Source of the DNA: Candidatus Woesearchaeota archaeon | GTDB lineage: Archaea; Nanobdellota; Nanobdellia; Pacearchaeales; GW2011-AR1 | Direction of reading: 5' to 3' | DNA length: 37,942 nt | Assembly (NCBI GenBank): GCA_964358615.1 | Contig: CAYHOV010000004.1 | Span: forward strand, 1-37,942 | Part shown: positions 1 to 37,942 of the stretch, piece by piece | How positions within the stretch are numbered: position 1 is the stretch's first letter | How the letters are laid out: the number at the start of each line of letters is the position of its first letter | Notes under the pieces: generated by a model | What the model was told of the DNA's origin: nothing | The model's input: only the letters and a program-made list of their open reading frames with translations | Database searches by the model: none | Program-made: the position numbers and the translations under genes

Positions 1-1
1 C

Positions 2-289
2 CAAAAGAACAAAGAAGATTGCATAAACTTGGATGATATAAGAAAAAATCATTTTGCAGAAAAAATTGAATTAAAAAGCTACAAAATTTTAGGGTTAGGT
101 GAAGGATTCAAGGCGACAATCATCGCAAAATCAGCATCGAAGAGTGCTATTGAAAAAATGGAAAAAGCAGGTGGAAAGATTGTTTTACCTGAAATAAAAG
201 AAAAAATAGAGAATAAAATTGAGAAGAAAGTAGAAGGGAAAACAATCGAGAAAAAGAAAGAAGAGAAGAAAGTTGAGAAGAAGAAATAA
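2..289 (+). CDS. rpl15: 50S ribosomal protein uL15, C-terminal part (5' end outside window), with Lys/Glu-rich tail
   Basis: The frame is open from base 2 (QKNKEDCINLDDI...). Motifs INLDDI, YKILGLG and ASKSAIEKMEKAGG match the uL15 C-terminal domain. It lies directly upstream of secY, the conserved order. Confidence 0.9.
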   Translation, partial: QKNKEDCINLDDIRKNHFAEKIELKSYKILGLGEGFKATIIAKSASKSAIEKMEKAGGKIVLPEIKEKIENKIEKKVEGKTIEKKKEEKKVEKKK

Positions 290-323
290 TTATTTTAATG
301 TCTACGGGGTGCATCCGCAAACC

Positions 324-331
324 TTTAAAAA
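324..331 (+). promoter_or_regulatory. Archaeal TATA box for secY
   Basis: TTTAAAAA ends 21 nt before ATG 353, the same spacing seen at many other genes in the window. Confidence 0.6.
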
Positions 332-352
332 TCATCGATAATAGGATTTATT

Positions 353-1717
353 ATGGACTTGAGAAAAATTTTGTATTATCTGCCAGAAGTACGAGCTCCT
401 ACTGAAAAAAAGGTAAGTTTTAATATCAAGTTAAAATGGACTTTAATTGTTCTAGTTAGTTTTTTTGTTCTGGCGAATATCCCACTTTATGGCCTTGCGA
501 AATCTTCTCTAGACAGGTTTGAGTATCTTGCGATTTTACTTGGAACAGATTTTGGTTCGATTATCAGTTTAGGTATTGGACCTATTGTCATGGCTTCGAT
601 CATCTTGCAGTTACTGGTGGGCTCTGGAATTCTCAGCATCGATATAAAAACTCCTGATGGAAAGAAATATTTTCAGGGTCTGCAAAAATTATTGACATTT
701 GCATTCATACTTTTTGAAGCAATGGTCTATGTTTTTATGCAAGGTCTTGCGGCACAGCCCGGATATCAGAGCATGGTAATATTTCAATTATGTATTGGCG
801 GTCTTTTGATTGTATTGATGGACGATGTAGTCCATAAATGGGGATTTGGTTCCGGAGTCTCTCTATTTATCGCTGCAGGCATTGGTTGGAGATTATTTGC
901 AGAGTTGTTCCAATTTATTGGGCCGCAGGGAACATTAAATTCTTCGGGGCAAGTTTTAATTTTTATAACCTCTTTAATCAATGGAGATCCGAGCGGTGCT
1001 GGTTCTGCTTTGATGACTATCCTCGTTAGTGCATTATTATTTTTAGTTGTTGTCTGGGCTCAGTCGCTTAAAGTCGAAATTCCATTGTCATTTGATCGAA
1101 TTAGAGGCTACGGAGTAAGATGGCCATTACAATTTTTTTATGCTTCGGTTATTCCAGTTATCTTAGTATCTGCGCTAATTGCTAATCTGCAATTGTTTGC
1201 TTCATTGCTAGAAGGTTGGCTTGGACATGCGACAATTCTTGGAGGATTTTCACAGGGAACTCCTGTCTCGGGTTTTGCATTTTGGATCCATTCTACTCCA
1301 ATATTACCGATGCTGTTTAAGGGAAGTTTTAGGGCAATTTATTTATTGCAGGGGCTTGGACATGTTTTATTCTATACAGTATTCTCAGTCATCTTTGCAT
1401 TATTTTGGGTCCATACATCGGGAATGGATGCAGGAAGCCAGGCAAAAAATATAATGTCCAGTGGATTGCAAATTCCCGGATTTAGAAAAGATGAACGAGT
1501 CTTAGAATCAATATTGAACAGATATGTAACGCCATTGACAGTGATGGGCGGGGCTGCAATAGGAATTCTAGCCTCTGTATCTGACCTATTGGGGGCAATG
1601 GTTGGAGGAACCGCGATTTTATTAGCCGTAATGATTTTGTATCAATTATATCAGAATGTTGCTCAGCAACATGCTGTCGATATGCATCCTGCACTAAAGG
1701 GGATGTTTGGTGGATAA
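353..1717 (+). CDS. secY: Preprotein translocase subunit SecY (archaeal/Sec61-alpha type)
   Basis: 454 aa, about 10 TM segments. Motifs LPEV..P, LGIGPIVMASIILQLL, KWGFGSGVSLFIAAG, YASVIPVIL, GLQIPGFR and GGTAILLAV. Confidence 0.98.
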   Translation: MDLRKILYYLPEVRAPTEKKVSFNIKLKWTLIVLVSFFVLANIPLYGLAKSSLDRFEYLAILLGTDFGSIISLGIGPIVMASIILQLLVGSGILSIDIKTPDGKKYFQGLQKLLTFAFILFEAMVYVFMQGLAAQPGYQSMVIFQLCIGGLLIVLMDDVVHKWGFGSGVSLFIAAGIGWRLFAELFQFIGPQGTLNSSGQVLIFITSLINGDPSGAGSALMTILVSALLFLVVVWAQSLKVEIPLSFDRIRGYGVRWPLQFFYASVIPVILVSALIANLQLFASLLEGWLGHATILGGFSQGTPVSGFAFWIHSTPILPMLFKGSFRAIYLLQGLGHVLFYTVFSVIFALFWVHTSGMDAGSQAKNIMSSGLQIPGFRKDERVLESILNRYVTPLTVMGGAAIGILASVSDLLGAMVGGTAILLAVMILYQLYQNVAQQHAVDMHPALKGMFGG

Positions 1718-1771
1718 TTATTAATCAGTTAGTTTATATACTTAAAATAAATAAAATAAGATAAGGAAAAA

Positions 1772-1990
1772 ATGTGCATAAAAAGAGAGACTTCATTAAA
1801 AAGTATTTTAATTATAGCTATAGCAGGAATTTTATTTTCAGGTTATCTAAGTTATAGTGAATTGTTTAGGAGAATTTGCGTTTTTGGTGGCTGTTCTAAT
1901 TTATTCGGCTTACCGGTTTGTTTTTATGGTCTGATTATGTATCTTGCAGTTTTCACATTGGCTTTGTTGGGATTAAGGAGCAAAAAATGA
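1772..1990 (+). CDS. Small two-TM membrane protein resembling the N-terminal half of VKOR-family proteins
   Basis: GILFSGYLSY...C-VFGG-C-S..FGLPVCFYG resembles VKOR TM1, the loop cysteines and the FG.P motif. There is no C-terminal CxxC. The stop overlaps the next start (ATGA). Confidence 0.6.
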   Translation: MCIKRETSLKSILIIAIAGILFSGYLSYSELFRRICVFGGCSNLFGLPVCFYGLIMYLAVFTLALLGLRSKK

Positions 1991-2400
1991 TAGAATTAAT
2001 ACAAACATATCCAAAAATTTTTATTGTTGTTTTTGCAATAGCAGTCACACTTTTTTCTACGATTGTCACAAAATATCTGACAGACCAGGAACATATGAAA
2101 GCAATGAAATCCCGTCAGAAAGAATTACAAGAAAATAGTAAAAAACACAAGGATAATCCTCAGCTGATGATGGAAATCCAGAATGAAATGTTGGAGATCA
2201 CTATGAAAATGATGAAATCTAGTTTTAAGCCCTTGTTTGTGACGATGATCCCATTACTCATAGTTTTCTATTGGATGAACAATACTTTTGCTCCATTAGT
2301 TCCTGGAAAATGGTGGATTTTTCCGACGTGGATCTTGTACTATATCATTTCGAGCATTGCAGCAAATATGATCTTTAGAAAACTTTTGAAAGTAGCTTAA
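1987..2400 (+). CDS. DUF106 / EMC3-TMCO1 family (Oxa1-superfamily) membrane insertase-like protein
   Basis: TM, coiled coil (DQEHMKAMKSRQKELQE), MMKMMKSSFKPLFVTMIP, then WILYYIISS...FRKLL. This family conventionally follows secY in archaea. Start moved to ATG 1987 because of the ATGA overlap and AAGGAG at 1975-1980. Confidence 0.88.
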   Translation: MIELIQTYPKIFIVVFAIAVTLFSTIVTKYLTDQEHMKAMKSRQKELQENSKKHKDNPQLMMEIQNEMLEITMKMMKSSFKPLFVTMIPLLIVFYWMNNTFAPLVPGKWWIFPTWILYYIISSIAANMIFRKLLKVA

Positions 2401-2418
2401 TCCAATAATATAGAATAT

Positions 2419-2426
2419 TTTAAATA
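2419..2426 (+). promoter_or_regulatory. TATA box for SET-domain gene
   Basis: TTTAAATA ends 21 nt before ATG 2448. Confidence 0.6.
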
Positions 2427-2447
2427 TCACTCTCGACAAGATTAATC

Positions 2448-2849
2448 ATGTTATTGATAAAAACTATCGTAAAAAAGAGTAATATTCACGGCCAAGGACT
2501 TTTTGCAGATGAAAATATAAAAAAAGGCCAAGCTATGTGGAAATTCAATAATATTCTTGATAAAAAGATAGGCAAAAAAGAATTTGCTAAACTTCCTGCA
2601 CTTGTAAAACAGTTTGTAAAATATTATTCCTATCTTAATCGTCAAAATGAATATGTTCTATGCGGAGATGATGCAAGATATATCAATCATTTGGACAAAC
2701 CTAACACCGAGGATAAAATTTCAAAGCAAGATAGAATAAATGGTGATGAAGGAATAACTGTCGCGGTTAAGAATATTAAAAAAGGAGAGGAGATAACGAG
2801 TGCATATTTGTATTTTGATAAAAAAGGTAATCCAAAATATCTTATTTAG
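2448..2849 (+). CDS. Stand-alone SET-domain protein (putative protein-lysine methyltransferase)
   Basis: SET motifs IHGQGLFA..IKKG, ARYINH...PN and AVKNIKKGEEITSAY. No Cys-rich post-SET domain. Confidence 0.9.
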   Translation: MLLIKTIVKKSNIHGQGLFADENIKKGQAMWKFNNILDKKIGKKEFAKLPALVKQFVKYYSYLNRQNEYVLCGDDARYINHLDKPNTEDKISKQDRINGDEGITVAVKNIKKGEEITSAYLYFDKKGNPKYLI

Positions 2850-2882
2850 AAAATTTTGCAAAATACAAACTCTCATTTAAGA

Positions 2883-3269
2883 TTAATTTTTATCAAGTTC
2901 TTGATTGACTAAAAAATCAGCGTGAGAAATAAATTTATCTTCTCTAGACGTATTTGAGAATTTTATTTTTCGGTCATTTAGCAGTGGATCTATTTTATTT
3001 TTTAGCTCTTGAAGATGGGGAACTTTTATTTTATATTGGCCATTCAATTGCCTTATTACAACTTTAGAATCAGAGATAATCTCCAACTCATTTTCTTTTA
3101 TCGCTTGAAGGGCCTGAATTATTGCATTATATTCTGCTTCATTGTTGGTAGCTATGCCTAAAAATTTTGAGTGTTCTTTTATAATCTTATTATCACGAAC
3201 TGCGACAAAAGCACAGGCGGCTTTTCCTGGATTTCCGCGGCTTCCACCGTCGGTGTAAACGGTCAGCAT
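2883..3269 (-). CDS. rnhA: Ribonuclease HI (archaeal/RNase HI-like family)
   Basis: Motifs YTDGGSRGNPG, TNNEAEYNA, SDSKVVIRQLNGQYKIK and ADFLVNQELD. True start is probably ATG 3269, 1 nt after the upstream gene's stop. Confidence 0.92.
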   Translation of the reverse strand: MLTVYTDGGSRGNPGKAACAFVAVRDNKIIKEHSKFLGIATNNEAEYNAIIQALQAIKENELEIISDSKVVIRQLNGQYKIKVPHLQELKNKIDPLLNDRKIKFSNTSREDKFISHADFLVNQELDKN

Positions 3270-3270
3270 A

Positions 3271-4080
3271 TTAAAATCTGGATAAATTCCCCTTGGCTTT
3301 TTTAATAAATTTATCGTAGGAGAGTGTACCAAATTCAGAAACAACACGGTGGATAAATTTTTTCTCTACTAGATCAAAAGCAGGATTTAGAACATAAATA
3401 TTTTTTTCACGTTCATCCCAGACTTCTCGGCCCGAACGAAACTCGAGTTTTACATGATTTGAATATTTAAGAGATATTCCGCAGGAGTAGGATGGGATTT
3501 TATAGAGTGATGCAAATTTTGCATAGAGAGAAGTTCCTATTTTGTTCACAGGACCCCTATCTGTGAATGCGTCTGATCCGAATAAAAATAAATCGCATTT
3601 TCTCAGTGAATACTCTGCTGCTGAATCTGGCAGATGAATCACTTTTATTCCTGCTTTTGCTAATTCTTTTGCAGTCTGGCGGCCCTGGAGAAGTGGATCG
3701 GTCTCGGTATTATAAACAACAAAATTCTTTTTTTGCTTTTTTGCTTTTTTTAATATGTTGATTACTGTCGAAGAATGGCAGTGAGTAAAAACATTCACGT
3801 TATTTTTTATTAAACTTGAACCATATTTTACTATTTTATCGTCGGATATTTTAATGTAAGAAATTATTTTTTTGTAAGCGATTCGGGGATTTTTTGACTT
3901 AAGCAAAAAATTTATTGAATTTTGCATCAGGGGTTCTGTTGGTCTTGTGGCAAAGATTTGTTTTGCTGATTCCTCGGAAGGATCGAGAAGAAAGGCTTGC
4001 ATTCCAGCGAGGGCGATAGCTCGGGCTCCTTGTATTTTTATATCTTTTATATTTTGGAGAATTTTTTCGAACCTCTTCAT
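3271..4080 (-). CDS. eIF-2B alpha/beta/delta-family protein, probably ribose-1,5-bisphosphate isomerase
   Basis: Motifs IKIQGARAIA, TRPTEP, THCHSSTV, ETDPLLQG, GSDA and NKIGT. The Cys and Asp at the R15P-isomerase catalytic positions are retained. Start 4080 is supported by a TATA box at 4101-4108 on the minus strand. Confidence 0.8.
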   Translation of the reverse strand: MKRFEKILQNIKDIKIQGARAIALAGMQAFLLDPSEESAKQIFATRPTEPLMQNSINFLLKSKNPRIAYKKIISYIKISDDKIVKYGSSLIKNNVNVFTHCHSSTVINILKKAKKQKKNFVVYNTETDPLLQGRQTAKELAKAGIKVIHLPDSAAEYSLRKCDLFLFGSDAFTDRGPVNKIGTSLYAKFASLYKIPSYSCGISLKYSNHVKLEFRSGREVWDEREKNIYVLNPAFDLVEKKFIHRVVSEFGTLSYDKFIKKAKGNLSRF

Positions 4081-4100
4081 ATTTAGATAATGTAATTGGC

Positions 4101-4135
4101 ATATAAAAGGTTTGCGAACCTGAAACATTTAAAAA
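4101..4135. promoter_or_regulatory. Divergent TATA boxes (minus strand TTTTATAT at 4101-4108; plus strand TTTAAAAA at 4128-4135)
   Basis: They lie 20 nt and 21 nt from ATG 4080 (-) and ATG 4157 (+) respectively. Confidence 0.6.
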
Positions 4136-4156
4136 TAGAGATTAATATACACAGAG

Positions 4157-5011
4157 ATGATTGAAATTCTGGTGAGTCCAAAAAATGCAGAGAGGCGTCC
4201 TTGGCAAATGTTTATTGTGGGATTATTTTATGCAAGTATTTCACTACTGCTGGTAACTTTTGTTTTTGCTAAAGATTCTGTACTCAGTCAGTATGGGGGA
4301 ATTTTAATGGTCACATTTACAGTCATGTGCTCGATGCCATTTATGTATTATCTGATTAAATTTGAAGAAGGTAAAGACATAGAAATAAGCAAAAGTGGCA
4401 GATTAATAAAAGAACATAGCCGAGCTCTAGAAGCATTAATGTGGTTATTCGTGGGTTTTGTTGTAGCTTTTTCTTTTTGGTATTTGGTTTTCCCAAATTC
4501 TGTTTCAGTCAACTTCAATGCGCAAATAAAAGTCTTCTGCGCAATAAACAGCCCCCAAGCATTTGATTCTTGCATAGAACAACACGGTTTATCTGCAATA
4601 ACTGGAGGAACCACCAAAGAAGAGATACTAATGAATATTTTTGCTAATAATGTTTACGTCTTAATGTTTACATTATTATTTTCTCTTTTATTTGGGGCGG
4701 GGGCGATTTTTATATTAATTTGGAATGCCTCGGTAATTGCTGCGGCCGTGGGAATTTATGCTAAACAAAATTTAGCAATGTTGCCAATGGGATTGGCAAG
4801 ATATATGGTCCATGGAATTCCGGAAATTGCAGCCTATTTTGTAGGGGCTCTGGCAGGAGGCATTATTTCAGTAGCAGTTATAAGGCGAGATTTAAAAGGA
4901 GAAAGGATGTGGAGGATTTTAGAGGATTGTCTACTTTTGATAATCATCTCTATAGTTATCTTATTTTTGGCGGCACTTGTTGAGGTTTATATAACACCAC
5001 AATTATTTTAA
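4157..5011 (+). CDS. SpoIIM / DUF95-family multi-pass membrane protein
   Basis: Motifs NIFANN, ILIWNASVIA, HGIPEIAAYFVGALAGG and AALVEVYITP are typical of the SpoIIM-like family. Confidence 0.8.
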   Translation: MIEILVSPKNAERRPWQMFIVGLFYASISLLLVTFVFAKDSVLSQYGGILMVTFTVMCSMPFMYYLIKFEEGKDIEISKSGRLIKEHSRALEALMWLFVGFVVAFSFWYLVFPNSVSVNFNAQIKVFCAINSPQAFDSCIEQHGLSAITGGTTKEEILMNIFANNVYVLMFTLLFSLLFGAGAIFILIWNASVIAAAVGIYAKQNLAMLPMGLARYMVHGIPEIAAYFVGALAGGIISVAVIRRDLKGERMWRILEDCLLLIIISIVILFLAALVEVYITPQLF

Positions 5012-5033
5012 ATGGTGAAAATGATATTTTTTA

Positions 5034-5168
5034 ATGGTAATCTTCAATTGCAAGTATTGCGGGTATAGTATTGAAAGAGAAAGTCTTCCAAAGAAATGCC
5101 CTTACTGCAGCAGAGAGAAAGCAATGGATAAAGAATCCAATGCTGAAGATCTTCTTTCTGATGTATAA
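5034..5168 (+). CDS. 44-aa rubredoxin-like / zinc-ribbon protein (not in ORF track)
   Basis: Manual translation gives MVIFNCKYCGYSIERESLPKKCPYCSREKAMDKESNAEDLLSDV*, i.e. CxxCG-x11-CPxC. It fills the SpoIIM-aglB gap and ends 11 nt before the aglB ATG. Confidence 0.8.
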   Translation: MVIFNCKYCGYSIERESLPKKCPYCSREKAMDKESNAEDLLSDV

Positions 5169-5179
5169 AAAACAATAAA

Positions 5180-7909
5180 ATGGATGAACAGAATCAAGAA
5201 ATTGTCGAAGAGAGAAAGAAAAAGGCCTTGGCTTTTTTTAAGAAAAGCTGGGTAGTTCTATTTTTAATTGCAGCCATAATGTTTGGGGTCTATATTAGAA
5301 CTATGCCGATGACAGATCACGGCGGCAAACCGGGATTGTGGGATGTTTCTACAAATACGTGGACGTTGGGGCCAGATTTAGATCCTTGGCTATTCACGCG
5401 TTATGCAAAAACCATTATCGAACAGGGTTCACTTCCTGAGAAAGATACAATGAGATATGTTCCTCGGGGTTTTGAGACTTCGACAGAATTGCAGATGGTC
5501 TCTTACATGATTGTCCTAGTCTATAAAATCATAAATGTCTTCGGAGACTATAATGTTTATTTTGCAGCAGATATAATGCCCGTAATATTTTTTGCCCTAA
5601 CAATAATCTCTTTCTTTTTATTTGTCAGAGAGATTTTTATAAGAAAAGATGAAGACTTAACAAAAGCAAATATCATCGCAATAATCTCGACGATATTTAT
5701 GATCATCATACCTGCTTTTTTATCGAGGACTCTAGCAGGCATCCCTGAAAAAGAATCAGTAGGTTTCTTTTTTATGTTCTTATCTTTTTATTTGTTTTTG
5801 AAAGCTTGGAAATCTGAAGGATTAAAAACTGCAACAATCCGGGGAATGTTAGCCGGAATATCGACGGCTTTGATGGGATTAACCTGGGGGGGAGTAAGCT
5901 ATATATATGTCTCTGTTGGTGTCGCAGGATTTATCGGATTTATCTTAAATAAATTCCATAAAAAAGAAAAAATGATCTATGCTTCATGGATCATCGTCGC
6001 AATTATAACTACCTTGACGTTTACAAATAGATTTTCATTAAAGGGATTTTTAACAGGAACAGATACAAGCTTAGCTTTTTTTGTATTATCAATATTAGTA
6101 ATAGATACGATTTTATGGAAAACAAGAATACATTTGAAATTGGGACTAGAGAAACTTAAAATCCCAAAAAATATAACTTCTATAATTATTTCTTGTTTAT
6201 TATTGATATTACTTGGTTTGATATTTTTGGGCCCAAGTTATTTTACTGAAAAATTGCAAATGGTAAATCAGATGATGTTCAAACCGATTACTGGGAGATG
6301 GGGCATGACGGTAGCTGAAAATAGGCAGCCTTATTTCACAGAATGGGGAGCGAGTTTTGGGCCATTTATAAAAAATATTCCGATATTGTTCTGGTTATTT
6401 TTTGCAGGATCTGTAGTATTGTTCAGAAAAATGTTGAATAAAATTGAAAGCAAAGATGCGTGGATCTTGACTGGATGTTATGTATTATTCTTTTTTGGAT
6501 TGGTATTCTCGAGATATGCACCTCACCCAAGTTTATTCGACGGAGAAGATTTCATAAGCAAGGGAGTTTATTATGGGGCTGCAATTTTACTAATTGGGAT
6601 GATTATCTATTATTTTATTAAATATCATCGAGAACAGTTAACGGGATTTGAAAAAATAGAATTTGAGTATTTATTGCTCTTATCGGTATTTGTTCTGTGC
6701 TTATTCACGGCTAGAAGTGCAGTTAGATTGATTATGGTTTTAGCTCCGATAGCGCCGATCTTTGTAGCATATCTTATTATGGAAAGTCTAGAAAATTTTA
6801 AAAAAGTAAAAGATGAAACTTGGAAAATTGTCTTTGGAATTATTTTGATTATACTGATTGCATTAAGCCTATTTATTTTTGTACAATATTATAAGGAGAT
6901 AAAGGCAGAGGCCTATGCGATGGTGCCTTCTTACTATAATCAGCAATGGCAAATGGCAATGAATTGGGTAAGAAATGGTACTCCTTCTGACGCGGTTTTT
7001 GCCCACTGGTGGGACTATGGATATTGGGTCCAGAGTATCGGCAATCGAGCAACTGTCACGGACGGCGGAAATAATATTGTGTGGTGGAATTATCTATCTG
7101 GACGATTGGTCTTAACTGGGGATAATCAAAAAGATTCTCTGAATTTTTTATATAGTCATAATGCTACACATCTTTTAATCGATTCTTCAGATATTGGTAA
7201 ATATGGGGCTTTCTCGAGTATTGGAAGCGATCAGAACTATGATCGGTATTCTTGGATTCCTGTAATGGTCTCTGATGATAAACAAATTGTAGAAACGTCA
7301 ACAGGAATAAAAAGAATTTACCAGGGCGGCTATGGGCTTGATGAAGATTTAATTTATTACCGTAATGAAACAAAAATATTTTTACCTGCACAAATGGCAG
7401 GAATTGGTGGAATAATTATTGAAATAACAAAACAAAATGGAAGCTCTGCATTTAAACAACCTGAAGCTATCTTTGTCTATCAAAATCAGCAATATTCAAT
7501 TCCGATAAGATATGTTTATTTCAATAACCAGTTTATTGATTTTAATGGTGGAATAAATGGGACTGTGTATATCATACCAAGGGTTGTGCCTAGTGCCGGA
7601 TCTGTGCAAATCGATAGTATGGGTGCTGCAATATTTATTTCTCCGAGGGTGATGCGGGGATATCTTGCTCAGAAATATCTTCTTAATGACCCTTTTAAAA
7701 AATTCAATAATTTTAATCTAGTCCATACAGAACCAAATGTTATTGTCAATAGCTTTAAGAATCAAGGACAGGATTTAGGAGATTTTGTATACTACCAGGG
7801 ATTGCAGGGACCGATAAAAATTTGGGAAATCAACTATACTGGAAAAGAGGAAATTAAGCAAGAATTTTTAGATACTGATGCCCGCAAGTATATTAGCTGG
7901 GAATTATAA
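5180..7909 (+). CDS. aglB: Oligosaccharyltransferase AglB (STT3 family)
   Basis: 909 aa with a multi-TM N-terminal half. Motifs DPW, TVAEN (TIXE-like), WWDYG and DIGK (DK motif). Confidence 0.96.
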   Translation: MDEQNQEIVEERKKKALAFFKKSWVVLFLIAAIMFGVYIRTMPMTDHGGKPGLWDVSTNTWTLGPDLDPWLFTRYAKTIIEQGSLPEKDTMRYVPRGFETSTELQMVSYMIVLVYKIINVFGDYNVYFAADIMPVIFFALTIISFFLFVREIFIRKDEDLTKANIIAIISTIFMIIIPAFLSRTLAGIPEKESVGFFFMFLSFYLFLKAWKSEGLKTATIRGMLAGISTALMGLTWGGVSYIYVSVGVAGFIGFILNKFHKKEKMIYASWIIVAIITTLTFTNRFSLKGFLTGTDTSLAFFVLSILVIDTILWKTRIHLKLGLEKLKIPKNITSIIISCLLLILLGLIFLGPSYFTEKLQMVNQMMFKPITGRWGMTVAENRQPYFTEWGASFGPFIKNIPILFWLFFAGSVVLFRKMLNKIESKDAWILTGCYVLFFFGLVFSRYAPHPSLFDGEDFISKGVYYGAAILLIGMIIYYFIKYHREQLTGFEKIEFEYLLLLSVFVLCLFTARSAVRLIMVLAPIAPIFVAYLIMESLENFKKVKDETWKIVFGIILIILIALSLFIFVQYYKEIKAEAYAMVPSYYNQQWQMAMNWVRNGTPSDAVFAHWWDYGYWVQSIGNRATVTDGGNNIVWWNYLSGRLVLTGDNQKDSLNFLYSHNATHLLIDSSDIGKYGAFSSIGSDQNYDRYSWIPVMVSDDKQIVETSTGIKRIYQGGYGLDEDLIYYRNETKIFLPAQMAGIGGIIIEITKQNGSSAFKQPEAIFVYQNQQYSIPIRYVYFNNQFIDFNGGINGTVYIIPRVVPSAGSVQIDSMGAAIFISPRVMRGYLAQKYLLNDPFKKFNNFNLVHTEPNVIVNSFKNQGQDLGDFVYYQGLQGPIKIWEINYTGKEEIKQEFLDTDARKYISWEL

Positions 7910-7946
7910 AGAAATTGCTAAAAGGCCACAATTTCTAATTTCAATT

Positions 7947-8147
7947 TTTGACGAGAAAGTCAAACCCAAAAATTCCAATAGAGAAGTTTACAAAATCTAA
8001 AGAGAATTTTGCAAAAAATAAGAAAGTCAAAATTTCTAACGAGAACTTTGCTGATATTTCCTTCGGAAATCACAATCTTGCAAAGTTCTCTAAACTTCTC
8101 TAATGAGAAGCTTGAAAATCCTTAAATTGGCGAGATTCAAACTTCTC
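7947..8147. repeat. Nested inverted-repeat / hairpin array in the aglB-aglH intergenic region
   Basis: Perfect IRs TAGAGAAGTTTA (7979-7990 / 8091-8102) and GAGAACTTTGC (8041-8051 / 8080-8090). Inner stem ATTTCC-TTC-GGAAAT (8056-8070). Further IRs at 7947-7964 and at 8105-8116 / 8136-8147 (1 mismatch). Confidence 0.75.
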
Positions 8148-8154
8148 TGTAAGA

Positions 8155-8162
8155 TTTAAAAG
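8155..8162 (+). promoter_or_regulatory. TATA box for the aglH-flippase-GT2-GT2 operon
   Basis: TTTAAAAG ends 21 nt before ATG 8184. Confidence 0.6.
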
Positions 8163-8183
8163 TAGCATATTTCTAATTATTTC

Positions 8184-9200
8184 ATGGAGAGTGTTTTAAT
8201 TTTATCCGCCATAGTAAGTCTCTTATTGAGCATGTTCTTCTTGCCGAAATGGATAAAAAAATGCAATCAGGCAGGATTATTATGGGAAGATATGAATAAG
8301 TATAAGCATCCAAAAAATGTTGCTGCTTCTGGCGGAGTCATCGTCATAATGGCATTTATATTGGGCATTTTATCTTATATCGCAATCAGGACATTCATAA
8401 TGAATGACACCGACGGAATAACTATAAAAATTTTTGCATTACTTGCTGTTGTTCTAATCTTAGCGATTGTGGGACTTGTAGATGACTTGTTGGGCTGGCA
8501 TCATGGAGGATTATCTGTCAAATTCAGAATATTTATGGCATTTGCAGCAGCAATACCTCTTGTAGTAATCAATGTAGGCTATCACAAAATGAATGTCCCA
8601 TTTTTGGGATTAATTGATTTTGGATGGATCTATCCCTTGTTCCTTATCCCATTGGGAATTGCGGGCGCTACTACGACGTACAATATGCTAGCGGGTTTTA
8701 ATGGATTAGAAGCTGGGCTTGGGATAATCATCCTCTCTTTCTTATCTTTCGTAGCCTATGCTACTGGAAATTCTTGGCTGGCACTAGTTGCAATAATAAT
8801 GGTCGCATCATTAATTGTATTTTATTTTTATAATCGTTTTCCTGCAAAAGTATTTCCAGGAGATATTTTAACATATGCTATCGGGGCGCTGATTGCCTGC
8901 ATGGCTATACTCGGCAATTTTGAGAAAATTGCGGTTTTTGTTTTTATACCGTATATTATTGAGACTGTCTTGAAAGTGCGTGGAAAATTAAAAAAACAAT
9001 CCTTCGGGATCCCAAATAAGGACAATAGCTTAGAAATGCCCTATGATAAAATTTATGGGATGACTCATCTTTCACTACTTATATTAAAAAAATTCAAAAA
9101 CAAAGTCTATGAAAAAGATGTTGTCAGATTCATATTAGCATTTGAAATATTGCTCTGTATTTTGGCCCTGATTATTTTTAGGGAGGCGCTATTTATATGA
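8184..9200 (+). CDS. aglH: UDP-N-acetylhexosamine:polyprenol-phosphate HexNAc-1-phosphate transferase (AglH/GPT, MraY-like)
   Basis: Motifs DMNK, GLVDDLL, YNMLAGFNGLEAG and YNRFPAKVFPGD in a polytopic membrane protein next to aglB. Confidence 0.88.
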   Translation: MESVLILSAIVSLLLSMFFLPKWIKKCNQAGLLWEDMNKYKHPKNVAASGGVIVIMAFILGILSYIAIRTFIMNDTDGITIKIFALLAVVLILAIVGLVDDLLGWHHGGLSVKFRIFMAFAAAIPLVVINVGYHKMNVPFLGLIDFGWIYPLFLIPLGIAGATTTYNMLAGFNGLEAGLGIIILSFLSFVAYATGNSWLALVAIIMVASLIVFYFYNRFPAKVFPGDILTYAIGALIACMAILGNFEKIAVFVFIPYIIETVLKVRGKLKKQSFGIPNKDNSLEMPYDKIYGMTHLSLLILKKFKNKVYEKDVVRFILAFEILLCILALIIFREALFI

Positions 9201-10447
9201 ATAGGTTTTTTTCAAATATGATCAAAAGCGAACTTGCTCGAGCTAGTTTGATTTTATTGATACTGACATTTATTGGAAATTTTTTGAGTTATTTATTTCA
9301 GTTCATAATGGCCAGAATGCTCGGGCCTGCTGATTATGGGACTCTCGCAGTATTAACCAGCATTGTGGCAATATTTGGCCTCCCCGCGATATCTATCCAA
9401 ACAGTAGTCTCAAAATATACGACGAGATTCAATGTCAAAAAAGAATATGGCAAGATCCATGGAATGTTAAAATATCTTATAAATCGTGTTCTGATCATCT
9501 CAATGATATCCTTCATAATATTTGCAATTATCGCGTGGCCATGGGCAAAATATCTAGAAATGCCCTATTGGCTATTGTTAATAGCTGGACTGTATCTCTT
9601 CGGCGCTTTCCTATACCCGATTACTGCGGGAATTTTACAGGGACGTAAAAAATTCAATCTATTGGGAATAAGCTTCATGATAAATTGCTTATTTAAACTC
9701 ATAAGCGCGATTATTTTAGTAAGTGTTGGTTTTAGAGTTTATGGAGCAACTGCGGGATTTGCAATAGGTGTTTTCGTTTCGTTTATTTTAATGTTCTTAT
9801 TAATGAAAGATGTTAGAAAAGTAAATCCTATAATTGAAAAAGTTCCTTTGTTCACTAAGCAGAGCAGTTATCCTTTTTTTGCAATGTTGTTGATTGTATT
9901 CATATACAGCAGCGACGTAATTTTTGCAAAAGTATTTTTCTCTGCAGAAATGGCTGGACAGTATTCGGTTTTATCGATGATCGGCAAGATAATATTATTT
10001 GTAATAATGTCAATATGCACTGCCATGTTCCCAATAAATTCTGAAAAATTTGAACAAGGAAAAGAAACTCGAGGAGTATTCACTAAAGCGTTTGGATTGT
10101 CTTTGGGTGTTGCACTAATCGGAATTCTTATCTCCTTATTCTATCCCTATGGGACTATCAAACTATTATTTGGAGAACAATATTTACAAATATACTCTTT
10201 GCTAATCTATGTTGTCTTAGCGTTTAGTTTTATTTCATTACTAACCCTCCTAATCTTCTATAAATTGTCTATAGAAGAGATAGGCAAAAAAGATATTATT
10301 ATACTTGCATTGTTTTTTATACTTGAAATTGTCTTATTTTTTGTGTTCAATAAGGATATCGGAGAATTTAGTAAGGGATTTATGATATCTACATTAATAT
10401 CATTTATTGGAGGACTAATATTATTTAACCATGGAAAAAAATCCTGA
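9197..10447 (+). CDS. Oligosaccharide flippase (Wzx/MOP family)
   Basis: About 12 TM segments. Motifs ARMLGPADYG and SDVIFAKVFFSAEMAGQYS. ATGA-coupled to aglH. Confidence 0.88.
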   Translation: MNRFFSNMIKSELARASLILLILTFIGNFLSYLFQFIMARMLGPADYGTLAVLTSIVAIFGLPAISIQTVVSKYTTRFNVKKEYGKIHGMLKYLINRVLIISMISFIIFAIIAWPWAKYLEMPYWLLLIAGLYLFGAFLYPITAGILQGRKKFNLLGISFMINCLFKLISAIILVSVGFRVYGATAGFAIGVFVSFILMFLLMKDVRKVNPIIEKVPLFTKQSSYPFFAMLLIVFIYSSDVIFAKVFFSAEMAGQYSVLSMIGKIILFVIMSICTAMFPINSEKFEQGKETRGVFTKAFGLSLGVALIGILISLFYPYGTIKLLFGEQYLQIYSLLIYVVLAFSFISLLTLLIFYKLSIEEIGKKDIIILALFFILEIVLFFVFNKDIGEFSKGFMISTLISFIGGLILFNHGKKS

Positions 10448-11156
10448 GATGTCTGTGATCATGCCGATGTATAATGCAGAGAATATAGTCGATAATCTTA
10501 AAGACGTAATAAAGGATCTTGATAGTTTAAATTTTAGTTATGAGATAATCTTGGTAAATGATGGCAGCACAAATAACTGCTATGAAGAGGCAAAAAAGTT
10601 CAAAGATAAACGAGTTAGAGTCGAGTGTTATAAAAAAAATCAGGGAAAGGGTAATGCGTTAAAATATGGCCTGAATTTTGCAAAGGGAGAATATGTAGCA
10701 TTTCTCGATTCTGGCGGAGATCTTGATCCAAAACAATTGAAAAATTTTCTTAGAATCATGAATCAGGAAAAAGCAGATATTGTCGTCGGCAGCAAGAGAC
10801 ATCCGGAATCAAAAGTATACTATCCATTATTTAGAAAAATTATGAGCAAAACCTATCGAATAGTCAACAAAATATTATTCAATCTTGATGTCAAAGATAC
10901 TCAGGTCGGGATAAAATTATTCAAGAAAGGGGTGCTAAAACAAATCATGCCGAAGATCCTTGTAAAGAGATTTGCGTTTGATCTTGAGGTACTTGTCGTC
11001 GCTACCAAACTAAAATTTAAAATAGTGGAAGCCCCTATTGTCTTAGAATATCAATTTAAGAGCACAATCAATCCAAAAGCGGTATTTCTCATATTGCTGG
11101 ATACTGCGGCGATATTATATAGACTAAAGATACTAAGATGGTATGATAAAAAATAA
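10431..11156 (+). CDS. GT2 glycosyltransferase, polyprenol-phosphate glycosyltransferase (DPM/DPG-synthase-like)
   Basis: Motifs SVIMPMYN, VNDGS, NQGKG, FLDSGGD, VGSKR, DTQVGIKLF and FAFDLE. Confidence 0.9.
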   Translation: MEKNPEMSVIMPMYNAENIVDNLKDVIKDLDSLNFSYEIILVNDGSTNNCYEEAKKFKDKRVRVECYKKNQGKGNALKYGLNFAKGEYVAFLDSGGDLDPKQLKNFLRIMNQEKADIVVGSKRHPESKVYYPLFRKIMSKTYRIVNKILFNLDVKDTQVGIKLFKKGVLKQIMPKILVKRFAFDLEVLVVATKLKFKIVEAPIVLEYQFKSTINPKAVFLILLDTAAILYRLKILRWYDKK

Positions 11157-12141
11157 AATGAAAAATCCAAAGTTTTCGATAATAATACCTGTAAAAGAAT
11201 TCAATGAATACTTAAAAGAGTCAGTGCCAATAATGCTTAATCTAGATTATAAAAAATTTGAGATAATAATCCTGCCGGATGAGGATAAAGAAATTCCTAT
11301 ATACCTGAAAAATGAGAAAATAAAAATTATTGAAACTGGAAAAGCGAGCCCTGCGATTAAGAGGGATATCGGTGCAAAAAAAGCAAGTGGCAAGTATGTT
11401 GCATTTATCGACGATGACGCTTATCCAAAAAAAGATTGGTTAGCTGTTGCAGAAAAATTATTTAATGGAAAAAAAGTTGCTGCTCTCGGCGGGCCAGGAA
11501 TAACTCCTGAAAGCGATAAATTAACTGCAAAAGCGTCTGGATTAGTTTTTGAAACTACATTTGGATGCGGCGGATATAGCTATAGATATAAACCTGCAAG
11601 AAAATCATTTTATGTTGAAGATTTTCCCTCGGTAAACTTAATAATTGAAAAAAAAGCGTTTCTGGATGTCGGAGGATTTGCAAGTAAATTCTGGCCAGGA
11701 GAAGATACAAAATTATGCTTGGCCTTGATAAATAAGGGATACAAAATCTGGTATTCTAATGAATTAATTGTTTATCATCATAGAAGGCCGGGAATAATGA
11801 AACATTTGAACCAAGTAGCAAGTTATGGAAAACATCGAGGGTATTTTGCTAAAAAATTCCCAAAAACTTCAAGAAAATTGCAATATTTTGCACCTTCAGT
11901 ATTCTTGCTAGGAAATATTGGGCTAGCAATCTTATCGCTGTTAAACCCATTATTTTCCACTGTCTGGGTGGCACTACTGCTCATCTATTTTATTTTAATA
12001 ACCTTAGATGTATTTAGCAAAACAAATAAACCAGTATTGGGCTTTTTAACTATTATTTTAGTATTTTTAACGCATCTATGGTATGGGGCAGGATTTATAC
12101 GAGGAATTTTTACTAAGGATTTAAAATCTAAACTAAGATAA
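11143..12141 (+). CDS. GT2 glycosyltransferase with C-terminal TM helices
   Basis: Motifs SIIIP, AFIDDD, GGF...WPGED and VYHHRR. Confidence 0.9.
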   Translation: MIKNKMKNPKFSIIIPVKEFNEYLKESVPIMLNLDYKKFEIIILPDEDKEIPIYLKNEKIKIIETGKASPAIKRDIGAKKASGKYVAFIDDDAYPKKDWLAVAEKLFNGKKVAALGGPGITPESDKLTAKASGLVFETTFGCGGYSYRYKPARKSFYVEDFPSVNLIIEKKAFLDVGGFASKFWPGEDTKLCLALINKGYKIWYSNELIVYHHRRPGIMKHLNQVASYGKHRGYFAKKFPKTSRKLQYFAPSVFLLGNIGLAILSLLNPLFSTVWVALLLIYFILITLDVFSKTNKPVLGFLTIILVFLTHLWYGAGFIRGIFTKDLKSKLR

Positions 12142-12183
12142 AAGTATGGAAAAGCTTTTTAATCGTTATTTTTTAATAATAAA

Positions 12184-13599
12184 ATGAAAGTATTATTTTT
12201 AAGCCCGCCCCAGGAAGATAAAATGTTTCCGTCGTTAGGAATTGCATATGTTGCGGCTATGCTGAACAAGAATGGCCATGAAGCAGCCATAAATGATGGA
12301 GCAGGAGTTTCTCAAGAATATATGCTTAAATCTGCTAAAAAAATAAATCCTCAAATTGTAGGCCTCACTATGAATACTACAAATAGATTTGAAGTTCTTG
12401 ATCTAGCTAAAAAAATTAAAGATCTATTGAAGATTCCAATTATTTTGGGAGGCCCACATCCTTCTTTATTGCCGGATCAGCTATTGAAAAACTATCCTTT
12501 TGTAGATTTCATCGTAAGAAATGAGGGAGAGTATTCTACTCTGGCATTGATTAATGCATTAGAACAAAAAAAAGATATTAAAAATGTTAAAGGAATCTCC
12601 TACAGAGAAAAAAATAAAATAATCCATAATCCTCCTGCAAAAATTATTACTAACTTGGATGTTCTTCCTTTTCCAGAATGGAAATTCTTTGATTTAAAAA
12701 AATATGGAAAACAAATAGAATATCCCCCAGAATATAGGGATTATCCGGTTGGAAGCATAATCAGCTCAAGAGGCTGTCCGTTCAGCTGCACATTTTGTTC
12801 TTCGAGCCAACTTTGGGGACATAAGATCAGGTATAGAAGCGCTAAAAATGTCGTTGAGGAAATAAAGATGCTCTATAATCTGGGAATAAGATTTTTTGTC
12901 TATAACGACGATAACTTTACTGCAGATAAAAAAAGAGCGATTGAAATATGCAAACTCATGATTAAAGAAGGACTGCATGAAAAAATGGGCTGGCAATGCC
13001 GAGCAGAAGTAAATATGATGAATGATGAAATACTTGAATTGATGAAAAAGGCCAACTGTAATATGATTGAGTTCGGAGTAGAAGATTGCAGCCCTGAAGG
13101 ATTAAACTGGTTTAGGAAAGGCCATATGCATGGCCAAGTCAAGAAAGCATTCGAGTTATGCCAAAAACATGGGATAAAAACAAAAAGTTATTTCATTATT
13201 GGAGGAGACCACGAAACAAAAGAAAATATCAAGAGAAAAAAAGAATATATCGAAGAATTAAATCCAGACATAACTACTGCTTCAATATTGCTGGCTTATC
13301 CGGGAACTGAGATCTATGAAATTGGAAAAAAGAAAGGATTGTGGGATGATGAAGTATGGCTTACTAAATGCATTGGCGAAAAATTTCACAGCTGCGCCCC
13401 GATATATACTGGGCCAAATGTGACTTACCAGGATTTATTTGCGGCTTCGGCCGATATAAACTATTGGTGGGGAAAGAGGAAAGGACAGTATACAATCAAA
13501 GATAATATAAAAATTGCGTTAGATATGCTCAGAAAAGGAGACATAAAGAAACTTATCACCATGAGTTTTGCAGTAATAAAACAAAACATAATCAAATAA
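12184..13599 (+). CDS. Cobalamin-binding (class B) radical SAM protein #1
   Basis: N-terminal B12-binding-type domain (PSLGIAYVAA, GGPHPS, EGE), then SRGCPFSCTFC (CxxxCxxC), DDNF, FGVE and YPGT. Confidence 0.92.
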   Translation: MKVLFLSPPQEDKMFPSLGIAYVAAMLNKNGHEAAINDGAGVSQEYMLKSAKKINPQIVGLTMNTTNRFEVLDLAKKIKDLLKIPIILGGPHPSLLPDQLLKNYPFVDFIVRNEGEYSTLALINALEQKKDIKNVKGISYREKNKIIHNPPAKIITNLDVLPFPEWKFFDLKKYGKQIEYPPEYRDYPVGSIISSRGCPFSCTFCSSSQLWGHKIRYRSAKNVVEEIKMLYNLGIRFFVYNDDNFTADKKRAIEICKLMIKEGLHEKMGWQCRAEVNMMNDEILELMKKANCNMIEFGVEDCSPEGLNWFRKGHMHGQVKKAFELCQKHGIKTKSYFIIGGDHETKENIKRKKEYIEELNPDITTASILLAYPGTEIYEIGKKKGLWDDEVWLTKCIGEKFHSCAPIYTGPNVTYQDLFAASADINYWWGKRKGQYTIKDNIKIALDMLRKGDIKKLITMSFAVIKQNIIK

Positions 13600-14555
13600 T
13601 GGAATTTACAATAATTCTTCCCACATATAATAATGAAAAAACAATAGAAGAATGTCTAGAAAGTATTTTTTCTCAAAGATACCCAAAAAAAGAATTTGAA
13701 GTGCTTTTTATCGACGGTGGAAGCAGCGATAGAACGCTTGAGATTGCAAAAAAATATCCAGTCAAGATATTAAAAAATGAAAAAAGAAATGAAGAGGCTG
13801 CGAGAATCCTTGGAATCAGAAAAGCTAAAGGAAAAATATTGGGTTTTGTTGATGCTGACAATGTTCTTGTCGGAAATGACTGGATAAAAAAGATGCTTGA
13901 ACCGTTTAAAGATAAAAATATTTCTTTTGCCGATACGCTTTATTTTGGTTACAGAAAAACTGACTCAATAAAAGTCAGATATCAGGCTTTAATCGGAGGG
14001 GATGATCCGATAATCATGTATCTGGGAAGACATTCAAGATGGTCGTATATCTCAGATAGTTGGACTGATTGTGATCATCAAGATAAAGATTATGGAAACT
14101 ATTTTTTATCAGAATTTCTAGACAAAAATAAAATACCTCCGATGGGCTCAAATGGTTTTCTTGTCAGGACAAACATTGCTAGAAGACTTGTCAAAGATTC
14201 TTTTATTCACTCTGATTTTATATTTGATTTAATAAACAAAGGATATAATTGTTTTGCAAAAGTCAAGACAAGTATTGTGCATAATCAACCAAAATTTTTT
14301 GCAAATAAAGCTCGGAGAATAAAAAGAAGAATAAATAATGAGATAAAAATAAATTATAACTATGGCCTCAGAAAATGGGACCTAATCAAGACAGGAATCT
14401 ATATCTGCATAATCTTGCCAGTTTTCTATGACGCACTAAGGGGCTTTATAAAAAAGCCTGACTTGGCTTGGATTTTTCATCCAATTGCTTGTTTTGGAGA
14501 GTTATTTCAATTTGCATACTATAATATAAAAAGCCAGTTTTTCTTAAAAGTGTAA
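13599..14555 (+). CDS. GT2 glycosyltransferase
   Basis: Motifs IILPTYN, IDGGSSDRT and FVDADN. Confidence 0.9.
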   Translation: MEFTIILPTYNNEKTIEECLESIFSQRYPKKEFEVLFIDGGSSDRTLEIAKKYPVKILKNEKRNEEAARILGIRKAKGKILGFVDADNVLVGNDWIKKMLEPFKDKNISFADTLYFGYRKTDSIKVRYQALIGGDDPIIMYLGRHSRWSYISDSWTDCDHQDKDYGNYFLSEFLDKNKIPPMGSNGFLVRTNIARRLVKDSFIHSDFIFDLINKGYNCFAKVKTSIVHNQPKFFANKARRIKRRINNEIKINYNYGLRKWDLIKTGIYICIILPVFYDALRGFIKKPDLAWIFHPIACFGELFQFAYYNIKSQFFLKV

Positions 14556-14556
14556 T

Positions 14557-15078
14557 ATGGTAAAAAAACTTAATCTGGGAAGCGGTACAGATCACAAACA
14601 AGGATGGGTTAATCTAGATCATAATCGTCGCTATAAAGCAGAAGTTTATCATAATCTTGATAAGTTTCCGTATCCTTTCAAGAATGAAGAATTTGATTAT
14701 ATTTATTGTTCACATGTACTTGAACATGTAGATGATTTGTTTAAAACACTCAAAGAATTATTAAGAATCATCAAGAAAGATGGAATAATCCATCTAAGAG
14801 TTCCTCATTTTTCAAATGGGACGGGATATAATGACTTGGGCCATAAAAGATTTTTTGGGTGGTTTACATTTGATCAAATGGTGATTGAAGATTATTATCA
14901 AAAAAATATAAATTTTAAGATAATCTCGAAAAGATTCAACTTCCTGTCGGAGAATCATAAAATAATTAATTTTATTTTCAGCTGGATATTCAACATCCTG
15001 CCAAAAAGATTTTATGAAAGATTTTTATGCTGGATTTTTCCGGTTGGGGAAATTGAGATATTCTTAAAAAAGAACTAA
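14557..15078 (+). CDS. Short class I SAM-dependent methyltransferase
   Basis: Motifs KLNLGSG, GWVNLD, FPYPF..EEFD, SHVLEH and VPHF. Confidence 0.85.
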   Translation: MVKKLNLGSGTDHKQGWVNLDHNRRYKAEVYHNLDKFPYPFKNEEFDYIYCSHVLEHVDDLFKTLKELLRIIKKDGIIHLRVPHFSNGTGYNDLGHKRFFGWFTFDQMVIEDYYQKNINFKIISKRFNFLSENHKIINFIFSWIFNILPKRFYERFLCWIFPVGEIEIFLKKN

Positions 15079-16778
15079 TTAGGAATAATCATACGATACG
15101 GGTCTATTGGCATACCTGTGATATTTTCTGGCCTTCCAAAAACCCAACTACAATTGACTCTTGAAGCGTTTATAACGGGATATGAATTAAATTTATAGAT
15201 GATAGCCATTGGCCGATTATCTCTAAAAAATACTTTTATAGGAACAAGAGATTCGTTATGTCTCGCCGGATAATCAAACATGTATGGTGGAGTAAATGCG
15301 GGTTCCCAAGGATGTAAAATCATATAATCTGGTTTTATCCTAACAAGTTTGCATTCAAATTCTGTCTCGTTGAAAATAGTTTTGTAACTTGTGGCAGTCT
15401 TTTGGCCTTCAGCAGTCAGCGCGCCAGTCACTTGTTCTGCTAACTCTGTACCAACAAAGAAATCATAGGTTCGTCGATGAGAATAATAACTATTCTGCAC
15501 AATAGAAGCACCAATTATTTTTGAATTTTCCGGAGTATTATATCTTATCCAGAGACCCGTATCCATAACTTCTTTATAGCTGTCTAATTTTACTTTAATC
15601 AACTGATCTGCATGATTCAATTGCTGATATCCTACAAATCCAAGAATAACAAAAATAAGAGTTATTCCAATAAATTTATGATAAGCTTTGGTAAACTCTG
15701 CTATTTTCTCGAGACCAAGTGAAGCAAAGATAAAAATTGGAGGCATCCAAAGAAGTATCCATCTATCGCTTCCACTTTTCATCACAAAAACAAAATATAT
15801 CACTTGGAAAAATAGCCAGACCATCAAAAAAACATATCTATTCGAGGATTTATCTTTTTGTTTAATAAAAAGATCGAACCCTACAAGCAGATTAAAAATA
15901 GAATAGGCCATCCCTGCTAAAAACAAAATCGTCAGAGGCCAACCAATAAACTCGGGAATATAGCTAAACAAAAACCAGGCAGGCTTATCGAAAGTTATTG
16001 TCGCTTTTGTAGAGTATACTGCTGCTGCAGGAAACCAGGAGCCGATGGTCATTTTGTTGAAAACAAAAAATGGAATTAAACAAATTATGCCGATTACTCC
16101 GGCGATCCAACTTGTTTTATCCAAGAAGAATTTATGTTTTTTAATTAAGATAATATACAAGATTATAGAAATTGTTAAGAATGCTGTCGGAAATCTTGTC
16201 AAAAATCCCAAAACTCCAAATATAATCAAAAAATAAAATCCTTTTGGCTTTTCATTTTTTTCATAGTACTCCCAAAAATAGTAGACAGAAATAAGTGCGA
16301 ACATCATCGCAGGAATATCTGTCATGAATCTAAGGCCATAAAATTGAATTACCCAATAAATGCTCGTCAAATAACCTGCAATCAATCCAACTTTTTTATT
16401 AAACAAACTCGAAACGAGAAGATATGTAAATAGGACCAAAAGAATTGAGGGAATAATCTCGGTTGCAAATCTCATCACTGACTCGGGAATGTTAAAATAG
16501 ATAAACGGAACCCAAACTAAAGACATCAAAGGCGGACGCATCGAAAGGAAGTGGCCCCACCATTCAGGAGTCTCAGAAGAGGGCAATGCAAATTCTTTTG
16601 CAAGAGCCAGGTAATCTCCTTCATCCCACCAGGTCGGCTGATTATAAGTAATAGAAAAATAATACAATCTTATTATAACTGTAAAAACCATCAAAAGCAA
16701 AAAGAAAAAATTTAAAGGATCCTTGAGCCAGATTTTAATCTTTTCTTTTCTTTCTTCAATATTCTCCGGATTATCCAT
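15075..16778 (-). CDS. GT-C fold membrane glycosyltransferase (ArnT/PMT-like)
   Basis: WWDEGDY after TM1, plus RPPL, MTDIP and RF motifs. About 11-12 TM segments and a C-terminal extracytoplasmic domain with several N-X-S/T sequons. Confidence 0.85.
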   Translation of the reverse strand: MDNPENIEERKEKIKIWLKDPLNFFFLLLMVFTVIIRLYYFSITYNQPTWWDEGDYLALAKEFALPSSETPEWWGHFLSMRPPLMSLVWVPFIYFNIPESVMRFATEIIPSILLVLFTYLLVSSLFNKKVGLIAGYLTSIYWVIQFYGLRFMTDIPAMMFALISVYYFWEYYEKNEKPKGFYFLIIFGVLGFLTRFPTAFLTISIILYIILIKKHKFFLDKTSWIAGVIGIICLIPFFVFNKMTIGSWFPAAAVYSTKATITFDKPAWFLFSYIPEFIGWPLTILFLAGMAYSIFNLLVGFDLFIKQKDKSSNRYVFLMVWLFFQVIYFVFVMKSGSDRWILLWMPPIFIFASLGLEKIAEFTKAYHKFIGITLIFVILGFVGYQQLNHADQLIKVKLDSYKEVMDTGLWIRYNTPENSKIIGASIVQNSYYSHRRTYDFFVGTELAEQVTGALTAEGQKTATSYKTIFNETEFECKLVRIKPDYMILHPWEPAFTPPYMFDYPARHNESLVPIKVFFRDNRPMAIIYKFNSYPVINASRVNCSWVFGRPENITGMPIDPYRMIIPN

Positions 16779-16799
16779 ATATTTCTTAGATAAACAAGA

Positions 16800-16807
16800 T
16801 TTATAAA
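16800..16807. promoter_or_regulatory. Palindromic TATA box shared by two divergent genes
   Basis: TTTATAAA is self-complementary and lies exactly 21 nt from ATG 16778 (-) and from ATG 16829 (+). Confidence 0.7.
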
Positions 16808-16828
16808 TATAAACTTTTTATTGGGTCT

Positions 16829-17566
16829 ATGGAAAAAGAAAATATTCTAATGAAGGATATTTACAAGAAAAAAGTAACAAAAAATGTATTCAGATATAAA
16901 TGGATATATGAAAATTTTTTAAAAGGAGTCCACGAAAAGAAAATTCTTGAAATCGGCGTAGGCGTCGGAGGGATCATCCAATTCTTAAAAAAAGATAATG
17001 AAGTCATCGGATCAGAAATATCAGACTCTGCAATAAATATCAATAAAGAACTTGGAATAAAAACAATAAAAATAGACCTAGACAATGGCAAGTTTCCGTT
17101 CAAGGACAAATCTTTTGACATCATCATCTTTATAGGAACGATAGAGCATCTGAATAATCCCCAAAACGCAATCAATGAAATAAAAAGACTAATAAGAGAC
17201 GGAGGTAGAATCTTAATAAGCATCCCTAATCCGCTTACAGGCCATTATCAGATATACCCGGGATTATATACTTATAAATATTTTACAGAATATCTAAAAG
17301 TAAATAATTTTAAGGTAGTCTCTTTCAAAAAATATGGCATAAGGCCGCCTCTCTATGATATATTGATGAAAAGAAGATCATTCAATAAAACAGTGAACAA
17401 TCAAACAGAAAATATGGCTCTGGGAAAATTTGTTTACAGACTCTCAAATGGTATCTTTAAATTAAAACCAAAAAGATTTGGATGGAGCTGGATTTTTGAA
17501 GTCCGTTATCTCGGCGATAACAAAAAATATGAAGAATTTATAAAAGAATTCAGTTCTGTATATTAG
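16829..17566 (+). CDS. Class I SAM-dependent methyltransferase
   Basis: Motifs ILEIGVGVG, FPFKDKSFD, IEHL..P and GGRILISIPN. Confidence 0.88.
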   Translation: MEKENILMKDIYKKKVTKNVFRYKWIYENFLKGVHEKKILEIGVGVGGIIQFLKKDNEVIGSEISDSAININKELGIKTIKIDLDNGKFPFKDKSFDIIIFIGTIEHLNNPQNAINEIKRLIRDGGRILISIPNPLTGHYQIYPGLYTYKYFTEYLKVNNFKVVSFKKYGIRPPLYDILMKRRSFNKTVNNQTENMALGKFVYRLSNGIFKLKPKRFGWSWIFEVRYLGDNKKYEEFIKEFSSVY

Positions 17567-17567
17567 T

Positions 17568-19055
17568 ATGAAACCAAAAATATTATTAATAAATCCTTCT
17601 TTAACGGGATTGTTCAGCGCAGGCATCGGTACTGTAAAAGTTCCTCTGGGGCTTGCATATATTGCAGCATATCTTGAAAAATATGGCTATGAAGTAAAGA
17701 TAATCGATTGCGTGGCCAATTATGAAAATGTAAAACACATAAAAAATGACATATATAGAATCGGACTTTCGGAGGATAGACTCGCCCAATCAATCAAAGA
17801 ATATAATCCTCAAATCGTCGGTATAAGCTGCAGTTTCACGATCTATGAAGAAGACAGTTTTAGGATTGCAAAAATAGTAAAAGAAAATTCTGATGCTCTT
17901 GTCGTCGTCGGGGGGGCTCATTCTTCTGCGAATCCCGAATCGGCATTAAAATGCAAAGATATAGACTTAGCAGTAATCGGCGAAGGAGAATTAACTTTTC
18001 TTGAAATCATAAAAAATTATAAAAATTATAAAAAAATAGATGGCATTGCATTTAGAACAAAGAATGGAGTAAAGAAAAACCATGCACATAAATTTATTAA
18101 GGATCTTGATGAAATACCTTTTCCTGCAAGACATCTTCTGCCGATGGAAAAATATCTAAAACATCCTCAAAATTCTATGGCAAATATGAGGGGTCCTACA
18201 ACAGAGATAATCTCTAGCAGGGGATGTCCTTTCACTTGCATATTCTGCTCAATATGCAGTGTCTGGGGCAGGAAATGGAGAGCAAGAAGCGCTAAAAATG
18301 TCGTTGACGAATTAGAACAACTGCAGAAAAATTATGGAATAAGAGAGTTTAGATTTTTCGACGATAATATCTCCTGGAACAAAAAAAGAATGAGCGAAAT
18401 ATGCGATGAAATAATAAAAAGAAAATTAGATATCAGATGGGATACTCCTAATGGGGTAGCGATTGCGACGCTGGATGAAAATATTTTAAGAAAAATGAAA
18501 CAGGCGGGATATTATAAAATCATTATGGGAATTGAGTCTGGAAGTGAAGAGACATTAAGATTTATGAGGAAACCGGTAGGATTGGAACATGCAAGAAAAA
18601 TAATAAAAATATGCAACAAATTAGGAATATGGACTTGGTCAACTTTTGTTATCGGCTTTCCAAATGAAACCCGAGAAGAGATCCAAAAGACGATAGATTT
18701 CGCTAAAAAATCTGGGTTAAACTTTGTAACATTTTACATTGCTCAACCCTATCCTGGAACAGAAATGTATGAAATCTATAGAAAAGAAGGATTGTTAAAA
18801 AAAGGGATCAAAAAAACAAGTACGGTTACGCACACAGAATATGATACTAATTATTTCAAAGCAGAAGAACTAAGAGAAATACAAAAAAAAGCTTATTCTG
18901 AATTCATAAAATATCGACTCATATCTTATCTGAATCCGATAAAATTGTATAATGAATTTTTAAACAGGATAAGAAGTTTTGAAGATTTTTTTTATGTTAT
19001 CCGAATGGGCCTCAATCTTATAGGAAAAGAATACAGCCCGATTTATAAAAAGTAG
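17568..19055 (+). CDS. Cobalamin-binding (class B) radical SAM protein #2
   Basis: Motifs PLGLAYIAA, GGAH, GEGE, SRGCPFTCIFC, DDN, GIESG and PYPGT. Confidence 0.92.
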   Translation: MKPKILLINPSLTGLFSAGIGTVKVPLGLAYIAAYLEKYGYEVKIIDCVANYENVKHIKNDIYRIGLSEDRLAQSIKEYNPQIVGISCSFTIYEEDSFRIAKIVKENSDALVVVGGAHSSANPESALKCKDIDLAVIGEGELTFLEIIKNYKNYKKIDGIAFRTKNGVKKNHAHKFIKDLDEIPFPARHLLPMEKYLKHPQNSMANMRGPTTEIISSRGCPFTCIFCSICSVWGRKWRARSAKNVVDELEQLQKNYGIREFRFFDDNISWNKKRMSEICDEIIKRKLDIRWDTPNGVAIATLDENILRKMKQAGYYKIIMGIESGSEETLRFMRKPVGLEHARKIIKICNKLGIWTWSTFVIGFPNETREEIQKTIDFAKKSGLNFVTFYIAQPYPGTEMYEIYRKEGLLKKGIKKTSTVTHTEYDTNYFKAEELREIQKKAYSEFIKYRLISYLNPIKLYNEFLNRIRSFEDFFYVIRMGLNLIGKEYSPIYKK

Positions 19056-19069
19056 AAAACCTCAAAAAA

Positions 19070-19948
19070 TTATTTTGTACTTTCTACTCTTACCCATATT
19101 TTTTCAAATTTTTTCTGTCTGAGATTAATATCAATGAATATCAGGGCCCAGAGATATAATCTGGAAAAAATCAGGGCAGAGGTATAAAAAAATTCTTTTA
19201 ATGTCTTTGGATAGGCCAAAACATCGAATATGCCTGAACTCTCTTTTGAAAAAGAACGCATTCTTTCTTTTTCCTCGATGAAATATTTTAATTGATTATA
19301 TCCCCCTGCAGAACGCTTTTTTTGTTTTATCCAATCATTAAAATTTGTAGGATATTTAACATAAACCAAAGAACTTGGAGAATAAAGGGTTTTGTAACCT
19401 CGTTCGTGGATCATGTGAGAGATAACTGCGTCGTCGGCCAGAGATTCCTCAGGAATTTTATCTATTATGCCCGATCTAATCGCATAGAGATAGCCAGAAC
19501 ATACAATAACTTTTTTTTCTTTTACCATTTTTTTTCTGACTTTATCGGCAATATCTGTCAGCAGATGAGACCAGAAGCCGAGCATGTTATTTCTCGGATT
19601 TAAGGATATTGGCCGTCCTGTAACTGCTCCGACTCTTTTGTCTTTGAACATTTCTATCATCTGTTTGAGTGAATGTTCGTCGATATATACGTCGCCATCA
19701 CTCAGAATAAGAATATTGCCTTTTGCTTTTTTAAAAGCGAGATTAAGTGCGGCGGGCTTTCCACGACCTTGGTCTTGAATTATTTTTAATTTTTTATTTT
19801 TTATTTTTTTTGCTTCGTCGAGAGTCTCCTTATCGGGAGCAAGAACGAGTATTTCATAGCTTTCCTTAATTTTATTATCTAAAAAAGATCGTATTGCTTT
19901 CTGTATTGTCTTGGGTTCTTTATATGCTGTAAGTATTATGCTTATCAT
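19070..19948 (-). CDS. GT2 glycosyltransferase
   Basis: Motifs GKPAALN, LSDGD, SGYLYAIR, ADD and QKKRS (QxxRW-like). Confidence 0.88.
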   Translation of the reverse strand: MISIILTAYKEPKTIQKAIRSFLDNKIKESYEILVLAPDKETLDEAKKIKNKKLKIIQDQGRGKPAALNLAFKKAKGNILILSDGDVYIDEHSLKQMIEMFKDKRVGAVTGRPISLNPRNNMLGFWSHLLTDIADKVRKKMVKEKKVIVCSGYLYAIRSGIIDKIPEESLADDAVISHMIHERGYKTLYSPSSLVYVKYPTNFNDWIKQKKRSAGGYNQLKYFIEEKERMRSFSKESSGIFDVLAYPKTLKEFFYTSALIFSRLYLWALIFIDINLRQKKFEKIWVRVESTK

Positions 19949-21057
19949 CTTAATCTTCTAAATAATTCTAAATAGGATTTAATTAATTTTTCCCAGGAGT
20001 AAAATTTGGCATCGGAAGATGCTTTTTTCTGGATGTTAATATTTCCTTTAATATTCTTTGCGATAATCTCTGCTAGGGCCTGAAAATCGCCTATATCAAA
20101 TAAAAAACCATTTTTTCTGTCCTGGATTATCTCTTTTCCTCCGTCGGTTTTACTCGAAATTACAATCTTCACACGGGACATTGCTTCAAGCAAAACTTGG
20201 GGCATTGCTTCTCGCTTACTTGGAAGAACAAATATTTTATGGTTGTCGATTAAACTTATTTTTTTTGAGAGGTCGTAAATCGGAGGAAATACCCGGATAT
20301 TTTTTATTTTTTCTGTTTTTATGATATTTTTTAGATTGATCAAATAATCTTCTTCTGCACTACCGACGATTGAGAAATTTATTTGGGGCAAATGTTTTGC
20401 AGCGAATATTAAACTCTCGAGATTTTTAACCGGTGCGATCCTTCCTAAGAATAGGACGTCTTTATGGGGCTTTATCTTTTTTTGAATAAAAAACTGTGAC
20501 GGCAAACCATTGGGAATGTAGGCAATTTTTTCTTTTTTTACACCTAGATTAAGCAAATAGGGAATTTCCCATTTTGTTATTGCAATAATTTTTTCAAAAT
20601 AATTTATTCTTGGTTTGACTTTAATGGAATTATAAATCGATGTGATCATGCCGAGGGGAAATCTTCGCTTAACATTAAATGGTGCGTGAGTCACAAGGTA
20701 GCAGGGAATATTATATTTTTTAGATAATTTCAGGGCCTTGAATGAATGAGGATGAAGCAGGTGAGTTATCACGATGTCGGGAGAATATTCTTGAAAGGCC
20801 TTAGCAAAATTAAAAGAATAAACATTTTTTGAGGCAAGAGAAGATTTTGATTTAAATCTATTTATCTTTAAATCGTCGATGTTTTCTGACTCGCAGGCAG
20901 TGTTTCCTGTACCTTTCTCGATATTTGAGGAAAATATGCAGACCTCATGGCCTAACTTACTAAATTCAAGACTTTCTTGCATAACTCTGGCCCAGACTCC
21001 ACAAATGCCTGCTGAAAATGGGCAGATCTCAAGGATTTTGAGCTTGGTTTTCTTCAT
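19945..21057 (-). CDS. GT4 (GT-B) glycosyltransferase
   Basis: Motifs IPNG, FLGRIAPVKN and FVLPSKREAMPQVLLEAM (EX7E). Confidence 0.92.
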   Translation of the reverse strand: MKKTKLKILEICPFSAGICGVWARVMQESLEFSKLGHEVCIFSSNIEKGTGNTACESENIDDLKINRFKSKSSLASKNVYSFNFAKAFQEYSPDIVITHLLHPHSFKALKLSKKYNIPCYLVTHAPFNVKRRFPLGMITSIYNSIKVKPRINYFEKIIAITKWEIPYLLNLGVKKEKIAYIPNGLPSQFFIQKKIKPHKDVLFLGRIAPVKNLESLIFAAKHLPQINFSIVGSAEEDYLINLKNIIKTEKIKNIRVFPPIYDLSKKISLIDNHKIFVLPSKREAMPQVLLEAMSRVKIVISSKTDGGKEIIQDRKNGFLFDIGDFQALAEIIAKNIKGNINIQKKASSDAKFYSWEKLIKSYLELFRRLR

Positions 21058-21078
21058 AAAAATATTAGGAGAATCAGC

Positions 21079-21086
21079 TTTAAAAA
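21079..21086. promoter_or_regulatory. Single TATA box centred between divergent genes
   Basis: TTTAAAAA (+) / TTTTTAAA (-) lies exactly 21 nt from ATG 21057 (-) and from ATG 21108 (+). Confidence 0.7.
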
Positions 21087-21107
21087 GTCGTTTATTTTTA
21101 TTTAAAC

Positions 21108-22148
21108 ATGAACCTCAAATACTTGATAAAAGAAGCAAAATATTATAGAAAATTGGACGGAGGCCTCAAAAGAGTATTTTGGAAATTTCTGTTTTACAAA
21201 ACTCCGCTGTCAAGACTGGTCAATACAAAAGCATATAATTATTTTTATAAAAAAAGAATGGAAAAATTCACGAAGGAACATAGGCCAACAATTCTTCAGA
21301 TAGAGAATACAAATATCTGCAATGCTCGGTGCATCATGTGCCCGCATGTAAATATGAAACGAAAGCAGAAGATAATGAAATTTGAGGATTTTAAAAAAAT
21401 TGTCGACGATTCTATGGCAAGTTATCCTAGCATAAGACTGTTAGTAATCACTGGTTTTGGAGAACCTCTGGTTGATCAGGGAATTGTTGAAAAAATAGAT
21501 TATGTAAATAAAAAATATCCTAATCTGCAGATCGATATATACACTAATGGCGGACTATTAAAAAAAGAATTGAGTGATGAATTACTTGAGAAAAAAATAC
21601 ACAAAATAAATTTCAGCATAAATGCGCTTGAAAAAGATTACAAGAAAATAATGGGGCTGAATTATGATAGTGTAAGTAAAAATATAATCTATTTTATGGA
21701 TAAAAGAAAAAGACTAAACCGAGAATATCCTCTTGTAAATATATCTATGATGATATTAAAACAAAATAAAGAAGATATACAAAAATTCATAGAACTCTGG
21801 GAAAAAAGAGCGGATTCTGTAATGACTTATATGCCTCTTGAATGGGCTGGTGGGAAAAAAGTAGATACTGTCGAAGAAGTCAAGATGAAAAAGAAAAGAT
21901 GGCCTTGCATCCCGCTTTGGCAAAGTATCATGGTCGATGTTGCGGGCGATATAATAATGTGCTGCCAAGATTATGAATCTAAAGTCACTTTTGGAAATGC
22001 TCTGAAACAGCCAATAAAAGAAATAATGAACTCGGAGAGATTCAAAAGAATACGGGAGCTTCAATTAAAGGGAATCTATAATATGCCTGTATGCAACACT
22101 TGCGATAATTGGGTCAATTCGAGTTTTAGCTGGTGGGAATATAATTAA
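21108..22148 (+). CDS. Radical SAM protein with SPASM/twitch-type C-terminal domain
   Basis: Motifs CNARCIMC, GFGEPL and TNG, with C-terminal PC..LW...GDIIMCCQD...GN...CNTC. Confidence 0.9.
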   Translation: MNLKYLIKEAKYYRKLDGGLKRVFWKFLFYKTPLSRLVNTKAYNYFYKKRMEKFTKEHRPTILQIENTNICNARCIMCPHVNMKRKQKIMKFEDFKKIVDDSMASYPSIRLLVITGFGEPLVDQGIVEKIDYVNKKYPNLQIDIYTNGGLLKKELSDELLEKKIHKINFSINALEKDYKKIMGLNYDSVSKNIIYFMDKRKRLNREYPLVNISMMILKQNKEDIQKFIELWEKRADSVMTYMPLEWAGGKKVDTVEEVKMKKKRWPCIPLWQSIMVDVAGDIIMCCQDYESKVTFGNALKQPIKEIMNSERFKRIRELQLKGIYNMPVCNTCDNWVNSSFSWWEYN

Positions 22149-22900
22149 TTCTTTTTTCCTACGAGAACCAGAGAATAGGCAAAATACTGATCTAAAAAAG
22201 AACCTTTTTCTTTATTTACAGAATCTATATCTTTTTTTCTAAAAATCCTAAATGGATTAATAAATCTAAATGAGCTGAAAAAAGAATCTCCGAAAAATTC
22301 TGGTTTTAAAAATCCGAGAGCTTTGCATATTTTTATAAATTCTTTTTTTGAGAATGGATATTCTTCGCCAAATTTCCAAATTCCAAGAAGTTTAGAAGCA
22401 AACATAAATAACTGATAGGGAAAATTATATTTATGGGGCACAGAGATTATCGTAACTCCGTGTTGATTTATTAAATCAAAATGTGATTTTACAATCTGTA
22501 TTCTCTCTTTGCCCTGGAAGTGCTCTGCTAAACCAAATGAAAGAGAAACGTCGTATTTCTTGAGAATATTCTTCGGAAGATTTAATGCGTCGGCTAAAAT
22601 ATATTTTGCATCACATCGATTTCTCTGAAAAAATTCCCGACTTCTTTCAAGAGCTTTTTTTGAATAATCTAGGATCGTTATTTTTGCTCCGCGTTTTGCA
22701 AAAAGCAAAGCGTTTGTTCCTGCTCCTGCGCCTATTTCGATAACATTTAAATTTTTAAAAGTCCCAAATTTTTTAATAATAACTTTTTCTATTCTCTGCC
22801 AACGAATGCTATTTTCCTCGACGACTAAATTATATCTGTCTTCTTTCTCTGAAGTCTCTTTCCAAAGATTATCCCAAAGTTCAGGAGTATTCTTCTGCAT
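22145..22900 (-). CDS. Class I SAM-dependent methyltransferase
   Basis: Motifs VIEIGAGAG, LDYS, ADALNL and SFGLAEHF. A TATA box (TTTAAATA, minus strand 22922-22929) lies 21 nt upstream. Confidence 0.88.
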   Translation of the reverse strand: MQKNTPELWDNLWKETSEKEDRYNLVVEENSIRWQRIEKVIIKKFGTFKNLNVIEIGAGAGTNALLFAKRGAKITILDYSKKALERSREFFQRNRCDAKYILADALNLPKNILKKYDVSLSFGLAEHFQGKERIQIVKSHFDLINQHGVTIISVPHKYNFPYQLFMFASKLLGIWKFGEEYPFSKKEFIKICKALGFLKPEFFGDSFFSSFRFINPFRIFRKKDIDSVNKEKGSFLDQYFAYSLVLVGKKN

Positions 22901-22995
22901 AAAATTCCGAGACTACTCGGGTATTTAAATTGTTTTAATCTTAAACATAAATCCAATACAATAATGCTTTTAAACACAAAATTATCAGGCATTTA

Positions 22996-24327
22996 ATGAA
23001 ACGCGAGAAAGTATTATTAGTAAGGGCGCCGAATATTTTCAAGTCAGCGCAATGGAAAAAACAAGGAGTTTTAAGAACTCCTACAAATTTGGCCCTACTC
23101 GGATCATATATCCGAGAACATGGAGCATATGAACCAGAAATTCTTGATTTTGAATTAGATGATTCTAAGGATTTAGCAGATATTGCTGGAAAGATTGTGT
23201 CTAGAAATGCTAGATATGCGGGATTTTCAACGCTTACTCCACGTTTTCCTACGATAATGAGGATCTGCGGGGAATTAAAAAAAATAGATCCTGCGATTAA
23301 AACGATTTTGGGCGGACCGCATATTTCCGGAAGGCCACAAGATTGTAGATATCCTGGAATTGACTATGGAATTGTCGGAGAGGGTGAACAGGGATTTTTG
23401 GCGTTGTTAAATAATCTTGTAGCAGGAAGAGATGTTTCAAAAACGCCTAATTTAGTATCTCGAACAGCCGACGGAGAAATTGTTGTCAATCCTAAAGCGC
23501 AGTTTATAAAGGATTTGGATTCATTGCCTCTGCCTGCGTGGGATCTGTTGAATATGGGCGAATACAAAGACCCTCCATTTTTTGGCGATGAGCCCCATGC
23601 AGGAATTTTTACGACGAGAGGCTGTCCGCAGAATTGTATCTTTTGCGCATCAGGAGTCACCTGGGAAAGAAGATTGAGATCCAGATCAGTGGACAATGTA
23701 ATGGAAGAAATCCACAAACTCGCAGATAATTTTGGAACTAAAAATCTTTATTTTTATGACGATCATTTTGCGGCAAAACGTTCGAGAGCTTTAGATCTTT
23801 GTGATCGGCTCGCTTCTGAAAGACCCGGTACGAAATATATTGTGCAAATCAGAGCAGACTCTGTAAATGAAGAGCTTGCACAGTCTCTTAATAGATCTGG
23901 ATGTATTTCTGCTGCTCTTGGAATAGAAAGTGGAAATGAAGAAATGTTGAGAGCAATCAATAAGAGAGAAACAAAAGATGAAATGCGAATTGCTGTAAAA
24001 ATGCTGAAATCTGCTGGAGTGCCAATCACGACAAGCTATATAATCGGATTGCCAGGAGACACTCATGAGACTATAAAAGAAACTCTTGATTTTGCCCGCG
24101 AGTTAAATACAGAACAAATGAAATTCATGCTTCTTACTCCTGTTCCTGGAACAGATGTCTATAGAATGGCTGTTGAACGAGGACTGTTAGACCCTGAAAA
24201 TCTTGAGCAAATGGAAAAAACAACTTTCTACGATGCTACGGCTGTAAATTTATCTGCGGTCTCTACTGAAGACCTATTACGCTATCAGGATATTGCATAT
24301 CGTGAGTTAGATAGGAAGGGGGTATAA
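22996..24327 (+). CDS. Cobalamin-binding (class B) radical SAM protein #3
   Basis: Motifs GGPHIS, GEGE, TRGCPQNCIFC, YDD, GIESG and PVPGT. Confidence 0.92.
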   Translation: MKREKVLLVRAPNIFKSAQWKKQGVLRTPTNLALLGSYIREHGAYEPEILDFELDDSKDLADIAGKIVSRNARYAGFSTLTPRFPTIMRICGELKKIDPAIKTILGGPHISGRPQDCRYPGIDYGIVGEGEQGFLALLNNLVAGRDVSKTPNLVSRTADGEIVVNPKAQFIKDLDSLPLPAWDLLNMGEYKDPPFFGDEPHAGIFTTRGCPQNCIFCASGVTWERRLRSRSVDNVMEEIHKLADNFGTKNLYFYDDHFAAKRSRALDLCDRLASERPGTKYIVQIRADSVNEELAQSLNRSGCISAALGIESGNEEMLRAINKRETKDEMRIAVKMLKSAGVPITTSYIIGLPGDTHETIKETLDFARELNTEQMKFMLLTPVPGTDVYRMAVERGLLDPENLEQMEKTTFYDATAVNLSAVSTEDLLRYQDIAYRELDRKGV

Positions 24328-24328
24328 C

Positions 24329-24843
24329 TTGAAAAAACTAAACTTCGGATCAGGAGAAAAGATAATGGGGGGGAGTTTGATAACGCCGATCTAGATGATC
24401 ATTGTGGCGCTAATATTTGTTTTGATTTTAATAAATTTCCTTACCCGATTAAAAGCAATACTTATGACTATATCCTCGCAAATCATGTTCTTGAACATTT
24501 AAAAGATCCCGAAGACGCTATTTGGGAATTATGCAGAATAGCAAAACCAAATGCAATACTGCAAATAAATGTTCCTCATTTCAATTCAGAAGGTGCATTC
24601 TGTCTGGGGCATAGAAATTTCTGGAATGAAACTAGTTTTATTCATTTAGAAACTCCGGATGGGAATTGGAATCCAATTAGAGATTGCAAGCTTAAAATAA
24701 TAGGATTGAAAATAATCCCCTCTATATTTGGGAAATTGATACCAACATATTGGCTGAGAAGAAAAGTAAGTCTATTGCTTCGAGGAGTATATAAACATAT
24801 GGAAGTAAAATTAAAGATAATCAAAAATTCCCATCAAAGGTAA
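24329..24843 (+). pseudogene. Short class I methyltransferase frameshifted at a G7 tract (paralog of 14557-15078); possibly phase-variable
   Basis: TTG 24329 opens MKKLNFGSGEKIMGG, then hits TAG at 24392-24394. The -1 frame from 24373 gives EFDNAD...KFPYPIK..YDYILANHVLEH...VPHF...LGHRNF to TAA 24841-24843. One extra G in the run 24367-24373 restores a 171-aa ORF. Confidence 0.85.
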
Positions 24844-24887
24844 ATACTTGAATATCTGCTTTTTTACGGTTGTCAGTTCTCGCTAGA

Positions 24888-24895
24888 TTTATATA
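24888..24895 (+). promoter_or_regulatory. TATA box for GT25 gene
   Basis: TTTATATA ends 21 nt before ATG 24917. Confidence 0.6.
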
Positions 24896-24916
24896 ATTCT
24901 CTATCTCCGATTAATC

Positions 24917-25783
24917 ATGGAAATTAAAGGACTTGAAAAAATCTACATAATCCATTATGTAAAACTTGTTGAAAGGCGGGCGTATCTTGAAAGAAGATTA
25001 AGAGAACTTGGCTTGGAAGATTATGCAGAATGGGTTATCTCTACAAAAGATGGCAGTTTTCCGAAAAAAGAATTGGCAATGCAGGACTCGAGTGAGCAGG
25101 CAATGGCTGAAAGAAAAAAATATCTTGGAGAAAAAATCCCGCCAATCGGCAGAATCGATATGATAATGATGCTCCAACATATCCAGGTCCTAAGAAAAAT
25201 AGCGAGCAATAAAAAAGAAAATGTTTCGATGGTCTTTGAGGATGATGTGCTTCTCGACGACGATTTTCCAGATAAACTAAGGGAAAGTGTAGACAAACTC
25301 AGAAATATTGAATGGGATATTTGCTATACTGATAAAGGATCGCTGCTTGTTGAGCCAAATGTAAGAAAAGAAAAAAATTCTTTGTTAACCCTGTATGAAT
25401 CACGAGATAAAAGAGCAAACACTACGGGCTCGTTTTTAATAAAATCTGCTGGTGCAAAATTACTTCTGAAACTTATGAAAAAAATAACTCTTGGGCCAGA
25501 TATGGAATTGACCTATGTGCAGAAAAAAAATAATTTAAACGTTTACTGGACTGTGCCTTTTTTGACTCATCAGGGTTCTATCGAGGAAGTCTATCAGTCC
25601 AATGTAAGAAGGGGTTCGATTGCCGGACGAGTAATAAAAATAACAAAAAAAATAGAAAAATTCAGCCCTGCTTTGGCAATGCTAATCTCGAGGTCTGCTA
25701 ATTTTACAATGAAACTCGCGAATAATTCTAGATTTTTTTCTGTTTTGAAAAATAAAGTGAAAAGATTGATGAAACTTCAGTAG
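24917..25783 (+). CDS. GT25-like glycosyltransferase
   Basis: Motifs IYIIHY.KLVERR, QH, VFEDDV, TGSFLI...GAK and D...P.LTHQGS. Confidence 0.75.
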   Translation: MEIKGLEKIYIIHYVKLVERRAYLERRLRELGLEDYAEWVISTKDGSFPKKELAMQDSSEQAMAERKKYLGEKIPPIGRIDMIMMLQHIQVLRKIASNKKENVSMVFEDDVLLDDDFPDKLRESVDKLRNIEWDICYTDKGSLLVEPNVRKEKNSLLTLYESRDKRANTTGSFLIKSAGAKLLLKLMKKITLGPDMELTYVQKKNNLNVYWTVPFLTHQGSIEEVYQSNVRRGSIAGRVIKITKKIEKFSPALAMLISRSANFTMKLANNSRFFSVLKNKVKRLMKLQ

Positions 25784-25851
25784 GCTCTGATTTTTTAATA
25801 TAGATACTCAAGAATAATTAAACTTAAAAACTGGATTTTGATTGAAAAATA

Positions 25852-26775
25852 ATGCAAGTATTGATCACTGGAGCGTCGGGATTTTTAGGAAGACATTTAT
25901 CGAGAAGACTTATTTCTGAAGGACATGAAGTCACTCCGCTAAGCAGCAAAGATTGCGATCTTACTTCACAGGGTTCGCTTGAAAAAAGACTTGCGGGGCA
26001 AAGATTTGATCAAATTTTTCATCTAGCTTCTTGGAGCAGAGCAGGAGCATTTTGCAGAGAACATCCTGGTTCTCAGATAATTGTAAATCAAAGGATAGAT
26101 GTCAATGCTCTGGACTACTGGAGAAAGGAACAGCCTCAAGCAAAAATGGTTGCTATGGGCAGCAGTGTTGCCTATGATCCAAGATTGCCGCTAAAAGAAG
26201 GGTATTATCTCGAGGGAGAACCGATAGCAGATTATCTTGGATATGGTCACTCAAAAAAAATGCTCTATGCTGCTCTAAAAGGATTAAATAGAGAATTTGG
26301 TCTTGATTTTATGTGCTTTGTCCCTTCGACATTGTATGGTCCGGACTATCACACTGACGAGAGACCGATGCATTTTATCTATGATCTAATGAGAAAAATA
26401 ATAAGGGCAAAGAAAAAAGGGGAAGAAGTTGTTTTGTGGGGAGATGGCAGTCAGGAAAGAGAAATTGTGCATGTAAATGATTTCATAGAAATTATGCTCA
26501 GGATAAATTCTGGCCATAAAAATGAGCTGGTAAATATTGGCTCTGGAAAAAGCAGACAGATAAAAGATTTCGCTAGAATGATCTGCGACGCTGTTAGCTA
26601 TGATTTTACACAAATAAAATATGACACTACAAAACCGACAGGAGCTAAGTCAAAATATTTTGATCTGACTAAGATGCAGACAATGTGTCCGGATTTCAAA
26701 GAAAGAGATATGGCTCAGGGAATCCAAGAAACCATTGATTGGATGCTGAAACATCCAGAAGTCTATGAAAGATAG
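25852..26775 (+). CDS. GDP-L-fucose-synthase-like extended SDR (probable NDP-4-keto-sugar reductase)
   Basis: Motifs TGASGFLG, YGHSK, LYGP and LWGDGSQERE. It has GSSVAY where GMER has GSSCIY. TATA CTTAAAAA (25823-25830) lies 21 nt upstream. Confidence 0.85.
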   Translation: MQVLITGASGFLGRHLSRRLISEGHEVTPLSSKDCDLTSQGSLEKRLAGQRFDQIFHLASWSRAGAFCREHPGSQIIVNQRIDVNALDYWRKEQPQAKMVAMGSSVAYDPRLPLKEGYYLEGEPIADYLGYGHSKKMLYAALKGLNREFGLDFMCFVPSTLYGPDYHTDERPMHFIYDLMRKIIRAKKKGEEVVLWGDGSQEREIVHVNDFIEIMLRINSGHKNELVNIGSGKSRQIKDFARMICDAVSYDFTQIKYDTTKPTGAKSKYFDLTKMQTMCPDFKERDMAQGIQETIDWMLKHPEVYER

Positions 26776-27498
26776 TCATCTCAAAAATTTTCTAATAAAA
26801 TCAAGATCCTTTTCTGTTTTTTTTATATCTTCGGTGACTTCAAGAGTTATCTCTGCATCTTTGGGAAGTATGGAAAATATTTTTTTAAGATCTATATCTG
26901 AATTTATAAAATCAAGGTGTTCTGCATATGGTTTGAATCTTTGGCCTCCGAGATGAAAATGAACCGGATTTAATTCCAGGAATTTTTTTAAAAAATCCAT
27001 ATAATCTATTTTTTCTATAAATGCGTAGGAAATAGCATGATTTATGTCTAAGCAAAAACCTTTTTCTGTTTTATCCAGAACAGGTTTAATCTCCTCGGGA
27101 AGAATAAATGAAGGATTAAGAAATATATCTCTCTGATCCGCATGATTTTCTAGAATCACTCGCCTATCTTTTATTTTCTTCAAAAAATTTTCAGCAATTT
27201 CCATGTTGCAATCTGAATTTTCAAGAGGGCCAGGATGAACTATAATCTTTTTTGCATTAGTTTCATTTGCTAGATCAATGGCAAAATTAATGGCTCGAAC
27301 ATTGGCTGCTTCTTTTTTAGAATCTGATGGATTAACACCAAAACTGGTGTATGTTGCATGAATCACTACGGGGATCTTAATATTTTTAACAAAAGAATAG
27401 TCTTTTCCCTCGATGGCCATCAATTCAACAAAGTCAGCTTTATCTTGGAGAGATTCTATAAATGGCCAATCGTAGAAAGCTTTTATGCCGATTTTCAT
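26776..27498 (-). CDS. Xylose-isomerase-like / AP-endonuclease-2 TIM-barrel protein (sugar isomerase/epimerase family)
   Basis: Metal-ligand pattern VIHA, IVHPG, LENH, CLDINHA, HFHL, EH and TLE. TATA at 27520-27527 (-) lies 21 nt upstream. Confidence 0.7.
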   Translation of the reverse strand: MKIGIKAFYDWPFIESLQDKADFVELMAIEGKDYSFVKNIKIPVVIHATYTSFGVNPSDSKKEAANVRAINFAIDLANETNAKKIIVHPGPLENSDCNMEIAENFLKKIKDRRVILENHADQRDIFLNPSFILPEEIKPVLDKTEKGFCLDINHAISYAFIEKIDYMDFLKKFLELNPVHFHLGGQRFKPYAEHLDFINSDIDLKKIFSILPKDAEITLEVTEDIKKTEKDLDFIRKFLR

Positions 27499-27572
27499 AA
27501 GACAAAATTGAAATTCTAGTTTTTAAATACTATTGTTAAAATTGTTAGACAACGCGATAATCTTTAAAATTA

Positions 27573-28553
27573 TTATTCTCTGGTTAAAACATTTTCTTCA
27601 TACCAGGCTACGGTTTTTGCCAGACCTTCTTCTAAACCGTGCATTCTATTGATATGTGTCCATCCAAGTTCTCTTTCGGCTCTTGAGATATCGAGTACTT
27701 TATTCTTGACTCCAACAAACCTATTTGGATTATATCTTATGTCTCCTCTAAAACCAGATACATCTCTTATGGTCTCTGCTAATCGACTTACAGGAGTTTC
27801 TGCTCCTGATCCGATATTAATTGTGTCGCCATGATAATTAGTAGGATCTCCTTCGTAATGTTCAGCGGCCATCAAAAGTCCTTCGAGCTGATCGTCTATG
27901 AAAATTAATTCTCTTGTCTGAGTTCCGTCTCCCCAAACTTCCACTTCTGGTTGATCTGTTGCTTTTGCCTTGCAAAATTTTGCAACTAAAGCTCCAACAA
28001 CGTGGGCAGTTTTTATGTCAAAATCGTCGTGGGGACCATATAATGTAGCAAACGTTGGCACAATTCCGCGGAGTTTGTGTTGGTCTTTATATGCTCTTAC
28101 TCCGATGCCTAAGAATCTTTTTGTTGCACCATAGGCATAAACACTGTCATGCAAATGACCTTGATCGATATCTTTCTCAGCAATAATGGGAATTTCACTA
28201 GGATAAACACAACTGCTTCCTACTGCAATCATTTTTGCCTGCGGTTGAAATTTTCTCCAGGCTTCGAGAGTATTAATTTGAATCAAACCATTTACGTGAA
28301 ATTGTTCGGCAGTATGGTGCATAGGCCAATCGGCAGCATGTTGCAGAGCGGCCATATGAACAATAAAATCATATTTTGTTCCTTCATTCATAACAGCATT
28401 TGCTTGATCTGCGTTTGTCAAATCATATTGCTTACTCCCAAAAACTCGTGATTCTGCTCCTAATTCGTCAAGTTTTCTTGTAAGATTTTTTCCAACAAAA
28501 CTAGTTCCGCCGGTAATCAAAACTTTCTTATCTTTCCAAAAATTATTAGGCAT
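27573..28553 (-). CDS. GDP-L-fucose synthase-like epimerase/reductase (Fcl/GMER family)
   Basis: Motifs TGGTSFVG, GSSCVYP, YGATK, LYGPHDDF, HVVGAL and VWGDGTQTRE. Start 28553 is supported by TATA 28574-28581 (-). Confidence 0.88.
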   Translation of the reverse strand: MPNNFWKDKKVLITGGTSFVGKNLTRKLDELGAESRVFGSKQYDLTNADQANAVMNEGTKYDFIVHMAALQHAADWPMHHTAEQFHVNGLIQINTLEAWRKFQPQAKMIAVGSSCVYPSEIPIIAEKDIDQGHLHDSVYAYGATKRFLGIGVRAYKDQHKLRGIVPTFATLYGPHDDFDIKTAHVVGALVAKFCKAKATDQPEVEVWGDGTQTRELIFIDDQLEGLLMAAEHYEGDPTNYHGDTINIGSGAETPVSRLAETIRDVSGFRGDIRYNPNRFVGVKNKVLDISRAERELGWTHINRMHGLEEGLAKTVAWYEENVLTRE

Positions 28554-28665
28554 AAAATTCCATTTTCTTTGCACTTATAAACATTTAGATGTTTTATTAT
28601 ATATTTTTAAGTATAGTATTGTAAAAGTAGTGTTTAATGCTATAAATCTTTAAATATGATGTTTA

Positions 28666-29625
28666 ATGCTAAATCGAAAGGATATGGCTGAAAAAATACT
28701 GATTACTGGCGGTGCAGGATATATTGGTTCTGTTCTAACAGAGCATCTTTTAAATCAAGGATGCGAAGTCACTTGCTTAGATAATTTAATGTATCGGCAA
28801 GCGTCATTACTTCATCTGGCCAATAAGCCTGGTTTTAATTTTGTTTTTGGAGATACAAGAGATAAAGGATTAATGGGAAAACTTGTCCCTCAATTTGATG
28901 TTATAGTCCCTCTTGCAGCGATTGTCGGAGAGGGTGCATGCAATGCGCGAATGTTTGAAGCTACGACGACAAACCGAGATGCGGTTGTCATGATAAATGA
29001 GCTAAGAAGTTCAGATCAAAAATTAGTTTTGCCAAATACAAACAGTGGATATGGAAGAACAACAGGAGATGTGTTCTGCACAGAAGAAACTCCGCTGAGC
29101 CCCATAGGCCACTATGGTCAAACAAAAGTTGAAGCTGAAAGAGCAATACTTAGATCAGATAAAAAAGGGCTCACATTGAGATTGGCGACGGTGTTTGGCG
29201 TATCTCCAAGAATGAGGACAGACTTGCTTGTAAATGATTTTGTAAAAAGAGCGATGACTGATAGATATCTTGCTTTATTTGAGGGACAATTTATGAGAAA
29301 CTATGTCCATATCCAAGATGTTGCACGAGCATTTGAACATGCGCTTCGACGTTATGGTGAAATGAGCGGCGCATATAATGTGGGGCTGGATGAAGCAAAT
29401 ATGTCTAAACTAGATTTAGCAAAGAGAATAGCAGAACATCTTCCTGGAACCGCAATAAGAGAAGATCTCGAAGGAAAAGATACTGACCAAAGAAATTATA
29501 TTGTCTCAAATGAAAAACTAAAGGGAACGGGATTTGTATTTCAACATTCTTTAGACGATGGGATTCAGGAGTTAATTAAAGCTTACACAATCTTGCTCAG
29601 ATTAGATCCTAGCAAGAATAGTTAA
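28666..29625 (+). CDS. Extended SDR resembling C. jejuni Cj1427 GDP-D-glycero-D-manno-heptose 4-dehydrogenase (start may be 28684)
   Basis: Motifs ITGGAGYIGSVL, PLAAIVG, PNTNSGYG, CTEETPL.PI..YG..K, RLATVFGVSPRMR.DLLVNDF and RNY. These match my recollection of the Cj1427 subfamily, and the gene sits next to gmhB/hddC/hddA. Confidence 0.78.
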   Translation: MLNRKDMAEKILITGGAGYIGSVLTEHLLNQGCEVTCLDNLMYRQASLLHLANKPGFNFVFGDTRDKGLMGKLVPQFDVIVPLAAIVGEGACNARMFEATTTNRDAVVMINELRSSDQKLVLPNTNSGYGRTTGDVFCTEETPLSPIGHYGQTKVEAERAILRSDKKGLTLRLATVFGVSPRMRTDLLVNDFVKRAMTDRYLALFEGQFMRNYVHIQDVARAFEHALRRYGEMSGAYNVGLDEANMSKLDLAKRIAEHLPGTAIREDLEGKDTDQRNYIVSNEKLKGTGFVFQHSLDDGIQELIKAYTILLRLDPSKNS

Positions 29626-29626
29626 A

Positions 29627-30172
29627 ATGAACCGTGGTCTTTTTCTAGACAGGGACGGTGTTATTTGTCAAGAAAGAAATTTATTTTATGGAGGAACGCC
29701 GGTGACTCGAGCAGAAGATCTTGAATTTTTTCCACGCACTGAAGAAGCTTTTCAGCGTATGGCTCGGTTGGATTTTAAATTAGTAATTGTCACGAATCAG
29801 TCGGCAATCGGTCGAGGCGAACTCAGCAGAGAAGAATTTGAACGGATGAATGAAAAAATAAATCAGATGTTAGGAAAATATGGGAGAAGATTTGATGGGA
29901 TCTATGTCTGCCCGCATGTTCCTGAAGAAAACTGCGATTGCAGAAAACCAAAAACAGGAATGTTACTTAGAGCAGAAAGAGAACTTGAAATAAGTCTGCG
30001 AGATTCTATAGTAATCGGCGACAAAACTTCGGATATTAAAATGGGTATCGATGCTGGATGCAGAACCGGATTGGTAAAAACAGGTTATGGTGGGCGGGAT
30101 AAACTTTGCAAAGTAGAACCAGATTTTATTTCAGATGATCTTTATTCTGCTTTGACGGAGATTGGAAAATGA
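29627..30172 (+). CDS. gmhB: D-glycero-D-manno-heptose 1,7-bisphosphate phosphatase (HAD IIIA)
   Basis: Motifs FLDRDGVI, VTNQS, CPH....CDCRKPKTGM and IGDKTSD. Confidence 0.9.
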   Translation: MNRGLFLDRDGVICQERNLFYGGTPVTRAEDLEFFPRTEEAFQRMARLDFKLVIVTNQSAIGRGELSREEFERMNEKINQMLGKYGRRFDGIYVCPHVPEENCDCRKPKTGMLLRAERELEISLRDSIVIGDKTSDIKMGIDAGCRTGLVKTGYGGRDKLCKVEPDFISDDLYSALTEIGK

Positions 30173-32235
30173 AAGCGGTGATACTCGCCGGAGGGCTTGG
30201 GACTCGACTAAGAGCTGTTATCGGAGATGAAACTCCAAAACCTATGGCGCTTATTGCGGGAAAACCTTTTTTAGAACATCAAATACGTTTATTAAAAAAA
30301 CAGGGGCTTGAGGATATAGTATTAGCTGTCCATCATCGGGCAGGTATGATAAAGACTTTTTTTGGAAATGGAAGACGACACGGCGTCAATATTGCATATG
30401 CGGAAGAAGAAATTCCATTGGGAACTGCGGGTGCAATAAAAAATGCGCAGGGAATTATAGGAGATGAAAGATTTATGGTTTTAAATGGAGATACTTATGC
30501 GGGAATAAAATTCGAAGATTTTTTAAGATTCCACGACGCTAGGGGGAGAAAGGCTACGATGGCTGTGACTGAAGCAGGAGACCCGCAACATCAGGAAGTT
30601 GTAGAAATTGAAAATGGATTGGCAGTCAGATTCCATGAAAGAGGAAAATGTCCTGCAGGCATTGTGCCAATGATAAATAGTGGAGCTTATATTTTTGAAT
30701 CAGAAATATTCAAGAGAATTGATCCGGGCAAAAATGTTTCTCTTGAAAGAGAAGTATTTCCGAATCTTGTTGAGCAAAGAGCTCTTGCAGCTTTTCCGTA
30801 TGCAGGATATTTTATGGATATTGGTCGGCCTGAAACCTATGGTCAGTTCAAAAGAGATATTATCGGCGGATGGTTAATGAGAGGAGAAAATAGTATACGG
30901 GAAGCCTTGGGCAGAATGGGAAAAAATGAAGAGGGTCTTGTTTTTGTTGTAGACGAAAAAGAACGGTTAATTGGAGTTGTAACTCGTGCATTTATAGATC
31001 AGGCTTTCATCGACGAAAAAGCTGACCTGGGAGACTGTATTAAAAAAATAATGCAACCACCTTTAGCAGTTGCTCATGAGGGAGATAGTCCTGAAAAAAT
31101 TGCAGAGATCATGCTTCCGAGAACAAATAGGCTTCCGATTTTAAATGCAGATGGCCAAATTGTTGATATGGTCTACAGACAAGAAGTAATAGAAATTGCA
31201 GACGCTCCGGTGTTCAGGGCAATATCTCCGTTGAGAATAAGTTTTTCAGGCGGAGGAACAGATAAGGAAGATTATTTTACACAATTTGGAACAGGAATCG
31301 TGATAAATGCTACTATCGATAAATATTGTCATGCGACTGCAAGAATGAGACATGATAGTCTGATAAGAATAAATCCGGGACAAGAAAATGAAGAAGTTCT
31401 TGATCTAAGAAAAAGAAAATTAGAGTATGGCGGGCAATGGGATTTGGCCAAGGCAGTGATAAATACTATGAAACCGGATTTTGGTTTTGATTTACATGTT
31501 CGAAATGATGTTCCTCCTGGAAGAGGGCTTGGTTCTTCGGGAAGTTTTGCAGTGATGTTAACAGAACTGTTGACACAAATGCGAAGAAAATATTTAACCA
31601 ATGATCAGGTTGCAGAAATTGCAAGAAGAGCAGAAGTTGAAGAATTAAAAATCGGCGGCGGGTGGCAAGACCAGTATGCTGCAAAAGTCGGAGGATTTAA
31701 TCTGATAGAATTCTCAGCAGGGAGAATTATTCCGTCGTCATTGGCATTATCTCCGGAAGTAGTAAGTGAGCTTGAGGAGAGCTTGGTTTTGTGTTACGTC
31801 GGAAAAACGCATAATTCTGGCGAGGTGCACAGAGACCAGGAAAAACATTTTGCTGAAGAAAAAGAAAAAGTAAGAAGAAGTTTAGAACATCTAAAAGATA
31901 TTGCAATAAGAATAAGAGATTCGTTGGTTTCTAAAAATCCTGCAAGAATAAGAGATTTGGGAGATTGCCTACATGAAGCTTGGGCGCTAAAAAGAGAACT
32001 TGGAGGATCTATAACTAATCCGGAAATAGATCGGCTATATGATGTTGGTAGAATGGCGGGAGCAACTGGTGGAAAATTGCTTGGGGCGGGAAACGGAGGA
32101 TATGTTCTTTTTTTTGTTCCTCCTGAAAAAAGATATTCTCTGGTAAAATCTATTTCAGCGTATACTCCTGAAATATTAGATTTCAAATTTGAAAGACAAC
32201 CGGTTGGAACGAGGGTTTGGTCGCCGCGGATATAA
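30169..32235 (+). CDS. Three-domain fusion: sugar-1-phosphate nucleotidyltransferase (HddC-like) + CBS pair + GHMP kinase (HddA-like heptose-7-phosphate kinase)
   Basis: N-terminus: LAGGLGTRL, PKPM, PLGTAGA, LNGD and FMDIG.PE. Middle: VVDEKERLIGVVT...IM...LPILNADGQIVD (CBS). C-terminus: PLRISFSGGGTD, PPGRGLGSSG, GGWQDQY and GGKLLGAGNGG. Confidence 0.9.
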   Translation: MKAVILAGGLGTRLRAVIGDETPKPMALIAGKPFLEHQIRLLKKQGLEDIVLAVHHRAGMIKTFFGNGRRHGVNIAYAEEEIPLGTAGAIKNAQGIIGDERFMVLNGDTYAGIKFEDFLRFHDARGRKATMAVTEAGDPQHQEVVEIENGLAVRFHERGKCPAGIVPMINSGAYIFESEIFKRIDPGKNVSLEREVFPNLVEQRALAAFPYAGYFMDIGRPETYGQFKRDIIGGWLMRGENSIREALGRMGKNEEGLVFVVDEKERLIGVVTRAFIDQAFIDEKADLGDCIKKIMQPPLAVAHEGDSPEKIAEIMLPRTNRLPILNADGQIVDMVYRQEVIEIADAPVFRAISPLRISFSGGGTDKEDYFTQFGTGIVINATIDKYCHATARMRHDSLIRINPGQENEEVLDLRKRKLEYGGQWDLAKAVINTMKPDFGFDLHVRNDVPPGRGLGSSGSFAVMLTELLTQMRRKYLTNDQVAEIARRAEVEELKIGGGWQDQYAAKVGGFNLIEFSAGRIIPSSLALSPEVVSELEESLVLCYVGKTHNSGEVHRDQEKHFAEEKEKVRRSLEHLKDIAIRIRDSLVSKNPARIRDLGDCLHEAWALKRELGGSITNPEIDRLYDVGRMAGATGGKLLGAGNGGYVLFFVPPEKRYSLVKSISAYTPEILDFKFERQPVGTRVWSPRI

Positions 32236-32337
32236 AATATTTTTTATTTAACTTAAAATTCTCATAAAGAAATTGCCTAAAAAATTCTAAGAATACCGAA
32301 GAGAAAGGTATTTAAACAACGAGACTTGAAAAATAAA

Positions 32338-33123
32338 ATGATAAAAAGAATGTTTAGTCTTTTTGTTCCATGCTATAATGAAGAAAAATGCATTGGAAAG
32401 AATGTTGTAAAAATCTACGAGGTCTTAAAAAATTATCAAAAGAAAAATAAAAATTTTAAATTTGAGATCATAGTCGTCAATGATTGTTCAACAGATAGGA
32501 CCAAGGAAATTGTAGATAAGGTTTCTAAAGAAATAAAGGAAATAAAAGCAATACATTATTCTGGAGATAAACCTACAAGAAGAGAAAATCTTATACAGAG
32601 TTTTAAATATGCTAAAGGAGATATTGTTGGTTTTACTGATGCTGACCTTTCTACAGATATTACAGATCTTCCTCGTTTATATAATGAAGTAGATGATGAC
32701 AATACTATTGTTATTGGAGATAGATATCATCATGAAAGCAAAGTTCAAAGAAGTATAAAGAGATGGGTAATAAGTAAAACTCTTAACTATTCTACAAGAA
32801 TACTTTTTTTTGATTGGACACGTCCGTTTAAATTCACCAGCGGCAGTTGGGATCATTTTTGCGGATTCAAAGCATTCACAAAAAAAACAATACTTAGACT
32901 ATTAGAGTATACTGGGGTCGGCAATGAGCAAAGAAGCATGTGGTGGGATGCTGAAATGTTAATCTATGCTGAAAAACTAGGATATAAAATAAAAAGAATT
33001 CCTGTGACCTGGGTAGAGGGAAAAGAAACTAAATTAAAACCTCGAAGAGAAATAAATATAATTCTTTATATGATTAAACTTATGATAAGAATGAAATGGA
33101 TGAAGTCAACAAAGCTTGGTTAG
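32338..33123 (+). CDS. GT2 glycosyltransferase (polyprenol-phosphate glycosyltransferase-like)
   Basis: Motifs VPCYNEE, VNDCSTD, FTDADLS, D..CGFKAF and WWDAE. Start 32338 was chosen from the TATA at 32309-32318. Confidence 0.9.
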   Translation: MIKRMFSLFVPCYNEEKCIGKNVVKIYEVLKNYQKKNKNFKFEIIVVNDCSTDRTKEIVDKVSKEIKEIKAIHYSGDKPTRRENLIQSFKYAKGDIVGFTDADLSTDITDLPRLYNEVDDDNTIVIGDRYHHESKVQRSIKRWVISKTLNYSTRILFFDWTRPFKFTSGSWDHFCGFKAFTKKTILRLLEYTGVGNEQRSMWWDAEMLIYAEKLGYKIKRIPVTWVEGKETKLKPRREINIILYMIKLMIRMKWMKSTKLG

Positions 33124-33665
33124 GTGGAGATCTTAATTTTTATTTTAAATATAAAAGAAAAATTATAGAGAGAAAGATAAAGGGTAAATGTTTAAATGTA
33201 GGTTGCGGGGGCCATATTATTCCTGGAGCAGTCAATATCGACGAGAATGCAACAAATCTCCCTTATAAAGATAATTCTTTTGATACAGTGATACTCTCGG
33301 ATGTAATAGAACATATAAAAGATTGGGAAAAGGCTCTAGATGAAGCGATACGCGTCTCAAAAAATAAAGTGATAATAACTGTTCCTGCATATATGTGGCT
33401 ATGGTCCAACTATGACAAAATGCTCGGACACTATCGAAGATATGAAGAAAAAGATATAGATAGGTTTTTAAATAAATATCCGGATGTTAAATATACTGTG
33501 AGTTATCTTTTTGGACCAACTCTGCCATTATTGTGGTTCAGGAAGTTTGGCAGCGGAAAAACTCCAAAACTTCCGGGATTCATAGACGATTTACTCTATG
33601 CAGTATCTCATCTAAAAATGCCTTTTGGTTCGACGATGATGATTGAAATTACAAAAAACAAATGA
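33096..33665 (+). CDS. Class I SAM-dependent methyltransferase
   Basis: Motifs LNVGCG, LPYKDNSFD, DVIEH and TVPA...LWS.YD...GHYRRY. Confidence 0.88.
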   Translation: MDEVNKAWLGGDLNFYFKYKRKIIERKIKGKCLNVGCGGHIIPGAVNIDENATNLPYKDNSFDTVILSDVIEHIKDWEKALDEAIRVSKNKVIITVPAYMWLWSNYDKMLGHYRRYEEKDIDRFLNKYPDVKYTVSYLFGPTLPLLWFRKFGSGKTPKLPGFIDDLLYAVSHLKMPFGSTMMIEITKNK

Positions 33666-34498
33666 TAAACTTAAAATTTTTAAGAAAAAGATTAGGGCAA
33701 GTAAGATACGTTAAAAATCCGATGCAAATCTGGAGATTTTTCTTTTCTAAAGTGAAATCTATAGAAATTGCTATAACCTATGCATGTAATTTTAAATGTC
33801 CAGGTTGTTATGCAGAAGATTTGAAAACGACAAAACCAACAATGCTTTCAAAAGAAATGGTATTGGGATTTATAAAAAAATATAAACCTATGCATGTAAA
33901 TATCACGGGGGGAGAACCTCTTTTACACCCACAAATTTATGAAATAATAAGAGAAATTCCAAAAAGTGTCGTTGTCAGTATCGTCACTAATGGTAGCCTT
34001 TTGAATGAAGAAAAAATTAAAAAATTAAAAAAAGCAGGATTAAATACAATACAAATAAGCTTCGGTAAAAATTATCCCTGGGAAAATCTTGAAAAAGCAA
34101 AGATTGCAAAAAAATATGGGTTGAATGTCTGTTTAAGCGTCACAAATACTAAAAAAAATAAAGAATATATTTTAGCGGCGATAAGGGCTGCAGAAAAAAA
34201 TGATTATCATGTCCTATGGAATCTCCCAAGTTCTTTTATAATGAAAAATTTTGATAGCGAGACATATTTCAAATATCGAAATCATCCGCGAGTCCGGGAA
34301 GATAATATGTTCTGGGCTGGAAGAAATGTATGTCCTGCAGGAAGACAAAAAATCTATATCACAGCAAAAGGAGAACTGATGCCCTGTGATAGATGGCATA
34401 AATCCTATCCAGATCTAGAATCAATGAGAAAAGATTTTCAAGGGAAAAAAGTGTGGTGCAGTCGGCTTGGAGATATTCATCTTAAAAACAATCAATAA
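33662..34498 (+). CDS. Radical SAM protein with twitch-type C-terminal motif
   Basis: Motifs CNFKCPGCY, TGGEPLL, TNG and CPAG...YITAKGELMPC. Confidence 0.9.
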   Translation: MINLKFLRKRLGQVRYVKNPMQIWRFFFSKVKSIEIAITYACNFKCPGCYAEDLKTTKPTMLSKEMVLGFIKKYKPMHVNITGGEPLLHPQIYEIIREIPKSVVVSIVTNGSLLNEEKIKKLKKAGLNTIQISFGKNYPWENLEKAKIAKKYGLNVCLSVTNTKKNKEYILAAIRAAEKNDYHVLWNLPSSFIMKNFDSETYFKYRNHPRVREDNMFWAGRNVCPAGRQKIYITAKGELMPCDRWHKSYPDLESMRKDFQGKKVWCSRLGDIHLKNNQ

Positions 34499-34572
34499 TA
34501 AAAAATTGCTCAATAATTCTCTATCTCCTCGTAGCAGACTGGAAGTTTTAAAACCAAAATTAAAATAAACAA

Positions 34573-35424
34573 TTAAAGCCTGGTAGTCTTATTAAAAAAA
34601 ACTCTTCTTATAGCTCCATAATAATAGCCAAAATATTTTACAGTATAGAATATTGGTAAAAAAAGTATAAATGGGAGATATGGGTCTGTTGCAAAATGTT
34701 TTATGGATTTGAGAATTGCATATAAAAAAAAGAAAGGAAGAGATAAAAAAATAAGAATTGGTTTTTTATAAGAAGAGCCAATCCAAACTCCCTGGGCAAA
34801 AGTCTCGCTTGCTGATTCTGGATTATAGTGAGCCATCTCTGTATCCACAACTTTTGCATATACTGGTGCTTTTTTAAAAAGAGATTGGTCGTCGGCATAG
34901 CCATCTTTTGGGTCAAATCCGCCGGATTTTTCATAGAGACTCCTTGCAGTCAGTGAAGCATTTTTTTTACCTCCTTCGATGAGTTTTCTAAAATCTCTTG
35001 AACCCCATGCCCTCGCCCAGATTTTATCAAAATTTGCAACTTTTTCCCTTGCATGAACTGTTCTCAAAGCCTCACCTTTTATTATTGGTTCTGCTAAATC
35101 TTTTATATAATCCTTACCATAGATATGGTCTGACGCCCAAAAAAGTAAAATTTCTCCTTTTGCATGTTTAAAACCTAGATTCCAGGCTGCTCCTGGGCCA
35201 GAATGCTTTTGTTGGAGGAGTTTAACTTTTGGAGCATATTTTCTGACAATTTCTGCGGTTTTATCCTGGCTTTCATCGTCCACTATAAATATCTCAATAG
35301 GCGTATAACTTTGTTTCAAAAGAGAGTCTAAGCAAATCCCAATATGTTTTTCTTCATTATATGCTGGAAGAATCACTGAAACAAGGAGATTACCTTTTAT
35401 TTTTTTAGACGTTAAAACCACCAT
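34573..35424 (-). CDS. GT2 glycosyltransferase
   Basis: Motifs VSVILPAYNEE, VDDES.D.T and GGFD...YADD. The DxD position is degenerate (WASD). Confidence 0.85.
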   Translation of the reverse strand: MVVLTSKKIKGNLLVSVILPAYNEEKHIGICLDSLLKQSYTPIEIFIVDDESQDKTAEIVRKYAPKVKLLQQKHSGPGAAWNLGFKHAKGEILLFWASDHIYGKDYIKDLAEPIIKGEALRTVHAREKVANFDKIWARAWGSRDFRKLIEGGKKNASLTARSLYEKSGGFDPKDGYADDQSLFKKAPVYAKVVDTEMAHYNPESASETFAQGVWIGSSYKKPILIFLSLPFFFLYAILKSIKHFATDPYLPFILFLPIFYTVKYFGYYYGAIRRVFFNKTTRL

Positions 35425-36215
35425 GGGGCAAATAAAAAGAAGATATTTAGATATTTATACGTGGGAATGTTTCCAATTTTTTGATATATCTCTATAAAAT
35501 TTTTAATAAAAAATATTGGAATTATTATTGCCATCAAAATCAAATAGTATTGTGAAACATCAAACAATATCGAGAAAAAAAGCAATGAAAATGGAGCAAA
35601 TGGTCTCAGCATCTCGGCAGTAAATACTTTTATCTTTGAAGTAATTCCTCCTCTAGAAATTCTTTTTCCAGATTCATAAACTTCACCGACTCTTTTCTTG
35701 ATCAAATCGTATCTTTTTTCATTTATGAAACATTCGTAAACTTTTAATTTTGCAAAATTATCCAAGAAAAAGAAAAAACCCGCAATCAAGCCCAGGTAAA
35801 AATAAATAATATTCCCGTCAGTGCGATATAAACCGACTCCAAGAGCTAAAAGCAAAAGACTTCGGTTTATCCACGAAAAAAAGGTATCCAGATAAGAGCC
35901 TCCGATAGTGGTATTTTTTGTCGCTCGAGCAATCTGACCGTCGACGTAATCCAATAAAATAGCAAGATGATAAATCAGGATGCCGGCCAATAAATATCTG
36001 TATCCTCCAAGACTCATCACAAATATTCCAATAAGCCCGATTATTCCCCAAAGAAAAGATATTTGATTTGGAGTAAATGGAAGGAATCTTGCAAAAAAAT
36101 AAGAGACATATGGAGAGATATAACCAAATGGATAGATATTAATTGACCAGTTGCTCCGATCTTCACCACCTTTTACAATTTCTTGAAAAGTTATATTTTT
36201 ACTCATATACATCAT
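35412..36215 (-). CDS. CDP-alcohol phosphotransferase family membrane protein (variant motif)
   Basis: Motifs TPNQIS and DYVDGQIARA-x6-GGSYLDTFFS. The last Asp of the DxxDGxxAR..GxxxDxxxD signature is replaced by Ser. Confidence 0.88.
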   Translation of the reverse strand: MMYMSKNITFQEIVKGGEDRSNWSINIYPFGYISPYVSYFFARFLPFTPNQISFLWGIIGLIGIFVMSLGGYRYLLAGILIYHLAILLDYVDGQIARATKNTTIGGSYLDTFFSWINRSLLLLALGVGLYRTDGNIIYFYLGLIAGFFFFLDNFAKLKVYECFINEKRYDLIKKRVGEVYESGKRISRGGITSKIKVFTAEMLRPFAPFSLLFFSILFDVSQYYLILMAIIIPIFFIKNFIEIYQKIGNIPTYKYLNIFFLFAPWWF

Positions 36216-37690
36216 CTCATGTATTTTTCTTTATAAATCTTGCTTAGCTCTCCGAACCTTTTTTCACCAGCTTCGTCAAATCTCTCGGCAGTTTGAATCT
36301 GTGGCCACATTTCCCTCGGCAATCGCACATAGAGCGGAAATGTTCTTTGTAATCCCCTTATCTCGCTAGAAGATAGTTGGGGCATAGTAAGTGTCGCATC
36401 AGAACGATAATCTCCGGCTGTTCTTTCTCTCGCGACATATCCGTTTTCGACGCACATTCCCCAAAGTTTTGTTCCACGATAGGGAGAAAAGATATTGATG
36501 ATAGGATTGTCTGGTTCTAAAACTCGATTTAACTCGACAGTATCAAAGAACAAATCTCGGGTTTCTGTAGGGAATCCGACAATATTATTCGCACAAATTC
36601 TTATTCCTGATTTTTTTGCAGTCCTAAATGCTTCGACTAATCTTTCATTTGAAACTTTTCTTCCCAAAACACTTCTTCGAAATTGATCGTTTCCATGCTC
36701 AATGCCTATACTCAAACCTTCACAGCCGACTTCTCTTAGCTTCAATATTTTTTCAAGATCTACTGTCTCTGGTCTTGTCTCTATCCAAAAAGGAAGCCTT
36801 ACATCGCTATATCCTTCAACAAACTCACTAAATCTTTCCTGGCTCATATGAAGAAAATTTTCTGCTACAAGATAAAGATATTGCATCCCAAACTTTTGTT
36901 TTTTATCTTTTAATTCTGCCATAAATTTTGCAATGCTCCTTTCTCGAGGGTATCTTCCGATTCCTTTATACATATCCTGAAGTTCTGCATTGCAACAAAA
37001 AGTGCATCGATAGGTGCATCCCCGGGTCAATTCTATTGGTCCACTTACCCAAATCTTTCCGCCCATGGGTTTGAAAAATCTTTCTCTGTCATAAATATCC
37101 CAATCTTGGTCAGGAAGATCGTCTAATTTTACGAGAGGCCTTAGAGGATTTGCTGTCAGTGTTTGGCCTTTTCTTACTACTAAATTCTGAACGTCTGAAA
37201 AATCTTTTCCAGAATCTAATCTTGATGCGAGCTCGACAATCGCTTCTTCTCCTTCTCCTCTGCAAACCATATCTGTCGGACATTCTCTCATTATCTCTTC
37301 TGCAGCCATTGTTGCATGTATTCCTCCAACAATTTTTGGAGTTTTAATGTCTCGGATAGACTCTAGCATCTCTCGAGCAATGGAGTAAGTAGGTTCTACG
37401 ACCGATAGGGCGATAAGATCTGGATTGAACCGGTTTATTTGTTCTCTAAAATCTCCTGTAAGTGAACCTGGTTTTTCTCTTATGCCTAAATCTGCGAGAT
37501 TTGTAGATCTTATCTGCAAGGATTTTACTCTAGCGTCGTCGCCTGTCTCTTCTCTTGTCCTGTAAAAAGTTGTATCAAATAATTCTACTTTATGACCTTC
37601 TCTTTTCAAACAAGCAGAAAGCAAAGATACTCCTATCGGTATAAGATTATCCATAAAACTGTTAACATAACTAAGTAATACTCGAGTCAT
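36212..37690 (-). CDS. Cobalamin-binding (class B) radical SAM protein #4
   Basis: Motifs PIGVSLLSA, GGIHAT, RGEGE, TRGCTYRCTFC, GIEHG and PYRGT. Confidence 0.92.
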   Translation of the reverse strand: MTRVLLSYVNSFMDNLIPIGVSLLSACLKREGHKVELFDTTFYRTREETGDDARVKSLQIRSTNLADLGIREKPGSLTGDFREQINRFNPDLIALSVVEPTYSIAREMLESIRDIKTPKIVGGIHATMAAEEIMRECPTDMVCRGEGEEAIVELASRLDSGKDFSDVQNLVVRKGQTLTANPLRPLVKLDDLPDQDWDIYDRERFFKPMGGKIWVSGPIELTRGCTYRCTFCCNAELQDMYKGIGRYPRERSIAKFMAELKDKKQKFGMQYLYLVAENFLHMSQERFSEFVEGYSDVRLPFWIETRPETVDLEKILKLREVGCEGLSIGIEHGNDQFRRSVLGRKVSNERLVEAFRTAKKSGIRICANNIVGFPTETRDLFFDTVELNRVLEPDNPIINIFSPYRGTKLWGMCVENGYVARERTAGDYRSDATLTMPQLSSSEIRGLQRTFPLYVRLPREMWPQIQTAERFDEAGEKRFGELSKIYKEKYMR

Positions 37691-37717
37691 TTAATTTTTT
37701 AGAAAGATGCTTTTTAA

Positions 37718-37942
37718 TTATTTCGATACTCTAAGATTCATCTCGGTTAGAGTCTCTTTCATCGCATTAAGGAATTTAGTTATATCCCCTCTATTAATAT
37801 CTCCGATTGTGCCTAATCTGAATGTATTCTCTTTTATTTTTCCAGGATAGATCGTAAAACCTTTTTTATATAAAATATCGTGAAGTCTATCAAAAGAATA
37901 ATTCTTATCTTTAGGCTCAAAAAAAGTGACCAACAAAAAACT
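37718..37942 (-). CDS. C-terminus of a 2-aminoethylphosphonate aminotransferase (PhnW/AepZ-like class V PLP enzyme); 5' end outside window
   Basis: TFFEP.D..YSFD.LHD.L..KGFTIYPGK....FRLGTIGDI...DI..FL matches the PhnW-type C-terminal signature (GFxIYPGK...FRIGxIG). Only about 74 codons are visible. Confidence 0.78.
   Translation of the reverse strand, partial: SFLLVTFFEPKDKNYSFDRLHDILYKKGFTIYPGKIKENTFRLGTIGDINRGDITKFLNAMKETLTEMNLRVSK

Follow-up and report, generated by a model that had tools for sequence, protein, structure and literature searches.

What do six radical SAM enzymes do among the protein-glycosylation genes of a DPANN archaeon? The window, a contig of 37,942 nucleotides (C4), belongs to an 851-kb, 70% complete assembly of an organism of Pacearchaeota/Nanoarchaeota type, which also includes the contigs C7 and C45; gene calls are plain ORFs. 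We find it rather probable that a locus for surface-glycan assembly, 45 kb or more in length, takes up the window and extends beyond it, with three tailoring modules within a glycan core. This reading draws on domain content, motifs, synteny, gene fusions and co-occurrence, and from these we infer substrates, methylation, cobalamin use and acceptor. In the literature that we searched, loci of this kind are not described.

Gene content of the locus

The AglB/STT3 oligosaccharyltransferase (909 aa; 5180..7909, +; PF02516 50.9 bits, cut-off 24.5) has WWDYG at residue 610 and 12 hydrophobic segments, and its orthologues stand at the head of the same locus in genomes L001, G153, G254 and L133. It is followed by a GT4-family polyprenyl-phosphate sugar-phosphate transferase (AglH/WecA/MraY-like; 8184..9200, +; PF00953 106 bits, nine hydrophobic segments), likely the priming enzyme, and by a Wzx/Polysacc_synt-type flippase (9197..10447, +; PF01943 49.6 bits, twelve hydrophobic segments).

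Eight of the genome's 11 glycosyltransferase (GT)-like ORFs lie in the window. GT2a (10431..11156, +; PF00535 93 bits) resembles polyprenyl-phosphate sugar synthases, with weak NCBIfam matches to PpgS, AglJ and ArnC-type enzymes that are all under cut-off. The other GT2 genes are GT2b (11143..12141, +; PF00535, PF13632), GT2c (13599..14555, +; PF00535 103.4 bits), GT2d (19070..19948, -; PF13641, PF00535), GT2e (32326..33123, +; PF00535 88.3 bits) and GT2f (34573..35424, -; PF00535 110.3 bits). There are also a GT1/GT4-type enzyme (19945..21057, -; PF00534 95.7 bits; Agl16-like at 90 bits against a cut-off of 575) and a GT25-family enzyme (24917..25783, +; PF01755 28 bits, cut-off 24). A PMT_2 family GT-C glycosyltransferase (ArnT/PMT-like; 15075..16778, -; PF13231 59.5 bits, at least seven hydrophobic segments) would take a polyprenyl-phosphate sugar as donor at the outer membrane face.

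Downstream of aglB, the AglH-like gene and the flippase, radical SAM genes lie amid the GTs; here coordinates and Pfam domains agree with the initial annotation, which had also counted four B12 radical SAMs. All four exceed the cut-offs of both PF02310 (32.1 bits) and PF04055 (29.5 bits): rSAM1 (471 aa; 12184..13599, +; 72.7 and 87.6 bits, respectively), rSAM2 (495 aa; 17568..19055, +; 73.4 and 84.1), rSAM3 (443 aa; 22996..24327, +; 62.9 and 94.4) and rSAM4 (492 aa; 36212..37690, -; 65.8 and 84.9). In rSAM1, CPFSCTFC is at residue 198, and the stop codon overlaps the start of GT2c. The two further radical SAMs, named as SPASM and twitch-like, are borne out by Pfam and by C-terminal cysteines. 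The SPASM protein (346 aa; 21108..22148, +; PF04055 60.1 bits, SPASM PF13186 50.4 bits) matches the BtrN auxiliary-cluster domain with its C-terminus (4m7t, 46.8 bits, residues 262-335). The small rSAM278 (278 aa; 33662..34498, +; Radical_SAM 71.5 bits) has a twitch/SPASM-like three-Cys auxiliary domain: Pfam gives it no SPASM match of its own, while 40 of the 50 sequences in its alignment, which includes the window protein, do match, and C224, C242 and C266 are invariant in all 50. CxxxCxxC is present in all six window proteins and in three B12 radical SAMs on C7 and C45.

The window range from 12184 to 37690 holds four class I methyltransferases (MTs), not the five first reported: sMT1 (173 aa; 14557..15078, +; PF08241 39.6 bits), with motif I (LNLGSG) at the extreme N-terminus; MT2 (245 aa; 16829..17566, +; PF08241 57.4 bits), 1 nt upstream of rSAM2; MT3 (251 aa; 22145..22900, -; PF13649 47.6 bits; VIEIGAGAG at residue 53); and sMT4 (189 aa; 33096..33665, +; PF08241 42.4 bits). 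A SET methyltransferase-type domain lies outside this range (2448..2849). Five of the six radical SAM genes do have an MT as immediate or next-but-one neighbor, as had been noted; the exception is rSAM4.

The sugar-nucleotide tailoring block (25852..29625, mixed strands) comprises two GDP-fucose-synthase-like SDRs (25852-26775, +; 27573-28574, -), a xylose-isomerase-like TIM protein (26776-27498, -) and a 4,6-dehydratase-like SDR (28666-29625, +). Next to it are a GmhB-like heptose 1,7-bisphosphate phosphatase (29627..30172, +; NF006506 152 bits, cut-off 178; TIGR00213 126.6 bits, cut-off 149.6) and an HddC-CBS-HddA fusion (30169..32235, +), assigned by Pfam domains and with HddA (197 bits) and HddC (144 bits) both under cut-off; its roles would be heptose-1-P guanylyltransferase and heptose-7-P kinase.

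The B12-domain genes are not clustered by chance: of seven PF02310 matches in the 851-kb assembly, four fall within 25.5 kb, or 3% of it (P ~ 3e-5, binomial estimate), and the remaining three lie in two other glycan or phosphonate clusters on C7 and C45. From the AglH-like gene at 8184 to the end of sMT1 at 15078, stops and starts overlap or are separated by gaps of at most 43 nt. Spacing is equally tight in MT2-rSAM2, in GT2e-sMT4-rSAM278 and in rSAM4-CDPOH-GT2f, where CDPOH is a CDP-alcohol phosphotransferase-family gene.

Conservation of the linkage

The linkage of radical SAMs to glycan genes is conserved in independent metagenome-assembled genomes (MAGs) and one single-cell genome, across several families. 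In the Nanoarchaeota MAG L001 the locus is colinear from AglB to the SPASM gene (36-72% identity), and in the Pacearchaeota MAG L133 the order is AglB-AglH-flippase-GTs-sMT1-GT2c-rSAM1-PMT_2. Orthologues of rSAM1 (69-75% identity) occur amid GT2, small MT and PMT_2 genes in L001 and L131-L134, those of sMT1 (65-73%) in L001 and G153, and G153 also keeps the GT2e-sMT4-rSAM278 triad (61-69%). The PMT_2 gene adjoins or is one gene from the rSAM2 orthologue in all five loci that have an orthologue of at least 51% identity. The single-cell genome L127 keeps CDPOH, GT2f, HddCA, GmhB, SDRs, GT25, rSAM3, MT3, SPASM, GT1, GT2d and PMT_2, its rSAM3 orthologue (68%) being flanked likewise by GT25/heptose and MT3/SPASM genes.

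Seven of the eight PF02310 matches in G153 lie 8-36 kb from AglB, and six of the seven in G254 lie 10-40 kb from it. Among twelve genomes chosen by contiguity and B12 count, six have over-cut-off B12 matches within 45 kb of AglB (5/5, 5/6, 5/7, 3/6, 2/4 and 1/2). Linkage to AglB is not universal: the counts near AglB are 0/8 in G194, 0/13 in G051, 0-1/14 in G150, 0/5 in G045 and 0/3 in G024. The AglB-distant clusters of G194 and G024 both contain GT2, GT1 and Wzt_C genes, together with PMT_2, sulfatases and a carbamoyltransferase in G194 only and GDP-mannose dehydratases in G024 only.

We fetched 78 metagenome loci with an rSAM2-like gene and analyzed the 43 of at least 8 kb, leaving out 35 shorter ones. 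Within six genes of the rSAM2-like gene there is a GT in 28 of the 43, another B12 radical SAM in 18 and an MT in 16; BLAST seeds recognized no GT in the other 15. As a control, in one genome only (that of the window, outside C4, C7 and C45), 15 of 748 ORFs have a GT within six genes. Linkage to aglB, GTs and flippases thus recurs in many genomes, which does not refute the reading of the initial annotation.

Possible reactions of the radical SAM enzymes

None of the window radical SAMs reaches the curated cut-off of a named NCBIfam family (lipid, tRNA, RiPP or cofactor), which likewise leaves the initial reading unrefuted. The best scores are 285 against 575 for the Sden_1168 family (the best match of rSAM2), 213 against 577.6 for HpnJ, 213 against 481 for BchE, 159 against 360 for the ladderane-lipid radical SAM, 47 against 450 for Tes and at most 63 against 251 for MiaB/RimO. 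The AlphaFold model of rSAM2 (pLDDT 91) has MgmA, TsrM, OxsB, AprD4 and TokK as closest folds. In P0030 and P0033-35, relatives of rSAM2, an MT is fused at the C-terminus. The model of rSAM278 (pLDDT 91.2) matches SuiB, BlsE, SkfB, MoaA and viperins (TM 0.56-0.64); only 12 representative clusters were found at E<=1e-30 among 1.84 billion proteins. With rSAM4 set apart, the substrates of these enzymes would most likely be sugars linked to a lipid or a nucleotide.

That the window enzymes methylate and use cobalamin is a prediction, and some of their closest named relatives are not methylases: by family score HpnJ and BchE, both described as non-methylases in PMC9204698, and among PDB sequence and fold matches AprD4. 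It is possible, if doubtful, that this is a glycan locus whose 'B12' radical SAMs are not cobalamin-dependent C-methylases and maybe use no cobalamin at all. Their sugar reactions would then be diol dehydration or deoxygenation (AprD4), ring contraction (HpnJ), oxidation or epimerization, and all methylations could come from the separate class I MTs. AprD4 (6fd2, 86-88 bits) is the best PDB sequence match of rSAM1 and rSAM2, and AprD4 and ArsL homologues, which do not bind cobalamin, fall in the same similarity network (PMC12931638). The AprD4 model and PDB match, however, cover the radical SAM core only (e.g., residues 187-389), whereas the N-terminal domains exceed the PF02310 cut-off with 57-75 bits and do align with BchE, Sden_1168 and MgmA-type models. 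The fit of the rSAM2 model to cobalamin-bound TsrM, OxsB and TokK is also about as good as its fit to AprD4 (TM 0.65-0.70).

Cobalamin supply speaks for the non-methylase alternative. The initial annotation had suggested scavenged cobalamin, and the search for uptake and adenosylation genes gave this no backing: neither BtuF nor a PduO-type adenosyltransferase turned up in the window's own 70%-complete assembly, and BtuC (FecCD) is absent in all five genomes, four of them 93-98% complete. The accompanying check of Fe-S assembly genes found SufBD in just one of the five genomes searched and not in the other four, which, like the missing cobalamin route, speaks against the reading that we favor.

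The phosphonate cassette and its possible acceptor

C45, a 6-kb contig, abuts the right end of the window and encodes a PepM-nucleotidyltransferase, a phosphonopyruvate decarboxylase (TIGR03297 451 bits, cut-off 312.5), a 2-aminoethylphosphonate (AEP) transaminase (TIGR03301 359.9 bits, cut-off 360.8) and another B12 radical SAM. The transaminase gene is broken at a contig end, as is that of the PEP mutase (TIGR02320 312.5 bits, cut-off 319.55; motif EDKIFPKRNS). The C-terminal 74 codons of the transaminase (PhnW/AepZ) are in the window (37721..37942, -) and the remainder is on C45, split exactly at the contig break: the window tail corresponds to residues 803-873 and the C45 fragment to residues 509-803 of a fusion protein. 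The C4-C45 join is by protein alignment only, with no nucleotide overlap found between the ends.

That fusion, a 1059-aa radical SAM-AEP transaminase-MT protein met both as G230 L047 and as P0121, has an N-terminal domain 50% identical to rSAM4 (residues 3-491), and rSAM4 is 42-43% identical to phosphonopyruvate-decarboxylase-radical-SAM fusions (P0122, P0123). PepM, present in 21 of all 301 genomes, occurs in five of the six genomes with a full-length rSAM4 orthologue (at least 40% identity): no more than 9 kb away in the four relatives, and on the adjoining C45 here. Since orthologues of rSAM4 are fused to AEP transaminase and MT or to the decarboxylase, rSAM4 would tailor a phosphonate, its predicted substrate being the phosphonate head group and not a sugar. 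Fusions of Ppm to PF12804 or PF01467 nucleotidyltransferases, CMP-AEP, and the making of CMP-HEP by Fom1 are reported (PMC6697681), and cytidylyl-HEP is the substrate of Fom3 (cited in PMC9204698), a precedent that fits this cassette and suits cobalamin-dependent methylation better than the non-methylase alternative. The original proposal of radical-tailored sugars thus holds in part: glycan-gene linkage and the lack of a named-family fit support it, but at least rSAM4 and the C45 radical SAM are part of a PEP-mutase phosphonate cassette rather than of sugar C-methylation.

The final acceptor may be the N-glycan, another surface glycan or a lipid. CDPOH is a divergent CDP-alcohol phosphotransferase-family membrane protein (267 aa; 35412..36215, -; PF01066 33.2 bits, cut-off 22). 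Its motif, D89xxD92G93xxA96R97...G106xxxD110, lacks the fourth Asp of what we take to be the family signature, as do all four aligned orthologues. The family classically acts on lipid head groups, and the best NCBIfam match is archaetidylinositol phosphate synthase (38.7 bits, cut-off 180), so the phosphonate could go to lipid. We regard it as unlikely that the radical enzymes, in part or as a whole, and CDPOH act on lipids, either the dolichol carrier or host-scavenged membrane archaeols, with the cassette making a phosphonolipid (CMP-AEP plus lipid alcohol) and not a phosphonoglycan. GGGP synthase (PF01884) was not found in any of five genomes, which fits a lipid scavenger able to remodel its uptake, and rSAM278 has weak matches to GDGT-MAS (7tol, 34 bits) and Tes (46.6 bits, cut-off 450). 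The B12 radical SAMs GrsA/B and Gmm modify archaeal lipids, but just six Gmm homologues are given for DPANN, far below the copies seen here (PMC11214058). Against action on lipids, moreover, lipid-family scores are all far under cut-off (in a comparison without sequences of GrsA, GrsB and Gmm), there is translational coupling to GT2 genes, the neighbors of the radical SAM genes and CDPOH in many genomes are GTs, flippases, AglB and sugar-nucleotide enzymes, and the G230 cassette lies two genes past AglB and its GT1.

That the product is a secreted small molecule (an aminoglycoside-like or phosphonate antibiotic) instead of a surface glycoconjugate is highly improbable: the locus is framed by AglB, a polyprenyl-phosphate priming transferase, a Wzx-type flippase, a GT-C and at least eight GTs, this frame is conserved in relatives, a genome of about 1 Mb encodes little other metabolism, and the annotated neighbors include neither the epoxidase nor the CMP-hydrolase gene known from fosfomycin synthesis. 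Aminoglycoside and phosphonate antibiotic clusters nonetheless typically contain class B radical SAMs, SDRs, aminotransferases and PepM/Ppd, and PMC6697681 and PMC9204698 name Fom1-3 and FomC as genes for fosfomycin.

For the surface-glycan locus that we favor, gene families and gene order suggest that an AglH-like enzyme would prime dolichyl phosphate, GT2 and GT1 enzymes would extend the glycan, and the flippase would move it across the membrane for transfer by AglB to proteins, the PMT_2 GT-C probably using a dolichyl-phosphate sugar to add more residues on the cell exterior. A first module, sets of GT2, class I MT and B12 radical SAM (rSAM1; MT2 and rSAM2 beside the GT-C gene), may carry out radical modification of lipid- or nucleotide-linked sugars, most likely C-methylation alongside O- or N-methylation. 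The second, a GDP-heptose block (GmhB, HddC-HddA, three SDRs, GT25) flanked by rSAM3, MT3 and the SPASM radical SAM, would supply a modified heptose. The third would be the phosphonate cassette across the contig break: PEP mutase-nucleotidyltransferase fusion, phosphonopyruvate decarboxylase, AEP transaminase, a second nucleotidyltransferase, rSAM4, the C45 radical SAM and CDPOH. Its predicted product, 2-aminoethylphosphonate, may be activated as a CMP conjugate, modified by radical SAM by analogy with Fom3 on cytidylyl-hydroxyethylphosphonate, and then transferred to the glycan. With sugar-building enzymes, B12-type radical enzymes and a phosphonate pathway encoded next to its protein-glycosylation gene, this archaeon may well have a cell surface with unusual decorations, whose predicted chemistry is so far undescribed.

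Gene content of the locus and its radical SAM enzymes

The assembly comprises 851 kb on 63 contigs (70% complete, 1.8% contamination), and the window is one entire contig (C4) with a GC content of 32%–40% throughout. By plain ORF calling and Pfam searches, its left part encodes, in order, SecY, an EMC3/YidC-like insertase, a SET-domain protein, RNase H, aIF-2B, and a SpoIIM-like membrane protein. These genes are followed by AglB (5180–7909), an AglH-like priming enzyme of the GT4 family, and a flippase of Wzx type, and then by ∼28 kb of glycan genes that extend to the contig end. AglB matches PF02516 at 50.9 bits (cut-off 24.5) and carries WWDYG, an instance of the WWDxG motif, at residue 610; its score against the subfamily model TIGR04154 (94) lies below the cut-off of 450. 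The SpoIIM-like gene (4157–5011) lies directly 5′ of aglB, and the pair is kept in two related genomes, G153 and G254, at identities of 41% and 34%–36%.

All six radical SAM genes reported in the initial annotation are real and in place: rSAM#1 (12184–13599), rSAM#2 (17568–19055), rSAM#3 (22996–24327), rSAM#4 (36212–37690, reverse strand), a SPASM gene (21108–22148), and rSAM278 (33662–34498). Each carries CxxxCxxC. The first four combine this motif with an N-terminal B12-binding domain (PF02310, 62.9–73.4 bits; cut-off 32.1) and a radical SAM core (PF04055, 84–94 bits), as befits class B enzymes. The assignment of the other two as SPASM/twitch enzymes also stands. The gene at 21108 matches PF13186 at 50.4 bits (cut-off 21.5); rSAM278 has no Pfam SPASM match of its own, and its C-terminal C224, C242, and C266 are invariant in a 50-sequence alignment in which 40 sequences do match SPASM. 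The number of class I methyltransferases between these coordinates is, by our count, four (at 14557, 16829, 22145, and 33096; sMT1, MT2, MT3, and sMT4, respectively) rather than the five first annotated. Both of the shorter proteins (173 and 189 aa) are complete and have motif I near the N terminus, and the gap at 24327–24917 contains no ORF of at least 61 aa.

The window accounts for four of the seven B12-binding hits in the assembly, six of the 17 radical SAM hits, and eight of the 11 GT-like ORFs, a concentration beyond what chance would give. The remaining three B12 genes are on contigs C7 and C45. On C7, positions 96–10375 form a second small glycan cluster, in which two B12 radical SAMs and a small methyltransferase are accompanied by a GT2, an SDR, and a separate Polysacc_synt flippase (517 aa).

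Against the curated NCBIfam models, all six radical SAMs of the window stay below the cut-offs. The best matches are Sden_1168, HpnJ, and BchE, with scores between a third and a half of the required values. For Sden_1168 (NF038361, cut-off 575), the scores are 368.3 for the C45 radical SAM, 285.3 for rSAM#2, 142.7 for rSAM#3, 138.8 for rSAM#1, and 58.2 for rSAM#4. The best HpnJ score (TIGR03471) is 213.2 for rSAM#2 against 577.6, and the best BchE score (TIGR02026) is 212.8 for rSAM#1 against 481.35. The possibility that these enzymes belong to characterized lipid- or tRNA-modifying families, named at the outset as a finding that would refute a role in glycans, finds no support in these searches: Scores are at most 158.8 against 360 for the ladderane model TIGR04072, at most 146.5 against 650 for HpnR, 46.6 against 450 for Tes (NF045702), and at most 63.4 against 251 for MiaB/RimO/MtaB (TIGR00089). 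The lipid, tRNA, and RiPP families all score below Sden_1168, HpnJ, and BchE. The seven B12 paralogues share 21%–38% mutual identity, with rSAM#4 as the outlier.

The solved relatives nearest by sequence are AprD4, MgmA (9ccb), OxsB, TokK, and TsrM, and a predicted structure of rSAM#2 (pLDDT 91) superposes on the same five at TM 0.63–0.70, with CysS also matched. The rSAM278 model (pLDDT 91.2) resembles small twitch/SPASM enzymes, several of which have nucleotides or nucleotide-sugars as substrates (BlsE, MoaA, and viperins, at TM 0.56–0.64). BtrN, named as a precedent in the initial annotation, aligns with the gene at 21108 over the auxiliary domain only (46.8 bits, residues 262–335), and for the gene at 33662 it ranks 36th in the fold search, at TM 0.41. 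The fold searches with rSAM278 and rSAM#2 recover only twitch/SPASM and class B folds at a general level, with no resolution between functions. We also considered whether the methyltransferase fused in four database proteins (P0030 and P0033–P0035) corresponds to MT2. The two could not be matched up, the best window match being sMT1 in three of the four and MT2 in one, at 30%–49% identity over 45–147 residues.

Linkage to glycan genes across genomes

The closest named homologues come from Pacearchaeota, Nanoarchaeota, and Woesearchaeota, and from these names the organism is taken to be a DPANN archaeon. The initial annotation had made conserved linkage to aglB and GT genes a test of its reading; such linkage recurs in MAGs, in a single-cell genome, and in metagenome loci, and is not universal. 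A locus in a Nanoarchaeota MAG is colinear with the window from AglB through the SPASM gene. Orthologues of rSAM#1 with 69%–75% identity lie among GT2b, a small methyltransferase, GT2c, and the GT-C gene PMT_2 (15075–16778 in the window) in a Pacearchaeota MAG and three other records. In the single-cell genome, a block is kept that runs from the CDP-alcohol phosphotransferase gene through heptose genes, GT25, rSAM#3, MT3, and the SPASM gene to PMT_2, evidence that the arrangement is not an artefact of binning. In the near-closed genomes G153 and G254, the locus begins with SpoIIM, AglB, AglH, flippase, and GT2 and contains seven of eight and six of seven B12-domain genes, respectively.

Among 12 genomes chosen for contiguity and B12 count, six have at least half of their B12 genes no farther than 45 kb from the only AglB gene. 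In G204 this is certain for only one of six B12 genes, AglB being at a contig start, and the five other chosen genomes have few or no B12 genes near AglB. The AglB-distant clusters in G194 and G024 are ABC-transporter-type glycan loci with GT1, GT2, and Wzt_C; that of G194 additionally has PMT_2, sulfatases, and a carbamoyltransferase, and that of G024 has GDP-mannose dehydratases. We fetched 78 metagenome loci around rSAM#2-like genes and analyzed the 43 of at least 8 kb, in 28 of which a GT lies within six genes of the radical SAM. As a single-genome control, 15 of 748 ORFs in the rest of the assembly have a GT within that distance.

In the phylum sample, 190 of 301 genomes have a B12-domain hit (189 of 300 without the unpublished G244), and, as read from the table, about 68 of 300 (about a quarter) have at least five, with a maximum of 14. 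Orthologues of rSAM#2 with at least 50% identity occur in only three other genomes of the 300. The window is one example of a widespread but patchy habit.

Several loci beyond the closest relatives show further arrangements. In G194, a single 1433-aa frame (L037, 7712–12013) contains, by Pfam, three complete units of B12-binding domain and radical SAM; in G024, a 1004-aa frame (L040, 5746–8760) has two radical SAM stretches and one B12 stretch, also by Pfam; and in G051, a 2098-aa frame (L041, 3727–10023) gives four B12-domain hits. All three frames have the appearance of class B radical SAM enzymes fused in tandem within glycan loci. A Candidatus Falkowbacteria MAG, from a CPR bacterium, has four B12 radical SAM genes with methyltransferases, a GT2, and an epimerase within 14 kb (L002, 771–14267), and a Paceibacterota protein (P0066) is 51% identical to rSAM#2. 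The two cases suggest either exchange between CPR and DPANN or a parallel habit.

As to how the glycan might be built, the AglH-like enzyme would, from its family role, prime dolichyl phosphate; GT2 and GT1 enzymes would extend the glycan, the flippase would move it across the membrane, and AglB would transfer it to protein. Outside the cell, the GT-C enzyme would add extra residues, with dolichyl-phosphate sugars as donors; these would be supplied by small GT2 enzymes such as GT2a, which has a weak likeness to PpgS, AglJ, and ArnC-type enzymes. The GT-C gene PMT_2 adjoins, or is one gene from, an rSAM#2 orthologue (at least 51% identity) in five of five loci. Since this pairing is constant, it suggests, with the Arn pathway as an analogue of lipid-linked sugar tailoring, that rSAM#2 and MT2 may tailor a lipid-linked monosaccharide donor. 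HpnJ, which is described as acting on lipid-linked glucosamine (PMC9204698, available text), offers a second analogue.

A further block, at 25852–32235, carries GDP-heptose genes: Alongside a GmhB-like gene, it encodes three SDRs, a fusion that joins the three domains HddC, CBS, and HddA, and a TIM protein resembling xylose isomerase. A search of the 70%-complete assembly gave no GmhA. The single-cell locus additionally has an RmlC-like 3,5-epimerase and a GT9 heptosyltransferase domain. In Campylobacter capsules, a GDP-glycero-manno-heptose pathway is combined with heptose tailoring; the GmhB-like, HddC, and HddA domains and GDP-fucose-synthase-like SDRs of that pathway recur here, although all scores are below the equivalog cut-offs and HddC, CBS, and HddA are fused. 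We know of no heptose in a characterized archaeal N-glycan. The GDP-heptose genes are accompanied by those for rSAM#3, MT3, and the SPASM radical SAM, and these three enzymes may tailor the heptose. The TIM protein (26776–27498) scores 28.9 bits against CbiR, a cobamide-remodeling phosphodiesterase (cut-off 105), which is probably a family-level likeness only.

A phosphonate cassette beside rSAM#4

A search for PEP mutase (PepM) matched contig C45 of the same assembly and the middle of the G153 locus. C45 (5956 bp) carries a complete cassette of the 2-aminoethylphosphonate (AEP) type and abuts the right end of the window. It encodes a truncated PepM fused to NTP_transf_3 (312.5 against 319.55), with the Ppm motif EDKIFPKRNS at residue 96; the B12 radical SAM that best matches Sden_1168; a nucleotidyltransferase weakly matching the Sden_1164 family; a phosphonopyruvate decarboxylase (Ppd; 451.2 against 312.5); and the first 339 residues of an AEP transaminase (PhnW-AepZ; 359.9 against 360.8, truncated). 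The elements of the PEP mutase/Pnt pathway, namely PepM with EDKxxxxxNS, Ppd, and AEP transaminase, are thus on C45, outside the window. The transaminase C terminus, which completes the C45 fragment, is encoded by the last 222 nt of the window (37721–37942). Aligned to a full-length relative in G230, the C45 fragment corresponds to residues 509–803 and the window tail to residues 803–873, both at 52% identity. No nucleotide overlap between C4 and C45 was found; judging from the split transaminase sequence, C45 almost certainly continues the window.

The G230 relative is a 1059-aa fusion of a B12 radical SAM, an AEP transaminase (417.8 bits, above the cut-off), and a class I methyltransferase. 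Its radical SAM part is 50% identical to rSAM#4 over the whole length, and its gene lies between a CDP-alcohol phosphotransferase homologue and genes for nucleotidyltransferase, Ppd, and PepM, a few genes from AglB. Two more database proteins fuse phosphonopyruvate decarboxylase to an rSAM#4-like domain. Full-length rSAM#4 orthologues with at least 40% identity occur in six of 301 genomes, and PepM is present in five of these six compared with 21 of 301 overall; it is within 9 kb in four relatives with an rSAM#4 orthologue and on the adjoining contig in our genome. The context of a PepM-Ppd-cytidylyltransferase cassette is found for rSAM#4 and for the C45 radical SAM. For the latter type, PepM is alongside in three of five genomes with a relative of at least 39% identity (our own genome counted), the exceptions being G082 and G197. 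Having the same best family, rSAM#2 was considered as a further phosphonate enzyme. This was rejected, as its 52%–54% orthologues occur in G254 and G062 (93% and 97% complete), in which no PepM was found.

The G153 cassette is a hydroxyethylphosphonate (HEP) variant, with cytidylyltransferase-PepM, Ppd, Fe-ADH, and a radical SAM, and with a phosphotransferase and a PMT_2 gene nearby. The PEP mutase search found no phosphonate cassette in its congener G254, so the cassette is exchangeable. Comparing the two loci (C1:100–152 kb in G153, C1:41–87 kb in G254), the aglB-locus frame is common and the cassettes differ, the PepM/Fe-ADH set being in G153 only of the two; this is the pattern of O-antigen-like hypervariable loci.

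The CDP-alcohol phosphotransferase homologue of the window (35412–36215) matches PF01066 at 33.2 bits (cut-off 22). Of the signature of this family, which we take to be DxxDGxxAR...GxxxDxxxD, residues D, D, G, A, R, G, and D are conserved, and the fourth and last Asp is missing in all four aligned orthologues. The homologues beside phosphonate and radical SAM genes reach only 29–33 bits on PF01066 and may represent a distinct subfamily with CMP-phosphonates as substrates.

In the pathway we propose, PEP would be converted via phosphonopyruvate and phosphonoacetaldehyde to AEP, which would then be cytidylylated, CMP-AEP being a precedent (PMC6697681, as far as its available text goes). A radical SAM would next modify the phosphonate, by analogy with Fom3, a class B radical SAM that methylates cytidylyl-HEP (cited in PMC9204698, available part). 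Transfer to a glycan or lipid acceptor would fall to the divergent CDP-alcohol phosphotransferase. The initial reading of the locus as one for radical tailoring of N-glycans is upheld in part: The linkage to glycan genes is conserved, and the reading is sharpened by the phosphonate cassette, to which rSAM#4 belongs.

Relation to known systems and implications

The characterized Agl pathways of Haloferax, Methanococcus, and Sulfolobus comprise AglB, a priming transferase, GT2 and GT1 enzymes, a flippase, a class I methyltransferase (AglP), and an outside-acting GT-C (AglS). The window has the corresponding AglB, priming transferase, GTs, flippase, methyltransferase, and GT-C. In contrast to these pathways, it also has six radical SAMs, and related genomes have up to 14 B12-domain hits. 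To our knowledge, no characterized Agl pathway includes a radical SAM. This agrees with the initial annotation and with the literature, where titles and the opening lines of abstracts gave no description of such enzymes in archaeal N-glycosylation loci. At the same level, papers that join DPANN and radical SAM mainly concern lipids. In its available text, a DPANN protein-family survey (PMC8204110) lacks the topics radical, B12, cobalamin, glycosyl, phosphonate, and S-layer except for two unrelated occurrences; a 2026 review of B12 radical SAMs (PMC12931638) has, in the text available, no mention of glycans, polysaccharides, phosphonates, or archaea. A phosphonate inventory (PMC8942020) puts the share of archaeal RefSeq genomes with Ppm at 1.6% and, in the part available, mentions radical SAM only for a Campylobacter cluster.

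The cassette resembles the early fosfomycin pathway (Fom1 cytidylyltransferase-PepM, Fom2 Ppd, FomC Fe-ADH, and Fom3) in bringing together a PepM-nucleotidyltransferase fusion, Ppd, and a B12 radical SAM, and G153 shares the Fe-ADH as well. A further point of likeness is that, in relatives, the radical SAM and enzymes of the pathway form single fusion proteins. Our genome differs in having an AEP transaminase instead of Fe-ADH, hence the AEP branch. Other differences are the presence of a second radical SAM, the CDP-alcohol phosphotransferase and GTs that take the place of the release and epoxidation steps, and the setting in an archaeal aglB locus; the likeness to Fom3 is one of gene context. 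With bacterial Pnt clusters, in which PntC makes CMP-AEP, the cassette has in common the Ppm-PF12804 fusion, Ppd, AEP transaminase, EDKxxxxxNS, and a surface-glycan context. The host here, however, is a DPANN archaeon, B12 radical SAMs and methyltransferases are added and even fused to pathway enzymes, and the transferase candidate is of the CDP-alcohol phosphotransferase family, whereas the available text of PMC6697681, our source for Pnt clusters, names LicD-like phosphotransferases.

Among sugar-acting enzymes of class B type, HpnJ performs ring contraction of hopanoid-linked glucosamine, and GenK and AprD4 tailor aminoglycoside sugars. HpnJ is among the best families for rSAM#1–3 and AprD4 is the best PDB sequence match, but scores are far below the cut-offs (HpnJ, 177–213 against 577.6; AprD4, 90–120 against 500), and pathways and hosts are different. 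For SD1168, whose family best matches rSAM#2 and the C45 radical SAM, the physiological substrate is unknown (PMC9204698, available text). HpnJ, BchE, and AprD4 are non-methylases (PMC9204698 and PMC12931638, available parts), and AprD4 is a cobalamin-free member of the class (PMC12931638, likewise). It is from sequence that we infer probable cobalamin use and methylation by the radical SAMs of the window.

Scavenging of cobalamin, which the initial annotation considered probable, remains an assumption. Regarding B12 uptake, BtuF (PF01497) and PduO (PF01923) were not found in the 70%-complete assembly, and FecCD/BtuC was found in none of five genomes. Regarding Fe-S assembly, SufBD was found in one of the five only; the SufB/SufD core domain was not found in our genome, G153, G254, or G197, each of which has seven to nine B12-domain genes. 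GGGP synthase was found in none of the five genomes.

Tentatively, and with somewhat less than even confidence, we propose that an entire class of ultra-small DPANN archaea, and apparently some CPR bacteria, devote an outsized share of genomes of ∼1 Mb to cobalamin-type and SPASM radical SAMs in surface-glycan assembly. Their N-glycans would then carry sugars that are C-methylated or rearranged, together with methylated aminoethylphosphonate. This would be a new kind of glycan chemistry, exchanged in cassette form among close relatives, and the cells, as symbionts, would rely on their hosts for cobalamin.

Class B radical SAMs are a very large family with mostly unknown functions, and a conserved and abundant role in glycan and phosphonate tailoring would open new functional territory. 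Testable candidates are rSAM#4, together with the AEP transaminase and nucleotidyltransferase that are fused to it or lie next to it, and MT2 with rSAM#2 beside the GT-C enzyme. Phosphonate-decorated archaeal glycans, if real, would be an added source for environmental phosphonate pools. Having lost most of their metabolism, DPANN archaea still invest in expensive Fe-S, SAM, and probably B12 chemistry at the cell surface, where host attachment and virus attack are decided, and the locus points to a hidden reliance on host-derived cobalamin.

Follow-up and report, generated by a model that had tools for sequence, protein, structure and literature searches.

Phase variation mediated by repeats is regarded as a bacterial trait. 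Among the closest described systems are the poly-G/C tracts of Campylobacter jejuni NCTC11168, where, in the available part of PMC8437040, 29 tracts are reported to stand out from the composition of the genome, 8 of them in the CPS/LOS clusters. The same part of that paper describes cj1426 as a poly-G phase-variable heptose 6-O-methyltransferase gene, switching at ~2-3 x 10^-2, and gives cj1420 as phase-variable too. For inlA of Listeria monocytogenes, a reversible A7/A6 frameshift that recurs in nature has been described (Orsi et al. 2010, PMC2831843, in the portion accessible to us). That portion includes a survey in which 18 archaeal genomes are covered statistically and no archaeal locus is examined individually, and in which poly(G) and poly(C) tracts are found to be generally under-represented and not placed toward the 5' ends of genes.

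According to the passages available from a 2025 review (PMC11868660), a phase-variable repeat is recognized by a length that is unexpected from composition, and archaea are named in these passages only as a future direction. A full-text literature search on archaeal repeat-mediated phase variation gave, among the matches listed and in the excerpts they offered, only statistical surveys and reviews. A frame change at a homopolymer can also be bridged by slippage during expression. The sections at hand of a review of recoding (PMC5009743) describe low-level compensatory frameshifting on a 7-G run in the herpesvirus thymidine kinase gene, -1 frameshifting in viruses of archaea and, probably, in the Mg-chelatase genes of archaea, and archaeal shift sites that, as listed there, have A-rich second codons.

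Here we analyze an archaeal locus with a comparable layout. The window, i.e. the whole stretch of DNA analyzed (37,942 nucleotides), is an entire contig that makes up ~4.5% of the genome of a metagenome-assembled archaeon (the MAG). It carries a methyltransferase gene whose frame is broken at a run of seven Gs near the 5' end. A preliminary description of this DNA had proposed a reversible ON/OFF switch of glycan methylation. The evidence presented below leads us to favor, with moderate confidence, a single slippage event that put the gene out of frame.

A methyltransferase gene split between two reading frames

The split gene, its upstream neighbor and its intact paralogue comprise the following features:

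22996-24327, plus strand: upstream B12-binding radical SAM gene, 443 aa (ORF list; Pfam Radical_SAM 94.4 bits, B12-binding 62.9 bits)
24329-24394, plus strand: methyltransferase frame A, from TTG to TAG (translation; family N-terminal consensus)
24367-24373, plus strand: G7 homopolymer, the frame-change site (sequence)
24373-24843, plus strand: methyltransferase frame B, 156 codons and TAA (translation; Pfam; alignment; homologue identity)
24384-24409, plus strand: small hairpin, 10 nt 3' of the tract (folding)
14557-15078, plus strand: intact paralogue, 173 aa, in the same cluster (BLASTP; Pfam Methyltransf_11)

The TTG start of the methyltransferase gene at 24329 lies one base past the TAA of the B12-radical-SAM gene. 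Frame A provides 15 genuine N-terminal codons, MKKLNFGSGEKIMGG, including the GxG SAM motif, which are followed by six off-frame codons and by the TAG at 24392-24394. Frame B is open from 24328 to the TAA at 24841-24843 and reads, from 24373, EFDNADL... through 156 residues without a stop. It lacks the GxG SAM motif and cannot start alone, because no ATG, GTG or TTG occurs in it before 24706. The GxG (LNFGSG) and the acidic DNAD motifs sit in different frames in the MAG copy.

The G7 tract is found exactly where the preliminary description had placed it. It begins 38 nt into the gene and spans codons 13-15 of ~171. Tracts of 5, 8 or 11 bases keep the gene in frame, and a tract of 7 bases puts it out of frame. 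With eight Gs, the gene would contain (24843-24329+2)/3 = 172 codons including the stop, which reproduces the 171-aa protein calculated earlier. The "one-base shortfall" by which the lesion had been described is the most economical reading; G5 and G11 also restore the frame.

The segment 24329-24843 is a full-length gene of a class I SAM-dependent methyltransferase, split between two frames. Its frame-B part matches the Pfam families Methyltransf_11 (32.3 bits, cut-off 21.2) and Methyltransf_23 (31.2 bits, cut-off 27), and no NCBIfam model matched this part. The search for related proteins covered 5.8 billion clustered proteins, including Logan assemblies of public runs, at lengths of 85-273 aa, and gave 17 relatives at E <=0.001 among 21 candidates. 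The closest homologue, P0004, is an intact protein of 167 aa with 74% identity. All homologous proteins that were read (11/11) are intact and have the N-terminus MKKLNFGxG, the peptide of frame A. In the 13-sequence family alignment, the MAG copy retains 9/9 invariant columns; because these are retained by a 156-codon stop-free frame in DNA of 35% GC, we consider it a real gene and not noise.

Paralogues of this gene lie elsewhere in the window. The paralogue at 14557-15078, already recognized in the preliminary description, shows 37% identity over 120 aligned columns (BLASTP, E 4e-20), and a second, more distant one at 33096-33665 shows 29% identity. The description of the 0.5-kb segment as a complete methyltransferase holds as well, given the Pfam matches above the cut-offs, the N-terminal consensus in frame A and the 156 codons without a stop. 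The frame downstream of the tract is undamaged, so that the sole visible lesion is at the 5' G run, as had been stated.

The structural model is that of the homologue P0004 and not of the broken protein. It has a pLDDT of 85.9, a pTM of 0.83 and a Rossmann-like methyltransferase fold, with a strand at residues 3-5, a loop at 6-16 and a strand at 17-20; LNFGSG and DNAD flank the loop. By this model, the G tract is predicted to fall within this loop, after the GxG motif and before the acidic end of strand 2. The spacing from GxG to Asp is 11 residues in most homologues and 12, 13 or many more in some of them; the G8 allele would have 12 residues and the G5 allele 11, and either would be tolerable. 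The top Foldseek matches of the model are all SAM methyltransferases, including 3cc8 (E 2.6e-7, TMq 0.67) and 3l8d (TMq 0.66). The solved structures near the model are generic class I methyltransferases only and give no clue to the substrate.

Host genome and surface-glycan cluster

The MAG comprises 851,393 bases in 63 contigs, is ~70% complete and has a GC content of 35.3%. In the NCBIfam profile search, an archaeal-type SecY model was matched above its cut-off, and the STT3/AglB-like oligosaccharyltransferase and an archaetidylinositol-phosphate-synthase-like protein were matched below the respective cut-offs. Taken together, these three matches mark the predicted host as an archaeon. The host is a small-genome, DPANN-like groundwater archaeon; the genomes of its relatives have sizes of 0.4-1.4 Mb. 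Four public runs, X1 to X4, were available for this groundwater metagenome; they come from 2 samples of 1 study and are all labelled DNA ("DNA?"), and none of them is recorded as RNA.

The mismatch repair profiles MutS_V and NucS_C were not found by profile search in the 70%-complete MAG. Among 41 genomes of the family, MutS_V was above the cut-off in 3 and NucS_C in 4. Since mismatch repair is not recognizable by these two profiles, replication slippage is plausible in this lineage.

The neighbors of the split gene include several glycosyltransferase families, a flippase-like protein, an AglB-like protein, further methyltransferases and sugar-nucleotide enzymes. In addition, the cluster carries four B12-radical-SAM genes and one SPASM radical SAM gene. 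A GmhB-like phosphatase and a fused HddC-like/CBS/HddA-like protein were assigned by their best NCBIfam matches, which are below the curated cut-offs; a heptose pathway encoded in the cluster is plausible from these matches. The preliminary description had called this an archaeal surface-glycan cluster, and the AglB-like, glycosyltransferase and GmhB-, HddC- and HddA-like genes agree with that. The parallel it drew with C. jejuni stands as far as the phase variation of cj1426 and cj1420 is concerned (the available part of PMC8437040); the shared heptose pathway stands as plausible, on matches below the cut-offs.

At nine homologue loci, the neighboring genes encode GT1 and GT4 glycosyltransferases, GDP-mannose dehydratases, B12-radical-SAM enzymes, an aminotransferase and other methyltransferases. 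Judged by these neighborhoods, the methyltransferase family appears to travel with glycan-synthesis genes. It is the gene neighborhood only that suggests a glycan as the predicted methyl acceptor.

Verification of the G7 tract

Homopolymers are a classic site of indel errors, and the preliminary description had noted that a sequencing error would look identical to a frameshift. The run contigs were compared with the window over 5500-25400, where the explicit bridging contigs are those of X1 and X3, from one sample. The contig of X1 covering 24268-24970 (depth 6.1) and that of X3 covering 24018-24469 (depth 3.1) both span the tract with 0 mismatches and 0 gaps. X2, from the second sample, has a bin depth of 4.55 at the site and no indel row, and the coverage of the site by X4 is uncertain. 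The contigs are unbroken at the tract and no indel relative to the window is listed for them in X1 to X4; at a k-mer depth of ~3-6 and with contigs only, a G8 allele below roughly a quarter of the reads is invisible. Because the four runs are probably the source of the MAG itself, they are a check on the assembler and not on the platform.

Two further G7 tracts of the window had been named as in-frame controls; both exist and both are in frame:

5886-5892, plus strand: control G7 (W-G-G), in the 909-aa STT3/AglB-like gene 5180-7909, in frame
17910-17916, plus strand: control G7 (V-V-G-G-A), in the B12-radical-SAM gene 17568-19055, in frame

The STT3/AglB-like gene has 94 bits with the NCBIfam model archaeo_STT3, below the 450-bit cut-off. 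Both control tracts are covered in X1 with 0 gaps, the first by the contig of 5500-6927 and the second by that of 17245-18628. Of the six G7 runs in the genome, three are located in ORFs and keep the frame, two are intergenic and one, the tract studied here, breaks a frame. Around 350 A/T runs of 8-9 bases coexist with dense intact ORFs in the MAG.

A survey of the 104 gaps outside ORFs of at least 100 aa identified the 172-codon frame of the methyltransferase as the longest start-less open frame; the runner-up, with 161 codons, has no Pfam match. Fifteen loci were followed up, i.e. 13 of the 104 gaps and two regions of G7 runs. No second broken gene was found in this partial survey (29 open pieces in 11 gaps). 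The 29 open pieces either represent short complete genes (MazG, DUF3850, MazE/ParE pairs, Alba, S17e) or belong to no family. The Rfam matches in the 15 loci are one 5S rRNA and six tRNAs, confined to three of the loci. One weak partial cytidylyltransferase-like piece was seen in the gap survey. A scan for homopolymers that fuse frames by +/-1 or +/-2 was set aside as uninformative, because its 290 rows are mostly neighboring genes and it misses the methyltransferase by design.

The G7 frameshift is probably not an assembly error. The caveat of a homopolymer sequencing error is largely answered by the gapless contigs of X1 and X3 and by the lack of an indel in the four runs.

G/C-run statistics and conservation of the tract

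The genome contains 204 G/C runs of length 5, 25 of length 6, six of length 7 and none longer. The expected number of runs of at least 7 bases is 7.5 by a zero-order, 5.9 by an order-3 and 4.5 by an order-5 Markov model, with six seen; for runs of at least 8 bases, 0.55-1.3 are expected and none is seen. Genome-wide, G/C runs are thus in no excess over composition, and the tract does not have the unexpected length by which a contingency locus is recognized. It does lie inside an ORF whose frame is toggled by a unit change in length, another feature of such loci. A length of G7 is below the usual hypermutable range; the preliminary description had likewise cautioned that G7/G8 is short for a contingency tract. 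Three of the six G7 runs are on the contig of the window, which holds 4.5% of the genome (binomial P 0.0016, in a post hoc test).

Scanning metagenomes with the 13-sequence alignment yielded 71 homologous loci, all at most 58% identical, where an earlier scan had given 0. The N-terminal region is readable in 64 of the 71 loci, which include several near-identical pairs, and the other seven lack that part. Neither the tract nor a frame shift at the site was found at any of the 64 loci (all at most 56% identical), and the longest G/C run nearby is no longer than 5. The genome contig collection contained one distant related locus and 0 matches to the exact-flank pattern. Among the 61 genomes of relatives searched there was no genome of the same genus, and the best non-self match was 56%. 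No in-frame allele of this species was present among the 17 protein relatives (5.8 billion clustered proteins, 85-273 aa).

Long G/C tracts were also considered as a possible switch trait of the family. Runs of at least 8 bases are present in 31 of 41 family genomes. In a sample of 30 such tracts, one per genome, each lay either in a long and often Gly-rich ORF, without a change of frame, or shortly before a start codon. This candidate trait was rejected, as none of the 30 sampled tracts clearly splits a gene or separates two long frames.

Signals for recoding

The tract is phased G_GGG_GGG in frame A, a formal match only to the X_XXY_YYZ heptamer, and a -1 slip on it yields the same protein as G8. 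The preliminary description had offered -1 ribosomal or transcriptional slippage as an alternative; the phasing was confirmed, and neither a significant hairpin nor, at any of the 64 homologous loci, the site itself was found. Folding of 24374-24450 gave a minimum free energy of -10.1 kcal/mol, compared with a shuffle mean of -9.39 (z -0.28), and 81 of 200 shuffles were as good. The hairpin at 24384-24409 was therefore set aside as a possible frameshift stimulator, being no better than shuffled sequence; it lies 10 nt from the tract, and stimulatory structures are sought 5-9 nt downstream. A GGAG-containing stretch ~10 nt upstream consists of codons of the conserved G-S-G-E. The two-frame layout occurs at 0/64 homologous loci, all of which are single-frame across the site.

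Explanations of the frame change

The explanation that we favor, which we regard as about evenly balanced against all others together, is a recent, unprogrammed, one-off slippage lesion that leaves the methyltransferase off, in the form of a young pseudogene or of a loss-of-decoration variant that has spread. Replication slippage in the G run would have left the tract at 7, most likely by a step from G8 to G7 and less likely from G5 to G7. Ribosomes starting at the TTG at 24329 would then read 15 correct codons and stop at the TAG at 24392-24394; the SAM-binding GxG would no longer be joined to the remainder of the protein, and the surface glycan would lack this methyl decoration. This mutation would now dominate the sampled population, and chance reversion might occur in a lineage without recognizable mismatch repair. 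The lesion is likely to be young because the 156 downstream codons show no further damage. A slippage lesion is also supported by the otherwise intact state of the gene, with its 74% identity to P0004 and all nine invariant columns. Slippage as the mechanism, the length of the ancestral tract, loss of function and a lack of switching are our inferences. The contigs (depth ~3-6) show no length polymorphism, and for a uniform G7 tract the preliminary description had itself foreseen a simple pseudogene; thus, the data lean to a simple young pseudogene.

The locus has several features that are genuinely switch-like, namely a tract that begins 38 nt from the start, a gene of a dispensable, glycan-decorating kind and an undamaged downstream frame. 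Also, the genome is streamlined, and the gaps examined contain hardly any other broken gene. That the sole visible broken gene is broken on a G tract and is a surface-glycan gene fits a selected hotspot as well as chance.

A phase-variable contingency locus, in which the tract toggles the methyltransferase ON (G8, possibly G5) and OFF (G7, G6) and the sampled population is mostly OFF, is possible but in our view unlikely. It would produce a mixture of methylated and unmethylated surface glycan, and we propose, with equal reserve, that such a mixture could help the population to evade viruses or to attach to hosts. The coding-strand tract 38 nt from the start is one step from an in-frame length, the frame behind it is undamaged, recognizable mismatch repair was not found, and the gene, a glycan decorator of the same functional class as cj1426, belongs to an AglB-linked cluster that includes HddA-, HddC- and GmhB-like genes. 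Half of the six G7 runs fall on the contig of the window, the tract is lineage-specific, as contingency tracts often are, and short tracts can be reversible, as A7/A6 in Listeria inlA (PMC2831843, in its available portion). However, G7 is below the usual hypermutable range, run counts equal the expectation from composition with none reaching 8, no length variant appears in the contigs of the four runs (at a depth of ~3-6, which hides minor alleles), and the ON allele is absent among the proteins searched. Moreover, the Gly-Gly encoded by the G7 at 17910 (VVGGAHS) recurs in the B12-radical-SAM gene 22996-24327 (ILGGPH), and none of the 30 sampled tracts of at least 8 bases in related genomes clearly separates two long frames. 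The step from a gene broken at G7 to a switch is unproven: the reversible ON/OFF switch of the preliminary description is not supported by the run counts, the 64 homologous loci, the length variants or the search for an in-frame allele, all of them tests of low power. A wider version, in which a DPANN-like archaeon uses a short poly-G ON/OFF switch for AglB-dependent glycan methylation and the G7 runs in the oligosaccharyltransferase and B12-radical-SAM genes are further switchable sites, is decidedly doubtful; under this version, the lack of mismatch repair in the lineage would allow switching on tracts shorter than those of bacteria.

Expression of some full-length enzyme from G7 DNA, by -1 ribosomal slippage or by a G added by the polymerase, either as a programmed low set-point or as an adventitious leak, is very unlikely to account for the locus. 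The heptamer phasing with its G8-type product, the GGAG stretch ~10 nt upstream and the hairpin 10 nt downstream would fit such recoding, as would the leak on the 7-G run of the herpesvirus thymidine kinase gene and the -1 frameshifting of archaeal viruses (the sections at hand of PMC5009743). Against it, programmed sites are normally conserved and the shift site occurs at 0/64 homologous loci, the hairpin does not stand out from shuffled sequence (z -0.28), the GGAG simply encodes the conserved G-S-G-E, and the archaeal shift sites in the same sections of that review have A-rich second codons. An unmeasured trickle of slippage product is quite possible under any reading. We consider it most improbable that the true tract is G8 and the gene intact, i.e. 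that the frame change is a sequencing or assembly error. An error at a homopolymer would be in keeping with a low-coverage MAG of 63 contigs, with a contig depth of ~3-6 and with runs that are probably its own source and so not independent of platform bias. Yet G7 is also obtained with a second assembler, in at least two runs and with no indel listed in the four, the in-frame controls are also read as G7 in X1, and a systematic undercall of G8 as G7 would break other frames, while three of the four coding G7 runs are in frame. The ~350 A/T runs of 8-9 bases beside dense intact ORFs and the partial gap survey, in which a second broken gene was not found, also argue against an error.

Significance of the locus

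For annotation, the 0.5-kb "gap" behind the B12-radical-SAM gene is a frameshifted methyltransferase and not intergenic DNA. As it stands, the locus is one more gene break by homopolymer slippage. If the length of the tract were polymorphic, it would be the first case of repeat-mediated phase variation in Archaea. DPANN archaea are attached to hosts and are under virus pressure, so that a switchable glycan decoration would be biologically meaningful in this group.

Comparison with known systems

In layout, the locus is similar to cj1426 and cj1420 of C. jejuni, as these are presented in the available part of PMC8437040: a G run is located near the 5' end of a SAM methyltransferase gene of a glycan cluster and, as in cj1426, a one-base change in length toggles the frame. 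The GDP-heptose-type genes (HddA-, HddC- and GmhB-like) of the archaeal cluster also have counterparts in the C. jejuni capsule locus. The likeness to cj1426 is by its description; the archaeal protein matches generic class I methyltransferase families only. Unlike the C. jejuni tracts, the archaeal tract has only 7 Gs, the run counts equal the expectation with nothing at or above 8, and no length polymorphism is seen in the contigs.

With Listeria inlA, as covered by the accessible portion of PMC2831843, the locus shares a frameshift in a run of seven bases close to the 5' end of a gene that is dispensable and related to the surface, whereas the Listeria work, in that portion, concerns poly(A) and poly(T) and not a G run. 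The herpesvirus thymidine kinase gene, in the sections at hand of PMC5009743, is similar in that the frame is lost through an indel in a stretch of ~7 Gs; it is a viral gene in a eukaryotic setting for which the leak was shown experimentally, whereas the archaeal locus is known from DNA only. Finally, the general gene decay of genomes with young pseudogenes is not evident in the gaps examined here, whereas the lesion itself is like the young slippage pseudogenes of repair-poor reduced genomes: an indel of one step in a G run of the longest class present, with no further decay of the gene.

Distribution of G7 runs in the genome

Three of the six G7 runs of the genome are located in the window, which makes up 4.46% of the genome (binomial P of 0.0016, calculated post hoc). 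Two of these runs are in-frame, and the third one breaks the frame of a methyltransferase gene:

5886-5892, in-frame G7 run
17910-17916, in-frame G7 run
24367-24373, G7 run breaking the frame of the methyltransferase gene 24329-24843 (+ strand)

G/C runs of at least 6 nt in the window also exceed the expected number (4 observed vs 1.4 expected), and the GC content of the window is slightly lower than that of the genome (34.5% vs 35.3%). In a genome of the same order, a methyltransferase homologue with 35% identity (G038:C8:4234-4683, locus L006) was reported to contain one internal TAA, and this family member may thus be broken as well.

Elsewhere in the window's own genome, two G7 runs are non-coding:

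G000:C7:24639-24645 (locus L128), non-coding G7 run
G000:C10:7472-7478 (locus L127), non-coding G7 run

One run of this pair follows a ribosomal protein S9-like gene, is located 14 nt upstream of an ATG, and resembles a ribosome-binding site. The other precedes a RadC-like gene and is surrounded by GC-rich intergenic sequence, for which an Rfam scan gave no match. The S9-like and RadC-like labels were read from translations. Two gaps of the genome that lack long ORFs carry small MazE-like and ParE-like toxin-antitoxin genes:

G000:C2:8250-10250 (L118), toxin-antitoxin genes
G000:C16:16000-17400 (L125), toxin-antitoxin genes

Further gaps contain genes for Alba, ribosomal protein S17e, MazG, and DUF3850.

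G/C tracts and mismatch repair in the family

G/C runs of at least 8 nt are present in 31 of the 41 genomes of the same family; some are rich in them, with about 10 distinct tracts in G025 and G030. G019 has a tract of 15, and in G004 one run exceeds 40. The tracts sampled from the family genomes G001-G064 (loci L084-L113) either fall within Gly-rich ORFs or precede start codons by 10-15 nt, as exemplified by G10 in L086 and C9 in L090. The tracts upstream of start codons could tune expression.

Neither MutS_V nor NucS_C domains were found in the window's own genome, which is 70% complete. Among the 41 family genomes (this one and 40 others), above-cut-off matches were obtained in only 3 for MutS_V and only 4 for NucS_C, the latter falling in long multi-domain frames. 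From these domain searches, canonical mismatch repair seems to be absent from the family.

Glycan genes of the window

Class I methyltransferases are encoded by at least five genes of the cluster around the AglB/STT3-like oligosaccharyltransferase gene (5180-7909), which also holds five radical SAM genes:

12184-13599, B12-binding radical SAM
17568-19055, B12-binding radical SAM
22996-24327, B12-binding radical SAM
36212-37690, B12-binding radical SAM
21108-22148, SPASM radical SAM

By its gene content, this AglB-linked cluster is an unusually methylation-rich predicted glycan locus. Within the GT4-family gene 8184-9200, contigs of two groundwater metagenome runs (X3 and X4) have two substitutions, A>C at 8302 and G>A at 8306, that were not found in contigs of runs X1 and X2. 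Near 8332-8502, the X3 and X4 contigs additionally show short skips. These two runs appear to contain a second strain or a relative.

Two adjoining genes code for HddC-, HddA-, and GmhB-like products:

30169-32235, 688-aa fusion of an HddC-like nucleotidyltransferase, a CBS domain, and an HddA-like GHMP kinase
29627-30172, GmhB-like phosphatase

The best NCBIfam matches for the HddC-, HddA-, and GmhB-like genes are all under the curated cut-offs, and no SIS-type isomerase was detected among the scanned ORFs. The fusion together with its GmhB-like neighbour suggests that this DPANN-like archaeon has a GDP-heptose-type pathway.

Follow-up and report, generated by a model that had tools for sequence, protein, structure and literature searches.

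The four genes that close the window (the whole 37,942-nucleotide stretch of DNA analysed) probably form the distal half of a module for phosphonate biosynthesis, ~9.3 kb long, that extends across two contigs, C45 and C4. It is rather likely that the full pathway makes 2-aminoethylphosphonate (AEP), activates it with CMP, methylates it, and transfers it to an acceptor in the membrane, either a glycan or a lipid. The product is probably methylated and probably destined for a glycan or a lipid, and the methylation site and acceptor given below are the most likely inferred ones. Phosphonate surface decorations are widespread, and the steps that follow CMP activation are described as largely uncharted even in bacteria (Rice 2019, PMC6697681; Li and Horsman 2022, PMC8942020). 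With this cluster, a complete PepM pathway is assigned to DPANN archaea, whose genomes are reduced; in a literature search, no paper connected DPANN with the synthesis of phosphonates, or an AEP cluster with a B12 radical SAM enzyme.

The window spans all of contig C4, and consequently there is no sequence past position 37942 on this contig. The assembly is a MAG of 63 contigs (851 kb), 70% complete. The source organism is a tiny groundwater archaeon, a Nanoarchaeota-like member of the DPANN. The features of the window and the transaminase part on C45 are as follows.

5180..34498, strand not given: glycan-biosynthesis island, from a Pfam scan of 32 ORFs; it abuts the phosphonate cluster
34573..35424, minus strand: GT2 glycosyltransferase, 283 aa, PF00535, the final gene of the run
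35412..36215, minus strand: CDP-alcohol-phosphotransferase-like membrane protein, 267 aa, PF01066
36212..37690, minus strand: B12 radical SAM enzyme rSAM_B, 492 aa, Pfam Radical_SAM and B12-binding domains
37718..37942, minus strand: C-terminal piece of a transaminase, 74 aa, open at the window end
C45:5086-5955, plus strand: first 290 aa of the AEP transaminase, matching TIGR03301 positions 1-288 with 359.9 bits

The ORF listing of the window agrees with the tight packing described in the initial annotation: a 27-bp gap (37691-37717) follows the transaminase piece, and the next two junctions are overlaps of 4 bp and 13 bp.

The transaminase gene joins the two contigs. The 3′ end of C45 and the reverse complement of C4 have 4 nt in common (AGTT) with a single reading frame, and at the sequence level the contigs abut, in frame, across this gene. 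A full-length homologue from a related locus (L009) is aligned with the N-terminal part to residue 289, the last six residues being unaligned and projecting to ~295, while its alignment with the C-terminal part begins at residue 296; as aligned, the two pieces abut with no residue missing between them. The tail covers positions 291-354 of the 355 in the PhnW-AepZ model TIGR03301 (E 1.4e-17, 64.1 bits). The two pieces together give 359.9 + 64.1 bits against a cut-off of 360.8, a plain sum and not a whole-protein score, which supports the assignment of the tail to an AEP transaminase of the PhnW-AepZ type.

C45 encodes a PepM-nucleotidyltransferase fusion, a B12 radical SAM enzyme (rSAM_A), a PntC-like nucleotidyltransferase, Ppd, and the N-terminal part of the transaminase. 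The initial annotation had read the window genes as a phosphonate-tailoring operon and had pointed upstream, beyond position 37942, for pepM with its EDKxxxxxNS motif, ppd, and a cytidylyltransferase, the absence of pepM and ppd being what would speak against it. All of these genes are found on the abutting contig C45, instead of past 37942 on C4, and together with the N-terminal transaminase part they bear the reading out. The PepM motif is present as EDKIFPKRNS at residue 96 of the C45 protein, which scores 312.5 bits on TIGR02320 against a cut-off of 319.55, its N terminus being lost to the contig end. Ppd, encoded beside PepM at C45:3894-5042, scores 451 bits on TIGR03297, above the cut-off of 312.5. 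This core would convert PEP to phosphonopyruvate, phosphonoacetaldehyde, and finally AEP.

In the second step, AEP would be activated to CMP-AEP. PntC-type activation is represented by a nucleotidyltransferase both fused to PepM and separate in the same cluster. The fused form is an NTP_transf_3 domain at residues 287-407 of the C45 PepM protein, and the stand-alone form is a protein of 242 aa. The best PDB match of the latter is PntC 6PD1/6PD2 (E 2.4e-21, whole length), with LicC far weaker (1e-8). The 6PD1/6PD2 structures are those of Tde1415 PntC, which forms CMP-AEP (Rice 2019, PMC6697681). The stand-alone enzyme is alike over its full length to the AEP-specific PntCs (Tde1415 / Ari1348); however, Tde1415 PntC is fused to a transaminase, and the archaeal enzyme is not.

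A similar gene set occurs in the bacterial 'Burkholderiales_CDP-OH' Group 1 clusters, which harbor AEPT, two PntCs (one fused to Ppm), and a CDP-alcohol transferase (PMC8942020; PMC5987646). Common to both are the PepM-nucleotidyltransferase fusion, the stand-alone PntC-like enzyme, Ppd, the AEP transaminase, and a protein of the CDP-alcohol phosphotransferase family. The Group 1 phosphonolipid ppm neighbourhoods are those of Yu et al. 2013, as cited by Li and Horsman 2022 (PMC8942020), and the Nostoc clusters are ppm neighbourhoods of the same comparison group (PMC5987646). In contrast to the bacterial clusters, which have an Fe(II)/2-oxoglutarate oxygenase and an HpnL-like gene, the DPANN cluster has two B12 radical SAM enzymes and a GT2, and its transferase is devoid of the fourth signature Asp. 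Neither the oxygenase nor an HpnL-like protein is encoded among the ten genes of C45 and window positions 34573-37942, and tblastn with eight bacterial queries finds no LPG_synthase_TM (HpnL-like) homologue in the genome. What the bacterial clusters produce has itself yet to be characterised, according to Li and Horsman 2022 (PMC8942020).

The 267-aa membrane protein scores 33.2 bits on CDP-OH_P_transf (PF01066, cut-off 22). Its AF2 model (pLDDT 85.3) has a six-TM fold, with AF2299 as the top structural match. AF2299 and IPCT-DIPPS (PDB 4O6M, 4MND) are its best PDB relatives and have this fold in common with it (Foldseek E 1.3e-5, TM 0.55), but the archaeal protein lacks their cytoplasmic N-terminal domain and carries Ser in place of the canonical D4 Asp. 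Seven of the eight residues in the signature D1xxD2G1xxAR...G2xxxD3xxxD4 (Clarke 2015) are present, the motif being D89xxD92G93xxA96R97x8G106xxxD110xxxS114 with S114 at D4. For cytosine binding, the P(D/N)xx(T/S) motif is conserved as P49-N50-x-x-S53, in which P49 and N50 are invariant. The protein is probably a CMP-phosphonate:acceptor phosphonotransferase, which would shift the phosphonyl head group from CMP to a hydroxyl or other nucleophile of a membrane-bound acceptor. Among 301 genomes sampled from the class, ~13 carry PepM; 10 of these 13 have a relative of the transferase, and in nine of the 12 PepM genomes other than this one the relative lies within ~5 kb of PepM. Relatives occur in 24 genomes of the class, 14 of them with no PepM, so the subfamily as a whole is not specific to phosphonates.

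As acceptor, a lipid-linked sugar or glycan that the GT2 helps to build is most likely, and it would be bound for the cell surface. The GT2 scores 110.3 bits on Glycos_transf_2 (PF00535), is membrane-anchored, has a hydrophobic C-terminal tail, and is generic by PDB sequence search; its homologues in related clusters are 70% and 65% (L008 and L010) and 38% (L009) identical. The phosphonate module borders the AglB glycan island, which contains AglB/STT3, GT4, a flippase, several GT2/GT1, a PMT_2 GT-C, SAM methyltransferases, and epimerases, as well as three more B12 radical SAM genes and a nucleotidyltransferase-kinase fusion. Related loci also hold GT2, flippases, and PMT_2 enzymes.

In eukaryotes, CMP-AEP and diacylglycerol yield a phosphonolipid. 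An unlikely alternative that nevertheless merits consideration is that the archaeal route to the activated phosphonate is the same and the acceptor is a membrane lipid alcohol, e.g., host-derived archaeol, giving a phosphonolipid here as well. The gene set parallels the 'Burkholderiales_CDP-OH' clusters, for which such a product has been predicted (PMC8942020; PMC5987646), and the family of the transferase makes phospholipid head groups. Moreover, the transferase is the sole PF01066 match found in the 70%-complete genome, where CarS has no match either, so swapping the head groups of scavenged lipids would be a fitting strategy for a DPANN cell. Against a lipid acceptor, AF2299 and IPCT-DIPPS, to which the protein is closest among solved structures, are reported to have a pocket that is small and hydrophilic in place of a lipid groove (Clarke 2015). 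The position of the cluster in a glycan island, the GT2, flippases, and PMT_2 enzymes of related loci, and the lack of an HpnL-like gene by tblastn likewise favor the lipid-linked sugar or glycan.

Before this transfer, one or both radical SAM enzymes would methylate the activated phosphonate, most likely at carbon, a step proposed by analogy because Fom3 acts on CMP-hydroxyethylphosphonate. Fom3 is presented in the review literature as the precedent for a B12 radical SAM enzyme acting on a CMP-phosphonate, and the same literature notes that not every B12 radical SAM enzyme is a methylase. rSAM_A is the second B12 radical SAM gene of the cluster and, lying on C45, was absent from the initial annotation. 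Both enzymes have an N-terminal B12-binding domain and a CxxxCxxC radical SAM core; rSAM_B scores 84.9 bits on Radical_SAM and 65.8 bits on B12-binding and carries CTYRCTFC at residue 225. No curated NCBIfam family is reached by either enzyme, which counts against the assignment; for rSAM_B the best is BchE (122 bits vs 481). Both enzymes fall below the cut-offs of the PhpK (TIGR04479, 600) and Sden_1168 (NF038361, 575) models, with 71.6 and 58.2 bits for rSAM_B and 139.4 and 368.3 bits for rSAM_A, respectively. The Sden_1168 model, that of SD_1168 from Shewanella denitrificans, is nonetheless the best match of rSAM_A and covers nearly its full length. C- or P-methylation has been proposed for SD_1168, and its physiological substrate is reported as not settled (PMC9204698).

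Orthologues of rSAM_B in PepM clusters are 50-68% identical to it, and in a FastTree phylogeny of 75 rows it belongs to a 10-row clade with support 95. PepM lies within 10 kb in eight of these rows, accompanied by a transaminase in five and by a dehydrogenase in three; the remaining two rows sit on contigs of 3.6 and 10.2 kb. All seven rSAM_A loci at ≥47% identity have phosphonate-pathway genes, and three rSAM_A homologues carry, as a fusion, a nucleotidyltransferase domain sharing 29-34% identity with the stand-alone enzyme. As judged from these genomes, both families travel with PepM across archaeal and bacterial phyla. The PepM association and the fusion with a PntC-like activating enzyme lead to a concrete substrate hypothesis, namely CMP-AEP or CMP-HEP, which may also bear on the orphan enzyme SD_1168, and rSAM_B is probably a methyltransferase acting on a nucleotide-activated phosphonate.

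It is rather improbable that the radical SAM enzymes act on a sugar or glycan instead, C-methylating it or carrying out some other radical chemistry, and that plain AEP is transferred. A sugar substrate is made possible by the paralogues: five of the seven B12 radical SAM genes in the 851 kb lie in glycan islands, away from phosphonate genes, and are presumably glycan-modifying, and rSAM_A is 35% identical to the B12 radical SAM gene at window position 17568, itself scoring 285 bits on the Sden_1168 model. In addition, PepM is missing from the surroundings of most distant bacterial relatives, and 62 of 79 rSAM_B loci and 57 of 74 rSAM_A loci have no match to PepM, Ppd, or the transaminase. In the bacterial sister clade of rSAM_B (44 rows), 39 rows have none of the three within 10 kb, the usual neighbour being a TIM-barrel gene, joined in planctomycete rows by an HpnL-like gene. 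However, in both families the nearest orthologues lie, with few exceptions, in PepM clusters that have a transaminase or dehydrogenase, and these together with the nucleotidyltransferase fusions of rSAM_A and the Fom3 precedent argue for the activated phosphonate as substrate.

The closest loci of the transferase family, L007-L010 (Nanoarchaeota/Woesearchaeota, 52-57% identity), keep the cluster in all four cases, including PepM, Ppd, both radical SAM types, and the transferase. L008 and L010 have an Fe-alcohol dehydrogenase in place of the transaminase and a CTP_transf_like-PepM fusion, which is the Fom1 architecture; with L069, which likewise has this fusion and an Fe-alcohol dehydrogenase, they are HEP-type sister clusters that combine a Fom1/Fom2/FomC-like set with B12 radical SAM enzymes. 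By gene context, this resembles the early fosfomycin pathway of Streptomyces (Fom1 CyTase-PepM, Fom2, FomC, and Fom3), in which the PepM-fused domain cytidylylates before the B12 radical SAM enzyme acts. The cluster in the window differs from that pathway in having a transaminase (AEP, not HEP), an NTP_transf_3 fusion, and two radical SAM enzymes. On the strength of the sister clusters, a diffusible natural product, e.g., a fosfomycin-like antibiotic, could be considered in place of a surface decoration, yet it is highly unlikely. The fosfomycin pathway ends in an epoxidase, whereas the window cluster ends in the membrane transferase and GT2, which are conserved cluster parts set beside a glycan island, and no epoxidase-like or CMP-hydrolase-like gene is found among the annotated ORFs of L007-L010.

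Finally, a role of the transaminase in AEP catabolism (as PhnW) beside unrelated neighbours, suggested by the window's showing only the tail of an enzyme for which PhnW and AepZ are homologous, is scarcely credible, being contradicted by the adjacent PepM and Ppd on C45, by the lower score of the catabolic-type model TIGR02326 (280 + 56 bits vs a cut-off of 401), and by the lack of any match to PhnX (TIGR01422) or PhnJ (PF06007) in the 70%-complete genome. The catabolic neighbours that the initial annotation had weighed against its own reading thus do not appear, and since no phosphonatase or C-P lyase gene is found in that genome, the cluster is taken to be biosynthetic.

More broadly, two uncharacterised B12 radical SAM families are flagged as PepM companions across archaea and bacteria. 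It is tentatively proposed that DPANN archaea (Nanoarchaeota, Woesearchaeota, and Undinarchaeota) and several anaerobic bacterial phyla may produce an undescribed C-methylated, possibly twice-methylated, 2-aminoethyl- or 2-hydroxyethyl-phosphonate. Its CMP form would be methylated by these two new families, after which His/Ser-type CDP-alcohol phosphotransferases, a distinct branch lacking the canonical Asp base, would link it to scavenged lipids or S-layer glycans. Speculatively, if carried on the surface of an episymbiont, a group that withstands proteases, phosphatases, and phospholipases could play a part in contact with the host. In this family D4 has a putative role as catalytic base, and PIP synthase loses nearly all activity when this Asp is changed to Asn (Clarke 2015); its absence here counts against the proposed transfer. 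Across the transferase family (n = 27), this position is Ser in 18 members, His in six, Thr in two, Ile in one, and Asp in none; of the best 150 representatives, 115 bear the motif, and 80 of these have His at D4. These proteins represent a large CDP-alcohol phosphotransferase branch in which the fourth Asp, termed 'absolutely conserved', is missing, which bears on the transfer catalysis of the family.

The window comprises all of contig C4 (37,942 b) of an assembly of 63 contigs and 851 kb, which has ~35% GC and is 70% complete with 1.8% contamination. The ORF list bears out the layout of four minus-strand genes proposed in the initial annotation: a 74-aa tail, a 27-bp gap, a 492-aa protein, a 4-bp overlap, a 267-aa protein, a 13-bp overlap, and a 283-aa protein. 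The second to fourth products are referred to here as rSAM_B, the transferase, and GT2, respectively.

Genes of the phosphonate cluster in the window
Open at contig end 37942, minus strand: 74-aa C-terminal piece (TIGR03301 PhnW-AepZ, positions 291-354, E 1.4e-17)
36212-37690, minus strand: rSAM_B, 492 aa (Pfam B12-binding and Radical_SAM domains)
35412-36215, minus strand: transferase, a 267-aa membrane protein (CDP-OH_P_transf, 33.2 bits, cut-off 22)
34573-35424, minus strand: GT2, 283 aa (Glycos_transf_2, 110 bits)

As a candidate dolichol-phosphate-sugar synthase, GT2 matches the DPMS structure only weakly (E 6.8e-7), and this is one among many GT2 matches. Between 34300 and 37942, a scan with sigma-70 promoter and terminator models, which are ill-suited to archaea, returns 10 and 2 sites, respectively, versus 10.8 and 2.5 expected. 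The stretch is present in four DNA sequencing runs from one groundwater study; no RNA sequencing runs containing it are listed.

A search of the organism's own genome locates the rest of the cluster on contig C45 (5,956 b).

Genes of the phosphonate cluster on C45
1-1623, plus strand: PEP mutase (PepM) fused to NTP_transf_3 (TIGR02320, 312.5 bits); frame open at the contig start
1624-3105, minus strand: rSAM_A, another B12 radical SAM enzyme (493 aa)
3161-3889, minus strand: stand-alone nucleotidyltransferase, 242 aa
3894-5042, minus strand: phosphonopyruvate decarboxylase, Ppd (TIGR03297, 451 bits, above cut-off)
5086-5955, plus strand: N-terminal part of the transaminase (PhnW-AepZ profile positions 1-288, 359.9 bits); runs off the 3′ contig end

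The end of C45 and the beginning of C4 in reverse complement have AGTT and one reading frame in common. Against a full-length homologue at reference locus L009, the N-terminal transaminase piece aligns to residue 289, and its last six residues are unaligned, projecting to ~295; the C-terminal piece starts at residue 296, and the Ser common to both pieces matches the Ser of the homologue. Because of this overlap, common frame, and piecewise fit, the two contigs are predicted to abut without a missing residue, yielding a whole transaminase of ~363 aa. Among the Logan contigs matching 36900-37942, two extend beyond the window end, by 393 and 548 bases.

The genes that the initial annotation sought beyond the end of the window, namely pepM with its EDKxxxxxNS motif, ppd, and a cytidylyltransferase, are all represented on C45, the last by a PntC-like nucleotidyltransferase. 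The motif is diagnostic for PepM (Rice 2019, PMC6697681) and reads EDKIFPKRNS in the C45 protein. PhnX (phosphonatase) and PhnJ (C-P lyase) have no match in the 70%-complete genome; therefore, the cluster is considered biosynthetic, and with both PepM and Ppd on C45, the catabolic role that had been kept as an option is rejected. In a PDB search, the best solved relative of the 242-aa nucleotidyltransferase is 6PD1/6PD2 (E 2.4e-21, full length); the match to LicC reaches only 1e-8. 6PD1/6PD2 is Tde1415, a 2-aminoethylphosphonate (AEP) cytidylyltransferase (PntC) shown to form CMP-AEP from CTP and AEP (Rice 2019, PMC6697681). The C45 enzymes would thus be expected to form CMP-AEP, with CTP as the likely nucleotide.

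Relatives of the transferase are encoded at fifteen reference-genome loci, four of which (L007-L010, from Woesearchaeota and Nanoarchaeota) are close, with 52-57% identity. PepM, Ppd, the rSAM_A and rSAM_B types, and the transferase are kept in all four, and the clusters are flanked by flippases, PMT_2 enzymes, and a polysaccharide deacetylase. L007 and L009 are of the AEP type, with rSAM_A and rSAM_B identities of 61-66% and 63-64%, respectively. L008 and L010 have no transaminase; in its place is an Fe-alcohol dehydrogenase (best NCBIfam match Phn_Fe-ADH, 171 bits). These two loci further harbor a CTP_transf_like-PepM fusion with the architecture of Fom1, an additional small cytidylyltransferase, more remote relatives of rSAM_A (39-42%) and rSAM_B (37-38%), and GT2 itself, which is 65-70% identical.

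Such a hydroxyethylphosphonate (HEP)-type cluster occurs in some Nanoarchaeota and Woesearchaeota (L008, 1198-10744; L010, 1929-10780; L069/L112; L114) and contains the Fom1-like fusion, Ppd, the Fe-alcohol dehydrogenase, and one or two B12 radical SAM genes. It is a look-alike of the first four steps of fosfomycin synthesis without the epoxidase. The transferase, which lacks the fourth signature aspartate (D4) of its superfamily, or a relative of it, is also found in L008, L010, and L114.

A class survey of a 301-genome sample, with PepM counted at ≥300 bits and transferase relatives at E ≤ 1e-10, finds PepM in 13 genomes and a transferase relative in 24. The latter is present in 10 of the 13 PepM genomes and, in nine of the 12 others, lies on the same contig as PepM at a distance of 0.2-4.5 kb. 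PepM is absent from 14 of the 24 genomes with a transferase relative, so the transferase subfamily extends beyond phosphonates.

rSAM_A is 35% identical to the product of window gene 17568. Its best model is the Sden_1168 family, on which it scores 368 bits versus a cut-off of 575 and the product of gene 17568 scores 285; according to a review, the physiological substrate of SD_1168 is still to be established. Among 74 rSAM_A loci examined, phosphonate-pathway genes are present in all seven with at least 47% identity. PepM, the transaminase, or both occur in six of them; the seventh, on a contig of 6.7 kb, carries just the nucleotidyltransferase and a relative of the transferase. Overall, 17 of the 74 loci have such genes, including eight from Streptomyces and Kitasatospora (L135, L137, L138, L151, L155, L157, L159, and L166), in which the radical SAM enzyme is 34-37% identical to rSAM_A. 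Seven of these eight share the order PepM-Ppd-transaminase-rSAM (one without a transaminase match), while in L159 the transaminase is upstream of PepM. The PepM of L157 is a weak partial match at the locus edge, and none of the eight loci has a nucleotidyltransferase match. To our knowledge, the actinomycete PepM-Ppd-B12 radical SAM arrangement has no known product.

Three rSAM_A homologues from metagenome contigs (P0179, P0199, and P0226; 728-743 aa; 50-55% identity) are fused to an N-terminal PntC-like nucleotidyltransferase domain, which in two of them is 29-34% identical to the stand-alone nucleotidyltransferase of C45 (E 2e-38 and 5e-46). These fusions connect activation to the radical SAM step as a Rosetta-stone link. 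As orthologous rSAM_B enzymes accompany either the amino or the hydroxy pathway, rSAM_B most simply acts on what the two have in common, a nucleotide-activated two-carbon phosphonate. This would be analogous to the situation in Fom3, which methylates CMP-HEP according to a review. Both rSAM_A and rSAM_B are putative methylases of a CMP-phosphonate, and methylation could occur at C2, as in Fom3, at C1, or at N or P. As acceptor of the head group, a lipid-linked sugar or glycan is more probable than a membrane lipid.

Identity between rSAM_B and the six further B12 radical SAM enzymes of the genome is only 21-28%, and rSAM_B reaches no curated NCBIfam family. Fom3 groups with HpnJ (as stated in a review); the NCBIfam HpnJ score does not separate rSAM_A or rSAM_B from their paralogues. 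Among 8,000 scored proteins, 759 are rSAM_B relatives at E ≤ 0.001, and 17 of 79 rSAM_B reference loci have PepM, Ppd, or the transaminase within 10 kb. A FastTree phylogeny was built from 75 rows: 70 locus ORFs of at least 400 aa (nine of the 79 loci, with shorter ORFs, were omitted), the window protein, three proteins from L007, L008, and L010, and rSAM_A as outgroup. Rows L031, L033, L043, L072, and L100, which look wrongly extracted (joint branch 3.9), were ignored.

The window protein falls in a 10-row clade with SH-like support of 95. Eight of these rows have PepM within 10 kb, five together with the transaminase (window, L007, L022, L023, and L024) and three with the dehydrogenase (L069, L073, and L077); the two remaining rows come from contigs that are 3.6 and 10.2 kb long. 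PepM linkage is also seen in the branches that come next (L062, L081, L070, and L063). They are followed by a 44-row bacterial clade (L026-L067 and others) of anammox Planctomycetota (Scalindua, Brocadiales) and Alpha- and Gammaproteobacteria, with 44-49% identity, in which a gene for PepM, Ppd, or the transaminase lies within 10 kb in only five rows. In this clade, the gene usually found upstream encodes an AP_endonuc_2 TIM-barrel protein, and the planctomycete rows usually add an HpnL-like LPG_synthase_TM gene downstream. Of the 72 loci compared in total, 43 have the former and 25 the latter; no homologue of either is found in this genome or at the PepM-linked loci. In some Brocadiales loci, genes for Ppd, an AEP transaminase, a nucleotidyltransferase, and a CDP-OH transferase of 430-454 aa are found at a distance of 5-9 kb.

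The transferase belongs to a small family, with 27 proteins at E ≤ 0.001 among 2,714 candidates of a word-indexed search; all members with a source name are from Nanoarchaeota/Nanoarchaeia MAGs. In the 27-member alignment, D89, D92, G93, R97, G106, and D110 are invariant, A96 is present in 26, and the cytosine-binding motif P49-N50-x-x-S is kept. The D4 position is occupied by S (18), H (6), T (2), or I (1), and never by Asp. Clarke et al. 2015 describe the eight signature residues of CDP-alcohol phosphotransferases as absolutely conserved and take D4 as the catalytic base, with D93N nearly abolishing PIP synthase activity. The AlphaFold model of the transferase (pLDDT 85.3, pTM 0.82) has the family fold, with AF2299 as best Foldseek match (E 1.3e-5, TM 0.55), followed by IPCT-DIPPS and PIP synthases. 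A profile search of PDB sequences returns the same order of matches and aligns D4 to the Ser/His column.

In an exhaustive profile search, 8,490 representatives have E ≤ 0.001, of which 2,285 reach E ≤ 1e-10. The motif is shown by 115 of the best 150; 80 of these 115 have His at the D4 position, 7 have Ser, and just 7 have Asp. Given these counts, the transferase is assigned to a large His/Ser-type branch of the CDP-alcohol phosphotransferases. The loss of the Asp base suggests either a substitute residue or an acceptor with no need for deprotonation. Speculatively, the role of the base may be taken by the His found at the D4 position in most relatives, or by the invariant D152/R118 in the present protein; the alternative of an acceptor nucleophile that needs no deprotonation is equally speculative. 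In the 70%-complete genome, the transferase is the only PF01066 match, and no CDP-archaeol synthase is found; this speaks for a CMP-linked head group and makes CDP-archaeol less likely as the donor. The D4-less transferase is probably active, with CMP-(methyl)AEP as its likely donor. Relatives of the transferase are also found in gut organisms (L012-L015 and L018-L020; Methanomassiliicoccales, Methanomethylophilaceae, and Eggerthellaceae), with His at D4 in the motif ...QDxxNH. In L012, L015, and L020, a nucleotidyltransferase and a class-V aminotransferase are encoded close to the relative, and PepM has no match in the locus.

The archaeal cluster is not categorically new. "Burkholderiales_CDP-OH" neighborhoods, which are common in bacteria, combine a PepM-NTP_transf_3 fusion with a second PntC, as here (Li and Horsman 2022, PMC8942020). 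Functionally, the cluster resembles both the bacterial Group 1 "CDP-OH" phosphonate clusters and the early fosfomycin pathway. It belongs to neither, as the oxygenase and HpnL of the former and the late fosfomycin genes of the latter are missing. Two B12 radical SAM enzymes along with a GT2 set it apart as well, and its transferase fails the eight-residue CDP-alcohol phosphotransferase signature. According to one paper, most archaea are unable to metabolize phosphonates, and the survey described by Li and Horsman 2022 (PMC8942020) examined only 12 archaeal neighborhoods. Among the matches listed by searches of open full-text articles, no paper links DPANN archaea with phosphonate synthesis or an AEP cluster with a B12 radical SAM enzyme. 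For enzymologists working on phosphonates and radical SAM chemistry, the cluster is of real interest.

Seven B12 radical SAM enzymes are encoded in the 851-kb genome, of which the window holds four, contig C7 two, and C45 one, a striking investment for a reduced genome, which presumably must import cobalamin.

Further radical SAM genes in the window
12184-13599, 17568-19055, and 22996-24327, plus strand: B12 radical SAM enzymes
21108-22148, plus strand: SPASM radical SAM enzyme in the glycan island
33662-34498, plus strand: small radical SAM enzyme, a homologue of which ends L008 (72% identity over 51 aa)

In the ESM Atlas, rSAM_B retrieves only generic "B12-binding radical SAM" clusters, with no Fom3-like name. 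Among the nearest clusters, ranks 1 and 3 of the feature search have Uroviricota as the commonest known phylum, and one row of the structure search is 70% viral, hinting at phage-borne B12 radical SAM genes of the rSAM_B type.

The remainder of the window carries archaeal genes (SecY, aIF-2B, and an STT3/AglB homologue) and, at ~5.2-34.5 kb, a glycan-biosynthesis island. On the basis of a Pfam scan of the ORFs, the island contains a GT4, a flippase, many GT2/GT1 enzymes, PMT_2, the three additional B12 radical SAM enzymes, SAM methyltransferases, epimerases, and a nucleotidyltransferase-kinase fusion. The latter is a 688-aa NTP_transferase-CBS-GHMP kinase protein (30169-32235, plus strand), 2.3 kb from the cluster, and is probably a sugar-1-phosphate kinase and nucleotidyltransferase in one protein. 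A 687-aa protein with the same domains adjoins the cluster in L009 (Nanoarchaeota; 12269-14332). At the left end of the window, a 133-aa SET-domain protein (2448-2849, plus strand) and a 154-aa RNase H (2883-3347, minus strand) are encoded beside the translation and secretion genes.
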